DNA of 64,000 nt from assembly GCF_004010195.1 (NCBI RefSeq), contig NC_057751.1:19621994-19685993 (forward strand). Reading direction: 5' to 3'. This DNA is from Chiloscyllium plagiosum (taxonomy: Eukaryota). The translations under genes were made by a program, and so were the position numbers. Below the pieces are notes generated by a model that saw only the letters and a program-made list of their open reading frames with translations, ran no database searches and was not told the origin of the DNA. This document shows, piece by piece, positions 1-64,000 of this stretch. Numbering within the stretch: the first letter of the stretch is position 1; the number at the start of each line of letters is the position of its first letter.

Positions 1-629
1 GTCATGGTTGGATAACAAAGTGTGAAAACTGCAATGTGCGAATATCGAGGAAGCTACGCTTTTTGGGGTGGGAGAAGATCACACTTCATTCCCTGAGTAG
101 TAAGTTCTGTAATGAAAGGTCAAAGTGGCTGGCTGGAATATTTTATTATTTATCATTTCCTGGATATCAGCAGGCCAGCATTTGTTACGCATCCCTCATA
201 GTGCTCAAACTGAATATGTCACTGGGCCATTTCAAAGGGACAATTAAGAGATCCTCACTGTGAGTCTGAAGTCACATGGAGGCTAGATTAGGAAAGGATG
301 ATAGATTTCCTTAACTAAAGGACATAAATGAACCAGATGGGTTTTTATGATAATAAACAGTGGTTTCATGAACACCATCACTGATCACCCTAACACCAAA
401 TTTATTAACAGAAGTTAAATTTCACCAGCTGCTGTCTGAGATGCCAAGTGCATTGCTGAGTGAGAGATCACACAGGCAGAAAGCTCCTATGTTTGATCTC
501 TGGTCCGGCATCTAGTTGATCTCGTATGGCATGATGGTAAGAGTGCTAAAACTGACCTCCGTACTCTAGGCTTTGGAAAGTTAATGCCAGCCAGGGTTTC
601 TGCTTCTGGCTGCGCTCTAATGGAATATT

Positions 630-852
630 GAAAACTGTGGCTGTGGACACAAGGAGAGGAAGCTGGGTCAGAAGATCCAGTTTCAAGTCCCATCCGCCTC
701 TGAGGCATGTCATAACATGTCTACGCATATTTGATTAAATATATTGGGGTCTTATGGTGCAGCTGTGGTGTCCCTACCTCTGGGTTCCAGATTCAAGCTT
801 CACCTGCTCCGGAGGTGTGTTGTATCATGTCCAAGCAAATTGATTAAAAATA
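630..852 (+). mobile_element. Tandem pair of ~105-bp tRNA-like SINE units
   Basis: Two units, each ending ttgattaaa(t/a)at; homologous to 60560-60871 on the minus strand. Confidence 0.55.
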
Positions 853-1240
853 ATTAAAATAAAAGGAAGATAGGATCCAGTTGTCATTGCCCCTCTGTTG
901 AGCTGGCTGCTGACATACACAATCTACAGATACAAACGATAAGTGTCTTGTTAGATGTCAGACGCCTCTTGGGTCTTAAAGATCCATGCTTTGGAATAGA
1001 GAGGGGAAAGTGTGTTTGCATAATTTATGGATAAAGTGATTCTAGGACCAACTGATGCTCTTTCTAAAATTGTCAGTTTGTCTTTTTAATAACTGCATGA
1101 AGTGTTGTATTTTGAAATTTTCAAAATGTTTATTGTATGTTTTGAAAAAATCTTATTTGTAACCGTTTTTTTGATTTTTTTTAATAGCTGTTAAGTGTGG
1201 GACATTGGTATAACAGTGGAATCTATGTCTCATCCTGCAG

Positions 1241-1376
1241 ATTTGCTGACTTTGTTGAAGGAAAGTCTCATCTCAATCCCAACGAAATTTCTGTTCATGA
1301 ACAAGAATATGGATTAGGTGGATTATTTTTAGAGGATGAAATCTACGACAATGGTTTCGATGATGACGAATCTTGA
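1241..1376 (+). CDS. NEMP1: Last coding exon of nuclear envelope integral membrane protein 1 (TMEM194A); upstream exons lie outside the window
   Basis: Acceptor catcctgcag|A at 1240/1241. Frame from 1242 reads [44 protein letters not shown], matching the recalled NEMP1 C-terminus ([27 protein letters not shown]) better than NEMP2. Stop TGA 1374-1376. Confidence 0.9.
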
Positions 1377-2534
1377 GACTGGGCCTAGATAGTACATGTT
1401 CCCCAATCGGAGTGAGATCTGTGTATCAAAACCAAGCTCGCTTCCATACTGGAGGAGGCTGCTTGTGCTGCTTCATGCTTGACTTGTCATTTGAAATACT
1501 GAAATGATCAAAAAGACAAAAAATTGTAAATTTACATTCAGCAATTCATTTAATTCAATGGAATGTTTCCAAACTGGACTGGATTAGAAGGACTGGAACT
1601 GATGTGCTATGTGCAGCAAGTTTGGATTAAGCTTGCAAAAATACTCTCAAAGGTTTGGTGTAGTATCCCTGAATTTGGTCCCTTCTCAGGTGTTTCTATT
1701 TTTAATGACTTTACTGACAGTTCTTGACTTTTAAGAATGTCACTGATGCACTGCTTGGAGTTCAAGGAAACCAACAGACATAAATACACTGTGGAAACAA
1801 TAGTTGCTTTGATCTATAGGGGTGGGAAATGAAAACCACAAGTAGCAGTTTTGAATTCTTTTAACTGAGAGAAATCTTTCAAAAGCCTAATTGAATTTTC
1901 AAAATTTTTTAATTTTTTTCTTATCTAAATTGAGCTTCCATAAAATACATTTTACTTTGAAACTCTGACAGCACCACTCTTTTTCTGTTTATTGCTTATC
2001 AGTGGAAAGGTTAGATACAGACTATACAAGTTTCATCAGTTGAATAACTGCGTGTACAGTGGAGGCAGATTTTGGCAGCTCAATTGTTACTATTTGATTT
2101 TTTTTAAGTGAACTATTTGCTATTGTTTTAATGTCAGTTTCTTACTGTGTGCTTTATACAAAATGTGAACCTTTAACTGAGAATATAAAGATTAACTGTA
2201 ACGATATATTCAACCAGATTATATCAACTCTGATGTCACCAAGTTGCCAAGACTTTGATGTTTGTAATTTATACATTTGCAAACACCTTTCAGAGCTCCT
2301 TTTTCAAAACATGAAGCAGTACAGTATAAGGAATTGTGACAAGTTTTTCTTGTAGCAGTTGTCATTTTTAAACTATTTGATCACATGTTGGGAGTCTTGT
2401 GCTGGACATTTTCCTTTCCCTGATGCTGCATGGGGGTTAGATTTAATATTTTAAAAAAGTGAACTATCTTTAGCTGGATGACAATATCTTCTGTCCTTAA
2501 AGTAGCTTCAAAGCAAATCAGGTCCAGTAACATA

Positions 2535-4845
2535 TTTTTTAAAAATTCTTTCACTGGATATGTTCTATCGTGGGATGTAGCACCACTGGCAAGGTTAGGA
2601 TTTGTTGTCCTTGAAGATAATGGTGAGCTGCTGTCTTGAACCATCTGCTGCAGGAGTACATAACCTTGGGCATTCCTTCCCACAATAGTGAAGAAAGAGC
2701 GATACAGTTGCAAGTGAGGATGGTGTGTGATGTGGAGAAAACCTGCTGTTGGTTTTTCTGCGTGTCATCAGCCCTTTGTCCTTCAAGGTGGTGGAGGTCA
2801 CCTGTTTGGAAGGTCCAGTCAAAGGAATCTTGGTGAGTTGGTGTAGTGTATTTTGAGGATAGTACGTTGTGTCACTTCTGTCTTTTAATGTTCCAGACAA
2901 TGAATGTTTAAGGTGGTGGATAAGGTGTTGATCAACTGTCTGTTTTGTCCTGCATGGCCTCAAAGAGGAATATTTAAATTTGAGATGGAGGGCTGCTTTG
3001 TCTTCAGTTGTTGGATGTGGGTCTACCTCCACCAAATGGACAGTTCACGAAAGCAGCTCATCATTATCTTGAAGGTAGCTCGGGATGGGAAATAAATGCT
3101 GACCCACCCATCAAAGCCACCACATCTCATGAAAGTCAAACTTCTGGTTGAGGCCATGCTCATCCAGGCAAATATTATATTTCTTCACACTACTGACTTG
3201 TGCCTTGTAGACAATGGGCAGGTTTTGGGAGCCAGGAGATGAGTTACTTGAAGAATTCCCAGTCTCTTATCTGTTCTTGTTACCACAATAGCTAATGGTT
3301 GGTAAAGTTTCTCATAATTGGTAACATCCATAATTTGATAGTGGGGGGATTTGGTGACGGCAGTGGTTGGATTCTGTTTTGTTGGAGAGCATTGTTCATT
3401 GTTCAGCACTTGTGGTCTAAGTGTCACTTCCCATTTATCGATCTAAGCCTAAATGTTTTCCTGGTCTTGCTGCACATTCGCATAGACTGCTTTAGATATA
3501 GAGTCATAGAGATGTACAGCACGAAACAGACCCTTCGGTCCAACTCATTCATGCCAACCAGATATCCTAAATTAATCTCGTCCCATTTTCCAGCACTTCA
3601 CCAGATCCCTTTAAATCCTTCCTATTCATGAACCATCCAGATGCTTTCTAAATTGTAATAGCCTCCACCACTTCCTCTGGCAGTTCATTCCATACATGCA
3701 CCACCCTCTACGTGAAAAAGTTGACCGTTGGGTCCCTTTTTAAATCTTTCCCTTCTCACCTTAAACCTATGCCTTCTAGTTTTTGACTCCCCTGCCCTGG
3801 GAAAAAGACTTGACTATTCACCCTATCCATGCCCCTCATGATTTTATAAATCTCTAGGGCATTACCTTGAGGAACTCCTGCAGAAATATCCTGGGACTGA
3901 GATAATTGACCTCCAACAAGTACAATGGCCTTCCTTTGTGACTCCAACCAGAGGGGTGTTTTTCCATACATTCCCATTAACTTCAGTTTTGGCAGGGCTC
4001 CTTAAAACCACACTCTCATCAATGAATTACTAGATCTGTCCCATTCAGCACAGTGAAACAGCCACAATATGAAGAAGGGTGTTCTTACTGTGAGGATCGA
4101 ACTAACTTTCACACGGATTAAACTACATTTACTGATATGCAGACAGGTGCATCTGTGACAGGTAAATTGGTGGGGTGAGGACTAATGGGTTGTTCCCTTC
4201 ATCTGCTACAGGCCGAATGTAGCAGATGTATTTTTCAGAACCCTGCCATGTCAGTTGTGATGCTGTTGAGCCACTCTTGGTGATGGACGTTGAAGTTGCA
4301 ACTCTTGTGCCCTTGCCAGCCTTGGTGTTTTCTCCAAATGTTCCACATTGAGAAGTATTGATTCATCAGCTGAGGGAGGGTAGTAGGTGGTATTTAAGAA
4401 ACTTGCCAATGTTTGAACGTAGGCCATGAGATTTTATTGGATCTGGAGTCAATGTTGAGGGCTTCACAGCCATTTCCCTCCGACTGCTTGTCACTGTCTT
4501 GTTGCCTCAATTGGGTCTGTCCTGCCAGTTGGACAGATGTACTCATGGGTTGTTGTCTGGAAGGTATGATTTGGTGTGTATGACTATGTCAGCCCTTTGG
4601 TTGACTGGTTTGTGGGACAGCTCTCTCAATTTTAGCAGAAGTCCCAATGTGCTAGTAAGTAGGACTTTATAGGGTCAATAAGTGTACCTAAGTCATTGCT
4701 AAGTGGTCTGCCAGTTTCATTCCTTTTCGACTGTTCTGTGGCAGTTTGATTCAACTGAGTGCTTTGCTCAAACATTTCAGATGGCAATTAAGAGTTGACC
4801 ACATTCCTTTGGGTCTGGAGTCATGCACAGACCAAACTGAGTGAT
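2535..4845 (-). mobile_element. Degraded copy of the same LINE family (3' tail, RT and APE remnants, 5' body)
   Basis: ISAGVPQG motif ~3865-3890. Reverse complement matches 34700-35330 and the shared 3' tail. A short + strand tail piece lies at ~3040-3135. Confidence 0.65.
3497..3857 (-). mobile_element. CR1 3' fragment nested in an older LINE
   Basis: EIYKIMRGMDRVNSQVFFP plus CR1 3'UTR; same family as 9835 and 62670. Confidence 0.85.
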
Positions 4846-5889
4846 TACAAATCTTTAAATTTCTTAGTCTGTTGTACAACAGCATTATCAGCTCCCTGTG
4901 AACAATGGGAAAGATGTAGGAATAACTGAAAGCAAAAGTAAAATGAACTATCATTCCGGTGATGACATATGCTTTAAATTTGTAATTCAAAACAAGGTTA
5001 CTCTTTTCAAATAGTTGACACATTTCCCCTTGTTTTATGGAATTGATTGCAATTATTGATGAACTATTTTCTGCATACAATATTCAAGGCACTCTATACT
5101 TCTGTTTCAGTTGAAAAAAGACTGAGGGAAAACTATTATGCTAAGCTCCCCTGTTCTCCAAATGTTACTAGAAGAGATTCTGTTGCCTCTTTTTTTCCCA
5201 TTGTGAGGCACCTTTAAAGAAGAAAGTGGAAATAAAGACAGCTGCCTGCCAGAATTCTGCAAGCCACAAAGTTTACAATTTTAAGAATGGCCAGAATTAA
5301 CTAAGAAATATTAAAAATACCTATTAATTGAATTTTGATGCTATGAACTATATCCAGATTGCGGCCAACTGAATAAATTGAACTGCACGGTCAACCTGGA
5401 AGCACATAAACAAAATGGAAATGTTGCAATATCATGGTTTACATTAAGTATCCTGCTCCTGATCTGGAAGTGAAATTGTGACACTGATGAGGTACTGCTG
5501 GTTACCTAGATATAGTGTGATGGAGTGTGAGCTACCACCAGATTCACCAATGCAGCATATTTCGATACACTTTTTTTCCTCTGCTAGCTTCCATCACCTG
5601 GAAAAAAAGGGACGTTTTCCAGTTTTGCCCAGTGATATAATGCTGCTGCCGAGCGTGTGTTGTAGATTAACATTCTTATGGATAACTAAGAAAAACCATG
5701 TCAGCCAGCATGGTACAGTGTTTAATATTTGGAGGAGGAGCAGAAGAAACATTTACTGTTGCAACTGTTTTCTATTAGGTCTGTGGAGCTGCAAGGTTGA
5801 AAGCTGAGATCTGGGATTGTTGATGTGTATGTCATGATGGCTTAAATTACATTATTAAAATTCAAATGTAAAAGTAACAGGCAACTCTG

Positions 5890-6023
5890 CAGTTCTGAAA
5901 AAGCCGCACACTAGACTTGAAATGTTAACTGCTTCTTTCTGGATGCTGCCAGACCTGCTGACATTTCTCCAGCATTACATTTGTCTCAAGATTTCCAGGA
6001 CCTGCAGGATTTTGCTTTTTATT
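5890..6023 (+). mobile_element. Old Penelope-like fragment (related copies ~50290-50385, 54698-54762, ~49190-49278)
   Basis: ctgaaaaag...cttgaaatgttaac core remnant plus the gatgctgccagacctgctga...ccagca body shared with the other copies. Confidence 0.5.
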
Positions 6024-6140
6024 AATGGGCAATATCTGCCTGGTTATTGCATGATGAATATTAGCCATTAATGCTGTCGAATACTTTCAGTTTTGGAGAA
6101 AATGCACTGGGATATTTTATTTTATTGATGTTTGAACTGT

Positions 6141-6146
6141 AATAAA
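6141..6146 (+). terminator. Candidate poly(A) signal for a long NEMP1 3'UTR
   Basis: AATAAA overlapping a TGTA element (ctgtAATAAAc), followed by U-rich sequence in a repeat-poor stretch. Other AATAAA sites (5232, 5372) are alternatives. Confidence 0.3.
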
Positions 6147-7259
6147 CAGTGCAGAAAATATCATTGTTTTATTTATATATTCATTTGTGAGAAGTGTTTA
6201 ATGAATGGGAAGAGGAGATTTTTTTTCCCCTTCTATAAAAGACGCTTTTGTACATAATACTCAGGCTCAAATGATCTGCAAAGGGTAAACAGGTAGGTAG
6301 ATTGCTGTCTGCGTTCTGGTGATCAGGTAGCACCTGTCTTTTTGTGTGCTATCTTCCTTGAATGCCATGATCGACATTGAGAATTCTGAACTATTGGTAC
6401 TTTCGTGATGCACAAAACATTGCTTTGCTCCAGGTTTGGTGACAGTTATAATCTGAAGTACTAAGGTAGGACAGCAGAAAAGTGAAAGTTTATTGCCTTA
6501 GTTTGCTAAATTTTCAATCCCAACCATATTCACAAGGATTTAAAGTTGTTATGCGCTGGAGCCAAGGATCCAGTGTGGATTTTAGATTAATGATTGGGTG
6601 GGGATAGGGATGGGGGGTTTGGGGTGAAAGTAAGCCATCAAATAGGTCTGTGTACAATACAAAACTATGCATAGGATTTCAACAGCAATGGAGATATAAT
6701 ATTAGAATGAAGGAAAATATTAGAATACAGTTAGCACCCAAGATTGTTTTGCAATTCAGCGTTGAGACAAATGAGCCAGGATCCATCTGTCTTAGCTGCT
6801 TATTCCTTTATTGCTGGTGGAGAAAGGTGATTTCTGTTTCTGCCCCTAAATGGCCTCACTATAATGTTAACATTATTCCCTTTTAAATTCCCCCACCAGA
6901 GGAAATGACTTATCTGTACCGAATTGATTTAACCTTTTTATAATTTAATACGTTGGTTAATCATCCCCAAGTGTTCTAAATACAGTTGACTATGTGAGGC
7001 AAAGTTAAAGTTTTTTTTTCTGAGGAGTTAGTTTTTGTAATCAACTTCCTCAAGATAGAGTAGTGAAGGCAGGGTCATTGAATATACTCAAGGCTTAACT
7101 AGATTTCTTTAAGCTACAGGGGTTGTAGAGAACTAGTCTCAATCAAATTAATTTAACTTTTTATTGAATAGTAGACCAGATGCAAAGGTCTGACTAGTAT
7201 TCCTACCTGCTCCTATTTCTTTCGTTATGTTCTAAAGCTGCAGGTAACCTTGCCTCATT

Positions 7260-7730
7260 CAATTCACGGTAACGCTGGTACTGCGCTTGCGTTGGGATGT
7301 ATGACGGCACGTCCGGCTTGCACCGGAAGTGGAACTAGAGTCCCTCCTATGTCGCTGCCGCCGTTCTCAGAAACTGGTTGAAAAGGGTGGTTTTGTTTGG
7401 AGTGGAAACGTTGAAAGTGCCACTTTACCGCAGTCGGCGACAGTTTAGCTCGACTGCATCGGGCTACCGCTACTTTTTTTTCCTTAATGCTGTGAGTGGA
7501 ACGGCCGCTTGAAACTGAGGTGAGAACGGTTCCCGTGACATTCGGAAAATCAAACCCCCTAACTGAATCCAAACAGAAAGGGGGAGGGAGGCTCGCGCAT
7601 CATTCTAAACTGACAGGAGGAGCAGCCAGTCACAGCGGGACATTTAGCTCACGTCTAGACCTGCGGCCAATCAGAAACTGGGAGGTGGGTGCTGTTTTTC
7701 AAGGGGCGTTTCCCTTTCACCCGTCGTTAG
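7260..7730 (+). promoter_or_regulatory. DNAJC14: CpG-rich promoter and probable non-coding exon 1 of DNAJC14
   Basis: Local CpG enrichment in CpG-depleted DNA, ETS/GABP motif CCGGAAGT 7323-7330, candidate donor GCT|GTGAGT at 7492 and an NF-Y box GGCCAATCAG ~7665-7674. It is the only such island between NEMP1 and DNAJC14 exon 2. Confidence 0.65.
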
Positions 7731-9499
7731 GCTGTAAATATCCTAATTGCCAAAGGACTAGCATTTGTTTATAGCGTGTTTTTAGAAGCTTAGAGTATAC
7801 ATCTCCTGACGTTAGATCAGAGAAAATATAAATCGTTTTGATTTTGCCGAAAGGTTAGTGTAAGTTCTTCTCAACCGCAAATAAATATTAAATAAGGTCA
7901 GTTTCTGTTATCCTAAAATGGATTGGGGTCTTATTAGTATGTCGTTTAAATAAATTTTCACTGGAATTTTCACACTTGATGATCAGTTTGTTTCAAGTCG
8001 GTTAAATTGATCTAGTGAATGCGACTGTTTCAATTAATAATTTGACCAAAAATTTTGAGCCAAATGTAAAGAAAACAGAATCGGAAAATGGGGTGAACTG
8101 GTTGTCATGAGCGAAAATTACAACTCCATCATTGGTGAAGCAAACTAGATGAGCTGAATGGCTTATTTCTGCTCCTGTGTCTCATAGTTCTATTGAAGAC
8201 TACCATAAATGCCATGTCCTGCCACTGTTTTGCATGTGAAAGTATTAAAAATGTGCAAGTTCACTGAAGACTGGCCTATAAGCAAATTGTATTGTTAAAA
8301 CTACTTGTAACACTGCATAAAATTTACTTGTTTCTGCCCCATGTTCCAAATTGCATTAGTTTCTTCTTTAAAACCTGATAACAAAACAACCACCCAAAGC
8401 TTGTTACATAAATATGTACATTTACATTTTAGTATTATCTCTTAATGGCAACAATGAAAAGTAGACTGTTCACACACTGGGTATTTTCAGCCTTATGTAT
8501 TTTCAACCTGCCTCAGGCAATATTCATTGGTCAAATTATTGCCATCTCTACTTATGTATACATTGTTCTCCACTTTACAATCATTTAAATGCTGACCAAC
8601 TTTCAAAGATTAGTATGAGAAGGTGAATTGTTTAAGCAGAGTTTTAAAAGAGAGGTGAAGGTAAGTTGGAGGGAGGGGTGCAAAAATAAAAGCCAGAATT
8701 GAAGTTTGAGAGCCCCCTCTATTCGGTCAGCTAATAGTAAATGCTAGGCTAATTTGAAAGCTACATTGTATTTTTGACTCTTATTGACAGCCACACCTCA
8801 ACAACCTGGGAGGGTTAGTGATCGCTCCTGTTAAAATTATTTTTCTACTTGTGAATGATACAGATTTATATTGAAATCTTTACCAGACCAATTGGATTCA
8901 GTAGTACTGCAAAGACATTTTATTAAAACAAAACTTGGTTTGCAATTGGTTTTGAAAACTAAAATTTAGCCATTATACTTTGGTATGTTTGACTGTGAAC
9001 GCACCCATGTTTTAGTTTAATGCTTCCAAAATGTAACAGCAAATTGTGTAGCAATACTGTCAGGTTATGGTGAGGTTTTGGGAGGGAAGAGTGTCAAACA
9101 AATTGTCATGTAGGTCTTGTACAGGTGATCACATGGGGAGTCCTATGCTCCTGAGCACCTTTTTTTACTAAAAATTCTCATTTATGGTCTTGAGCCCGCT
9201 TCTCATCTGTATTAATGAAACAGCATTAAGTCCCACTATTAAATATGGAATCAAAAGTTATGGAGAAAATGCAGGAAAGTGGAGTTGAGGATTATCACAT
9301 CAACCATGGCAGACCAGACTCTATGGGCCGAATGGCCTACTTCTGCTCTCATCTTATGGCCTTGTGATGGGAATACTATATAATGGGAAGAGAATTATGG
9401 TAGTTTTGGAAGATTTTATATTTGTGATTGGGTTTTGGTGGAAACGTAAGCTGTAATCACAGGGAAGCAATGGCCTAGTGGTATTGTCACTAGATTATT

Positions 9500-9635
9500 A
9501 TTGGATGTAAATTTGTTCTGAGCTGGAAGGTTCATTTTCAGACGTTTTGTCACCATACAAGTTAACATCATCAGTGAGCCTCCGGTGAAGCACTGGTGTT
9601 AGTGACCTGCTTTCTATTTGTGTTTAGGTTTCCTA
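9500..9635 (-). mobile_element. Penelope-like fragment, third hammerhead family, core mutated
   Basis: Minus strand tcaCTGATGAtgttaacttgtatggtgacAAAAcgtctga (G12->A). Downstream sequence matches 54038-54085. Confidence 0.6.
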
Positions 9636-9673
9636 TGGTGTTAATCCAGCAACTCAGATAATGTTCTGGGGAC

Positions 9674-9822
9674 ATGGAGTTTAATTTAGATAAATGCAAG
9701 GTGCTGCATTTAGGGAAAGCAAATTTTAGCAGGACATATTCACTTAATGGTAAGGTCCTGGGGAGTGTTGCTGAACAAAGAGACCTTGGAGTACAGGTTC
9801 ATAGATCCTTGAAAGTAGAGTA
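9674..9822 (+). mobile_element. CR1 internal fragment
   Basis: Reverse complement of ~10498-10647 (MEFNLDKCKVLHLGKAN...). Confidence 0.8.
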
Positions 9823-9834
9823 GAATCTTGCCAA

Positions 9835-10675
9835 TAGTCATAGAGATGTACAACACAGAAACAGACCTTTTGGTCCAATTTGTCCATGCCGACCAGATAT
9901 CCCACACTAATCCCATTTGCCAGCACCCGGCCCATATCCCTCCAAACCCTTCCTATTCATACATCCATCCAGGTGCCTTTTTAAATGTTGCAATTGTATC
10001 AGCCTCCACCACTTTCTCTGGCAACCATTCCATACGTGCACCACCCTCGGCGTGAAAATGTTGCCCCTTAGGTCTCTCTTTTTAATATCTTTCCTCTCTC
10101 CCCCCTCAACCTCTGTCCTCTAGTTCTGGACTCCCCCCACCCCAGGAAAAAGACCTTGCCTATTTACCCTATTCATGCCCTTTATGATTTTATAAACCTC
10201 TATAAGGTCACCCCTCAGCCTCTCTCGCTCCAGGGAAAACAGCCTCAGCCTATTCAACCTCTCCCTATAGCTCAAATCCTCCAACCATGGTAACATCCTT
10301 GTAAATCTTTTCTGAACCCTTTCAAGTTTCACAACGTCTTTCCTTTCAATAGGAAGGAGACCAGAATTGCATGCAATATTCCAAAAGTGGCCTAACTAAC
10401 ATCCTGTACAGCCACAACGTGACCTCCCAACTCCTATACTCAATACTCTCGCTAATAAAATTTACCAAATGCCGCCTTCACTATCCAATCTACCTGCGAC
10501 TCTACTTTCAGGGAGCTCTGAACCTACACTCCAAGGTCTCTTTGTTGAGCAACGCTCCCTAGGACCTTACCACTAAGTGTATAAATCCTGCTAAGATTTG
10601 CTTTCCCAAATGCAATATCTCTCATTTATCTAAATTAAACTCCATCTGCTACTCCTCAGCCCATTAGCCCATCTC
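9835..10675 (-). mobile_element. CR1 LINE 3' fragment
   Basis: ORF KLERVQKRFTRMLPWLEDLSYRERL..RGDLIEVYKII and the typical 3'UTR. Confidence 0.9.
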
Positions 10676-11199
10676 GGATTTGAATTCAATAAAAATCTGG
10701 AGTTACAAGTCTAATGATAACCATGAAACTATTGTTGATAGTCAGGAAAAACCCATCTGCTTACTCATTCAGACTCCTGACCACAGCAATGTGGTTGACT
10801 CTGAACTGCCCTCTGGGCAGTTGGCCAGCAATGCCCACATCCTGTGAAGGAGTAAAGAAAATCAAAACTGCACAACTTCCTGATTGTGCCCAAAGTAACA
10901 CTTGATATCCAGTGTCAAGTAAATTAATTCCTTGGGTGAAGAGAGATAATTGACAATTGGTTTGAAGTGATAAATTGGCCCTCAGTGCACAGGTACAGTT
11001 CAGTCTTTATTGTTACGCATTCCATATACTTTTTGATGTTTCCTCATAGATTCTCATGTCTACATTTATGTTAAAACTGCAAACTTGGCATGGTAATTAT
11101 ATCTCCCCACCAGAAGTGGGGGTTACAGTCCCTCCACTGCAAAGGGGTGTACTCTCAGCTCAAATTTGCATCATCAGTATTCACTGTATAGGTAATCAT

Positions 11200-14100
11200 T
11201 AGAGTCATAGAGATGTACAGCATGGAAACAGACCCTTCGGTCCAACTCGTCCATGTCGACCAGATATTCCACCCCAATCTAGTCCCACCTGCCAGCACTC
11301 GGCCCATATCCCTCCAAACTTTTTCTAATCATATACTCAATACTCTGACCAATAAAGGAAAGCATACCAAACACCGTCTTCACTATCTTACCTACCTGTG
11401 AATCTACTTTCAAGGAGCTATGAACCTGCACTCCAAGGTCTCTTTGTTCAGCAACACTCCCCAGGACCTTACCATTACGTGTATAAGTCCTGCTAAGATT
11501 TGCTTTCCCAAAATGTAGCACCTCGCATTTATCTGAATTAAACTCCATCTGCCACTTCTCAGCCCATTGGCCCATCTGATCAAGATCCTGTTGTAATCTG
11601 AGGTAACCTTCTTCGCTGTCCACTACAACTCCAGTTTTGGTGTCATCTGCAAACTTAGTAACTATACCTCCTATGTTCATGACTAAATCATTTATATAAA
11701 TGACGAAATATCGTGGACCCAGCACCAATCCTTGTGGCACTCCACTGGTCACAGGCCTCCAGTCTGAAAAACAACCCTCCACCACTACCCTCTGTCTACT
11801 ACCTTTGAGCCAGTTCTGTATCAAAATGGCTAGTTCTCCCCGTATTCCATGAAATCTAACCTTGCTAACCATGGGGAACCTTGTTGAACGTTTTGCTGAA
11901 GTCCATATAGATGACATCTAACGCTCTGCCCTCATCACTCCTTTGTTACTTCTCCAAAAAACTCAATCAAGTTTGTGAGACATGATTTCCCACACACAAA
12001 GCCATGTTGACTATCCCTAATCAGTCCTTCCAAATACATGTACATCCTGTCCCTCAGGATTCCCTCCAACAACCTCCCCATCACCAATGTCAATCTCACC
12101 GGTCTGTAGTTCCCTGGCTTGTCCTTAACATTTTCTTAAATAGTGGCGGCACATTAGCCAACCTCCAGTCTTCCAGCACCTCATCTGTGACTATCAATGA
12201 TACAAATATTTCAGCAAGGGGCCTGGCAATCACTTCCCTAGCTTCCCACAGAGTTCTAGGGTACACGTGATCAGGTCCTGGGGATTTCTCCACTTTTGTG
12301 TGTTTCAAGACATCCAGCACTTCCTCTGTAATATGGGCATTTTTCAAGATGTCACCATCTATTTCCCTACATTCTGTATCTTTCATGTCCTGCTCCACAG
12401 TAAACACTGATGCAAAATACTAGTTTAGTATCTCCTGCAGCTGGGGACCCTATTCTCTCCCTAGTTACCCGTTTGTCCTTAATGTATTTGTAAAATTCCT
12501 TTGGATTCTCCTTAACCCTATTTGCCAGAGCTACCTCGTGTCCCCTTTTTGCCCTCCTCAATTCCCTCTTAAGTATATTCTTCTAAGATACTCTTCTCAA
12601 GTATACACTTGATCTATCCTGTCTATGCCTGACATATGCTTCCTTCCTTTTCTTAACCAAACCCTCCATTTCTCTAGTCATCCAACATTCCCTACACCTA
12701 CCAGCTTTTCCTTTCACCCTAACTGGAATATACTGTCTCTGGCCTCTTGTTATCTCATTTCTGATGGCTTTCCATTTTCCAGCCATCCCTTTACCTGTGA
12801 ACATCTGCCTCCAATCAGCTTTTGAGAGTTCTTGCCTGATACCGTCAAAATTGGCCTTTCTCCAATTTGGAACTTCAACTTTTAGATCTGGTCTATCCTT
12901 TTCCATCGCTATTTAAAAACTAATAGAGTTATGGTCACTGGCCCCAAAGTGCTTCCCAACTGACACCTCCGTCACCTGCCCTGCCTTCTTTCCCAAGAGT
13001 AGGTCATGTTTTGCACCTTCTCTAGTAGGTACATCCACATACTGGATCAGAACATTTTCTTGTACACACTGAGTAAATTCCTCACCATCTAAACCCTTAA
13101 CACTGTGGCAGTCCCAGTCTTTGTTTGGAAAGTTAAAATTCCCTACTGTTACCACCCTATTATTCTTACAGACAACTGAGGTCTCCTAACAAATTTGTTT
13201 CTCAATTTCCCACTGACTATTAGGGGGTCCATAATACAATCCCAGTAAGGTGGTCATCCCTTTTCTTCTTTTGCAGTTTCCCCCAAATAACTTCCCTGCT
13301 TGTATTTTTGGGAATATCCTCCCTCAGTGCAGCTGTAATGCTATCCCTTATCAAAAACGCCACTCCCCCTCACTTGCCTCCCTTTCTACCCTTCCTGTAG
13401 CGTTTTGTATCCTGGAACATTAAGCTGCCAGTCCTGTGCATCCCTGAGCCACGTTTCTGTAATTGCTTTGCTATCCCAGTTCCATGTTCCTAACCATGCC
13501 CTGAGTTCATCTGCCTTCCCTGTTAGGCCTCTTGCATTGAAATAAATGCAGTTTAATTTATCAAGTCCTACCTTGTTCTCTGCTTTGTTCCTGCCTGTCA
13601 TGACTGTCTGACTCACTTCTTTTTCTCAACAGTACTAATCTCAGATTGATCTCTTTCCCCTCAATCTCCCTGGGTTCCCACCCCCCACCTTACTAGTTTA
13701 AATCCTCCTAAGTCGCTCTCAGAAATCTCCCTGCCAGTATGTTAGTCCCCTTCCAATTCTGGTGCAATCTGTCCTCCTTGTACAATCAATTCTACCCCAG
13801 AAGAGCTTCCAATGATCTAAAAATGTGAATCCTTCTCCCGTACACCCACTCCTCATCCATGCATTCATCTACTCTATCCTCCTATTCCCACCCTCACTAA
13901 CGCGGAGCACCGGGAGTACTCCAGATATTACTACTCTCGAGGACCTCCTTTTAAAATTCCTGCCTAACTCTCTATATTCTTCCTTCAGACTCTCATCTTG
14001 TTCCCTTCCAGTGTCGTTGGTTCCAGTGTGTACAATGGCCTCCTACTGGGCCCTCTCCCCCTTGAGAATATTCTGCACCCTCTGAGATATTCTTGATCCT

Positions 14101-14372
14101 GGTACCAGGGAGGCAATGCACCATTTTGATTTTTCGCTGCTGACCACAGAAATGCCAGTCTGTGCATCGGACTAGAGAGTCCCCTAACACAATCTATTTC
14201 TTGGAACGCGACGTACCCCTCATTGCATTAGAGCCAGTCTCAATACCAGAAACTTGGCTGCTCATTCTACGTTCCCCTGAGAATCCATCACCCCATACAT
14301 TTTTGAAAACAGCATACTTGTTTGAAATGGGGATAGCCACAGAGAACTCCTGCACTACCTGCCTACCTCTTT
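11200..14372 (-). mobile_element. CR1 (HER1-like) LINE, long degraded copy with ORF1 esterase remnant, APE and RT
   Basis: ORF1 GDSLVR...LPGTRIKNISE (SGNH-like); APE YFNARGL..ITETWL and GNFNFP; RT SGVPQGLVLGP..FADDTK; CR1 3' tail (tctatgactct) at 11200. Confidence 0.9.
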
Positions 14373-14748
14373 AACGTTTTGACTTTGTTCTAGAACTTTG
14401 GAGAAAGAAAAATGCAACCGCATATAAAACAGTAATTGCTGCTCCTGGAGTTTGAGGAAATCCCTAAAATGCCTCAAAAGAAGGAGCAGCCTGTTCTAGC
14501 CAGAAATTTTACCCATCCTCCATCTTGGATTCTTGTATATTTGATGGGATAGCAATGTGGAATTGAATATCTAGATGGCATTCCTCCAGAAATGCTCTAA
14601 AGTTTGAACCATTATGTTGAATGTGTTAGCAGGTTAGCAATTGCAAATAACATTTATGTTTATTATACTTTTTAAAACCAAAGCCTGTTATGCAATCATT
14701 CTGGAATGTCATTAAGCTCTATAATTTCAATAAACTGTATACTCTTTT

Positions 14749-15077
14749 CATAGAATCCCTACAATGTTGGAACAGGCCCTTTGGCCCAAAAATTCCACAC
14801 TGACCCTCCAAAGAGTAACCCACCAGACCCATTCCCCTACCCTATTAATCTACTTTTACCCCGACTCGTGCACCTAACCTACACATCCTTGAACACTATG
14901 GGAAATTTAGCATGACCAATTCATCTAACTTGCACATCTTTGGATTGCGGGAGGAAACCAGAGCACCCAGAGGAAATCCACACAGACACTGGGAGAATGT
15001 GCAAACTCCACACACAGTGCCCAAGGCTGAAATTGAACCTGAGCAGCAGTGCTAACCACTGAGCCATTGTGCCGTCC
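14749..15077 (-). mobile_element. HE1-like V-SINE
   Basis: Same head, V-domain and tail as 39812. Confidence 0.85.
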
Positions 15078-15694
15078 AGTGCCACAACTAATGAAGACCA
15101 CAGCATACACCTGAGGGAAAAGCAGATGTAGCATGTAGTTATTCCAATAGCTGTAGTACATGGAGGAAGTAGTTGTCAGGAAAGCGATAAAATTCTTCTG
15201 TTGATAGTGCAGTCAAATTACATGTGTGTTCAACAAAGGTGCACAAAATTTGTGTAATGTGAGCAGTCAAAGACCACCATGTTATGAGGAGGCAATTGCC
15301 TTGTGATATTAATTTAGACTATTAATCTGAAGACACAGGTAATGGTCTGAGGACCCAGGTTTGAATCTGCTCTGCCAAGATGATAGAATTTAAATTCAAT
15401 TTTTAAAAGAAATCTTGAATTTAAAAATCTACTGATGACCGTGAAGCCATTGACAATTGTTGGAAAACCCAACTAGATTATTGATGCCTTTTCAGAGAAG
15501 GCAGTCTGCCATCCTCACCTGGTCTGGCCTATATATGGTTGACTTTCAATTGCTCTTTGAAATGGCCATTCAATTTTATCAGTTGCTACAAAATCTCAAA
15601 GAAATGAAACTGTGTGGACCGTCTGGAATCGAACTGGGCACCAGAAAAGCCAATGGCAGAAACAGCCCTGTTGATCCTGCAAAGTCCTCCTTTC

Positions 15695-16008
15695 TGTGGG
15701 CTTGGGGATTAGCATTGCTGCCTCACAGCGCTAGGAACCTGGATTCGATTCCAGTTTGCACATTCTCCCGTGTCTACGTGGGTTTCTCCGGATGCTCCAG
15801 TTTCCTCCCTCAGTCCAAAGATGTGCAGGTTAGGTGAATTGCCATGCTAAATTGCCCATAGTGTTCAGTAATGTGTAGGTTAGGTGCATTAGTCAGGGGA
15901 AAATGTAGAGTAATTGGGTCGGGGGTTAGGTCTGAGTGGGATACTCTTCAGAGGGTTGGTGTGGAGTTGGTCAGTCAATGGCCTGTTTCCACGCTGTAGG
16001 GATTCAAT
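15695..16008 (+). mobile_element. HE1-like V-SINE nested in the LINE 5' region
   Basis: gcctcacagcgctaggaacctggattcgattcc..gggtttctccggatgctccagtttcctccctcagtccaaagatgtgcaggttagg. Confidence 0.85.
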
Positions 16009-16156
16009 TAATTAATCTGGGTGCAATGCAGAAGTTTTGAGAGCTGTCTCGGACTAGTCAAACAACAGCCTGACATAGTAACACTATTGGAATCAGACCT
16101 TGCAGATAATGTCTTATACACCATCCTTTGATATGTCCTGTCCCATTGGCAGGTAA

Positions 16157-17792
16157 GATCATAAGATATAGGAGCAGAAATTAGGCCATTCAGCCCATCG
16201 AGTCTGCTCTACCATTCAATCATGGCTAATAAGTTTCTCAATCCTATTGTCCTGCTTTCTCCCTATAACCCTTGTTCCCCTTGATACTCAAGAACCTATC
16301 TATCTCCATCTTAAATATACTCAGTGACCTGGCCTCTGCAGCCTTCTGTGGCAATGAATTCCATCGACTCACAACTGTCTGGCTGAAGAAGTTTCTCCTT
16401 ATCTCTGTTCTAAAAGGTCTTCCCTTTACTCCAAATCTGTGCCTTCGGACCCTCGTCTCTCCTACCAATGGAAACCTCTTCCAACATGTCAAGGCCATTC
16501 AGTATTTTGTATGTTTCAATTAGATCCCCCCCTCATCCTTCTAAATTCCATTTAGTATAAACCTAGAGTCCTCAAATGTTCCTCATATGTTAAGCTTTTT
16601 CCATTCCTGGACCATTCTTGTGAACCTCCTCTGAACACACTCCATGGCCATGACATCCTTTGAGATATGGGGCCCAAAACTGCGCACAATACTCCAACTG
16701 CAGTCTTACCAGAGCTTTATAGAGCCTCAGAAGTACATCCCTGCTTTTATATTAAAGTCCTCTCAAAATAAATGCCATCATTGTATTTGCCTTCCTAACT
16801 ACTGACTCAACCTGCAAGCTTACCTTGCGAGAATCCTGGACTAGAACTCCCAAGTCTCTTTGCACTTCAGATTTCTGAATTTTCTCTCCATTTAGAAAGT
16901 AGTCCATGCCTCTCTTCTTCCTACCAAAGTGCATGACCTCACTTTCCCATGTTGTACTCCATCTGCCACTACTTTGCCCACTCTCCTCTCCTAACCTGTA
17001 CAAATCCTTCTTCAACCTCCCCGCCACCTCAATGCTACCTGTCCCTCTACCTGTCTTTGTATCATCTGCAAACTTAGCCAGAATGCTCTCAGTTCCTTCA
17101 TCTAGATTGTTAATGTATAAAGTAAAGTGAAAAGTTGTGGTCCCAGCACTCAGCCTTGTGAAACACCATTTGTCACCAGCTGCCATCCTGAGAAGGACCC
17201 TTTTATCTCCACTCTCTGCTTTCTGCCAAACAGCCAAGCTTCTATCCATGCGAGCACCTTGCCTATGACACCAAGGGCCCTTATCTTACTCAGTAGCCTC
17301 CTGTGCGGCACGTGGTCAAAGGTCTTCTTAAAGTCCAAGTAGACAACATCCATTGGCTCTCCTTGGTCTAACCTGTTTGTACTTTCTCAAAGAATTCTAG
17401 CAGGTTTGTCAGGTATGATCTCTCCTTGATGAAACCATGCTGACTTTGCCCTATTTTTCCATACACTTCTAAAGCATTCAGAAATCTCATCCTTCACAAT
17501 GGATGCCAGGATCTTACCTGTGACTGAGGTTAGGCTAATCTGTCTGTTATTTTCTGTCTTTTACCTTACTCCATTTTTAAGCATGGGTATCACTTTAGCG
17601 ATTTTTCCAGTCCTCTGGGACCCTCCCTGATTCTAGCAATTCCTGAAAGATCACCACTAACCTCTCTGCTATGTCCCTTGGAACTCTGGGGTGTAGTTCG
17701 TCTGGTCTAGGTGATTTATCCACCTTCAAGCCATCCAGTCTTTCTAACACCTTCTTGGTGATGGCCACCATACTCATCTCAGCCCCCTCACT
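16157..17792 (-). mobile_element. CR1 LINE RT/3' fragment (second subfamily) nested in the tRNA-headed LINE
   Basis: DVVYLDFKKTFDHVPHRRLL, KFADDTK and RRNFFSQTVVSRWNSLP ORFs. Confidence 0.88.
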
Positions 17793-19484
17793 TTGTGCAG
17801 GACAGTGGTATACAATCGGGCGGGAGTTGCCCTGGAAGTCCTCAACATTGACTCCAGACCCCATGAGGTCTTATGGCTTAAGATTACACATGGGCAAGGA
17901 AACCTCCTGCTGGTTACCATGTACTGTCCTCCCTCTGCTGATGCATCAGTACTCCACCATGTTAAACAACTCTTGGAGGAAGCACAGAGGGTGGCAAGGG
18001 TGCAAGATGTACTCTGGGTGGGGGATTTCAATGTCCACCACCAAAAGTAGCTCAGCAGCAGCACTACCAATCAAGGTCCTAAAGGACAAAGCTGCTTGAC
18101 TGGGGTGGCAGCAGGTGGTGAGGGAACCAATGGGTGAAAAACATAACTTCACTCTACCTTGCTGATTTGCGAGCTGCAGATTCATCTGTCCATTACGGTA
18201 TCGGTAAGAGTGACCACTGCACAGTCCTTGTGAAGACCCGCCTACACATTGAGAATACCCTCCATTGTGTTTTGTGGCAGTATTACTGTGCTAAATGGGA
18301 CAGACTTTGAACAGATATAGCAACTCCAGACTAGGCATCAGCAGCAAAATTGTACTCCAGCACAATCTGCAAATCTTATGGTGTGACATGCCCCTCACTC
18401 AACCCTGGTCCAGTGGAGAGTGCAGGAGAGCATGTCTGAAGCCACACCTAAAAAATGAGGTGTAAACCTGTTGAAAATACTAAATAAGATGACTGCCATG
18501 CCAAACAGCCTAAGCAGCAAGTGATAAACAGAGCTAAGCGATCCCACAGCTAACGGATCAGAGCTAAGTTCTGCAGTCCTGCCATATCCAGCCATGGATT
18601 AATCAACTCACTGGAGAAGGCAGCTTCACAAATATCCCCATCCTCAATGATGGAAGGGCCCAAAACAACAGTGTAAAGATAAGGCTGAAGCATTCACATG
18701 GATGATCTATCGCTGCCTTGTTCAGTTGTCCCCAGTGATGGTAATACCATCAATGAATCCTCCACTATCAAGTCCTTGGGGTTACCATTGACCAGAATCT
18801 CATCCTGGACTTGCTACATCAGCAGTGTGGCTACAAGAGTAGGTCAAACACTTGGAATCCCTCAGCAAGTAACTTCCCTCCTGACTCCCCAAAGCCTGTC
18901 CATCATATACAAAGCGCAAGTTAGGAGTGTGATGGAATATTCCCTCCTTGTCTGGATGCTTGCATCTACAATGCTCAAGAAGTTTGACAGCATCCAGGAC
19001 AAAGCAGCCCGCTTGATTGGCACCTCATCCACAAACATCCACTCCCTCCACCACCGATATTCTGTACACCCTGCTGCTGCTACCTCCAAGATGCACTGCA
19101 GAGGTCAGCAAAGTCATCAAACAGAACCTTCCAAACCCAGGGCCACTTCCATCTGGAAGGACAAGGGCAGCCGATACATAGGAACGTCACCATCTGCGAG
19201 TTCCCCTACAAGCCACTCATCATCCTTGGAAATATATCATCATTCCTTCAGCGTAATATTTGGGGGGGGGTTGTGTGTTTCTTCAATTAGTTGCATAACT
19301 GTCCACCATCATTCATGATTGGATGTGGTAGGATCTGATCCTTCAATAAGCTAAAAAGAAACAAGGTTGTGTGTGAATCAACCAATACCATCTTTGTTCC
19401 ACTTCTCTCTAACCTGCCTTGTGGTGCTTTTATCTATTAAGCCATTGGGAAGGATTTAATGGTATAACATCTGGATTTTTAAAA

Positions 19485-19735
19485 ATAAATTTATTCATGG
19501 GATGTGAGCATTGCCTGGCCAGCATTTATTGCCTATCCCTAGTTGCCCTTGAGCAGAAGGTCAGCTGAGTCCTTGAACCACTGGAGTCCACCTGTGGGAT
19601 GACTCTCAATACCATTAGGGAGGGAATTCCAGGGTTTTGACCTGACGACACTGAAGGAATGGTGATATATTTCCAAGTCAGCATGGTGAGTGGCTTGGAG
19701 GGGAACTTGCAGATGGTGATGTTCCCATGTATTGG
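19485..19735 (-). mobile_element. 3' end of the tRNA-headed LINE family
   Basis: Reverse complement ends caagggcaactagggataggcaataaatgctggcc...catcccatgaataaa. Confidence 0.75.
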
Positions 19736-20102
19736 GCTCACTCTTGATTCACTGTATGTTATAGCAAGAAATGGTTGAAGATACTGGAAAAGCTGTTCTA
19801 ATACAACTGCAATACTGAACTCTGCATTTCCAGGTATGTCCTTTTCCATTTAAAACAAAAACAGGAAAACTCCTATCTGACCAATCACCATCCATGAATT
19901 ATCAGCAAAGTGATGGTAGATGGTAGCAAAGTGTTGACTGTGCTATTGATTGGCATTTACTCAGCAGTGACCTACTGAAAGAAGTTCTGTTTGGGATTTG
20001 GTGTCACCTGATTACTGATCCCATTTGCAGTCTTGATCCAAACATGGACACAAGCTGAACTAAGAGTGACTGGCCTAGAGATCAAGGTGACATTTGATAG
20101 TG

Positions 20103-20256
20103 TCAAAGAGTGTGGCACTGGAAAAGCACAGCCAGTCAGGCAGGTTTCATCAGCCATTCCTGATGAAGAGCTTATTCTTGAAACATCAACTCTCCTGCTC
20201 CTTGGATGCTGCCTGACCCTGATCTCCAGCATCTGCAGTCCTCACCTTTTTCCTAG
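20103..20256 (+). mobile_element. Penelope-like mini-element, partial fold-back, degenerate hammerhead
   Basis: ctgatgaagagcttattcttgaaacatc at 20160-20187. TSD catttgata at 20091 and 20257. Confidence 0.65.
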
Positions 20257-20884
20257 CATTTGATAATGTGGCATCCAGGAATATTAGCAAAATTGAAGTC
20301 AATGGGAATCTGAGTGGGGTAAAAGAAACTTTTTAACACGAAGGATTGTGATTGTTGGAGGCTCATCGTCTTGGCCCTAAAACAAGAGTTCCCCAAGATA
20401 GTGTCTGAGGTCCAATCATCTTCATCTGCTTCATCAATTACCTTCCCTCTATCATATGATCAAGTGGGGATATTCGACACTGCGCAAAGTTTAATCCCAT
20501 TTGTGACCCCTCTGATATGATGCACTCCATTCCAGCATGCAGCAAGGGCTGGTAAATGGCAGGTTACTTTTGTGCCATACATGCCTGCCCATGACCGTCT
20601 CCAACAGAATCTAGCCATCTCCCCATGATATTCAGTTGATCATTGAATTCCCTCCCCATCAGTATCCTGTGAGTTATGATTAATCAGAAACTGAAATGGA
20701 CAGGTCATATAAATGCTGTAGCTTGTTGCAACAGATCAGAGACTAGATAGTCTAGGATGACTAACACTCACCACCTGATTTTTCCAAAACCTGTCCACCA
20801 TGTATATGGCATAATTTAGGAGTGCAACAGAATTCTGTCCCCTTGTATAGATAATTGCATCTTCAACAGCACTCCATTTGATCG

Positions 20885-21070
20885 ACCCTTCCAACTATCA
20901 ACCGGATTCATTCCTCCCATCGACCAACCAGGTTGTACCCTCTACCTATTTTTACCTATCCCTAGCTCACCACCACCACCCCAGCCCTGAAGAAGGGTTA
21001 CACCCAAAACGGTGATGTCTCCACCTCTTGATGCTGCCTGACTTGCTGTGTTCTTCCAGCCTCCTGTTTG
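20885..21070 (+). mobile_element. Penelope-like 3' fragment with degenerate hammerhead
   Basis: ctgaagaagggttacacccaaaac (GAAA mutated to AAAA), followed by the gatgctgcctgacttgctgtgttcttccagc body. Confidence 0.55.
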
Positions 21071-22367
21071 ACACTGTCCAGCCAAGCAAATCTGTTTGAC
21101 ACCCTGTCCACCATCTTAAGTATTCACTTGATCCACGATGGACACAGTAACAGTGGTTTATACTATCTAGAAGTACTTTGATAACACTTTCCAAACCATG
21201 ACTGCAACCTAGAAAGACAAGGGCAACAGATGTATGAGAACACCACTGCTTGCAAATTCACCTCTGAGGCATATACCAGCTTGACTTTGCACTGTATCAC
21301 CTCGCTGTTCCTTCGTTGTTGCTTGGTCAAAACGCTGGAATTCCCTTCCTTATAATGCTCTGGGCGTAAGTTAACCACATGGAATGTAGTGGTTCAATAA
21401 TACGTCTCATCATCCCTCTCCATGATAAATAATTGAATCATCCTTGTCGGAACACACGACAGAAAATATTTTTTTAAAAATCTCAGCTGGAGTGACAGCA
21501 TGGTCTACAGCTTGTCTATTTTTCAACCAGGTGGTGTGCATGTGAGATATATCACTTATCCCAAATTTGTGAGAGAACAGCTCACCTTCACCTAATTTCC
21601 TATATTCAGATTCCAACCGCTGGAAAAGTATTAAGATAGTTCTGCTACAAGTGCCAGCTCCACCCATGATGTGCACAGATGAACATTGTTACTGTCTGTG
21701 CAGGAGAAAATAAAACTAAAGAAACAAGTTGATTTCAAATTTTGAATGTGAACCTGAAGTTTGTTTCACCTGCAAAAACTGTCTTTAGAGCTAGATTTTA
21801 GAGGATATAAGCTGCATTTGACTTGTTATACAGTCTCTACTGGACACATTAGATTAGTGAACACATTTGTCCTGATTCCTTCCTACCAGTTTGAGAGATT
21901 ACAGGAACAGCACTGGAATGTTGAGGTACACACTCAACATTGTAAAGAGAACAAGAGTACAGTCCCAATCACTTCCCTTCACTCTTTTATCAAATCAACA
22001 TGTTAACTTGGGTTTGCATTTTTTTTTAAAGCTGATTCTAAAGATTACTTGGTTAATATCAAAAGTAGCATTATACTTGAGATAGGAAAGTTTTATATAT
22101 CTGATCTCTAGATGGTGTGGAAGAGTTAATTGTCCATCACATATACTCGTTCATCCTTTTTCTTCATTTGTGAAAAATTGGTGGCAACAGATTAACTTAA
22201 GGCTGTATTCTAACCTTGTTCTGCTGGCAGTTATATTTTGAGCAGTCGCCATTTTCTGCAGTCCACATCTTTTCTGTAATGGGCCTTCAGCTCCCGATCC
22301 CAGTTTGCTTCTTGACCAGATATCTCTTAAAAAGAGGACTGAAAGGCAGTGTGCAGGTTAACCTCCT

Positions 22368-22558
22368 GTGGTAAGGGCATGGAATGCCCTACCTGCTAGT
22401 GTCGTCAACTCAGCCACATTAGGGAGATTTAAACGATCCATAGATAGGCACATGGATGATTTTGGGATAGTGTAGGGGGACGAGCTGAGAATAGTTCACA
22501 GGTCGGCGCAACATCAAGGGCCCAAGGGCCTGTTCTGCGCTGTATTGTTCTATGTACT
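22368..22558 (+). mobile_element. Short CR1 3' end (CpG-retaining, relatively young)
   Basis: gtaagggcatggaatgccctacct (VRAWNALP) and the tail gggcctgttctgcgctgtattgttctatgt. Confidence 0.75.
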
Positions 22559-23209
22559 TTGATTAGTGTGCCTCTCATCCTATCTGAATCAGCTGATGGC
22601 CATAGAATGACATAGAGGACTGTTTTTAGCAGGGGAGGGATGTAGAAATGCAAAAAGTTGAATTGCAAATTTATTTTCTTTTAGCTTTCAGACCTTTTGT
22701 ATACTATATGTTAATAAACAACTGCATTCCAGTATAGCTGTATCGACAAGGAAGTCCTGGTTGTGTCTCTTTCCCACCCCCCCACCCCACAAAAGAAAGC
22801 ATAACTCTGCAGTTCCAGGGGACAGGAAGAAAATCAAGGTGAAACTGTAATGGGGTAGGTAAGAAAGCATCTGCTCACGTGCTTTTTGTTTTCATTGAGA
22901 ATAAATGGTGTGGATCTGAGGAGTGATTGTGGACCACCAATCTGAACAAGGGGCTTCATGTAATAAAATGATGTAAGCAGACTTGTGATCTTATAATGTT
23001 TGCAAAGTTCTGGAAATAATGCAGATAGATGCTCTGTTTTGAATCGTGAGCTTTCACACAACAGCATTACTTCTGAACCATGTTATTTAATTACAAGTCT
23101 CTAATGTTTACAATTATCTTTCTTACAGTTATAGCACTTGTACCTTGTGTATTGATTCTAGGTGAAGATGGATAAAACATGATTGCCAGCGACTTAAGTT
23201 TCTGCTGCA

Positions 23210-25021
23210 ATGGAGAGGAAAGATCCCCATGCTAGATGCAAAGATCTGCAGTGGTCAGAAAGAAACACAAACCATGGATATATGAAGGAAGAGCAACGGT
23301 TGTCTCATCACAGCCATTCCCAGTTTGATGAGATACGACAGCCAGGTGTCAGTCTCCTTTGTGATGATAAAACAACTGATTTTCCAAACTACTCTTGTGG
23401 TGCCCGGTGCGATGGTGCTGACTCAAGTCAATATATTTCGGAACATGTCTGTACCTCTCGTGGTAATATGAGCTGGCAAAGGACAAGTCATCAAGCTTCG
23501 AGAAATAATGATAGTGGGATCTGTACGCCAGTTACCTTGACAGATTGGACATTTGGTGATGTAAACTGCTTTGATCACAAAGGACCGTGTTCGGATCAAC
23601 TTTTAGATGAAGAGTTGAAGACACTGGAGATGGAAGGGTTGAACTTCCCATGTGGGCATCTGGATTTTACAGGGCAGATGCCATCCCTTTATTGTTCAGA
23701 CATGTCAGGTGATGAGTGCAACCTTCAAAACACAAAGATGGAGTTGGCCGGCATTGAGAAGCCATACTCTCTCACTGGTGTAACTGATTGTGAAAATGTG
23801 TCTGAGAAGGATTCACGTGAAAACGGATGTGTCTCCTCCATTCATCGAAGGGAGATTTCTACCTGTACTCACATGTTTTTAGAAGGCTGCCTTCAACCAG
23901 GCAGCTATGGAGACCACAACTTCCCTTTCAAGACAGATGACAATCTATCTTTCCTCGACAACTTAGATTGTATTCGTTCTACCAATACTTCTCAAGAAGA
24001 TGGGATAGATGAATGTAATGAATTCAATGAAGGTGAAGGCATGGATGAAAACCCAGTAAAAACTGTGGAAGATATCAGCCAACCTGTGAGGTTTAGCAGC
24101 AGGAAAAGCAATAAACGCCAGAGAAACAAATCGGCAACAAAAGATAACTCTTCAAACATCTATGATAAGGATGATGCAAGGGAGCATGTGAAGAAGAATG
24201 GCAAGTCTTCAACTGCTAATAAACAGAGGCACACAAAGGCTGAGAGGAAACGACAGCATGCTGACAACCGGGACAGATTAAAGAGTGGAGTGCAAAAACA
24301 AACTCAGGAGCTGCTTTGGAAATGTGTAACCTATATAAAAATTCTAATGGATGTTATTCTTTTTGTGACTCTCAAGTGTGGAGAGTGTGTGGAGTTAGGA
24401 GGCAAACTTGTGTATTCGTGTTGCCAGATACAAAAAGAAGACTTTATTTACTTAAAGGGCAATGCAAGGACCTCATGTCTGTGGCTTCTTAAGCATGCAA
24501 AATCGGTGTCAGGGAAGCTTAAATGGTTTTGCTTTTCCTCAACAAAGATGACTATAAAGATTTTAAAAATGCTGCTTGCTCTGCTTTTTCTCGTACTAAT
24601 GTTATTTATAGGATGTTTACGACTCTGCTACAAATATGGAAAATCTGGGATTTCCAGGATATTTCAGAGGTTGCCCATATGGGGCAAAGAAAACTTTCCC
24701 CATTTCCCAGTTGTTCGCTTTCTGCACAGCTTGTGCTCATCTATAGCAGAATCTAGGGCTTGGAATTATTTGAAAAGACTATGGGAAAAATTGAAAATGC
24801 GATCCTGGCTAACTGGTAAATGGCGGACTGCAGGCCAGTCTCCAGTTCTATCCCCCCACTCACCTAGTGGTAGTAGATACCAGCCAGATCACGAGGTGGA
24901 CAGGCTACTAGCAATGGCCGATATGCCAGAAGAGGATCTGGATCCTTTTAAAGTTCTGGGCGTGGAGGTAATGGCCACTGATGCCGAGCTAAAAAAGGCT
25001 TATCGGCAGTTGGCCGTACTG
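23210..25021 (+). CDS. DNAJC14: DNAJC14 first coding exon (604 codons: long N-terminus, hydrophobic segments, start of J domain)
   Basis: 608-aa ORF ending EVDRLLAMADMPEEDLDPFKVLGVEVMATDAELKKAYRQLAVL, then donor CTG|GTGAGT at 25022. Acceptor ttctttcttacag| at 23128. Confidence 0.95.
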
Positions 25022-26182
25022 GTGAGTGCTACGTGAAAGCATTTTAGTTAAAAACAAAATTAATCTGTCTATCTGATTTGCTTATTTCTGTTTGACTACC
25101 ACAACCAAAGTTTTAAATATTGAATGTCTAAAATTTGCTTTCATTTTCCACCTCTTTGGTATAACCTGTACAAATATTGCTCATACTTCTCTGGTTAGCC
25201 TTTTTTTTAAACACGATGCTGTTACCTGAGAGAGTAATGAATATTTACAGCAATTTAAAATTTTCCTCAATTCCAAAGACTTCTCATGTCTAGTTTACTG
25301 TTTCCTGTGTGTCAGTGGCTTTTAGGTATTGAACCTAAGGTCAGCCATTTTGTCAGTGGTCACTTGGATGCGTTTCTGGAAGGGGAGAGTTGGATAATGA
25401 CTAGGAGCTGGAACCCAGTAGATTTTTTTTTTCCTTCTTTGCTCACCTCTGTTGTACCAAATTAATTTGTAGTAATTGGTTGTGATACCCAAAATCAAGA
25501 CTCTGCAGACTGAGCCAGGTCTGTATGGTCCATTGTCAAGGTTTTATTGTATATTTACCTCCTTAACCATTGGAAAGGAGGTGGGTAGTGCTTTATTAAA
25601 ATAATTTTTCTGTTCAGTCAGATAATTTAATATCATTTGATCCAGCTGTATTCGTCTGATATTTTGAAATCTTGATTTCCTAATGTTACATGAGCTTACC
25701 TGGTAATATTTTTCATTTGCAGCACTATCTGGGAGATTGTTCAACATTTGGTTATGAGAATGCTGGTGCCCTGTTTATTTAAAAAAAATTCATTTATGTA
25801 GTGCCTTTAGCACAGCAAATTCACCCAAGGCATTTAGCAAAATGGGCACTAAACCAGAATGTTTGCTGTTGCACTCTGCCCGCACAGTGGTGTAATGTCA
25901 GTGTTGGATTTGTCTTTCCTGTGTCACATTGAGTTCTCTGTCTTGGTTCTGTTACTGAGCAAAAAAGCAGTGGTGCTCAAGACTGCATTCTGAACGCCAG
26001 TGGCTGAATCTCTGACTTCCAGACCTCAGTCACTGGTACCATGTAGAACGTAATTGACAGTGATCAGACATCTCCTCTAAAACAAAAAATTTAACCAGCA
26101 GCCACTTCCTCTGGCATTGTAGAGGAGTAAATGTGAAATCAGGCAATTTAGACTAACATTCTGTAAGTATAGAAAAAGAGAA

Positions 26183-26605
26183 TTACATTTCTGTAGTGCC
26201 TTTCACAACTTTGGGGCATCCAAAACGCTTTGCAGCCAATGAAGTACTTTTTGAAGTGTAGTCACTGTTGTACGAAACGCAGCAGCCAATTTGTGCATAG
26301 CATGCTCCCGCAAACTGATGTGTTATAATGGCCAGATCATCATTTTTTTCAAGATGTTGATCAATATTCTGCAGGATGCCAAAAGTAGCTCCTCTGAAAA
26401 TTAGTGGCTGAGGAATCTTTTCTGTCCACCTGAGAAGATACACAGACTCTCTCTCCTGTTAAACGTCTCATCCAAAAGAGAACACCTCTGTCAGTGCCAC
26501 ACTAGTGTCAGCATGGATATTGTGTTCCAGTCACCAGTGGAGCTTGAACCCACATCCTTCTAACTCCGCGGTGATAGCTATACCAACTGAACCATGGCTG
26601 ACAGC
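26183..26605 (-). mobile_element. Deu-domain SINE (SacSINE1/AmnSINE1-like), near full length
   Basis: Head gtcagccatggttcagttgg..gggttcaagctcc and Deu domain (gcagccaatttgtgcatagc, cagccaatgaagtacttt). Confidence 0.75.
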
Positions 26606-27837
26606 TGAATAAACAGGTTTTTTTTGTACTGAAATACCTTTTGATCAAAATGGGTGAATGGACAAAATTAATTTGCTCTGTGTCTAAAAACATTGCATGA
26701 TGCATTTTGCACTAAATTGTAACATAATTATCTGGACCTTTGTGGAGTAGGGCATCATGTAACATGTCCAGTTTTTTTTTTCATTCTCCCCCCCCCCCCC
26801 CCACTCTTCTCATTTTGTTTATGCTAGAAATGTGAGCTGCTATCGGGGCATCTGGAACCTCTGAACAGTGGGTCCAACGAGCTCATCATCTTAACCATTT
26901 TGCAAATGATACAAAGGATGAATGAGAAGGACATGAAGTGAATTAGTTTCAAATATAATTTGAAAGCAAGGGAGAGAAAGATTGAATTAAGAAAAAGGGA
27001 AAATGAGTAAAGTGCTTTTGAAAATCTCCAAATAGTTTACTAGGTGCAGGAATGAGAATCCACACTTTTCATGTTGCTGCTTCTCGCAGAGGAGGTTGAG
27101 TAATATTGCAAGACTGTATAGGATCCTTCAGTTGCTAAATATCAACCCTCACTGTCTCCGGCTGTTCAGTTCACTAAGGCGCAAATGCAGCAATTCTTCA
27201 AAATCCAAAGGGAGTTTGACAACGTGCTGTCTTGCAAGGCTAACAATGAAGCAGCGCAAATTGTCTGGCAGCTGTGGCAGTTCGCAATTCAGTTTGCAGA
27301 CCTTGTCCCCTCTGCAAGTCGGTCTAACTCAACGCTAAAAACAGCAAGTGCATTAAACTGGCCATTATTTTTCCCAGCAAGATCTGATGCTGTTTCAGCT
27401 AAAACAGCAGTCATTTATTATTTAAATATAAAACAAGATGAGTTGCTTTCTTGTCTTCCCTCATTTTGCAACCTATTCTATTTAAGTTTTGATAATGTAC
27501 TTTTTGCTTCTCCTTTTATTGTGGTTAATTTTATAACAATGCTGCTGTGGTTAGTTAACTAACTAACAGAAGACATTTCTCTTTTTAAAAAAAGATCAAT
27601 CTTCTGATCAGCATTCTCCTTTAGAGCTTTTGAGACTTTATAAAACTCGTATTCTCTGGACTGGTGCCAAAATCTGAAAGACGGTAAAGATTGTAAATTC
27701 TCAAAAGGAAATTTCTACAAGGTTCAAACCATATGCAACATTCAGAAAGTTACAGTCTGATTGGTTCGGAGCAGGTCATCTAATTTTAACTGTGCAATTG
27801 TTGCCTCCAGTCCAAAGGTTTTGACTACCCTGCAGAA

Positions 27838-27938
27838 GTGAGAGAGCGTGGTGCTGAAAAAGCGCAGCAGGTTAGGCAGCATCCAAGGAGCAAGAAAGTT
27901 GATGTTTTGGGCAGGACCGTTCCTCAGGACTTTCTCCT
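27838..27938 (-). mobile_element. Penelope-like mini-element, degenerate hammerhead
   Basis: Exact 14-bp TSD actaccctgcagaa at 27824-27837 and 27939-27952. Body matches the 62031 family. Confidence 0.7.
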
Positions 27939-30204
27939 ACTACCCTGCAGAATCCAGGTTGAGATCTGGGATGCATGGCAAATGCACTGCCTCTCCTCAA
28001 TGCTGACAGTCAGCTTTCTTGTCAGTATTTGTTTTACAGTTCTTGGTGTAACTGATTTAAAAAGAACTCCTAACTGTGGTTACCAGGTTGACCTGAGCAG
28101 AGTTTGGTGTTTTATTCTCTCTCTCTCTCTCTCTGTCCTTTCAATGCTATTATTCATGGTGATTAGTTTCATCTTTGATTCTAGTCGGAGATTGTCAAAG
28201 AGAGCGCCCTGGGGAAGGGCATATAGTTGGCCAATTGAGGTATTGTGCATGGCACAAACTTAGTAGCAAATAGATTTTATAAAATTGATTGATTTATTAT
28301 AGGAATGCCTTTATTATCACAGAGAGAGCTTACAGTTGATTATCAATAAATGTGAAGTGTATTATGATCCTGTTCTTTTTTATTACACATAGTATGGATA
28401 TGGTAGGGTGTTACATTCATTTGAACTGTTCCTGATCTTTAGGAAGCTGCCGTTGATGCCCTGAAAATAAGCATGTCTTATTTCACAAACTACTACCTGT
28501 GTCGTCTTAAACCAGTCTTGAGCACTTCACGTTCTGTACATCCATTCATACATAGAATATATTCAGATTCAGAAGTAAATGAATGTTGCTACAATCCCTG
28601 TCTGTATTTGCTCATACTGTTACTGAACATTTGCTCAATCTGTTTCCATACTGATATCTAACAGAATCCATGACTCGTAGCCCCAGTGAGGGTTAATTTA
28701 TTTTAGTTTCCATTTGCAAATTTGGAATGTTAGATGCAGTTTATATAAACATTAAGTTTTGAAATATACAGATTTTTTTTCCTGCTAGTTAGAAAGTTAT
28801 GTCTAAAACTTTAAAATTTGTCATCAGAAGTATCTTGCTGGAAATGGTAACTTCTCTCTAACTGTGGTAGGGGGACACCACTGAGGCACCAAATATGCTG
28901 ATCGCAGAAGGTCAGGTTTGGTAAGAGAAATATAATTTTAATATGAGAAGAGGTAAGCAAGAATTTGTATTTATAAAGTGCCTTTCACTGCCTCGAACAC
29001 AGGGTATTTTACCCTCTATCAAATATGTTTAATCTGTAGCTACTATGGTAATGGTGGGGAAATGCACAGCAAAGTTCTACAAAAAAACAGATAAAATAAA
29101 TTGTATTTTCTGGGAAATTAATTTTGAAGAACAAATTTTAGGCAGAGTACCAGGAATCTCCTTGTGCTTCCATTAATGTTATGAGATCTTTTACATTCAC
29201 TTGAGAATGCAGTTGGGGCCTCAGTTTAGTGTCCCAATTTCTGGATTGCTGTTTGTCAGTCCACGTAACTTACAAGAAGCATTACATGTAGACATAAATA
29301 CATGAAAAATGTGCATTTTGAGATATACAACTAAGCAACCTTTGTCCAATAGGTAAACAATATTAATCACAACATTCAGACTTGCACAAGAAAATATCAA
29401 ATCTACAAATTCAAAAATTCTACATATGTGAAGATGTGCTGATTTCTGCAGTGTTTGTGCAGCTCTACATGAGTGAACTCTTCACCATTGTTGGGATCCT
29501 CCTTTATTTCCACAGCTTAAGAACAGTGTGCTAGGGTTCTTTCTCTCTGTTGGCAGTGTGTTATATCATGTAATGCTTTGCTGTACATCGGTGGATTTGA
29601 CAACCTATAACAGTATTTTGGTGAGTCTCATTATTTCAATCTAATAAATGATACAATTTTAGCATTTTAGAATATTGTTTTGCTGTGAAATAATCTGTAA
29701 TTGGTGAATTTTCTTGTGTTAGTGTTTATTTCTGAGCCTAGATTGTACCAACACATTGTTCGACTCTAGAGGGCATCACAACTGAGTTTGAACTGTCCTT
29801 ACCTGATATTCTGAAATTCTCGAGTCATACACTGTATTGATTACTATTTAGTATTTTTGTTTCTTCTTCCTTTCTTTCTTTGTGCACCTCACCTCAAAGG
29901 GACAGGGTGCTGAAGTGAATTGTGGCAACTCATTGGCTACAAATGAAGTAATAACAAAGCCTTTTGGGGAAAGCTGGGAGCTTCCTCATTTGTTTGTATT
30001 CCTATTCAATAAGTCACTAGCGGTTCGTAAATCTTGATTTTAGTAATTTATTTCCACCCAAGATTTGTAGGATAAGCCTTGGTTGAATTTTTTTTTTAAA
30101 TCCAGAATTGCTAGTCTTCACTTTGAGATATTATTGGATGTAGCTGAACAAGGTGCATTAGATTGAGAAACTGTTCTCTTTAACAGCCCACATTGTGATT
30201 GCAG

Positions 30205-30311
30205 GTTCATCCTGACAAAAACCAACACCCACGATCAGAAGAAGCCTTTAAAGTGGTGCGAGCAGCGTGGGATATTGTGAGCAATCCTGAGAGAAGGAAG
30301 GAATATGAAAT
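30205..30311 (+). CDS. DNAJC14: DNAJC14 coding exon 2 (J-domain HPD motif)
   Basis: tgcag|VHPDKNQHPRSEEAFKVVRAAWDIVSNPERRKEYE(I)|gtaagc; 107 nt; phases consistent. Confidence 0.95.
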
Positions 30312-31029
30312 GTAAGCAAAATTCAGCGCTGCATTCCGGACATGGCCTGTGATTCTTTTGGGATCAAAGTCTTAATGTTAATTTACCTTCTATTCCTCTT
30401 GTGATATGAATACTTCAACATTTTTGATTTACTCATCTTTTTTTTAATTATTTTAATTCAAAGTTTACCACATTTGATTAATTTAGGGAGCAAAAATCTG
30501 CTCGTACTGTTTGTTCGAGCTATCACCATTTTATCACAGGACTAGGTTTAAACACACCTCCTGATCAAAGGAGTTAGTCTCCTCACTGAATACACAAGTC
30601 CCAAATTAACTAAGTCTGGAGAAATTTGACTAATTTCCTACTACTACATCACAAAACTGTAAACTCCATATCATAGTAGTAACTTGTCAGTCTCCTGCAG
30701 CAATGTTATATGGATGATTTGGAAGTACTTGATGGTGAAGCTGGATATAAAAGTTTCCCTGTACTGCCAACACTCCTATTGTTCATCATAAAAATCCATC
30801 AGAATGTGCATCAACAAATATGATTTGGCTGCTCAAATACCTAATTAGCTGCAGTTGACCCTACTTTTCTTTGATGTTTCATTACTTTTTAAGATTTTGT
30901 TTTTGTAACCTCTTTCTGTTTTACATGCATCTAATTAGCTTCATGGTTTCTGATTGAAGAAGGATGTGACTGAAGTAATTTTCATTCTCCATGTAAGGCT
31001 ATGCAACAGGGGAATGTTTGAGGCGCCAT

Positions 31030-31396
31030 ACCTGCTATTACTTTGTGCTACTTGTGCTGTGCAACAGCAACTTGGGGCGATTGGTCCCTTTATTCTCTTG
31101 GTCTCCAAACTGAAGCAGTGTTTTCCTATTCAGATCCCATGGCACAATTTGAAGAAGAGCAGAGGGACCTTCCCCCTGTCCTGGCCAGCGTTGATCCCTC
31201 AACCAACCTGATCAAAATCAAATTGTGTAGTTGTTCACTCATTTGCTATTTGGATCTTGCTGCGCGCAAATTTGCTGCTGCATTTGCTTTTTTAACAGTG
31301 ACTGATTGCACTTCAAAAAAAAAATCATTTTGTTTGTTGTAAAGCACTTTGGACCATCCTGCAGATGTGATGAGGTGCTGTGTAAATGCAGCTTTC
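31030..31396 (+). mobile_element. Deu-domain SINE
   Basis: gatcccatggcacaatttgaagaagagc..gatcttgctgcgcgcaaatttgctgctg..gtaaagcactttgg. Further copies (-) at ~28955-29230, 49755-50000, 50780-51050, 51080-51490, 53195-53460 and 57430-57650. Confidence 0.7.
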
Positions 31397-31590
31397 TTGT
31401 GTATCTTTTCAATTTATTGGAGCTGTCTTTCTCCAGGCATGGATATTAAAAGCTTACTGTAAAGAGAGGTTTGTACTGAGTCTTTGTTTATATTCTGAGG
31501 AATTGTAGAATCCAAGTTTACTTTTGAATACTTTCTGCTCTTGATTTATTTCCAGATATAACTGGATATTTTTGTGTTTATTGTTTTCAG

Positions 31591-31710
31591 CAAACGGGCT
31601 GCAGAGAGTGAGTTACATCGGTCCATGAACGAGTTTCTCACCAAACTCCAGGATGACCTAAAGGAAGCCATGAACACTATGATGTGCAGTAAATGTGAAG
31701 GAAAACACAA
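31591..31710 (+). CDS. DNAJC14: DNAJC14 coding exon 3
   Basis: ttttcag|KRAAESELHRSMNEFLTKLQDDLKEAMNTMMCSKCEGKH(K)|gtttgt; 120 nt; first CxxC of the Jiv90 domain. Confidence 0.93.
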
Positions 31711-32602
31711 GTTTGTGCTCTTGTTTATCTGTTAAATAAATGTAAAGCTGAGTGATTTCCTCTCCAGTTTTCCCATCTTCCTTTCCTCAAGGTGCACTCT
31801 CTAGTTGGAGTAAGATTTTGTGGATCCCAAATGCTGTTTGGTGTTTCCTTTAACTGACTGTTCATCACTTGAGCCGAGATAATCAATATTAGTCTATTCA
31901 GCCATAATGCTAAGACCAACATTTGTCTGTAGCAGCAGCAATCAAATGTGGCAATTCTGCCTGATTTAATTTTCAACTTTAGGAACTCTATGACCAGTTG
32001 CATTGTGTGCCATTGCCCAGGTCAGCACTTGCCATTTTTCTGTCATTATTTTCATAATTTTGTTTGATTTGGCAGTTGTTCACTGCTTATGTACTCAACG
32101 TTAATAGTATTTCTGCTCAATGTCAGCATTGCCACAACAATCACATTGCACTAAAGAAGAGAATTTTATCAGATAATGTATGACATGAATATTCCTTTTA
32201 TCCTGTGAGTGATGAAACTAAAACATGTAGATTATAACATAATTTGAGTGGGTACTTACTAGTTATGAATTATAGGTGTTCAAATAAACGAATTCTTCCT
32301 TTTTGAAAAAAGAGAGGCATCTTCCCCAGCTGTTTGCTGTTGGAATCCACCATCTCGTACCTCCCTAGTTGGTTTCTGTCCTCAAAAGCCCCTGACCTGT
32401 TTCACTCCCAGACTTTATGCACACCTTGTTCTCTTTCTCCTTGCAGCCCATACATGCATTGAAGTGTGAATGCCACAAGATAGTCATGTGTATTAAAAAT
32501 AAATGCTCCAGGATAGATTGTGTATTATGGTTTTGAGTCACTCTTCTAAGTATAATTCCTCATCTACCTATGGTGAAAATAAAGTTGTAATTTCCTTTGC
32601 AG

Positions 32603-32763
32603 GAGATTTGAGATGGATCGTGACCCACAGGCTGCTCGATACTGTGCAGAGTGTAACAAGAGGCACTCTGTGGAGGATGGAGACTTCTGGGCAGAGTCAA
32701 GCATGCTGGGATTGAAAATCACTTACTTTGCCATGATGGATGGCAAAGTCTATGACATCACAG
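32603..32763 (+). CDS. DNAJC14: DNAJC14 coding exon 4 (Jiv90 domain)
   Basis: tttgcag|[53 protein letters not shown]|gtaagg; 161 nt. Confidence 0.95.
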
Positions 32764-34297
32764 GTAAGGAGATTGGAAATTGGACAACACACATCCTTCC
32801 CCCACCCCCAATACCTTCCTGTTAAATTTTAAAAAGAACACAGACTCAAAGATTTTAGTGAGACTTGTGCATAAAATATGAAGCTCAATGAAGAGTGCAG
32901 GAAGACATGCCAGGACCAGCAAGGGCATACCAGATCCAGCACCAGGCCTATCTAAAAATGCAATGCCAAATTGCTGAAGCTACAAAACAAGAGTACCTAA
33001 AAATGCAGTAATTCCACAAACAATTAATCAGATATAAGCTCTGCAGTTCTATGACATTCAGTCGTAAATGGTGGTGGACAATTAAACAACTGGAGGAGGA
33101 ACCTCCACAAACCTTCGCACCCTCAATAAAAGGGGTCCAGCACATAAGTGCAAAAGATAAGACCAAGGCATTTGCAACAATCTTCAGCCATCTGAGTGGA
33201 TAATCCATCTCTGCCTCCTTCTGAGGTACCCAGCATCACAGATGCCAGTCTTCAGCGAATTCGGTTCACTCCACATGATATCGAGAAATGGCTGGAGGCA
33301 CTGGATACTGCAAAGGCAATGGCCATGGACGATGTTCCAGCAAGAGTGCTAACATTGTGCACCAGACCTAACTGCACCCTTACCCAGCTTCAAGTACGGT
33401 TACAGCACTGGTATCTACATGACAATGTTGAAAATTGAGCAGAAATGTTCTGTATGCACAAAGCACGGCAGATCCAACTCGATACTTACTGCCCTATCAG
33501 TATACCCTCCATCACCAGTCAAGTGTTGGAAGATGTTATCAACAATGCTATTCAGAGACATGAGAAATAATTTACTCACTGGTGCTCACTTTGAGTTCCA
33601 CCACAACCACTCGGCTTCTGACCTCATCGTAGCTTTGGTTCAAACAAAAGAGCTCGCTTCCAGAGGTGAGGTGAGAGAGACTGCCCTTGACATTAAGACT
33701 GCATTTGATCTCGTGTGGCATTAAGGAACCCTAGGAAAACGAGTCAGTGGGAATCAGGGGAAAACACTGCTGTTTATAGACCTATCTGGTACAAAGAAGG
33801 GTGGCTGTGGTTGCTGGAGATCAGTCATCTCTGCAGGAGTTCCTCAGGGTAGCGTCGGAGGCCCAACCATCTTCAGCTGCTTCATTGGAAGTGGGGATGT
33901 TCACGGTGCAATGTTCAGAATATTCATAATTCCTCAGATACTGAAACAGCGCATGTTCAAATGCTGCAACACCTGAACAATATCCAGATTTGGGCTGATG
34001 TGTGGCAAGGACATTTCTGCCACACCAGGGAATGACCATCTCCAACAAGAGAGAATACAACCATTACCCCTTGAAATTCAATGGCATTGCCGTCACTGGA
34101 TCTCCCTATTATCAACATCCTGGGGGTTTACCATTTTCCAGAAACTAAACTGGGCTAGCCATGTAGATGCAGTGACGACAAGAGCAATTCAGGCTAGGAA
34201 TCATGCAGCGAGTAACTCTCCTTCTGACTACCCAAAGCCTGTCCACTATCTGCATGGCACAAGTTAGGAACGTGATGGAATGCTCCCCTCTTGTCTG

Positions 34298-34504
34298 AGG
34301 AGAAAGTGAGGTCTGCAGACGCTGGAGATCAAAGCTGAAACTTTATTGCTGGAACAGCACAGCAGGTCAGGCAGCATCTAGGGAACAGAAGATTCGACGT
34401 TTCGGGCACATGATTCCTGAAGAAGGGCATGTGCCCGAAACGTCGAATCTTCTGTTCCCTAGATGCTGCCTGACCTGCTGTGCTGTTCCAGCAATAAAGT
34501 TTCA
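34298..34504. mobile_element. Young fold-back Penelope-like mini-element
   Basis: Perfect 80-bp inverted repeat 34333-34412 / 34428-34507. 16-bp TSD gctcccctcttgtctg at 34282-34297 and 34505-34520. Confidence 0.8.
34412..34449 (+). ncRNA. Minimal type-I hammerhead ribozyme (Penelope-like element type), structurally complete
   Basis: GATTC-CTGAAGA-A-GGGC(ATGT)GCCC-GAAA-CGTC^-GAATC: 5-bp helix I, 4-bp helix II, palindromic ACGT helix III, GUC cleavage triplet. Confidence 0.75.
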
Positions 34505-34599
34505 GCTCCCCTCTTGTCTGGATGAGTGCAACTGTAACAACATTCAAGAAGCTTGACACCCATCCAGGACCAAGCCGTCTACTTGATTGATACCAGTAC

Positions 34600-35855
34600 T
34601 GATGTCCGTGAAATCATTGCCAATTGTCAGAAGAAACCATTTCGTTCACTAATGTCCTTTTGTGAAGGAAATCTGCCATCCTTATCTAGTTTGGCCCACA
34701 TGTGAACCTAAACCCACTGCAATGTAGTTGACTCTCAACTGCCCTCTGAAATGGCCAAGCAAGCTATTCAGTTGTACCAATCGTTACGGAGTCTCAAAGA
34801 AATGAAAACAGACTGATCACCTGGCATCGACCTAGGCACTGGAAAGTACAACCGCAGAAACAGCCCTGTCAACCCTGCAAAGTCCTTCCAACATCTGGGG
34901 TCCAGTGCCAACATTGGGAGAGCTGTCTTACAGACTAGCATAGCCTGACATGGTCTTACTCACAGAATCATACCTTACAGGCCATGTCCCAAACACCACC
35001 ATCACCGTCCCTGGATGTGTCCTGTCCCACCAACAGGACAGACCCAGCAGAGGTGGTGGCACAGTGGGAGGGAGTTGCCTGGGATCCTCAATATTGACTC
35101 TGGACCTCATGAATTCGCATGGCTTAAGGTTAAACATAGGCAAAGAAACCTGATTATCACCTACCGTCTTCTCTCAGCAGATGAATTGGTACTCCTCCAC
35201 GTTGAACAACACTTTGAGGAAGCACTGAGGATGGGCAATGCACAGAACGTCCTCTGGGTGGGGGATTTCATCATCACCACCAAGAGTTGCTCGGCAATAG
35301 TACTACTGATCAAAGTGTTCGGGTCCTAAAGGACAAAAATGCGAGACTGGGGTCTGCAGCAGGTAGTAAGGGAACCAACAAGAGGGAGAAGCCTACTTGA
35401 CCTCATCCTTACCAATCTGCCAGGTGCAGACACATTCTGTCCATGACAGTATCGGGAAGAGCAACCACTGCACAGTCCTTGTGGAGACAAAATCCTGCCT
35501 GCACATTGAGAATAATCTCCATCATGTTGTGTGGCATTATCACTGTGCTAAATGGGACAAACTTCAAATAGATCTAGCAACTCAAGACTGGGCATCATTG
35601 AGGCACTACGGGCCATCAATAGCAGCAGAATTGTACTCCAGCAATCTGTAACCTCATGACTTGGCATATCCTCCGCTCAACCTTGACCATTAAGCCAGGG
35701 GATCAACTCTGGTTCAATGGAGAGTGCAGGAGGGCATGCCAGGAACAGTGGTTCAAAAGGTAGCCCACCACTACCTTCTCAAGGGTAACTAGGGATGGGC
35801 AATAAATGCTGGCCAGCAAGCAATGCCCACATCCCACAAATAAATAAAAGAAAAT
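34600..35855 (+). mobile_element. Internally deleted copy of the LINE: SINE-like body + APE + 3' tail
   Basis: Body 34600-34750; APE ORFs VLLTESYL..DRPSRGGG and VGDF; jumps at ~35747 straight to the 3' tail. Confidence 0.75.
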
Positions 35856-36252
35856 CACAAACATTCACTTCCTCTAGCATTGATGCTCAGTAACGCCAGT
35901 GTGTACTATCTACAAGATGCTTTTCAGAAATTCACCAAGGCTTCTTAAACAGCACATTTCCAAACACATGACCACTACTATCTAGACAGGGCAGCACATG
36001 TATAGGAGCACCGCTAACCTACAAGTATTTCTCCAAGCCGTGCACCATCCTGGCTTGGAAATATATCATTGTTCATTCAGTATCACTGGGTTAAATCTTG
36101 GAATTCCTTCCCTAATAGCATTGTGGATCTACCTACAGCATGTGGACTGTAGGAGCTCAAGAAGGCAGCTCACCACCACCTTCTCAAGGACAATAGGGAT
36201 GAGCAATAAATGTTGGCCCAACCACTAGCATCCACATCGCATGAATGATTTT
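35856..36252 (+). mobile_element. 3' end of the same LINE family
   Basis: caagaaggcagctcaccaccaccttctcaaggacaatagggatgagcaataaatg tail. Confidence 0.75.
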
Positions 36253-36728
36253 AGAACTGAAGTTTGGAGATAATTTGCTGTATAAAGTTTTCAGTTGTGG
36301 TAGCTTCAGCAGAATGGTGTTGTGTTCAAAAGGCAAGGATTTGTAACCTGACCTGGAGCACTATTTGCAAAGCATAAACACGAACATAAATCAGTTGCGT
36401 CAAGCAGCCTGTTTCTGTGATCTAAAACGCTTAATGCAACATGAAAATGTGTTATTTGGCTTGATTATTGGGTGGTAAATGTCAATATGGTGGCAAATAA
36501 ATATCAATTCTCTTGAGTTTTAGTAGCAACAAAATGTCAAGACTAAAACCTGCGGAAGTGAGATACTGAGATAGTGAAGTTGCTAGTCTCTGAATAAACA
36601 CTGACTCACTAGTAAATTAGCAGGAATGTAAATTAGATTAAATATACTTCATAACAACTGTTTGTTACTGTTCTTACCATCTCAAATTCATCAGTTGGTC
36701 TCATCGTTCCAACAATTCCAATTCAATA

Positions 36729-37260
36729 GGGAAGGCGATCACCCAGTGGTATTGCATTAGACTGTTAATCTGAAGAGGAGAAAGTGAGGACTGCAGATGC
36801 TGGAGAGTCAGAGTCAAAAAGCATGTGGCTAGAAAAGCACAGCAGGTCAGGCAGCATCCAAGGAGCAGGAAAATCAATGTTTCGGGCATAAGCCCTTCAT
36901 CAGTTTCCTGATAGAACGGCTTATGCCCGAAACTTCGACTCTCCTGCTCCTTGGGATGCTGCCTGACCTGTGCTTTTCCAGCACTCTGCTTTTCAACTAT
37001 TAATCTAGAGACCCAGGTTCACATCCTGCCATAGCAGATGGTGAAATTTGAATTCAATGTAAAAGAAAAACATCTGAAATTTAGAGTATAATGGTGACCA
37101 TGAAACTGTTGTTGATTTGTTTTTGTTTTCCAGCTAATTTACTTCACTAATGTTCTTCAGGGGAAGAAACTGCCATCCTTACCTGGTCTAGCCTACATGT
37201 GACACTCACCACAGCAATGTGGTTAACTCCACAACTGCCCTCTGAATGAATTAAAAATAA
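36729..37260 (+). mobile_element. tRNA-derived SINE sharing its 5' region and 3' tail with the LINE at 15288 (other copies 9463-10865 +, 145-450 -)
   Basis: gaaggcgatcacccagtggtatt (A box), ggttcacatcc (B box), body gaaatttgaattcaat..cagcaatgtggttaactcc..ctgccctctg. Confidence 0.75.
36776..36995. mobile_element. Fold-back Penelope-like mini-element with two decayed, divergent hammerhead cores
   Basis: Minus core CTGATGAAGGGCTTATGCCCGAAA (36880-36903), plus-strand core from 36908. Imperfect TSD act(g/a)ttaatct at 36761 and 36996. Confidence 0.75.
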
Positions 37261-38129
37261 TGCAACTGCAATTATTTTCCATGTGCCTTACAGTATCTCT
37301 TGATTCAGGTTCATTTCACATGGACCTAATATTTAACTAGCATGAACATTTTTTTCAAAGTTGTTATCCCTTGTAAGCCATTACTGACCTTTTGGAATTC
37401 TTCTACAATCTCCTAGAGCATCATTCTGGAATATCCAATTAAAATCTTATTCCAGAAATACTTTAAAAGCCTGTCTTCAGCAATGAACACTGTACTAAAA
37501 GAAAAATACGAGAAGTCAACTATGATTTTCAAATCCTAAGGTTGAAAAGCCTTTGAAATCACCTTTTTGGTTTTTGAGAGAATTGGGAGATGACGCCTGT
37601 GTTTGGCACATGTTGATTTCTTGGTTGGTTCTGATGTAAAATGGTAACTTGGTGTTTTTCAATATGGAGGGAGGAATAGGAGGAGATCATTCGCATAACT
37701 TGAGGCTGTTATACAGGAGTAGGAGAAGGCCATTCAGCCCCTCAGATCTGTTCTGTCTTTCAATCTGATCATGACAGACCTATACCTCAAGTCCAATTAC
37801 CTGTTCAGCTCTATGACTCTTAATACCCTCCTCCAAAACAAATATCAGTTTGAAATTCACTCGTGCCCTTTCCAGTGGATTATTGGGAGTCAATTGGTTA
37901 AAAACTAGGGAGTGGGGTCATTGTCGAATTCGTACTCCGACTGCGCAGTACTGAATAGGACCCAAGAGCAAACATAGAAAGCATCTGGATTTCTCTGCAT
38001 TGTTTATTCTAGCCTGAGAGAAATTCCACAGACATGTCTCTGTTGCGTTAGAAAAATTATGAGAGATTAATAATTCATATAGAAGTTAAGTAACTCGCTG
38101 TTTGTTTTGTTTATCCCTTCTCTCTTCAG

Positions 38130-38232
38130 AGTGGGCTGGGTGTCAGAGGGTTGGAATATCTCCTGATATACATAATGTTCCTTACCATATATCCTTTGCT
38201 ACACGAACTTCTGGAAACAGTGGTAGACATAG
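38130..38232 (+). CDS. DNAJC14: DNAJC14 coding exon 5
   Basis: tcttcag|(E)[33 protein letters not shown](R)|gtaagt; 103 nt. Confidence 0.95.
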
Positions 38233-38599
38233 GTAAGTAAATGTAGAGATGTTCACTATTAATCTTCCAGTTGTTTTCTCCTCCCTATAATGTCTTTGGC
38301 CCTATAATGTGAATTTTGTAGCGCAGTAATCAAAGCACAGGTTCACAGGCAAGCTATGCACAGGAGGTAAGTGTGTCTAGACAAAATTATTACCTTGGTA
38401 CCTTTTTTAGCAGGCATGTCAATGTCTCAGTTGTAACAATTAAATGAGGTCAGTACAGTAAAACCTAGCTGAATACTCAGTCTTGTGCAGATTTTCAATG
38501 ACTTTACAAGGCTAGCAGCACAGCTTGCACATCAGTGCTGTGTTCAGGTTATTATAAAATAAGAATTGGAGAATGGTTACGGGGCAAAAGAAGTCTATA

Positions 38600-39020
38600 T
38601 GGCCTGTTGTGTTTGCTAGCTCTCTGCAGGAGTAATTCACATGGTCACCTCCCATGTCATTTTCCCTGTGGATTTGCTTTTCTTCTTTTCACAATTATCA
38701 CTTTCATTTTGATAACTATATAATTAAATCTGAATCTACCACACTCAGGCAGTGAATTCCAGATCCAAACCACTCACTGTAAAAAAAATTTTTCCTTATA
38801 TTGCATTTGGTTCTTTTGTCAATCACCCTTAAATTTGGTGTTTTCTGGTTCATGATCTTTCCACCAATAGGAAATCTCTCCTTTATTTACTCTGTACTGA
38901 CCTCTCATGATTTTGAATACCCCTATCAAATCTTCCCTTAACTATCTTTCTGTAAACCCCAGCTTCTCTATTCCATCTACATAACTGAAGTTCCTCATCT
39001 CTGGAATCATTCTTGCTAGG
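38600..39020 (-). mobile_element. Old CR1 3' fragment (similar remnants at 7010-7232 +, 8125-8192 +, 9240-9365 +, 37705-37870 -, 52895-53170 -)
   Basis: gacctctcatgattttgaatacccctatcaaatc (DLIGVFKIMRG on the minus strand). Confidence 0.6.
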
Positions 39021-39811
39021 TGAAAGGTAGTGGTTGCAGGACACGTGTAACTTTAGTGGTGCAGTGGTTTGAGTTATTGAACTAGTAATTGAGTTCAAAT
39101 CCCATTTTAACAGTCTGGGAATCTGAGTTAAGTTTTAAAATCTAAAAACAAAAACTAGGATTAGTAAAACTGAAACATAAGAATGAGGAGTGGGAATAGG
39201 CCAATTGGCTCTTTGAGTATACTCCACTATTCAATAAGATCATGGCTTCTCTGTTGTATTCCCATCTCCTCCCAAAACCTATGCCACTGTATTAAAATCG
39301 ATCTACCTCCACCTTAAAAATTCAATGATCCCATCTTCTTTGGTAATGAGTTCCAGAATTGTACAACCCTGAGATAAGTAATTTTTCCACATTTTGGTCC
39401 TAAAAGGGTGACCTCTAATTTTGAAGGAATGCCCCTAGTTCTGGCCTTAGCCATAAGAGGAAATATAATTTCTACATCCATGTTGTCAGACCCTTCAATA
39501 TACTGTGTATTTCAATCAAGTCACCCTCACACTTCTAAACTCCAATGAAAACCAGTCCAGTCTTTCCTCATTAGCCAACCTACTTATTCCAGGTATTGAT
39601 CTAGTGAACCTTCTCTGAATCATCTCCAACACATTTACATGATTCCTTAAGGAGACCAAAACTGTACACTGTATTCAAGATGTGGTCTCACCAATGTCCT
39701 GTATATATTGTAAAACATGAGGCCCCAGCACAAATCTCTGCAGGACGTCAATCTTCTATCCTTAATACGTTATCCCTTTTACTTTGTGCAATAACTTTGT
39801 GTGGCACTTTT

Positions 39812-40121
39812 TTTTAGATTAGATTACTTAGTGTGGAAACAGGCCCTTTGGCCCAACAAGTCCACACCGACCCTCCGAAGAGCAACCCACCCAGACCCAT
39901 TCCCCTACATTTACCCTTCACCTAACACTATGGGTAATTTAGCATGACCAATTCACCTAACCTGCACATTTTTGGACTGTGGGAGGAAACCGGAGCACCT
40001 GGAGGAAACCCACACAAACACGCGGAGACTGTGCAAACTCCACACAGACAGTTGCCCGAGGTGGGAATTGAACCCGGGTCTCTGGCGCTGTGAGGCAACA
40101 GTGCTAGCCACCGTGCCGCCC
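39812..40121 (-). mobile_element. HE1-like V-SINE, full length
   Basis: tRNA head ggcggcacggtggctagcac..gggttcaattcc, V-domain gtgtggagtttgca..ggtttcctccaggtgctccggtttcctcccacagtccaaa, CR1-like tail and (TCTAA)n. Confidence 0.88.
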
Positions 40122-40283
40122 ACATCCATGTTGTCAGACCCTTCAATGTACTTTGTTGAATGACTTCTAGAAATCAAAGTACAGTATGTCAACACACTGC
40201 CCCATTATCTAGAGAACTCCAATAAATTGATTAAACGTTACTTCCCTTTTAACAAAATCATGCTGACTCTTCCCAATAACCTT

Positions 40284-40413
40284 ATACTCCACAACCACCT
40301 GATGAAGGAGCAGTGCTCCGAAAGCTAGTGCTTCCAAATAAATCTGTTGGACTATAACCTGGTGTTGTGATTTTTAATTTTATACACCCCAGTCCAACAC
40401 CAGCATTTCCAAA
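40284..40413 (+). mobile_element. 130-bp Penelope-like mini-element
   Basis: 13-bp TSD tcccaataacctt at 40271-40283 and 40414-40426. Inserted in an old CR1; hammerhead core near the 5' end. Confidence 0.75.
40293..40333 (+). ncRNA. Minimal type-I hammerhead ribozyme, second family
   Basis: aacCAC-CTGATGA-A-GGAGC(AGT)GCTCC-GAAA-GCTA^-GTGctt: palindromic AGCT helix III and CUA triplet. Confidence 0.7.
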
Positions 40414-42309
40414 TCCCAATAACCTTGTTCTTCTGAGTGTCCACTATGATCTCCTTAACGAGCAGTTCTGACACCTTTCTCACAATAGTCATCAAGCTAA
40501 CTGGTCTGTAGTTACTGGTTTTCTGCTTCCCTCCTTTTAAATGGAGGGGACATATTTATGCTACTTTTCAGTCTGATGGAACCTTCCCAGACTATCTCTA
40601 ATTTTGGAAAATTAGCATCAATGCATTTACTGCATTGAGCCAAGGATGAAGTCCATCAGGACCTGGGGAACTTGTCAGCTTGCAGCTCAGTAATGCTTCC
40701 TTGGTGATTGTAATTTCAACAAGTTCCTCTTTTCTTTCTACCTCTTGATTTACAGCTATTACTGGGATGAATTTTGTATCCTCTATAGTAAAAACAGAAG
40801 CAAAATATTTGTTCATTTCATTCACTATTGCCTTCTAATCTATTATTAACTCTCCATTCTCACTCACTAAAGGACTAACTCGCTTTATTTACACTTTTTC
40901 TTTAGTAAGAATTTCTACATGTATTTACTATCTATTGTTTACACTTCTAGCCAGCGCCCTGTCATACTCAGAGGTTGATCAGAAAGAAGAAATTAAAGTC
41001 ATTCTCTGCCATTCTTTCTATTCTGGCCAATCATCCAACTTGCTACTCATCTTTTGCACAGTTATGTTTTTTTCTTAAGTTTTTGCTTATTCTGAAATAT
41101 TGCTTTAATTATCTGCTACAGCTTCTCTATTGATCTATCTCCTAGCCTATTATTGCATTTCACTTTGGTAGCTCAGCTCTCAAGCCTATATAGTGGCTTT
41201 TATTTAAATTTGAAATACTAATCTTAGATCCACTCTTCTCCCTTTCAAACAGGATGTAAAATGCAATCCTATGTTGGTTGCAACTGTTGAGAGGCTCCTT
41301 AACTCTGAGGTCATTATACAATACAGAGTCCAATATAACCTGCTCTCTGGTTGGTTCCAGATATGTAGTTCTAAGAAGCTACCTCAGAATCATTCAATGA
41401 ACTCCTCCTCATCCAGGCTACCATTGCTAATCTAATATTCTAGTTATATGCAGATTAAAGTCACCCATGATTATTGCTGTCCCTTTATCACAAGCACCCA
41501 GTATACATTGTGGTTACTATAAGAGAGTCTGTAGACCACTTCCCCTAGTGACCTATTATTCCTCATCTCCACCCAAATCAGTTTTACATCCTGATTTCCT
41601 GAATCAAGGTCACCTCTAACTACTGCACTGATTAACAGTGCTACCTCTCCCTTTTTACCAGCTTTGAATGTCTTATATCCCTTAATATTCAGGTCCACTC
41701 CTTGTCATTCTGCAGCTGCATCTCTGTAATGGCTATCATATTTATCTATTCCAATGTGTGCTACGTGCAGTCAGATTCGGAGTGTTTAGTTTTGTCTTTT
41801 GTTATCTTTGTAACATCTGTTAGTCTCTCTAACCTCTCTGGTTATTCTCTGATTTTCATTTCTTGTATTACTATGTTGCTGTCTTGCTTCAACTCTACCT
41901 TTTAACTATAACTATCCAAGTTTAAAACCTCCTCTGCTTCCTTCATTATGTGTACATCAGTGCCAACAGGCCAGGTGCCAGTGTCCCACTGGAAACCACT
42001 TCTCGCACATATATCTTTGAGCTAAGCATTCATTACTCTCTTATTTGCCTGATATGAATTTGAACATGGCTCCATAATCTAAAGATTATTTCCTGTTTGA
42101 GGTTGTGTTTTGTATTTTAGTGCCCATCTTTTCATACTTCCTCAGCAGAACCTCTTTCCTAGGTCTACCTCTGCTTACTGGTATCAACATGAGCCTGGAC
42201 AACTGGATCCTTCCCCTCTCACTGCAAGTTCTTTTCCAACCCAGAGCAGATATCCTGAACCTGGCTACTGGACACAGCACAGCTGTCTGGACTTGCCCTC
42301 TTTGTTGCA

Positions 42310-43555
42310 GTGAACAACTGGGCCATCAAGCAGCACCTGTTCAGCAATAATCTGCTCACTGATGCCAGGTTTAGGTTCCATCAGGGCCACTCAGCTCCTG
42401 ACTTTATTTGCAGCCTTTGTTCAAATAGGGACAAAAGAGCTGAATTCCAGAGGGAAAGTGAAAGTGACAGCAAGGCTGCATTTGACTGTGTGTGGCATCA
42501 AGGAGCCAAGCAAAACTTGAATTCACTGGGAATCAGGGAAAACTCTGCATTGTTTGGAATCATATCTGGCACAAGGGAAAGTGGCTGTGATTTTTAGAGA
42601 TCAGTCATCTCCACTCTAGGGCATCTCTGCAGGAGTTTCTCAGTCATGTCCTAGGTCAACCTCATTAGCATTATTTAGTGATATTCCCTTTCTGATAAAG
42701 TCAGAAGTGGGAATGTTCGCTGATAATTGCACAATGTTCAGCACCATTCGTGACTCCTCAGATACTGAGGCAGTCCATTTCCAAATGCGTCAAGACCTGG
42801 ACAATATGTAGGCTTGGGCCGACAAGGAGAAAGTAATATTCATGCCATGCACACGTCAAGGAATGACCATCTCCAACAAGAGGGAATTTAACAATTACCC
42901 TTTGACATTCAGTGGCATTACCATCAGTGAATCCCCTGTTATCAACATCTTGGGATTACCATTGACCAGAAACTCAACTGGACTAACCATATAAATAGTG
43001 GCCTCAATAGAAAATCAGAGGCTAGGAATACTGCAATGTATAAGCCACCTCCTGATTCTACGAAGCCTATCTACCATCTACAAGAAATAAGTCAGGAGTG
43101 TGATGGAATGCTCCCCACTTGCCTAGATGGGTACAGCTTCATCAACATCCAAGACAAAGCACCACATCCACAAACATACGCTCCCTCCAACACCAACATT
43201 CAATAGCAGCAGCATTGTGTACCATCTACAAGATCTACTACAGAAATTCACCAAACATCCTTGGCAATTGTAGGTTTGGATGGTACTGTTGATCATCTAG
43301 AAGGCCATGGGCAGCAGATACATGGGAACCCTACCACCTCCAAGTTTCAAACAGTGCCATTCCTTCAGTGTTGCTGGGTCAAAATCCTGGAACTCTTGAA
43401 TAACTTTGTGAGTCTACTTCTGGGTATACAGACTGCAAAGGTTCAAGAAGGCAGCTGACCATCATCATCATCACCTCAAGAGCAACTAGGGATGGGCAAT
43501 AAATGCTAGCCTGGCCAGTGGATGCCCATGTCTCATGAGTGAGATGAAAGAAAAA
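42310..43555 (+). mobile_element. RT-3' fragment of the same LINE family nested in an old CR1
   Basis: atgttcgctgataattgc (MFADNC, RT catalytic motif) at ~42713; 3' tail at 43480-43555. Confidence 0.8.
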
Positions 43556-44799
43556 TGTCAAACACCCTCCTTATGCTGAACCTGACTAAGGCTATGTTCC
43601 TTTTTGCTCCTCCTACTTGAATGGCTTTCTTTGTCCATGGTACCTTTGTCAGTTAGGTCTTTTCAGCTTGGTTGGATGGAAGTGTAGGTTTCACAATAGA
43701 TGACCTAAAACTTTTTGGACAGTTACAAAACCAGAGGCTCCTGCGTTCCTGTCTGCTGGGTACCCTTGCCTGCATCACGCGCAGTCACACCCTCCTGTCC
43801 CTGACCACTGGCCAAATCCGATGATCCCATCCTAAGGGGTGTGGTTGCCTCCTGGAATAAAGTATTCAGGTGACTTCCCCTCCCTGATGTACAGTGTCTG
43901 CAGCTCTGAATTCAACCCACTGACTGACGTTCCTGAAACTGCAGATGGATTTATCCTTAATCATGCTGGCATCCAGAAGTTCAAGCATCTTGTAGTCACA
44001 GCACATCACCTGCACTGCTAGCTTTATTGTGTTAATTAATAAACATTAATTAAATGGCTGGGAATTGTAAATTTCACCAGTGCAGATAAAGATCTTACAA
44101 TTACTAATAGTTATGCTGGTTGTAGGTTGGTAATCATATATACAGTCCCAAACAGCAGTTACTCATAGACGCATTATCTCTCTGTTGTGGCTTAATTTTT
44201 TTTTTCCCCCAATCAGATGTTCTCCAGAAGGAGAAGCTCCAGGCCGAGGCCTCCTTTTATCTTCTGCTGTCTCATCTCTCTGCTGTCTTGAAGCTAAAGG
44301 GCTGGGTCCCAGAACCTGCGCCTCCACCTGTTCTCTGTTGCTGCTTGCTGCTGTCTTGAAACTCTGCAATTGCTCTCCAATTGTCTTTAATATCCAACTG
44401 GCCTCATTATTGTTTTTATTTTAGTAAAGGAAATCTGCAACTTTACCCAAGGCCAACATGGTTAACTCTTATCTGTCTGCTGCAGTGGCCAAGCAGCCTG
44501 TATATTTGCATCATTTCAAAAGCTACCATATTTCTGAGCACCTGAGATGAACCTTCTGCCAGTGCCCACATCTTGCAAATGGATACTTTTTTAAAAATCT
44601 CACTGGATGGACAATATTGTGGGCGAGAAAATGCACATAAACACTTTGCAACACTCTGCAAAAAGAGCAAAGAACAGCTTCAGGAAACCACTAATTTTTC
44701 AGTTCAGGTATTCTCAAAACAGCTTAAAGCAAATTACTCTTCCCTAGCGACTGATTTTCTTTTCCTTTTAGTTATGAGAATTTTGTTAGTTTATTCATG

Positions 44800-45157
44800 A
44801 AGAAATTCACTAAGGTTCTCTAGAGAGCACCTTGCAAATGCATGACCACTTCTATCCAGAAGGACTCGTGCAGTAGATGCATGGGAACACAATCACCTAA
44901 ATGTTCTCCTCTGGCGACTTGGCTAGAGGAGAACTTGGAAATATCACTGACTTGGAAATATCACTGCTTCATCAGTGTCACTGGATCAGAAGCCTGGTTC
45001 AGCTTCCCTAACTATATTGTGGGTGGCCCTACACTAAATAGACTGCAGCAGTTCAAGAAGGCAGCTCACCACTGTCTTCCCAAAGACAACTAGAGATGGC
45101 CACTAAGTACTGGCCAACCCAGTGAAGCCCAGGTCTCATGAATAATTAAAAAAAGAA
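44800..45157 (+). mobile_element. 3' end of the same LINE family
   Basis: cagttcaagaaggcagctcaccac...caactagagatggc...catgaataattaaaaaa. Confidence 0.7.
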
Positions 45158-46375
45158 ACTTTCCTCCCTGAATTACCTGAGAGACTCAATACATTTGCTA
45201 TTGACATTATCCTAGCGTATAAAGGGACCTGATAATTTCACAACATGGAATTAGGTCATGTAGCAACAAAGCAGCAGCGTGTTACCTTGCTTGATCTATC
45301 CCTCATTAAAATCAATATTTTCATACCATTTAATGTTTTCAATATGTAAATAACCACTCCTCACCCCACCATCTTATTTCATTTTCTCTCCACTGTTGAA
45401 AACACCCAGTTGCTTAGGTGTAGTTCCATGTGTGTTCTTCATTACCCTGCCCCTTTGTATTGCTCAACTATCAGACTGCAAGGACAGATCACATGGACAT
45501 TTGCTAGCAGGCTTCATTCAAATCTGATCAGAAGTGAGAACATGTTTTTTTTTAAGTGTTTTGTCTTGGCCTGAAGCTATATTACCTATATTACTGAGAT
45601 CTGCTAACATGGCACATACTAAGGATCAAAACTGGAACCTACTGATGTACAATTACTTCCAGAATCATCTAGCGAAGTCCTGATGTCAAGTTAAAGGTGC
45701 TAGCATCATGTCTACGTGCAATAGTCATGGTTCAGTGGGGCTTGACACATTGGGTAATACAAATGTAATTGTATAGCACAGCACACCTATGAGTTGAATT
45801 TTTTTTAAATAATTGTACCTTACTGGAGGTGCAAGTTGTGTAGAGTTTATTCTAATAATACTGGAGGAAAAAACCTTTCCTTGTGCCAATTTCTGCGGTC
45901 TGTAAGAATCATACTGTTCGGATAGCAGTCTGGACAGGTTGTGTTCCAAACTCTCTGATTAATAATAATGGACTATAGTTCTCTTTATTAGTTAAAAAGC
46001 CACATAGACTTTTTCACTAAACACAAGTGGAGGGAATGGGCACTGCCTGTCTTTAGCTATGCTCTTGTAGAGGTTTGTGAATGGTAAAATGCTCCCTATA
46101 AGGAAGACATTTGAAAAAAATTAAGCTCAAACTCTTCTCATTCTACCTTTATAACAGTCAGCTCAACAATAGCATTGACAGAAGTTGTTTGTTTGTCCAC
46201 ACCAAGGAATGATGTGTGATACAACTGCCCTCCACATGAGAATTTCTTGAAGTGAATCTAGCAGACTGCGAGTTAAAATTATTTACAGACATATTTTGAA
46301 GTCAGGATGGTTGCTGCCATTTGGAAAGGGGTGGAAAAACATGGATTGTAATACCTCTGTCTCCCTCTTGTTTAG

Positions 46376-46586
46376 AGCTAGTTCTGAGAATGGCCCAAGT
46401 CCTCCCACTGACCTCCAAGACTTCTTCAGCAAGATTTTCCAGGGTGCTGGACCTCAAACAGCGAATGGGAGCTTCTTTGGCCCTCCGCAGCCAAGGTCCA
46501 ATAGTCAGCCCAAAGCAGAGGCTGCACAAAGAACCGAAACAAAGCAAAAGCGGAGGAAGAAGGTGCGACGAACATTCCCACGCTGA
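46376..46586 (+). CDS. DNAJC14: DNAJC14 last coding exon
   Basis: tgtttag|ASSENGPSPPTDLQDFFSKIFQG...KQKRRKKVRRTFPR*, the typical basic C-terminus. Summed CDS is 2514 nt = 837 aa + stop. Confidence 0.93.
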
Positions 46587-46682
46587 GCCTTAAAGTGCAA
46601 AAACAAACCTCAGCGATTACCTCGGTCAGCTTGATGGCAACCTGACTGAGGACAACCATGATTCTAGAGTAGAGCAAAGACA

Positions 46683-46688
46683 AATAAA
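46683..46688 (+). terminator. Proximal candidate poly(A) signal of DNAJC14
   Basis: First AATAAA ~100 nt after the stop. Distal alternatives at 48693 and ~49078. Confidence 0.3.
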
Positions 46689-49600
46689 AGTCCTCTTTTA
46701 TTGAATTGTATGAATACATTTGGACTGTACCTTTTTAACATTTTAATTTGAATGTACAATAGCAACTAAGGTGATCTTGAGAACTTTACTTTTTAACTTG
46801 AATTAAATAGTAAAGAATTAATTTCTGGTTTCAACAAAATGAATATAACCCAATAGGTGACTTTTTAAAATGCTTTATTCACTCCAATGTTATGATTTTT
46901 TTCTTTGGGGGTGGGGGGGGGGGGCAGCAGTGGTTCTGGTGGTCTTACCTCCTGAGTTCATAAGTTCTCCTAATCATTTTTAATGGGGAAAACTCTGTAT
47001 TGCAGAAAAAATAGAGTAAAACGGTATGTTTGTCTGATGGCCTAATTTCCACCAGAAGACAGAGCACATTTACAAACAAAGGAAGAAACCAGAAAATAAT
47101 TTAAGTGTAAAATTGAGCACATTTATTGTGGTTTGGGAGATCAGATACAATTTCTTTTGTAACTTTAAAAAATTAAAATTTACTGGAAATCATACACAAT
47201 CTTCTAAACAGAAAATAAGAACCTTTGGTTAATAACTACCATAAAAAGTAAGATTGACTTGTGCTCCTTTTTAGTCCTTTAATGTCTTGCATTTCATTCT
47301 CTTCTCTCACTCCCGTTCTTTCTGTGTACCTCAATCTTCTACAATGATGATAATGTCTTACACAGTAATGAAACACATACCGATCAGTAACAAGAGTAAT
47401 ATATTTTATGGATGTGTGCAGAAATCTTAATATGACTGGAACACCATGAGTATGAAATGCTTTGCAACACAAGCTTTAATTCAACCCACTAATACAAAGT
47501 AACCGTAGCATCATCTGTGTTCACAGCTCCATGGCTGGGACTGACAAGAGGACATTTGAGTAATCAGCACTGTAAACCTTTATCAGTACTTGAAAATTTA
47601 ACCAGCTTTTTCTGGGAATCAAGCCAAAAATTCTCCAATTAATAGTAATGGAGTTCAAAGTTTGTTATATGTTATAAAAATGCCCACCTAGAAAATGATT
47701 TTTGTTTAGCCATCAAAATCTATATACCACGTATAAGATTTCCTATCAGTTCCCAGTCAGTAGAACATTTGATTTAAACAAATGCTTACTGTTTACCTTT
47801 CTGGCACTGCACAGACTAGGGACAAGACTGAGATTGAACAAGAGAATACAGGTAGCCTACGAGAGCAGGTGTATGTTCCATAGAGTGAGCTACAGTCCTG
47901 CTTTCTACATATTCGATCTGTGTTGTGAATTTTCAAGTTTTATCTGTACAGTATGCCTGTGATGCTAAATTACCACCTTGTGATCATTGACCAATCTGGT
48001 GAACGAGGATCTCTGCATTGGAGCCAGTTGATTGTATATCTGAACATCCTGAGTTTCAAAAGGTGGTCTCAGTCAGTATCTCAAACACTCCATTCAAATT
48101 ACAGAAACCCCATTTAACATAAAGTTAAACTTGGAGAGTTGTACTTGTAGGAGGCATGTGCTTTAGTATCGTCATGGTTATAGTCACACATTATTTAGAA
48201 TCTTTGATAGGTGCAGTTTCAGTGCCGTGGGCAAAGCAGAATCCATGGTGGAAGAAGTAGAATACGTTGGTGGGAGTGGAGCTATGGGACAGCATTGTGA
48301 GAATCTTTGAAGAGGAATGATTTGAGAGAAGGTGCTAATTGGAGGGGTTTAGGGAAATTTAATAGCATTGAAGGACATGGGCTTTTGTTGAATGGGAGAG
48401 GTACTCGTAAACATGGAGGTAAAGAGAAGGATGGTTAATGTAGAGCTGGGATGAAGAAAGGCTTAAGAAAGCAGAATAGTATACTTTGTAGTCCAGATGA
48501 GTTTGGGTGGGGGATTCTTAAAAAAACAGGTGGTAATTTGGTATGGTGGAGATCAGGGAGGGGACAGTCTTTGGAATTTGGGAAATGCACTTGAACAAGT
48601 GCATTGAAACAAAATAATTCAAACCTAATTATTAATCAGATAGTTCTTGCACACTGCTATAATTTTAAATTAAATGAAACAAATGCTAGTACAATAAAAT
48701 CTATTCAAACATTAGGAATAGACTTAATTGATGTTAACACAATATTAAATGCTTTAGCTAAAAATAAACAAAACTTTTACTATACACTTAGGTTTGAAAA
48801 GTAAAATTAACAACTTTAATGTTTTACACTGAAAATCTTTTACTCTATTTTTCTCTTTCACTTCTTCCTTTCTACAATCTATTTTGGAGGTGGGGACAAC
48901 ATTCTTTTGGCTGTAAACAGGTTACACAGGTATGTTGAACGTCAGCAGCTTGAAATCACATAACCTAAAAAGCGCAAAGCAATCTTAAAAGTGTTTCCTG
49001 ATAACAACTCGCTTCCCCCACCCCCAACATTTCTCAAGCACCTTAATGGTGCATGTACAAATCTGTGGCATTCCAAGAATAAAATGGTCTGTATATTGCC
49101 AAAGGCACATTTCACTGTGGTGTTGTCAGTTGTGGCAAAGAATTTAATGAAAGAATTATATTGGGAGTAATTTTATAAACATGTGCTAGGTCGACAACCT
49201 AAAGCATCAACTCTCATCCTCTCCATAAGTGCTGTCTGACACACTGTTTTCCTTCAGCATTTCTGTTTTTATTTCATCTTATGAAGTCTTAAATCACTCA
49301 TTTTGTTTCTGACCCTGAAAATTTTGACATAGGTTGCCCCTTTTAGATGAACTAAGATATTTAAGGTTGAACAGGTAATTTAAAATTGTTGACTTTTATG
49401 AAGATTGTTTGATGTAGAAGTTTGTAAGCAGTTATTCACAAGGTTCTGCTGACCATTACCTGTGAGTATTGTTGAAGTTAGAGCTAATTTTAAGGTGACA
49501 ATCGACAAATTTAAAGTTGTGTAATTTGGTGGGTTCACAGATTGGACCTTTGTTCATTTGATTTGAAAAGGCTGTAGATCCCAACACAAATCTTTTGTTG

Positions 49601-50551
49601 GCCAGAACCTTTTCAGGAGTGAAAATAAAATGCAGATTGCATTACCAAAGTGTAGTTTATTTTTGTAAAGGAGTGTACTTTTAAAAATGGTATTAAGAAT
49701 TTTGTATCTTTATATCTCAACTATACCTTACCTTCCATTCTTTTACAGTAAAGAACTCTCATTTATGTACCACCTTTTATGATCACAGGCTGTTCCAAAG
49801 GACTTTACAGCTATTAAATACTTTAAAGTGTAGCAACTGGTGTAATTTAGGAAAAACAGCAGCCAATTTACACATAGTAAGCTCCCACAAACAGCAGTTA
49901 TATAGATATTAATTGTTTGCCAGGAGGAACCTACGCTCTTCAAAAAATATCTCATGGCACTATTATAGCCATCTGGGAGGATATATGGGCTTTGGTTTAA
50001 TCTGGCAAACCAACAACTAGGTCATCAGTTATTTGATTAATACAGAAGAGACACAAAAAGTTGTTAAAGATACATGCCTTCTACGGTCATATATAATTTC
50101 CTACTGGACACCCTAACCATGCAGATGGTTAGTCTGTCAGTATTTCATTCCAGTTACATGCAATAAAGGTGGTGGGCTTGAGAAGTCATGCCAAAATGAA
50201 ATCCATTTTTCAAGGTTTGTACCCATCTCTGTTTAATAATCCTAAATGTAATAGGAGTTAAAATCCCAGCTGAAATGTGCCTTTCGTTCCAAAGTTGAAT
50301 CATATTGGAGTCGAAATGTTAACTCTGTCTCTCTCTCCACGGATGCTGCCAGATCTGCTGAGTTTCTCCAACACTTTCTGCATTCACAGTATTTAGCTGA
50401 AATGCACTTTCGGTTGCTTTTGAACTCGTAAAATATTTGCAGCACTTTGCATTTTATTTTCAAAATAGATTTGCCTCAAATTATTTTTGTGTTTTTGCTG
50501 AGTAAAATTTCAGATTTTGCCAAATTTTTGCACTGTGAATGTGTGCATGTT

Positions 50552-50645
50552 GGTTGAGAGTGTGTTGCTGGAAAAGTAAGCAGGTCAGGCAGCATCCAAT
50601 GAGCAGGAGAATCGATATTTCAGGCCAGAGCCCTTAATCAGGAAT
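50552..50645 (-). mobile_element. Penelope-like mini-element, degenerate hammerhead
   Basis: Minus strand cattcctgattaagggctctggcctgaaatatcgattctcctgctc. Possible TSD gaatgtgtg at 50537 and 50642. Confidence 0.6.
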
Positions 50646-52435
50646 GTGTGTGTGTATTTCATTTAAAACATCCACGTCATCTGTGCAGAATAGATTTTTG
50701 GCCCAAAGCCTGGAAATGTAAGGACAGTGTTCTAACACTACCTTTAGTCCCTCAGCGCATTTGTTTTATTATTCTAATTTCCAATATTTGCACAGCAAGA
50801 TTCCACAGTTAACAGCATATAGTTAATCCGTCTGATGTTGACTGAGCAAGGAATGATGACCAGAAGAACTCCCTAGTTCTCATTCGTAGTGATCTGAGAT
50901 GATATTCGTCAGAAGAGGCTATAATTCAATATCTCATTTGTACTGGACAACCACCAATGCAACACTCCCTCATGAATGAATAGAGTGACTGAACTGTGAC
51001 CATGCGTTTAAAGCCTGGAGTGGGTCTTTAACGTGGGATCTTCAAACACAGAAGGCCAATTTGAGCTCTTTATTTCGTAAAAGTGTATTTATAGACCAAA
51101 CTTCATGACCTCCGATATCCTGAAGTGCTTTACAACCAATTAAGTGCTTTTGAAATTTGTCAGTGTAACTGCACAGCTAGATCCAACAGCAATGTGACAA
51201 TGGCAATGTAATCAGTTTTACTGATACTGACCAAGGGATAAGTGTTGCCCAGAGTCAGGGATCGAACTTCTTTGTTTCTTTTTAATTGAAGTAGTGCTGC
51301 GGGATCTTCATGCACCTTGGCAGTCAAATTGGAACTTGGTTTATTCTTTTATCTGAAAGATGACATCAGGAGAAGTGTGGAACTTTGAGCATTGGAATGT
51401 AAGTCTAAATATTTGTGTTCTAGTTTCTGGAATAGGATTGACCTTTTTAACTTCCAGAAAAGCATGATCTCCACCAAACCACAGCTGACAGCTTGGTTAA
51501 CTGATAACTACAGGTAATGGTTAAACTGAATGAACAGTTCACTTTTGTTAAGTAGATAAGATTACAAGTAATAAAAGTTACAAACCTGTAGTTCAGTGCT
51601 TCAAGACAGAGTAATTGAACAATTCCAGTTCACTTTTGCATTGCTTTGTGCTTCCAGACATTTGTCAATGCACTGGGACTAGCATTAGTTCAGTTTCTGG
51701 TTGCAATTCCAGTATTAAGGAAAAAGTGCACCTAACAATTTCATTTTGGAAGTACTGAAACTTTTCCATTCTTGAGACCCGATGTTGTGGACTCAGAGAT
51801 TAAGAATCCAGTCAAGATTGTATTAGCATTAACTCCTTTCAAACAACTCTCAACAAGAATTTGATTAATCCTTGGATCAATAGTTTCTAAGGTGCCATAT
51901 AGTCATAGGTGGACAATAGGCTTAGCACTGGACCTTTTCACCTTTGGAATGTGAATAATCAAGTTATGTACATTGGGTGGTGGTAGTTGAGATGTTGAAA
52001 TTTGAATACTACTTGTGCGTACAGTAATGTTAAAAGTCAAACACAATGACAAGGGCTATGATTTAAAGCATTACCAAGATCAAGGACCCCTCACTGTCAT
52101 ATCACTATATGCAACCCTTTTATACACTATCTCAAAGCTATGCTACTGCAATGCCAGAATGACTTTCTAAAGTGCAAGATAAAAGAATAGGACTCCCAAT
52201 TCAGTGAAAGTTTCAGAGAAGATTGCAAGGAGAGGTCAAGTAAGATCAAACAGCAGCTTTGCCATAGTTACAGATAGTAAGGTATGTGCCACGATGGGAG
52301 TGAGGAAGAAATCAGTTGGTTGGAATTTGCAAGGCACTATAGGTGGCAGCAGAGTTGACGTTTTGTGAATCTTTTCTAAATCTTTTACCTTAATTGCACA
52401 AACACTCCTCCACACCCTTATTGACGTAAACCTCT

Positions 52436-52441
52436 TTTAAT
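52436..52441 (-). terminator. Candidate ORMDL2 poly(A) signal
   Basis: Minus strand reads tgTGTAcaATTAAAagagg followed by GU-rich ggtgtggaggagtgtttgtg, ~270 nt after the stop. Confidence 0.5.
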
Positions 52442-52707
52442 TGTACACATATAATGCAAAGAAGGAGAAAAAAAGTACAAAATTATACATGAGCAGCTTA
52501 TACACAGGAGTAAACTCACACATACAAAATCTTTCACTTGTGCAGGTAAGAAAACAGTTGGTGTTTCAAGAGGTAGTGCCAGCAGTTCCTTCATCAGTCA
52601 TTGTCTCAGTACATTATGCCCATTGCTCATGCTGCTCCCTTTCTTAGGTTGTTTGGAGCTACTGGCAGCATCACCTTTCAGCATTCACCCAGAGGTCATG
52701 CACCCAC

Positions 52708-52843
52708 TCAATACTTGTTGATGCCAAAGATTCGGACACCGTGCAGCTGTGGGAGTTTGGGAATGAGTGCGGTGAGCAAAGATGTGGTGTTCACCAGGAA
52801 ATGAACAACATTATATTTAGTGTAGAAACTTGCTAGCATATAC
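52708..52843 (-). CDS. ORMDL2: ORMDL2 last coding exon
   Basis: cttccag|[44 protein letters not shown]; 136 nt. Total 462 nt = 153 aa, the canonical ORMDL length. Confidence 0.95.
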
Positions 52844-53574
52844 CTGGAAGGAAAACAGAGCTTTAACATTTGTTTATCACTTATAAATGCTCATTGGTAG
52901 AGTTACACAGCACAGGAGGAGGACATTTGTCCTGTTATGCCTGTGCCAGCTTTTTTGCTTGTCCTATTTTCTCTCTGCTATATTCTGAGTACAGTACTGA
53001 CAGAGGGGCAGCGTAACAAAGCACTATATTTTTTTCCCTTTCCAGTATATATCCAAATCCCTTTCAAACGTTCCTATTGAAGCTACTTTCTGTGCCCTTT
53101 CAGGCAGCATGTTCCAGATAGCTCACTGCATTTAAAAAAGTAATCTCCTCATCTCCCTCTTTGGTTTTTTTTAAACCACTCACCTCGGAGTCCTCTTTTC
53201 CATGACAATGCAATACTAGTTCAGCACTGCCCTTCTGACAGTGCAGCACTCCCATGATAGTGCCCCTCTGACAATGTGGCACTACTTCCAACAATGCAGC
53301 GTTCCTCAGGATCAAGTCTCCAATATAACACAGCATTCCAGCAGCACTACAGTGGAAGTGGCAGACTTGATTCTTGTGCTAATGTCTGTCAAGTGGAGCT
53401 TAAACCAACAACATTATGACTCAGAAGCAAGACTGCAATCCCATGAGCCATGGCTGACACCCTATTAATACCTTGGAGCACAACAGTTTTTTTTTCTCCC
53501 TCTCCTGCCACAATAAAGGTCCAAATTGTGTATTTGTTATAACAATTAAAGCAGGAAACAGAACAAGGACTTAC

Positions 53575-53726
53575 AGAATTATTGGAGTGATGGTGAGAAA
53601 CTTGCGTGAAGACGTAAACTGAATCCCATAATCCATTTGCTCCCAGTGTGTAAGTAATCGTGCCTTTCCCTGGTCTGGAGTTTCAAATGGTGTTCCTTTA
53701 ACCGTGTGCAGAAACCAATACATTGC
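53575..53726 (-). CDS. ORMDL2: ORMDL2 coding exon 2
   Basis: tttgtag|[50 protein letters not shown](L)|gtaagt; 152 nt. Confidence 0.95.
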
Positions 53727-53931
53727 CTACAAACAGAGACTTGGTATATCACTGGGTGCTGACAAAGACCTTTGCGATTTGCCATCTGTGTGTTCTGAGA
53801 AGAGGCTGTCAGCAACTATGAAAATACCTCAGAACAACCTAGTGATTACACAGCACAGCTGGAGTCTGCACATCTGTCACCACCTTTTTCATGTTTCTGT
53901 TGTTAAAGAAATTAAAGATCCACATGCAACA

Positions 53932-54975
53932 GAGTCATAGAGCAAGGAAACATACCCTTCGGTCCAACTGGTTCATGCCAACCAAGTTTCTAAAACTAAA
54001 CTAGTCCCATTTGCCTGAATTTGGGCCATATCCACCTGAAACGTCTGAAAATGAACCTTCAAGCTCAGCGAGCAAACCTACATCCAGAACCTCAACCTGA
54101 GCTACAAATCTTCTCAAAACACGCTTGGGCCATACCCCTCTAACCCTTTCCTTTTCATGTACCTATCTAAACGTCTTTTAAATGCTGTAACCGTACCTGT
54201 ATCTACCACTTCCTTTGGCAGTTCACTTACCATACGAACCACCCTGTGTGAAAAAGTTGCCCCTCAGGTCGCTTTTAAATCTTTCTCCTCTCACATCTCT
54301 GCCCTCCAGTTTTGAACTCCCTATCCTAGGGAAAAGACCTTTGCTATTCACCTTATCTATGCCCCTCATGATTTTATAAGCCTCTATAAAGGTCACCCCT
54401 AAACCTGCTACGCTCCACTGAAAGAAGTCCCAGCCTCTCCCTGTAACTCAAACCCTTCAGTTCTAGTAACATCCTTGTAAATCTTTTCTGCACTGTCTCC
54501 AATTTAATAATATTGTTTCTATAGAAGGTCCGCCAGAACTGTACACAGTACACCAAAAATGGCCTCACCAACATCCTGTACAACCGAAACATGACATCCC
54601 AACTCCTATACTCAAAAGTCTGAGCAATGAAGGCAAGTGTGCCAAACGTCTTCTTTACCACCATGTCAACCTGTGATGTAACTTTCAAGGAACCATGATT
54701 TCTCTACACAGATGCCACCAGACCTGCTGAGCTTTTCCAACAATTTCTATTTTTTGTTTCTAAACCCCTAGGCTTCTTACCAAAATACAACACCTCGCAT
54801 TTTATTTAAATTAAATTCCATCTACCATTCCTGGGCCCATTGGCCTAATTGATCAAGATCCCTTTATAATCCTACATAACCTTCTTCGCTATCTACTATA
54901 GCACCAATTTTGGTGTCATCTGCAAACTTACTTACTAACCATGCTTTCTATATTCTCATCCAAATTATTTATATA
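53932..54975 (-). mobile_element. CR1 3' fragment
   Basis: ORF LYRMLVRPFLVYCVQFW..LETVQKRFTRML; KFADDTK remnant ~54910-54930. Confidence 0.88.
54034..54124 (+). mobile_element. Penelope-like fragment inserted in a CR1 3' end
   Basis: TSD ttgggccata(t/c)cc at 54021 and 54125. Begins at the GAAACGTC half of the hammerhead. Confidence 0.65.
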
Positions 54976-56059
54976 AATACCTTTTATATGAAGATCTCGT
55001 AGTTTAAAAACATGGGCTTAAGGTGGGAAAGTCCTGGACCAAGGACTAACAGTCCTAAGCTAATTGCAATGAAAACTGTTTCAAACTGGTTAAAATTAAC
55101 AGCCGAGTACAAAATCATAAACACACATTGCATTAGTTCACTAACTGAATAAGAATCTCTAGAATTTTAGTTTTTACTAAATGTTAACTACTGAGAATAT
55201 ATTAATCCTTACAATTGACCTCAGGAATGAATGAGTAACAATCAAAGGCACATAAACTTGTCAACCTGTGCTCAGGTTCAAATGACTAGTCATGAGTGTG
55301 CAGTCCAGATCAGTTCAACATGAACTTGGTCTGTGAAGTTTGAGTTGGCAATGTCTAAAATACTTCCTCCTTACCAAAATAAAAGCAAGCTTCTTAAAAT
55401 CATCAGTGCCATGATGATCACTGCTGTTGCATCAACCCGTGGCAGAAAGATACATATTATCTGTGTTATTTGCAATCTGAGCTGCACTGAATAGAGGAAC
55501 ACTTCAGTGTCATTTGCATTGTCTCCTGGCTTGGGCAGAGTGGGGAGAATAAAGAGAACATTAAAAGAAGGTAGTTGCCCCTTTCAGATGCAATAACAAG
55601 ACTTCAGGGAGCAGGGTAGTTCTATGTGCACCACAGTAGTTCAAGAATGCGGATCAGTGTTACCAGGGCAACTAGGGAGAAGAAATATATATTTGTCTTT
55701 GTCAGCGATGCTCATATCCCATGAATGAAATTTTCAAATAGTAAATGCAAGTCCAAAGAAGGAGAATTTACTTTGAAAATAAAAACGATACTGTGAAAAG
55801 AGATTCTTGAACAAGAAGGATCTGCTTAATTACATTAAGAATTTTCAGCTAGTGAAATTTCTGGCAATAGCAATAAATTTCTCAAAAACTATCACAATGA
55901 ACCCTGTGGACTGGGGCCACTGAAATGCTTCCCTGGTTTCTTTTTCTCCACCATAACACCATCATTTTTGTCTGTCTGTGTATGCATACGATGTTCTAGA
56001 AATGAGTTGGAGAATTAACCAGTAGAGCAACAGACAAGTTGTTCATAGTTGTTTACCCG

Positions 56060-56760
56060 ATGTTAGAATCTATTTATTTGTAATAAATAGTAGTTCTTGT
56101 TCAGTACATAAACCTGGTCCAATTTTTCTGTCAGCCTTGGTCTATCTGACACGCAAATTGAGGACTTTGTATGCTCTGATTAACTTTTTAACACGGTTCG
56201 ATTTCCAGCATGGTACCCCATTGATGTGTAGACTATTACTGAGTTCAGTTCAGAATCAAGTTTCATTTCAGAAGAATCGGGTTTTCAGTATAATAGAGCC
56301 CGAGTAGAAGGATTTAATTTTGTGAAGATTCTGAGCTGAGAGAGTCTATGTCAAAGTTTTCAAGCTGTCAATACTAGAGAAGAGATTCCATGCCATCAGA
56401 ACTGAAAAGAAATCCAGGTCATCATCAAAACTGGAAAGAGTCAATTAAGTAAGAAATTAAAAAGTTAAGATAAGAGTGATACTTCAGTGGGATTGAGTAC
56501 CTGTAAAGGATATTGCTTGGGAAAATGATTGAAACATATTCAACAAAACAAAATTAAGATCATTCTAAATTGTTGTCCTGGATTGTTTTGTTTTCTTTTG
56601 TGTAATAAACTTATGGTATTTTTAAAAGAGCATTCACAGTAGTTATTCAGTGACTAACCACCATGGTAACCAACTGCAAAATCAAACTTATAACCTATAA
56701 AACCAGGTTTCACTCTAGGATTTGAATTCTCCAGGATTACTATCAGCTGGGATCAGAACA
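56060..56760 (+). mobile_element. Possible degraded solo-LTR sequence
   Basis: Two tgtaataaa poly(A)-like motifs and a gggatcagaaca terminus ending in CA. No clear TSD or 5' TG boundary. Confidence 0.3.
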
Positions 56761-56952
56761 ACACAAACTTGTATGTTCCACCAGGGATCACTGGACAGTG
56801 ATCAGGTGGAGCCCTAGCCACTTGCCACTCATCTGTAACTCAGAAGTGCTAAGGTTCAATTTTTACGCCACAACCGCAGTAGCACAGGATATTGACATCC
56901 CTTTAAAAGTACCCGCGTGAAGTTTTGCCCCCACCCATTCGCTGTGACTCAC

Positions 56953-57126
56953 CGAGTTATGGATGACATGAGTGAGGGTCCACACCACAGGAATGCTGAA
57001 GAATGGAATGCTCAGCAGGACGACGTGGAGAATTCCGACTAAAATGAGGTAGGCCAGCCAGATTCCCCGGCTGTTCATTATCCGGGTGTTTGGATTAACC
57101 TCACTGTGAGCGACACCAACATTCAT
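56953..57126 (-). CDS. ORMDL2: ORMDL2 first coding exon (sphingolipid biosynthesis regulator)
   Basis: [58 protein letters not shown]|GTGAGT; 174 nt. GIWLAY and FFSIPVVW, plus adjacency to DNAJC14, favour ORMDL2 over ORMDL1/3. Confidence 0.93.
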
Positions 57127-58329
57127 CCTGTCTCCTACTTTAAAGAAGGGGAAAGTTCAAAAAAGGAAAGTGGTCCTCATTCTCTGTCCTCCACTCAGCT
57201 GCTGGCATCTATCTGCACAATCGGGTAAAGCGAACCGATAAAGTTTATGCCAAAACAGAAACAGTAAAAGTCAAACATGCTTTTTCAATTATTGCGCAAT
57301 GGGTGAATTATGTTATCAGTCAGATTCTATCCAAAGCCAGTATCTGCATTATATCCAGAACTTCTACAATTTTTAGTGCAAAACTGACATACTTGAACAG
57401 CAGGTTGAATGTTTTGCTGATCTAACCTGTCAATTTGCTCACACAAAATTCCACTAACAGCAGTGAGGTTGAGGGTTGTTTTTTTGAGGGAGAAATGATG
57501 GCTCCAGGACACAAGGGAGAACTGTCCCCGCTCTTCTTCAAAATTGTGCCACCTGACAGGATGGACAGGAACCTCAGTTTAATGTTTCATCTGAAAGGCA
57601 GCACCTCTGACAGTGCAATGCTCCTCTCCCTGCACCATACCCCCAACTCCTACATCATGGGTCAGTGAGGAGAGGAGAAACCAAGGCTCTGGAGATACTT
57701 GAGCTTCACAAACGTGGCCTTGTGGTGGATCCCTGATTGCAACCACACTGAGGTGAGGAGATGCCAAAAGATTCAAATCTACGTCCAATGCAACATGAAC
57801 TTGGTAGTCTCATTCCAGACAATGCAAAACTGGATGAAATTCAGGATTCAGGATGAAATTGCCCAGCTGGTGCACTTGTGCTATTTGCGCATTTTGCCAG
57901 GTCTATTTTGCGCTATTGGCAGGGCTTCCCAGGTTTTCTACCATCTCATCATTTAAATGGGTCTTATACATCCTGCCATAATATGTCTCATGGTACAGCA
58001 AAAAAATAGTTGGTGCAACTTTTTGTCAAGGCGACAGTGTACATCCTATTGGCGACAAAGTTTGAAGCTGGACATTTTCCTGTTGTGGTCTGTGCTGCAG
58101 AAGATGGCTAACGTGAGGGGACAGGGAACAACAGGCTGTCAGGAAAACTGCAGGTGAAAGGCATGGATCCCACACAATTAACCTTATGTAAAGCTTACAT
58201 AAGTGCTTAGCTTCCAACTTTCTACCCAGTGCGAAAGAGAGAGAGACATCAAGCCCTTGTGGGGAAAGCCCAGCGTGGAGCAACTACAGGCCCATTGCTA
58301 AAGAAGGACTGTAATTGGAACTTTTAACT

Positions 58330-58520
58330 TTATTACTTATTTACTACTTTATACTGACAAGAACTGTAATGTTAAACGTTTCTACTTTTTACTTAAGATT
58401 TTGTACCTAGATACCTTGTACCGAAGTTGGCGCCGTGAATTGTGACATTGTAAACTTTTCACTGTACTCCTGTATCCCTGTACTTGAGTAAACATGACAA
58501 TAAAACTTAATTCTAACTCT
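58330..58520 (+). mobile_element. Non-LTR retroelement 3' tail, family uncertain
   Basis: cttttcactgtac..gtaaacatgacaataaa followed by a degenerate short-repeat tail. Confidence 0.45.
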
Positions 58521-58574
58521 ATAAATCTGAGCTCATTGAAAACTCTGCTGCTTGTATCCTGACCGACACCCATC

Positions 58575-58783
58575 ACCCTCCACTTGCCTTGGTCCTAAGT
58601 TCTGGAATTCCTTCCCTGAAACCTTTGCTCCAACTTAAGTCACCGCTTCCAGCCTACCTGGTTAACCAAGTTACTTGTCATCTGCCCTACTTCTTATTTT
58701 AAATTTTTCTCTGATAATTGCCCATGAAACACCTCAGGGCATTTTACCATCTTAAAGGCATTATATAAGAATAAGTTGTTGTC
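58575..58783 (+). mobile_element. L2-like LINE 3' end (similar copy ~61130-61480)
   Basis: ggtcctaagttctggaattccttccct (LWNSLP-like) and the tail gaaacacctcagggcatttt..aaaggcattatataagaataagttgttg. Confidence 0.55.
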
Positions 58784-60251
58784 TAAAATAAACAGACAAC
58801 CCACCAAATTCATAGACTCCACAATGAGGTCAAGGTGATATTTCCCTTTTCAAAATATTTCAATGATGTGTTGTTGAAACTTTTTGTCTTGCATTTATTT
58901 AGGACAAATTCCAAACAATTGCAAAATTTACAGAAGCAATGAGTGCTGCCAGGTTGGCAAAATACTCTGGCTGAGGCTTTGCCATGGAGAAAGCAACAGG
59001 GAACGCGAAGCTCCCTGAGGCTCCTGGATAATTCAAAAAAAGTGCAAGGCTTGAACAGATTACTTTTGTTTGCAAAGAACAGGTTGCTGTCAATGAATGT
59101 ATGTCGCTTTCAACAATTCTAAATGAGCCACATTATGAGCCAGTCTGATTATCTTAAACTGGTTGTGTAGCTTGGAGTGCACTCTCAACTGTCCAGCAAA
59201 TGCTGCCCAATTGTGAAAACACACCTAACAGTAGATATATCATTAAATTAGCTAACTTTGGAAATTAGTTGGTGAAATTTAGGTGTTTGACCACCTTCAT
59301 GTGAAGAAGCAGTAAAATCAGCTGCACAGTGATAAGAGTTAGACTCTGTGGTTTGCACAATCAAAGACCAATCACTCTTTTAGAGGTGAAAAAGTGGCTA
59401 ACAAGTTCTCATTTCTTTGAAACTATAACTTCCTTGAAGGAACAACAGGTGGATCTCTTGGGGTGATAAAGATCAAAATAATTTCATCAGCAATGAAATT
59501 AATGGCCAGCATGTCAGATTCATATGCTTAATACCTGAGCCAACCAGCTCCATAATAACTGAGCGCACTACTGAAGACTCAAATGTCAGCCCAGAGAAAT
59601 TCATTCTGCTAAATCTGGAAGGGAATCTATAGTTAAACAACAACAGCAGTACTGTGACTTAACAGCATGTGTTTTTATTTCATTTGTTTGATCTTTACCC
59701 ACATGTATTTGGGATTCCATATTCATGACTCTTTCCAACCTTCATTCAAGTTTTATGGACTTGTTCCTTGTAGAGAGAAGTCAGGTGGTGAACTGACCAA
59801 GCCAAAAGCTGAATTGTGTTAAAAGTATCAATAGTGTGACTTGTGTTTGACATTGTAACAACAAATTATTCTGCATCAGCTTATAAAACGTTTGACATTT
59901 TGTTTAATTAATCCCTTTAAAACCACTAACAACAGGCAAGGTGCATCGTCTGCCAGAAAAAAAAGAATCCTACAAAGCTGAAAGTGGTGGCTAGCAAGGA
60001 CTAAGTATTTAAAAAATGCTTTATGTCTTTGTATAAATAAAATTAAACAAAATACTTAGAAAAAAGCGATAATAGAATTGGCTGGTTTCTGAGAAGCCAG
60101 GTCCTGAAGACAGCGCCCCTTAAACGTAAAGGCGGTTAAAAAGGGCCTGTTAACACTTAACCTATCTGCCTTTTTTTTAAAAAAAAGGGAATTATATCTT
60201 CAAAGCATCTTAACCTCGTCCAAAAATAAATAACAAAAAGCAATTCTTTTC

Positions 60252-60430
60252 ACTCACCAGCTCCTTTAACTACGATCAGGAAGGCCTCCTCCGCTCAACC
60301 TAACCTGTCACCGCCGTGTCTGCTTAACTCAGCTGTTGTTTGGCTGATCGGGTTGCATTCACACTGGGATTGGCTATCTGCAACGTCAATCACATGGCAC
60401 AATGGCTATCACAATAGGTTGCACGCCAGC
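60252..60430 (-). promoter_or_regulatory. ORMDL2: ORMDL2 promoter and non-coding exon 1
   Basis: Minus-strand donor CTG|GTGAGT (exon end 60258), CCAAT box (GCCAATC 60368-60374), TGACGT CRE-like site 60383-60388 and locally raised CpG. Confidence 0.7.
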
Positions 60431-60559
60431 TCTGAAAATCTAACGAAGGTGGCGGGGTGGAGAATTAGCCGACAAAAAATACGCAGGGTAACTAAATTGT
60501 TGTCCATCTCCAGCTTAAGTTGGGTGCGGGAGGGGATTGGTAGTTTCCACTTTTCGAGA

Positions 60560-60871
60560 TATTTTCTATTCCATCTGCTTAAAGGTATTATTATCCACCT
60601 CTGGAGCAGATGGACTTGACGCAGGCCTTTTGGCTCAGAGGTTGGAGAACGACCACAGTACCACAAAAAACTTTTTCTATGTGTTCTACGGCAGCCTTTC
60701 AAGCGATTCTCTGAGGATATTCCTAATATAACTAAGCTCTTTTAACTGGGGATACCCACTGAAGTGACTTTTAATCAACTTGCTCAGACGTATTTGACAC
60801 ATCTCTGCGACAGGTGGGACATGAACCTGGATCTTCTGGCTCAGAGGTAGGGCCATTACCACAAGAGCCCT
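60560..60871 (-). mobile_element. Two ~105-bp tRNA-like SINE units just upstream of the ORMDL2 promoter
   Basis: cctacctctgagccagaagatccaggttcatgtcccacctg and caacctctgagccaaaaggcctgcgtcaagtccatctgctccagagg. Confidence 0.55.
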
Positions 60872-61854
60872 TAGAATTTCCATTTTTATGTTGAGTCTCA
60901 AATGTGAAAATCAAGTTTTATTTTTCAGAAACAGTTTATTTCATTGTCATCTCTGCCAATATGGTACCCGGTAGCTGTGCCAATTTAGTGCAGGGCCTGG
61001 GAATCTGAGTTCCCACTTACCAGGGCCACCCTAGGATTGGCACATGTTACCCAGACCACAGAATAGGGTTGAGGGGTGCAATCTTGGTGTAGGGTGCACA
61101 AAACAAAATGTTTCAGTTCCTGCCAACTCAATACCATCATGTTTGTCATCCTCATGCTTCAATCCCTGCAAGGCCACCCAATTTCTAACTCACCAGCTGT
61201 GACAACACCTCATTCCCAATTACTGCATTTCTTTAATTCTGGCTTCTTGAGTATCCCCCACTTTCCATCACTCCACCATGGCCTTCAGCAAGCAAGAGGT
61301 CACAAGCTTTACAATTCCCTCTTGAAAGATGCTCCTTACCTACCTCATCCAACCTTTTACTGACCCTATCCCAATAACTCTTTCTTTGACCCAGTGTACA
61401 TTTTTTATCAATGTTGCTGTGAAGTATCTTGGGATGCTTCTCGGTTTTAAAGGCACTTGGGACAAGGAAAGCAACTGCACCCAATGTGAACACTTGACTA
61501 AGTTGGACGTTCTCCTCCATTGTTTGGCAATGCATTAAGATGAGAAAAAAACTGCATAATTATTTAGTTGGTTGCCAGCATCCAGATCTACAGGTTCTGG
61601 CCCGAGTCTCTGACAATAGTTCTTAGAGAATCAGATGCAGAGCTCTGGCTATCACGCTATGCCTGAGAGTATTGCTAAATTCAGCTCTGACCTTAAACTT
61701 GCCTCCACCTCCTTGTGTGTATGTTGCAACACTAATCTGCAATGATGGTCATGTGGAGAGGATCAAAGGGCAATTATCTTCACACCTGCTTCATGCAGCT
61801 CATCGTTCACCAGCAACATCAAACAGATCTTAGCATAATGGCAGCTTACAAAAA

Positions 61855-62440
61855 CGGCATTTCTATAGAACCTTTCATGATCTCAGAATATTCCAAATCA
61901 CTTTAAAATAAATGAAATGCGATTAAAATGTAATAATTGCTGTAATGTTTGCAAAATAAGCAGCCAATTTGTGCACAGCAACACCCCCCAGCCCCCACAC
62001 ACATCAATGTGATGAAGACTGATATGGGCCACTCCTGATGAAGGGCTTTTGCCCGAAACGTCGACTCTCCTGCTCCTCGGATGCTGCCTCACCTGCTGTG
62101 CTTTTCCAGCACCACACTCTTGACTCTAATCTCCAGCATCTGCAGTCCTCACTTTTGTCTAATGTTTTACTGATGTCACTTGAAGGATAAATATTGGCCA
62201 GGACACCAGGACAACTCCCTCGGGCTGCTTTGAAAAATGTGTCATGGGATCATTACATCTACCCAATGGGGAGAAGGGGCCTCCTTTCACCATCTCATTG
62301 GAAGGACGCCATCCTTGACAATGTGGCATGCCCTCAGCACTGATCCTCTGATAGTGCCTATTCCCTCAGTGCTGACCCTCCAACAGTGCCTACTCCCTCA
62401 GCACTGAACCCACAGCCTCCTGACCCCAAGGCGAGAGTTT
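61855..62440 (-). mobile_element. Deu-domain SINE with an internal ~29-bp tandem expansion
   Basis: gcagccaatttgtgcacagca Deu motif; ccctcagcactga-containing units at 62310-62408. Confidence 0.7.
62031..62161 (+). mobile_element. Penelope-like mini-element with intact hammerhead core (62035-62062)
   Basis: CTGATGA-A-GGGC(TTTT)GCCC-GAAA-CGTC, then the family body ending ctccagcatctgcagtcctcactttt. Interrupts a Deu-SINE. Confidence 0.75.
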
Positions 62441-62669
62441 TCCTCTTCAGTGATGTTTGCCAAATCAAAATCCTTTATGTCTTCCTAGAAGCTACTAATG
62501 ACTTCCAAATCTTTGCAAAGGTTTTCAGAATCTGAATTAATTGGAATCAGAATTTCCTCCATCCTCAATCTGCATCTTGACAATTCCTATTCGTTGTCCC
62601 TGACCCTTTAATCCACTGCCCCCACTAGTTTACTCACTGCACTCATCTTCGTCACACCAAAAGTAATTT

Positions 62670-63390
62670 CATAGAGTCATACAGCACAGAAACGTACCCT
62701 TCTGTCCAACTCATCCATGCTGACCAAGGTTTCCAAACTAAACTCGTCCCATTTGCCTATGTTTGGCCCATATCCCTCTAAACCTCTCCTATTCATGTAC
62801 CTGTCCAAATGTGTTTTTAATGTTGTAACTGTACCTGCATCTACTACTTCCTCTGGCAGTTCATTCCACATACAAACTACCCTCTGTGTGAAAAGGTTGC
62901 CCCTCAAGTACCTTTTAAGTCTTTTTCCTCTCACCTTAAATCAATGCCCTCTAGTTTTGAACTCCCCCACCCTGCAGAAAAAACATTTGCTATTCACCTG
63001 ATCTATGCCCCTCATGATTTTATAAACTTTTTTAAGGTTACCCCTCAATCTCCTATGCTCCATTGGAAAAAGTCTCACCTCTTCCTAAAACTCAAACCCT
63101 CCAGTCCCGGTAACATCCTTGTAAATCTTTTCTGCACCTTCTCCAATTTAACAATATCCTCCCTATAGAAAGGTGATCAGAACTGTACACAGTACTCCAG
63201 AAATGGCCTCACCAACATCCTGTACAACATGACATCCCAACTGTATGGTCAGAGTAATAAAGGCAAGCGTGCCAAACACCTTCTTTACCACCCTATGTAC
63301 CTGTGATGCAGCTTGCAAAGAACTATGTACTTGCGCCCCTAGGTCTCTCTGTTCGACAACACTCCCTAAAGCCCTACCATTAACTGTGCT
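62670..63390 (-). mobile_element. CR1 3' fragment
   Basis: ORF RGNLFTQRVVCMWNELPEEVVDAG plus the 3'UTR tail. Confidence 0.88.
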
Positions 63391-64000
63391 TAATTTTAAT
63401 ATTGAGTTGATCCTGGAGAATTAAATGTAGTCACCACTTTTATTGTATTTGCATAAGAACTTGTTTTAACCTATTCTGTTGGAAACAGCAAAAACTTTAT
63501 GCTCTTTTGGTCCTTTCTGCAGCACCACTTGGGGTCTGTACCATCCACTGGACACTAGGCCCACTGATAAAACTGAACAAGGTGAGGGCCCAGATGGTCA
63601 CTTGGCTGAATTTTAATCTGCTCCTATTATCAAAACTTCTGGCCCCAAAAAATGTAGTTCCAAATTCTTCAACAGGTTTGTCTGAGCCCAAAAACTGAAC
63701 ACAGAAGTTTCCAGGTCTTGTTTTGCTAAGTTACCTACAAAGGAATAAGGAAAGGTAGGTGCTCAGTTCTTTCTCAGTATATTTATGTTGTGCTCTGGTC
63801 TTTAATTAACACCTTTTATGTTAAGCTATTGATCAAGCAAATCAAGTTCCAATAAAATGTCCTAGTCCCCATTTTCATCTACATCAGCTCCCATTTGCAA
63901 TTTATCTGCATACTCACTGAAATCTCAGAGGATTGCAGAGGCTGGAGAAAGTCACATAGATATGGCTGGAGCTATTGGTGGGGTGGGGGTGGGGTGCACA

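Follow-up and report, generated by a model that had tools for sequence, protein, structure and literature searches.

The window (the whole stretch of DNA that was analysed, 64 kb in length) carries 13 insertions of 70 to 220 bases, which are end-pieces of several families of Penelope-like retrotransposons (PLEs), the majority of them with a broken hammerhead motif. They belong to a kind already described, the PLE pLTR stubs with minimal hammerheads, here found in a shark at unusual density. We propose, with a probability of about 0.6, that these end-pieces are internally primed run-off copies of the 5' leader of the full-length PLE RNA, and that they are likely dead on arrival.

Census of the insertions

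All 12 coordinates listed in an initial annotation of this DNA correspond to copies or fragments of the repeats described there, and a 13th piece is located at about 54697-54765 (Table 1). The 13 insertions fall into about five families (A, A2, B, C and D, with one copy of B and two of C), in line with the several families first recognized. Their density of 0.20 per kb (13 per 64 kb; 95% Poisson interval 0.11-0.35), or one per 4.9 kb, matches the earlier estimate of one per about 5 kb. Also as first described, the insertions showed no coding capacity: a Pfam scan found no GIY-YIG domain in 242 of the 245 stop-to-stop frames of at least 62 aa from the window, and the matches to reverse transcriptase (RT) and endonuclease domains all lie outside the insertions. 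The same scan found within the window no ORF with RT and GIY-YIG domains flanked by the same pLTR. Four of the 13 insertions sit inside introns of DNAJC14, which in the window is 99% to Hemiscyllium, as in a hemiscylliid-type shark.

Table 1. Penelope-like insertions, intact hammerhead motifs and DNAJC14 exons in the window (TSD, target-site duplication)
Feature	Position	Strand	Remarks
Family D stub, one arm with tail	5890..6019	+	start in 5' strand of helix I, whose 5 bp can still form; broken core (G8 changed to A) and decayed helix II; TSD not above null
Family C stub, tailless	9500..9638	-	~65 nt upstream of core (core C3 at 9574); G12 lost; in SINE-like repeat; TSD not above null
Family A fold-back insertion	20104..20256	+	TSD 20091-20103 / 20257-20269; inverted arm without tail, internally deleted, followed by tailed arm starting at helix I (damaged core 20160)
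Family A2 stub, tailless	20875..21072	+	left edge approximate; without TSD; ~110 nt upstream of core (20987, G12 lost), pyrimidine-rich
Family A insertion	27838..27938	-	TSD 27824-27837 / 27939-27952; DNAJC14 intron; tailless arm from core (27927, broken) plus 10-nt inverted tail piece
Family A young-subfamily fold-back insertion	34298..34504	+	TSD 34282-34297 / 34505-34520; DNAJC14 intron; inverted tailed arm cut in helix II, then tailless arm from helix I; arms 80 bp, 100% complementary
Intact minimal type I hammerhead motif	34412..34449	+	core 34417; A9 followed by an extra A; helix II of 4 bp; cleavage predicted after 34444
Family A fold-back insertion	36772..36995	.	borderline TSD 36761-36771 / 36996-37006; minus strand: tailed arm, core 36903 with disrupted palindrome; plus strand: tailless arm, broken core 36908; SINE-like repeat within DNAJC14 intron
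Family B stub	40284..40413	+	begins 15 nt upstream of core; TSD 40271-40283 / 40414-40426; DNAJC14 intron, sense
Intact minimal hammerhead motif	40296..40330	+	core 40299, with an extra A; helix II of 5 bp; cleavage predicted after 40327
Family D stub without CUGANGA	50278..50394	+	TSD 50268-50277 / 50395-50404
Family A, one tailless arm only, starting at helix I	50546..50646	-	core broken (G8 lost); borderline 9-bp TSD overlapping first bases of element
Family C stub with 38-nt tail	54034..54124	+	TSD 54021-54033 / 54125-54137; cut within hammerhead (5' half gone); host sequence a LINE fragment
Decayed family D-like fragment, absent from the initial annotation	54697..54765	+	edges approximate
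Family A, one tailed arm only, from helix I to the end of the tail	62031..62160	+	TSD not above null
Intact minimal hammerhead motif	62033..62064	+	core 62035; predicted cut after 62062; helix II 4 bp; extra A
DNAJC14 coding exons	23210-25024, 30205-30312, 31592-31711, 32586-32762, 38126-38233, 46374-46583	+	span 23210..46583

Target-site duplications and arm architecture

Target-site duplications were scored as length minus 3 per mismatch against 150 random intervals, the top null score being 9. Scores of at least 10, reached by none of the null intervals, were obtained at six of the 12 named sites: 20103 (13 bp, one mismatch), 27838 (14 bp), 34298 (16 bp), 40284 (13 bp), 50290 (10 bp) and 54034 (13 bp, one mismatch). 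The sites 50552 (9 bp, score 9, null 1/150) and 36776 (11 bp with one mismatch, score 8, null 4/150) are borderline, and no TSD above the null was found at 5890, 9500, 20885, 62031 and 54697, a wider search included. The earlier statement that many insertions have TSDs of 9-16 bp thus stands for half of the 12 sites, is borderline for two and fails for the other four; overall, TSDs of variable length (9-16 bp) flank six to eight of the 13 insertions.

Nine insertions are one-armed and four are two-armed, the latter always combining one tailed and one tailless arm head to head. The tail is likewise optional between the two family C copies, tailed at 54034 and tailless at 9500. An optional tail of 30-40 bp at one end and an adjacent inverted, 5'-truncated arm with a variable TSD, both found here, are traits of endonuclease-bearing PLEs, whose insertion anatomy of tail, inverted arm and TSD has been published (PMC8557442; PMC3846280). 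Four features seen here count among the published hallmarks of PLE pLTRs: the extra base described below, a helix III that is palindromic, a tail of ~38 nt that may be absent, and an inverted arm. They bear out the Penelope-like origin proposed at the outset. A DNA-transposon MITE was also considered and is ruled out by the variable TSD and the one-armed copies.

Intact and broken hammerhead motifs

The full minimal-hammerhead descriptor is matched by only three of the 13 insertions (cores 34417, 40299 and 62035), and 200 simulations of the window with a first-order Markov model yielded no match. The same fraction, 3/13, retains the CUGANGA ... GAAA core around helix II with G10.1-C11.1, contrary to the implication of the initial annotation that the families keep the core. 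G12 is lost in 9500 (the GUUA.C/GUGAC copy), 20885 and 27838, G8 is lost in 50552, and the CUGANGA half is missing from 50290, 54034 and 54697. The three intact motifs lack a helix III loop, bear a palindrome at 15.2-16.2 (ACGU, AGCU and ACGU, respectively) and have a helix I of 5, 3 and 2 bp; both palindromes first reported are therefore present. The extra base noticed after A9 is likewise real, lying between positions 9 and 10.1 in all three intact motifs as well as in the damaged 20160 and 36903, and is a published signature of PLE minimal hammerheads (PMC4209133). As for the helix II swaps read as compensatory, the variants exist, and the comparison is one between families without covariation within a family, because the window has a single copy of family B and two of family C. 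The Rfam hammerhead families gave no match at E<=10 in the window, as expected for minimal motifs.

Transitions at core CpGs amount to 8-16% at five of six positions and 3.8% at the sixth, against 7% at a CpG outside the core. The core CpGs have decayed at least as much as the one outside.

Genome-wide edges of family A

Four sequencing runs, as contigs and raw reads, were mapped on the family A copy at 62031..62160, the genome-wide test of the 5' edge being one of family A. More than 80,000 contigs matched in each of two species (motifs intact or broken), which accords with the very large number predicted for the genome; summed contig depth was not taken as copy number. The main arms of family A in the window start at the equivalents of 62030-62034 in six of six cases, and in all four runs 62033 is the biggest 5'-side cluster of loose ends among those listed, with at least 2082 and at least 1957 contigs and at least 668 raw reads; these edge counts are partial, covering some of the loose ends (the best 24 of about 1000 rows), and contigs under-represent young long copies. 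Agreement upstream of 62033 is only 0.35-0.44, and in simulation 0.35 corresponds to about 15% or fewer of the copies sharing one common upstream sequence. The drop in mapped depth upstream of 62028 is not evidence of an edge, the reference having no family sequence there. This sharp 5' edge coincides with the beginning of helix I and precedes the cut site by ~30 nt. On the 3' side, clusters recur in all four runs at 62115-62120 and 62155, about 35-40 nt apart. Opposite-strand joints also occur genome-wide, and seven of the nine listed have one side at 62033 and the other at 62066-62092.

The family A unit is discrete, as the initial annotation held for these insertions and as its 5' edge confirms, yet its template is, we infer from copies that span the cut site without a break, uncut RNA. 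Within the window, fixed ends are found for family A and not for A2, C and D, whose copies resemble ordinary 5' truncations of variable length. At the 5' edge the plurality sequence, TCATTCC, fits the initiator consensus YYANWYY, as read from a noisy plurality line in a pyrimidine-rich context. Past both edges a faint common sequence persists, CACAACC-like upstream and CTCCTAG downstream, and therefore longer templates exist; the CACAACC-like motif is also found upstream of family B and of the hammerhead of PAc, a PLE of the anole.

In a poly(A) single-cell run, RNA reads of family A came about equally from both strands, extended into unrelated flanks and made up 0.027% of the RNA reads, compared with 1.4% of the window's DNA; this run showed no pile-up of starts or RNA ends, which such a library could hardly reveal.

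Inversion joints also cluster at 62066 and 62068, which might be a trace of cleaved templates, the cut being after 62062. Frequent variants at 62065 and 62067, however, would make alignments stop at these same two positions.

A proposed run-off origin and its alternatives

Insertion was likely performed by the full-length element's own reverse transcriptase-endonuclease; the tail, inverted arm and variable TSD argue for the mobilisation by a PLE RT/GIY-YIG protein that had been suggested. The anole element PAc primes internally at two sites, has both strands nicked and uses uncut RNA as the dominant substrate (PMC11167929). By analogy, the shark protein would nick both target strands and prime cDNA inside the RNA at two sites ~38 nt apart, yielding arms with and without the tail, which in the two-armed insertions stand head to head within a TSD. 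The tailed and tailless arms, the TSDs of 9-16 bp and the two 3' edges together support PLE insertion with two-site priming. The point at which most family A copies begin would be the 5' end of the uncut RNA, probably an initiator-type start in the upstream pLTR, and PLE pLTRs are known to hold a transcription start with Inr-like motifs (PMC2377424; PMC3846280). Priming in the leader of a full-length transcript would then run off after 90-130 nt and leave a stub of fixed length, which would require no separate non-autonomous family, and priming in the downstream pLTR would give longer, variably truncated copies. After insertion the motifs decayed, probably neutrally. In D. virilis the start is ~120 nt upstream of helix I, where an intron end maps (PMC4209133; PMC2377424), so a start at helix I is not general.

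An unlikely alternative makes family A a genuine SINE-like, non-autonomous derivative of Penelope, with some of its short copies being transcribed themselves and moved again in trans by the PLE protein. Discrete edges on both sides, very high numbers in two species and distinct subfamilies, one of them very young (34298, arms 100% identical), would all suit such an element, and non-autonomous PLE derivatives occur in Chlamydomonas (PMC8557442). In rotifers, pLTR sequences alone sufficed for mobilisation in trans (PMC3846280), so stubs need not be dead ends. Against this, PAc needs RNA up to +172, beyond its priming site at +111-118 (PMC11167929), and the stub ends at the priming site; the common sequence runs beyond the tail in some copies; and the RNA reads, from both strands and into unrelated flanks at their low share, resemble passenger transcripts. 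Slightly less likely again, and with the same origin for the stubs, the sharp 5' edge might be a truncation hot spot on the downstream pLTR instead of the RNA start, if structure or bound protein immediately 5' of the hammerhead makes the RT stall or switch. The PAc protein assists hammerhead folding and so may bind there (PMC11167929), PLE copies are described as highly 5'-truncated (PMC8557442; bioRxiv 10.64898/2026.07.22.740005), and some copies read through the edge (20885, 9500 and 40284). Yet helix I would already be unwound when the RT meets its 5' strand, the edge is defined to within a few bases and initiator-compatible, and PAc extension in vitro passed the hammerhead, with a product length that tracked the template 5' end (PMC11167929).

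The initial annotation called the system retrozyme-like. Tandem masters would then self-cleave as dimers and circularise, and the circles would be reverse-transcribed into dispersed monomers, an origin that we regard as very improbable. Tail-to-start joints (62155 to 62033) occur in 50 and 55 contigs genome-wide, so rare arrays are possible, and tandem retrozyme-like units, proposed to be pLTR-derived, are reported in one chondrichthyan (bioRxiv 10.64898/2026.07.22.740005); these joints, however, may lie at any spacing, and neighbouring copies or complete pLTR-ORF-pLTR elements would produce them too. None of the 13 insertions has two or more head-to-tail units with complete hammerheads, the cut site is spanned intact, and a circular template predicts the tail upstream of the edge in tailless-primed copies, where the plurality line has none. 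Moreover, the motifs are minimal, with a helix I of 2-5 bp and open ends, and not of the classical type I with a 6-bp helix I and loop-loop contacts. With no tandem arrays in the window, no RNA-end pile-ups in the poly(A) run, mostly broken motifs and decayed core CpGs, the insertions are very probably not retrozymes. MITEs whose inverted repeats happen to include a hammerhead-like motif can be practically discounted: three insertions are long inverted repeats with flanking TSDs, but these are of 9-16 bp, the arms are unequal, meet mid-element and differ by the tail, and 9/13 insertions are one-armed.

For the autonomous shark PLE expected under the run-off origin, proteins were searched twice, with the read-through frames of families A (43 aa) and C (41 aa) as queries; neither search returned a match, which weighs little. 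An ORF starting inside the stub is unsupported, these frames having no match among longer proteins.

Comparison with known systems

The insertions most resemble the PLE minimal hammerheads of Cervera and de la Pena 2014 (PMC4209133) in the core, the extra base, G10.1-C11.1, the palindromic 15.2-16.2 and the short helix I. In both cases, too, a genome has numerous divergent families, and the motifs, left by truncated PLEs, are for the most part dispersed singly, with some pairs close together on opposite strands; the accessible part of that paper mentions neither a shark nor a fixed 5' edge at helix I. The >80,000 contigs matched in each run, whether their motifs are intact or broken, far exceed the 4,000 intact motifs of coelacanth and 9,000 of Xenopus (PMC4209133), counts that are unlike in kind. 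Endonuclease-bearing PLE units (Penelope/Poseidon, Neptune) have a pLTR, an adjacent inverted 5'-truncated copy and an optional 30-40-bp tail (PMC8557442; PMC3846280). PAc of Anolis shares the tail at one end, the head-to-head inverted arm, the variable TSD, the hammerhead ~90-130 nt upstream of two 3' ends, the uncut template and the CACAACC-like motif upstream of the core (PMC11167929). Unlike these elements, family A stubs are mostly of fixed length and not randomly truncated, and no ORF that would place them in a PLE clade was found with them. Animal non-LTR retrozymes (PMC7761336; bioRxiv 10.64898/2026.07.22.740005) are similarly short and non-coding, with a type I hammerhead, pLTR kinship and dispersed monomers, but are defined by tandem hammerhead units, absent from the window, and abundant circular RNA.

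Pattern scans for related loci gave 0 and 0 in viral contigs and 0 in prokaryote genomes; a metagenome scan gave 81 loci, none with a match of >34 nt to any family, which were taken as chance. In the open-licence literature we found no report of a fixed 5' edge or of shark PLE hammerheads; figures in PAc supplement S2 may show a similar edge.

Implications

The sharp 5' edge at helix I implies that uncut RNA is copied, in agreement with PAc in vitro, and points to a start site, which, if real, bears on what PLE hammerheads do. PLE hammerheads reportedly cleave as dimers (Lunse et al., as cited in a review). As a speculation that we consider rather doubtful, shark PLE RNA might start exactly on the first base of the hammerhead, with the ribozyme under the cap, and cleavage 32 nt in would strip the cap, as a copy-number-sensitive off switch specific to the palindrome of the family. 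Dimer- or protein-dependent cleavage would then turn off the element's own mRNA, the ACGU and AGCU palindromes would keep each family's switch separate, and about a hundred thousand run-off stubs would amount to a fossil 5' RACE of PLE RNA. This would give PLE hammerheads, whose function reviews call unknown, a testable role. In annotation, such motifs, of which the majority are broken, should not be listed as ribozymes or retrozymes.

Predicted folding of the intronic hammerheads

Two of the four insertions in DNAJC14 introns have intact sense cores, a number with no statistical power on strand bias. Pairing of intronic copies in trans or over long range, raised as a possibility at first, is unlikely in this gene as judged from predicted folding, because the palindromes of the two intact cores are incompatible, with only 2/4 mutual helix III pairs possible, and one core is locked in a hairpin. 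The 34417 core is sequestered in the 80-bp perfect fold-back, with a predicted helix II pair probability of 0.0. For the 40299 core, the predicted helix II probability is 0.57 within the unit and 0.03 with 150-nt flanks.

Insertions, families and target sites

A repeat lies at each of the 12 sites named in the initial annotation, with a 13th near 54697, and the at least three families proposed there expand to about five. No insert encodes a Pfam domain, in keeping with the stated lack of coding capacity, and no GIY-YIG domain was found in a Pfam scan of 242 of the 245 window frames. Target-site duplications, said to flank many of the insertions, are firm in six of 13 and borderline in two, while the other five have none.

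Positions of the insertion families and of a neighbouring coding exon
Feature	Position(s)	Strand	Remark
Family A	20103, 27838, 34298, 36776, 50552, 62031		downstream-of-core motif common to A, A2 and D
Family A2	20885		downstream-of-core motif common to A and D
Family D	5890, 50290, 54697		downstream-of-core motif common to A and A2
Family B	40284		no match to A, A2 or D
Family C	9500, 54034		no match to A, A2 or D
ORMDL-family coding exon	56866-57156	minus	downstream of DNAJC14, facing it

Two insertions, of families C and A, sit in copies of one SINE-like repeat (9455-9680; 36725-37045) at a nearly identical position (TATTAAT/TGTTAAT), hinting at a preference for AT-rich targets; ATT is the preferred target of PAc, the Anolis Penelope-like element (PLE) described in PMC11167929. 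On the minus strand, 21 nt at 63928-63948 match the family A/D tail (E 0.006), possibly one more tiny remnant.

Hammerhead cores

The hammerhead-bearing character holds in full for three of the 13 insertions, whose cores at 34417, 40299 and 62035 fit the complete minimal descriptor, compared to none in 200 simulated windows. The others are damaged: G8, G12 or the palindrome is gone, or the 5' half is missing. CpG transitions, as depth-weighted contig values, came to 10.5, 10.1 (G12), 13.4, 16.3, 8.2 and 3.8% for six positions in or beside the core; a single CpG outside it gave 7.3 and 7.4%. Judged by this one control site, the core shows no sign of protection.

By their motif features, the window elements are assigned to the minimal hammerhead that Cervera and de la Pena described for PLEs. 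Its traits likewise include an extra base following A9, helices that vary from family to family, and single motifs in dispersed places (PMC4209133). This kind is already known, and the window elements add members to it. The suggested retrozyme-like nature is very unlikely: none of the 13 window copies forms the head-to-tail units that define non-LTR retrozymes, and the intact motifs, with a helix I of 2-5 bp and open ends, lack the classical type I fold. MITEs are ruled out by target-site duplications that vary from 9 to 16 bp and by the nine one-armed copies. We found no literature report of shark PLE hammerheads or of a fixed helix I edge, though supplements and repeat databases may contain them.

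The 5' edge of family A

In all six family A insertions, the main arm starts no more than a few bases from where helix I begins. Genome-wide evidence came from four public runs mapped to 61940-62240, with the copy at 62031 as reference. At 80% likeness, at least 88,993 contigs matched in run X1 (84% of the run read) and at least 81,564 in run X14, from another species (82% read); these counts of over 80,000 include related families with the common downstream motif, and bear out the very large genome-wide number that was anticipated should the local density be general.

In every run, 62033 is the largest 5' loose-end cluster among those listed (at least 2082, 1957 and 284 contigs, and at least 668 raw RNA reads), with upstream sequence agreement of 0.35, 0.35, 0.38 and 0.44, respectively. 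At 62032 the reference departs from the family sequence, which puts the true edge one to three bases 5' of 62033. In a simulation that equates agreement with the average plurality share, 0.35 requires that at most about 15% of copies have one common upstream sequence. The presence of several upstream subfamilies would lower agreement as well, young long copies are too few among contigs, and the edge counts are lower bounds. In seven of the nine opposite-strand joints listed, one end falls at 62033. At the edge itself, the plurality letters match the initiator consensus. Inr-like motifs are reported at pLTR (PLE terminal repeat) start sites in Drosophila and rotifer PLEs (PMC2377424; PMC3846280); however, the D. 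virilis PLE starts about 120 nt upstream of helix I (PMC4209133; PMC2377424). The predicted cut, after 62062, falls ~30 nt downstream of the family A edge, and the copied RNA would therefore be uncut, as is also described for PAc (PMC11167929). Upstream reach past the core is 110 nt in A2, 15 nt in B, and 65 nt or cut within the core in C; these ends look like ordinary truncations.

Inversion joints cluster at 62066-62068 equivalents, just past the predicted cut on its downstream side. They could reflect arms copied after cleavage of the RNA, or alignments clipped where common variants lie. The tail end (62155) is joined to the hammerhead start (62033) in at least 50 and at least 55 contigs; these may be full pLTR-ORF-pLTR elements, neighbouring copies or short tandem arrays.

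Two-armed insertions and proposed mechanism

Four insertions comprise two head-to-head arms, and in all four one arm carries a 3' tail of ~38 nt (just 10 nt in insertion 27838), while the other ends before it. The family C pair differs by a tail of equal length. In all four runs, 3' ends cluster at 62155 and at 62115-62120, the latter perhaps partly reflecting alignment breaks between subfamilies. The tailed/tailless pattern is a published signature of endonuclease-bearing PLEs (PMC8557442; PMC3846280). In vitro work accounts for it by nicks in both target strands and by cDNA priming from two sites within the RNA (PMC11167929).

Most likely, an autonomous PLE protein would start cDNA synthesis inside the leader pLTR of the transcript that encodes it, and the cDNA would run off the RNA 5' end to leave stubs, short end-pieces of fixed length; two primings, one per nick, would yield the fold-back insertions. 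The priming step is taken over from PAc, and the RNA start site is one that we infer. Because PAc requires RNA past its priming site (PMC11167929), which stubs lack, the stubs are likely dead ends by analogy; against this, in one rotifer pLTRs were enough for mobilisation in trans (PMC3846280). No autonomous partner was found by protein searches with read-through frames or by pattern scans of viral contigs, prokaryote genomes and metagenomes.

The family A tail end (20225-20256; loose ends behind 62155) resembles a 3' splice site, with CTCAC, a pyrimidine run and AG. Introns are common in PLE leaders. Stubs, antisense or sense, could seed cryptic exons via this splice-site-like end.

Transcription and long-range pairing

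At the peak, about 1020 RNA reads lie on one strand and about 1260 on the other; the reads extend into unrelated flanks and make up 0.027% of reads versus 1.4% of window DNA; no pile-up of read starts or ends was seen in one poly(A) library. This pattern fits passenger transcription, though such a library is unable to exclude circles. At 62124 in run X21, 318 RNA reads have one upstream variant in common (agreement 0.84), perhaps from one highly expressed copy or subfamily.

Two of the four insertions in DNAJC14 coding introns hold an intact sense core. The long-range pairing envisaged for intronic copies is unlikely in this pre-mRNA, because the palindromes of cores 34417 and 40299 together make two of four helix III pairs, the former core is buried in a predicted hairpin of -171 kcal/mol, and helix II of the latter has a predicted probability of 0.03 once flanks are included.

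Host gene and neighbourhood

DNAJC14 has six coding exons in the window, the first 99% identical to a Hemiscyllium ocellatum protein, which marks the DNA as that of a hemiscylliid-type shark. The window also holds LINE fragments, identified by Pfam scan of its frames. A 151-nt inverted repeat of LINE sequence (92%; 9669-9819 versus 11403-11553, 1.6 kb apart) adjoins nested LINE fragments at 9.8-13.2 kb.

Follow-up and report, generated by a model that had tools for sequence, protein, structure and literature searches.

A hairpin-shaped, hammerhead-bearing insertion in an intron of a DNAJC14-like gene, probably a Penelope-like terminal repeat primed from both target strands

The 64-kb stretch of DNA analysed here (the window) contains a DNAJC14-like gene on the + strand, recognised by a Pfam match to Jiv90 (E 3.9e-21), a domain that we take to be a marker of DNAJC14, on the exon at 32603-32763, and by a weak DnaJ match at the end of its large exon. 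The upstream exon ends at 32763 and the next DNAJC14 exon, also on the + strand, starts near 38130; the element that concerns us is therefore intronic, and its hammerhead motif lies on the sense strand. This is where the earlier note had placed it, and the Jiv90 and DnaJ matches and the + strand exons on both sides bear that out. The downstream neighbour of DNAJC14 is an ORMDL-family exon on the - strand (56866-57156, E 3.3e-11). Two features set the scene for the insertion:

32764-38129, + strand: DNAJC14 intron holding the element, delimited by exon motifs, a GT donor at 32764 and the Jiv90 match on the upstream exon; the 3' boundary is approximate.
33400-34640, + strand: decayed LINE-type retroelement, the target of the insertion, 68-79% similar to the copies located at 42343-43154 and 18738-19019.

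Frames beside those two LINE copies match RVT_1 (E 0.0067) and Exo_endo_phos_2 (E 0.0002), and the own frames of the LINE at 33400-34640 have no Pfam match. In the paralogous stretches 18851-19019 and 42978-43154 both flanks of the insertion are present with a single copy of the 16-mer that brackets the element, and these paralogues thus show the empty state of the insertion site. Between two LINE pieces, another high-copy repeat starts near 34644 (34644-34790), with loose ends and a high summed depth.

The insert is 207 bp in total, hairpin-shaped and without any ORF. Along it, a target-site duplication (TSD) is followed by an antisense copy with a tail, a sense copy without one, and the second copy of the TSD:

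34282-34297, + strand: left copy of the TSD, matching 34505-34520 at 16/16 positions.
34298-34332, - strand: 35-nt tail, present on the left (antisense) arm only; it matches the tails of the copies at 36776, 20220-20254 and 62155, and 34298 is the fixed 3' end of the family.
34333-34412, - strand: paired part of the left arm, an antisense copy of the element end that is cut off in the helix II region; there is no CUGANGA on the - strand.
34413-34507, + strand: right arm, sense and tail-less, beginning at the 5' strand of helix I; its last three nucleotides (GCT) are also the first three of the TSD.
34505-34520, + strand: right copy of the TSD; the match of an organism B contig ends at precisely 34505.

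Separated by a 15-nt spacer, the arms at 34333-34412 and 34428-34507 pair at 80 of 80 positions, and the predicted hairpin, a perfect 80-bp duplex, has a z-score of -22.6. Both the perfect 80-bp fold-back and the 16-bp TSD had been claimed beforehand, and both are exact. The extent of the fold-back had been understated, however: the left arm is 115 nt in full, reaching past 34333 to 34298 through the tail that the right arm lacks. A MITE or other DNA transposon was rejected as a candidate, given the 35 extra nucleotides of the left arm and the existence of solo, single-arm copies. The right arm also contains an AATAAA (34493-34498, on the DNAJC14 sense strand), which is predicted to be fully paired in the hairpin and whose surrounding letters are typical of the young subfamily.

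The motif that drew attention to the locus straddles the junction of the two arms:

34412-34449, + strand: predicted minimal type-I hammerhead, with the core CUGAAGA at 34417-34423, an extra A at 34424, helix II at 34425-34436, GAAA at 34437-34440 and ACGU at 34440-34443.

Cleavage is predicted after C34444, where the triplet GUC ends. Helix II is GGGC/GCCC with an AUGU loop, helix I is GAUUC/GAAUC, and the palindromic ACGU takes the place of helix III. The features that mark a minimal hammerhead (min-HHR) are present, namely the ordered CUGANGA, GAAA and UH, the extra nucleotide that separates position 9 from 10.1, and the G10.1-C11.1 pair; folded alone in silico, 34412-34449 forms helices I and II, in agreement with the earlier claim of a complete core. 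A strict descriptor (core plus 4-bp helices I and II), a search that the earlier note had proposed, matches this one place in the 64-kb window and nothing in 200 simulated windows of the same length; a chance motif was rejected. Rfam gives no match in the window at its gathering threshold; at E values up to 10 there are nine, all of the generic hairpin kind and none to a hammerhead family. A microRNA precursor was rejected as well, the best Rfam score being 47.8 bits against a gathering score of 57.3, with 86 nt unaligned. A non-LTR retrozyme was rejected because there is one motif, no core on the - strand and no direct repeat of the unit within 33000-36000.

The perfect 5-bp helix I described previously is there as five pairs, but the fifth uses G34412, which is the last base of the inverted arm. 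Since this base belongs to that arm, and since most reads of the family stop at 34413, where the consensus of the loose ends has C as its final letter (agreement 0.46-0.6), helix I of the family is likely to be 4 bp long. Without G34412 the computed probability of the hammerhead fold falls to 0.054. Helix I is made perfect by A34447, whereas T34447 is a mismatch; T accounts for 37% of the depth in run X2 of organism A and for 99% in run X10 of organism B. From these letters, the subfamily that is expanding seems to have the better-paired helix. In a comparison for covariation across eight window copies, most of them decayed, helix II is 90% paired and helix I 62.5%, with two-sided changes in three of nine pairs; shuffles reached the observed values in 11-43 of 500 trials (23/500 for two-sided changes). 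The copy at 20983, misregistered in this alignment, has GGGT/ACCC as its helix II, with both members of the loop-closing pair changed.

The insert belongs to a family. A profile built from eight pieces of the window finds 14 matches at 11 loci in 64 kb. Copies of the family include:

36776-36998, no strand assigned: older fold-back copy, with a tailed antisense arm and a tail-less sense arm; arm identity 77/94, a decayed TSD of ~14 bp, cores broken.
20101-20254, no strand assigned: older fold-back copy with the same tailed and tail-less layout from the other strand; 13-bp TSD with one mismatch.
27838-27938, no strand assigned: older copy; its antisense arm is full and has no tail, and the sense side consists of ~9 nt from the end of the tail; TSD 14/14.
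62033-62155: solo sense copy with core and ACGU intact, no inverted arm, a helix I of two contiguous pairs and no clear TSD.

More divergent relatives (20983-21074, 5913-5981, 50311-50375, 49196-49266 and 54706-54744) probably represent other or older subfamilies. In all four two-ended loci, that is, the insert itself (34298-34520) and the copies at 36776-36998, 20101-20254 and 27838-27938, the tail or its last bases occur on exactly one side, and the TSDs measure 13-16 bp. The tail-less ends of five copies (the insert at 34507, and 36998, 20101, 27838 and 50553) fall within ~2 nt of one position when aligned by eye. In public sequencing data, loose ends of the family pile up in each of four runs at 34298, beyond which flanks are unlike one another (agreement 0.34-0.49), and 5' ends pile up at 34413, so that these two positions are the usual 3' and 5' ends of the family. 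Part of the family runs on upstream of 34413 with a common sequence (agreement 0.46-0.6), which offers a lead towards parent elements of greater length. In run X2, contig depth summed over the element comes to 0.7-3.0 million, against ~4 for the contig of the locus; this is not in itself a copy number, but it points roughly to a family of the order of 1e5 copies.

By comparison with its relatives the insertion looks young, as had been claimed: neither the arms (80/80) nor the TSD (16/16) contain a mismatch and seven CpG are kept, while the arms of the 36776 copy agree at only 77 of 94 positions. Letters typical of the 34298-34520 copy are rarer in organism B by ~1,000-fold at two of four positions and by 40- to 200-fold at the other two; in rough, depth-normalised terms, B against A stands at 39-50 against 60,000-200,000 at 34341 and 34447, and at ~700-900 against 29,000-171,000 at 34332 and 34335. 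One contig end from organism B aligns to 34505-34682 and leaves 18 further letters unaligned, the joint itself not appearing among the matches listed. The site is probably empty in organism B, which would make the insertion absent from a related species. Within organism A, contigs of two samples extend over the left junction, one by 24 letters without a difference and the other by 22 letters with one; both overlaps are below our 31-letter rule, and one of these samples comes from the same study as the best-matching sample. An assembly artefact was rejected on the strength of this junction being present in contigs of two other samples. Presence/absence polymorphism was not seen within organism A in either of two DNA runs.

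The arrangement of the insert has analogues in other retroelements. In LINE-1 twin priming, both target overhangs prime reverse transcription and an inversion within the TSD results. The present insert is similar in that both overhangs would have primed, and different in that LINE-1 copies two adjacent segments, whereas here the same stretch of RNA is copied twice with near-complete overlap. A closer analogy comes from Penelope-like elements (PLEs). According to the available text of Craig et al. 2021 (PMC8557442), PLE insertions typically include an inverted copy truncated at its 5' end and, on one side, a tail of 30-40 bp; inverted insertions are described there as still mechanistically undefined. 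Among the features of the EN+ PLE insertion unit, as far as the accessible accounts describe it, an inverted, 5'-truncated head-to-head copy, a tail on one end (35 nt here), a TSD (16/16) and a hammerhead in the repeat are all found at this locus, so that the earlier suggestion of a Penelope-type minimal hammerhead with an inverted truncated copy agrees with the published layout. The insert is unlike that unit in that it has no ORF, is 207 bp as a whole, and carries a TSD of 16 bp rather than the 8-10 bp seen in a rotifer. No link to a PLE ORF with RT and GIY-YIG domains came out of the window: Pfam returned no GIY-YIG match in 135 of its 140 frames of at least 75 aa. Pattern scans of metagenome, viral and prokaryote genome collections gave no matches, as expected for an animal repeat.

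A mechanistic precedent is provided by PAc, a Poseidon element of Anolis, whose protein, in vitro, nicks and extends both target strands from two start sites, one at each boundary of the tail (Frangieh et al. 2024, PMC11167929). PAc resembles the present element in the two end positions bounding the tail, in the priming of both strands, as proposed here, and in having its hammerhead upstream of the tail. Its start sites lie ~90 nt past the cut site and its target is AT-rich, where ours would lie ~60 and 95 nt past and the TSD is GC-rich; the same study did not reconstitute the inverted product (PMC11167929). Two published start sites on two target strands would explain why the tail is found on one arm only, and we consider it quite probable that the locus records a recent, non-coding insertion of a hammerhead-bearing PLE terminal repeat in which both nicked strands primed reverse transcription, the blocking hairpin being incidental to that geometry. 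No paper on twin priming in Penelope-like elements was found by title in the open-access literature.

The sequence of events that we envisage has four steps. An element protein, made in trans, would nick the two target strands 16 nt apart. The 3' end of the top strand would then prime where the RNA's tail ends, its extension giving the antisense left arm, 115 nt long, stopping in helix II. The bottom-strand end would prime 35 nt further in, aided by the 3-nt match GCT, giving the tail-less right arm, the copying of which would reach the 5' edge of the hammerhead. Finally the two cDNA ends would be joined head to head. The 3-nt match is itself a counterpoint to this scheme, since the initiation sites of PAc have no homology to the cut DNA (PMC11167929).

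The inverted arm might instead come from snap-back self-priming, or from template switching at the palindromic helix II, with no part played by a second target strand. Self-priming has been proposed for head-to-head PLE junctions with palindromes, in the available portion of a study describing inverted pLTRs that come with a tail of 31 bp and TSDs of 9-10 bp (Arkhipova et al. 2013, PMC3846280), and two observations here suit it: the end of the left arm falls within helix II, where the sequence is self-complementary, and the two arms do not differ, which a single template would predict. We regard this origin as unlikely because of how the ends are placed. In 4/4 two-ended copies the outer ends adjoin the TSD at both family-typical positions, one with the tail and one without; the 15-nt spacer at the junction has the usual 5' end of the family as its 5' edge; and the copy at 27838, with only ~9 nt in its tail-side arm, is more simply read as a second priming that aborted, which is what it looks like.

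The hammerhead, for its part, resembles the min-HHRs of metazoan PLEs as defined by Cervera and de la Pena 2014 (PMC4209133). In the available text of that study these share with ours a full core, the extra nucleotide between 9 and 10.1, G10.1-C11.1, a short helix I and a palindromic 15.2-16.2; most are single dispersed motifs, and pairs on opposite strands 100-700 bp apart are noted. The 4-bp helix II seen here differs from the 7-8 bp of the schistosome motifs (PMC4209133). The accessible part of the study does not mention cartilaginous fish (PMC4209133), and our search of the open-access literature found no account of this hammerhead family in sharks. Animal non-LTR retrozymes are likewise non-coding, contain type-I hammerheads and are thought to be PLE-derived; as described in the portions available, they consist of direct tandem repeats that release circles, whereas the present insert has a single motif in an inverted arrangement (PMC7229834; bioRxiv 10.64898/2026.07.22.740005).

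Because a head-to-head insertion presents the antisense arm first on either strand, the hammerhead is preceded in the transcript by its own complement. Folding computations bear out the earlier proposal that the 3' half of the motif is sequestered by the upstream arm: the hammerhead fold has a probability of 0.67 if the arm is left out and of 1.6e-27 if it is included. Pairing with the arm reaches 0.999 by position 34434, when helix II is still incomplete, and 7-8 nt of arm are enough to block the fold, such that the segment 34405-34460, which holds 8 nt of arm, is itself locked in silico (P 0.006). CUGAAGA is left in the 15-nt hairpin loop, as had been proposed, but is not wholly free, C34417 and U34418 being predicted to pair.

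It is tempting to see a protective lock in this: the hammerhead, as a monomer or in trans with family transcripts, would cut DNAJC14 pre-mRNA, and the insertion would have been tolerated since the arm blocks it. In the folding computations the block sets in early, is strong and needs little of the arm; the expanded subfamily of organism A has A34447 and with it the perfect helix I, organism B being nearly all T; tandem retrozymes are reported, in the available text, to be under-represented in Xenopus introns (bioRxiv 10.64898/2026.07.22.740005); and, of the eight copies examined, 34412-34449 alone combines an undamaged core and palindrome with a complete helix I. Nevertheless we think this reading very improbable, and the claim that the lock protects the host transcript is not supported. 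With just 2 nt between A15.1 and U16.1, a lone motif is unable to close helix III. In the accessible part of PMC4209133, a schistosome min-HHR was not cleaved as a single motif and cleaved little as dimers, and the PAc hammerhead cleaves only with the element protein, being dispensable for insertion in vitro (PMC11167929). A partner is also lacking: core and ACGU palindrome are kept together in 2/8 copies examined, 34412-34449 and the copy at 62033, and the latter, with a helix I of 2 bp, is outside the coding span of DNAJC14, so that no intact partner lies within the gene. Two free 38-mers favour a duplex lacking helix III (-32.2 kcal/mol) over two monomers (-21.4) or a double hammerhead (-20.3), in a model that leaves tertiary contacts and Mg2+ outside. 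A lone motif unable to form helix III, published single motifs that are not cut and the lack of an intact partner within DNAJC14 together leave the host transcript with probably little need of protection. Geometry alone locks every head-to-head copy, and the lock needs no selection to explain it. The blocking hairpin is thus likely to be a by-product of how the element inserted and not a host safety catch.

Transcript data are thin at this locus. They come from a poly(A) single-cell library (run X21), of which about 2% of reads were examined; 931 reads aligned, 42 of them at >=99%, and 97% continue into unlike sequence, nearly all being from other copies. Depth beside the element is 0-2, too sparse to inform on editing or cleavage here. 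Family-wide, reads cross the cut site without a pile-up of ends, which speaks against cleavage and hence against a protective lock, weakly for a library of this type.

The hairpin could also have gained a host RNA role, as an edited or diced dsRNA or as a cover for the sense-strand AAUAAA at 34493-34498. A perfect 80-bp duplex is predicted, the AAUAAA is fully paired in it, and small RNAs from PLE copies have been reported in a rotifer in the available part of PMC3846280. Such a role is, in our judgement, very improbable: all four RNA A>G rows over the element are also present in DNA contigs, the Rfam miRNA matches are all below the gathering score and reflect any long hairpin, and the insert is young, probably lineage-specific, inside a dead LINE and one of a very large family. 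Our search of the open-access literature found nothing on antisense-locked intronic hammerheads with A-to-I editing.

Two-strand priming of a PLE terminal repeat thus remains our preferred explanation, and its expected consequences for the gene are modest. In DNAJC14 pre-mRNA the two arms would pair while transcription of the motif is still under way, and even with the arm taken away a single motif would show little or no activity. Splicing probably removes the insert, which is probably neutral. A single insertion matters little on its own; this one is real, cleanly preserved and of a known kind. The family, on the other hand, is large enough to test by counting whether intact intronic hammerheads are selected against and whether an inverted arm relieves that. 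In the boldest version, which we would give only a slim chance, helix I has become perfect again in the expanding subfamily, which is competent to cleave when two transcripts or the element protein meet, unlocked sense copies in introns are purged, and self-silencing fold-backs allow 1e5 copies to reside inside vertebrate genes. Although the evidence here does not favour it, relief of intronic selection by the inverted arm would, if true, amount to a self-silencing rule for genomic ribozymes. The locus itself supplies an undecayed 207-bp specimen of the product predicted for two-strand priming at the two PLE start sites.
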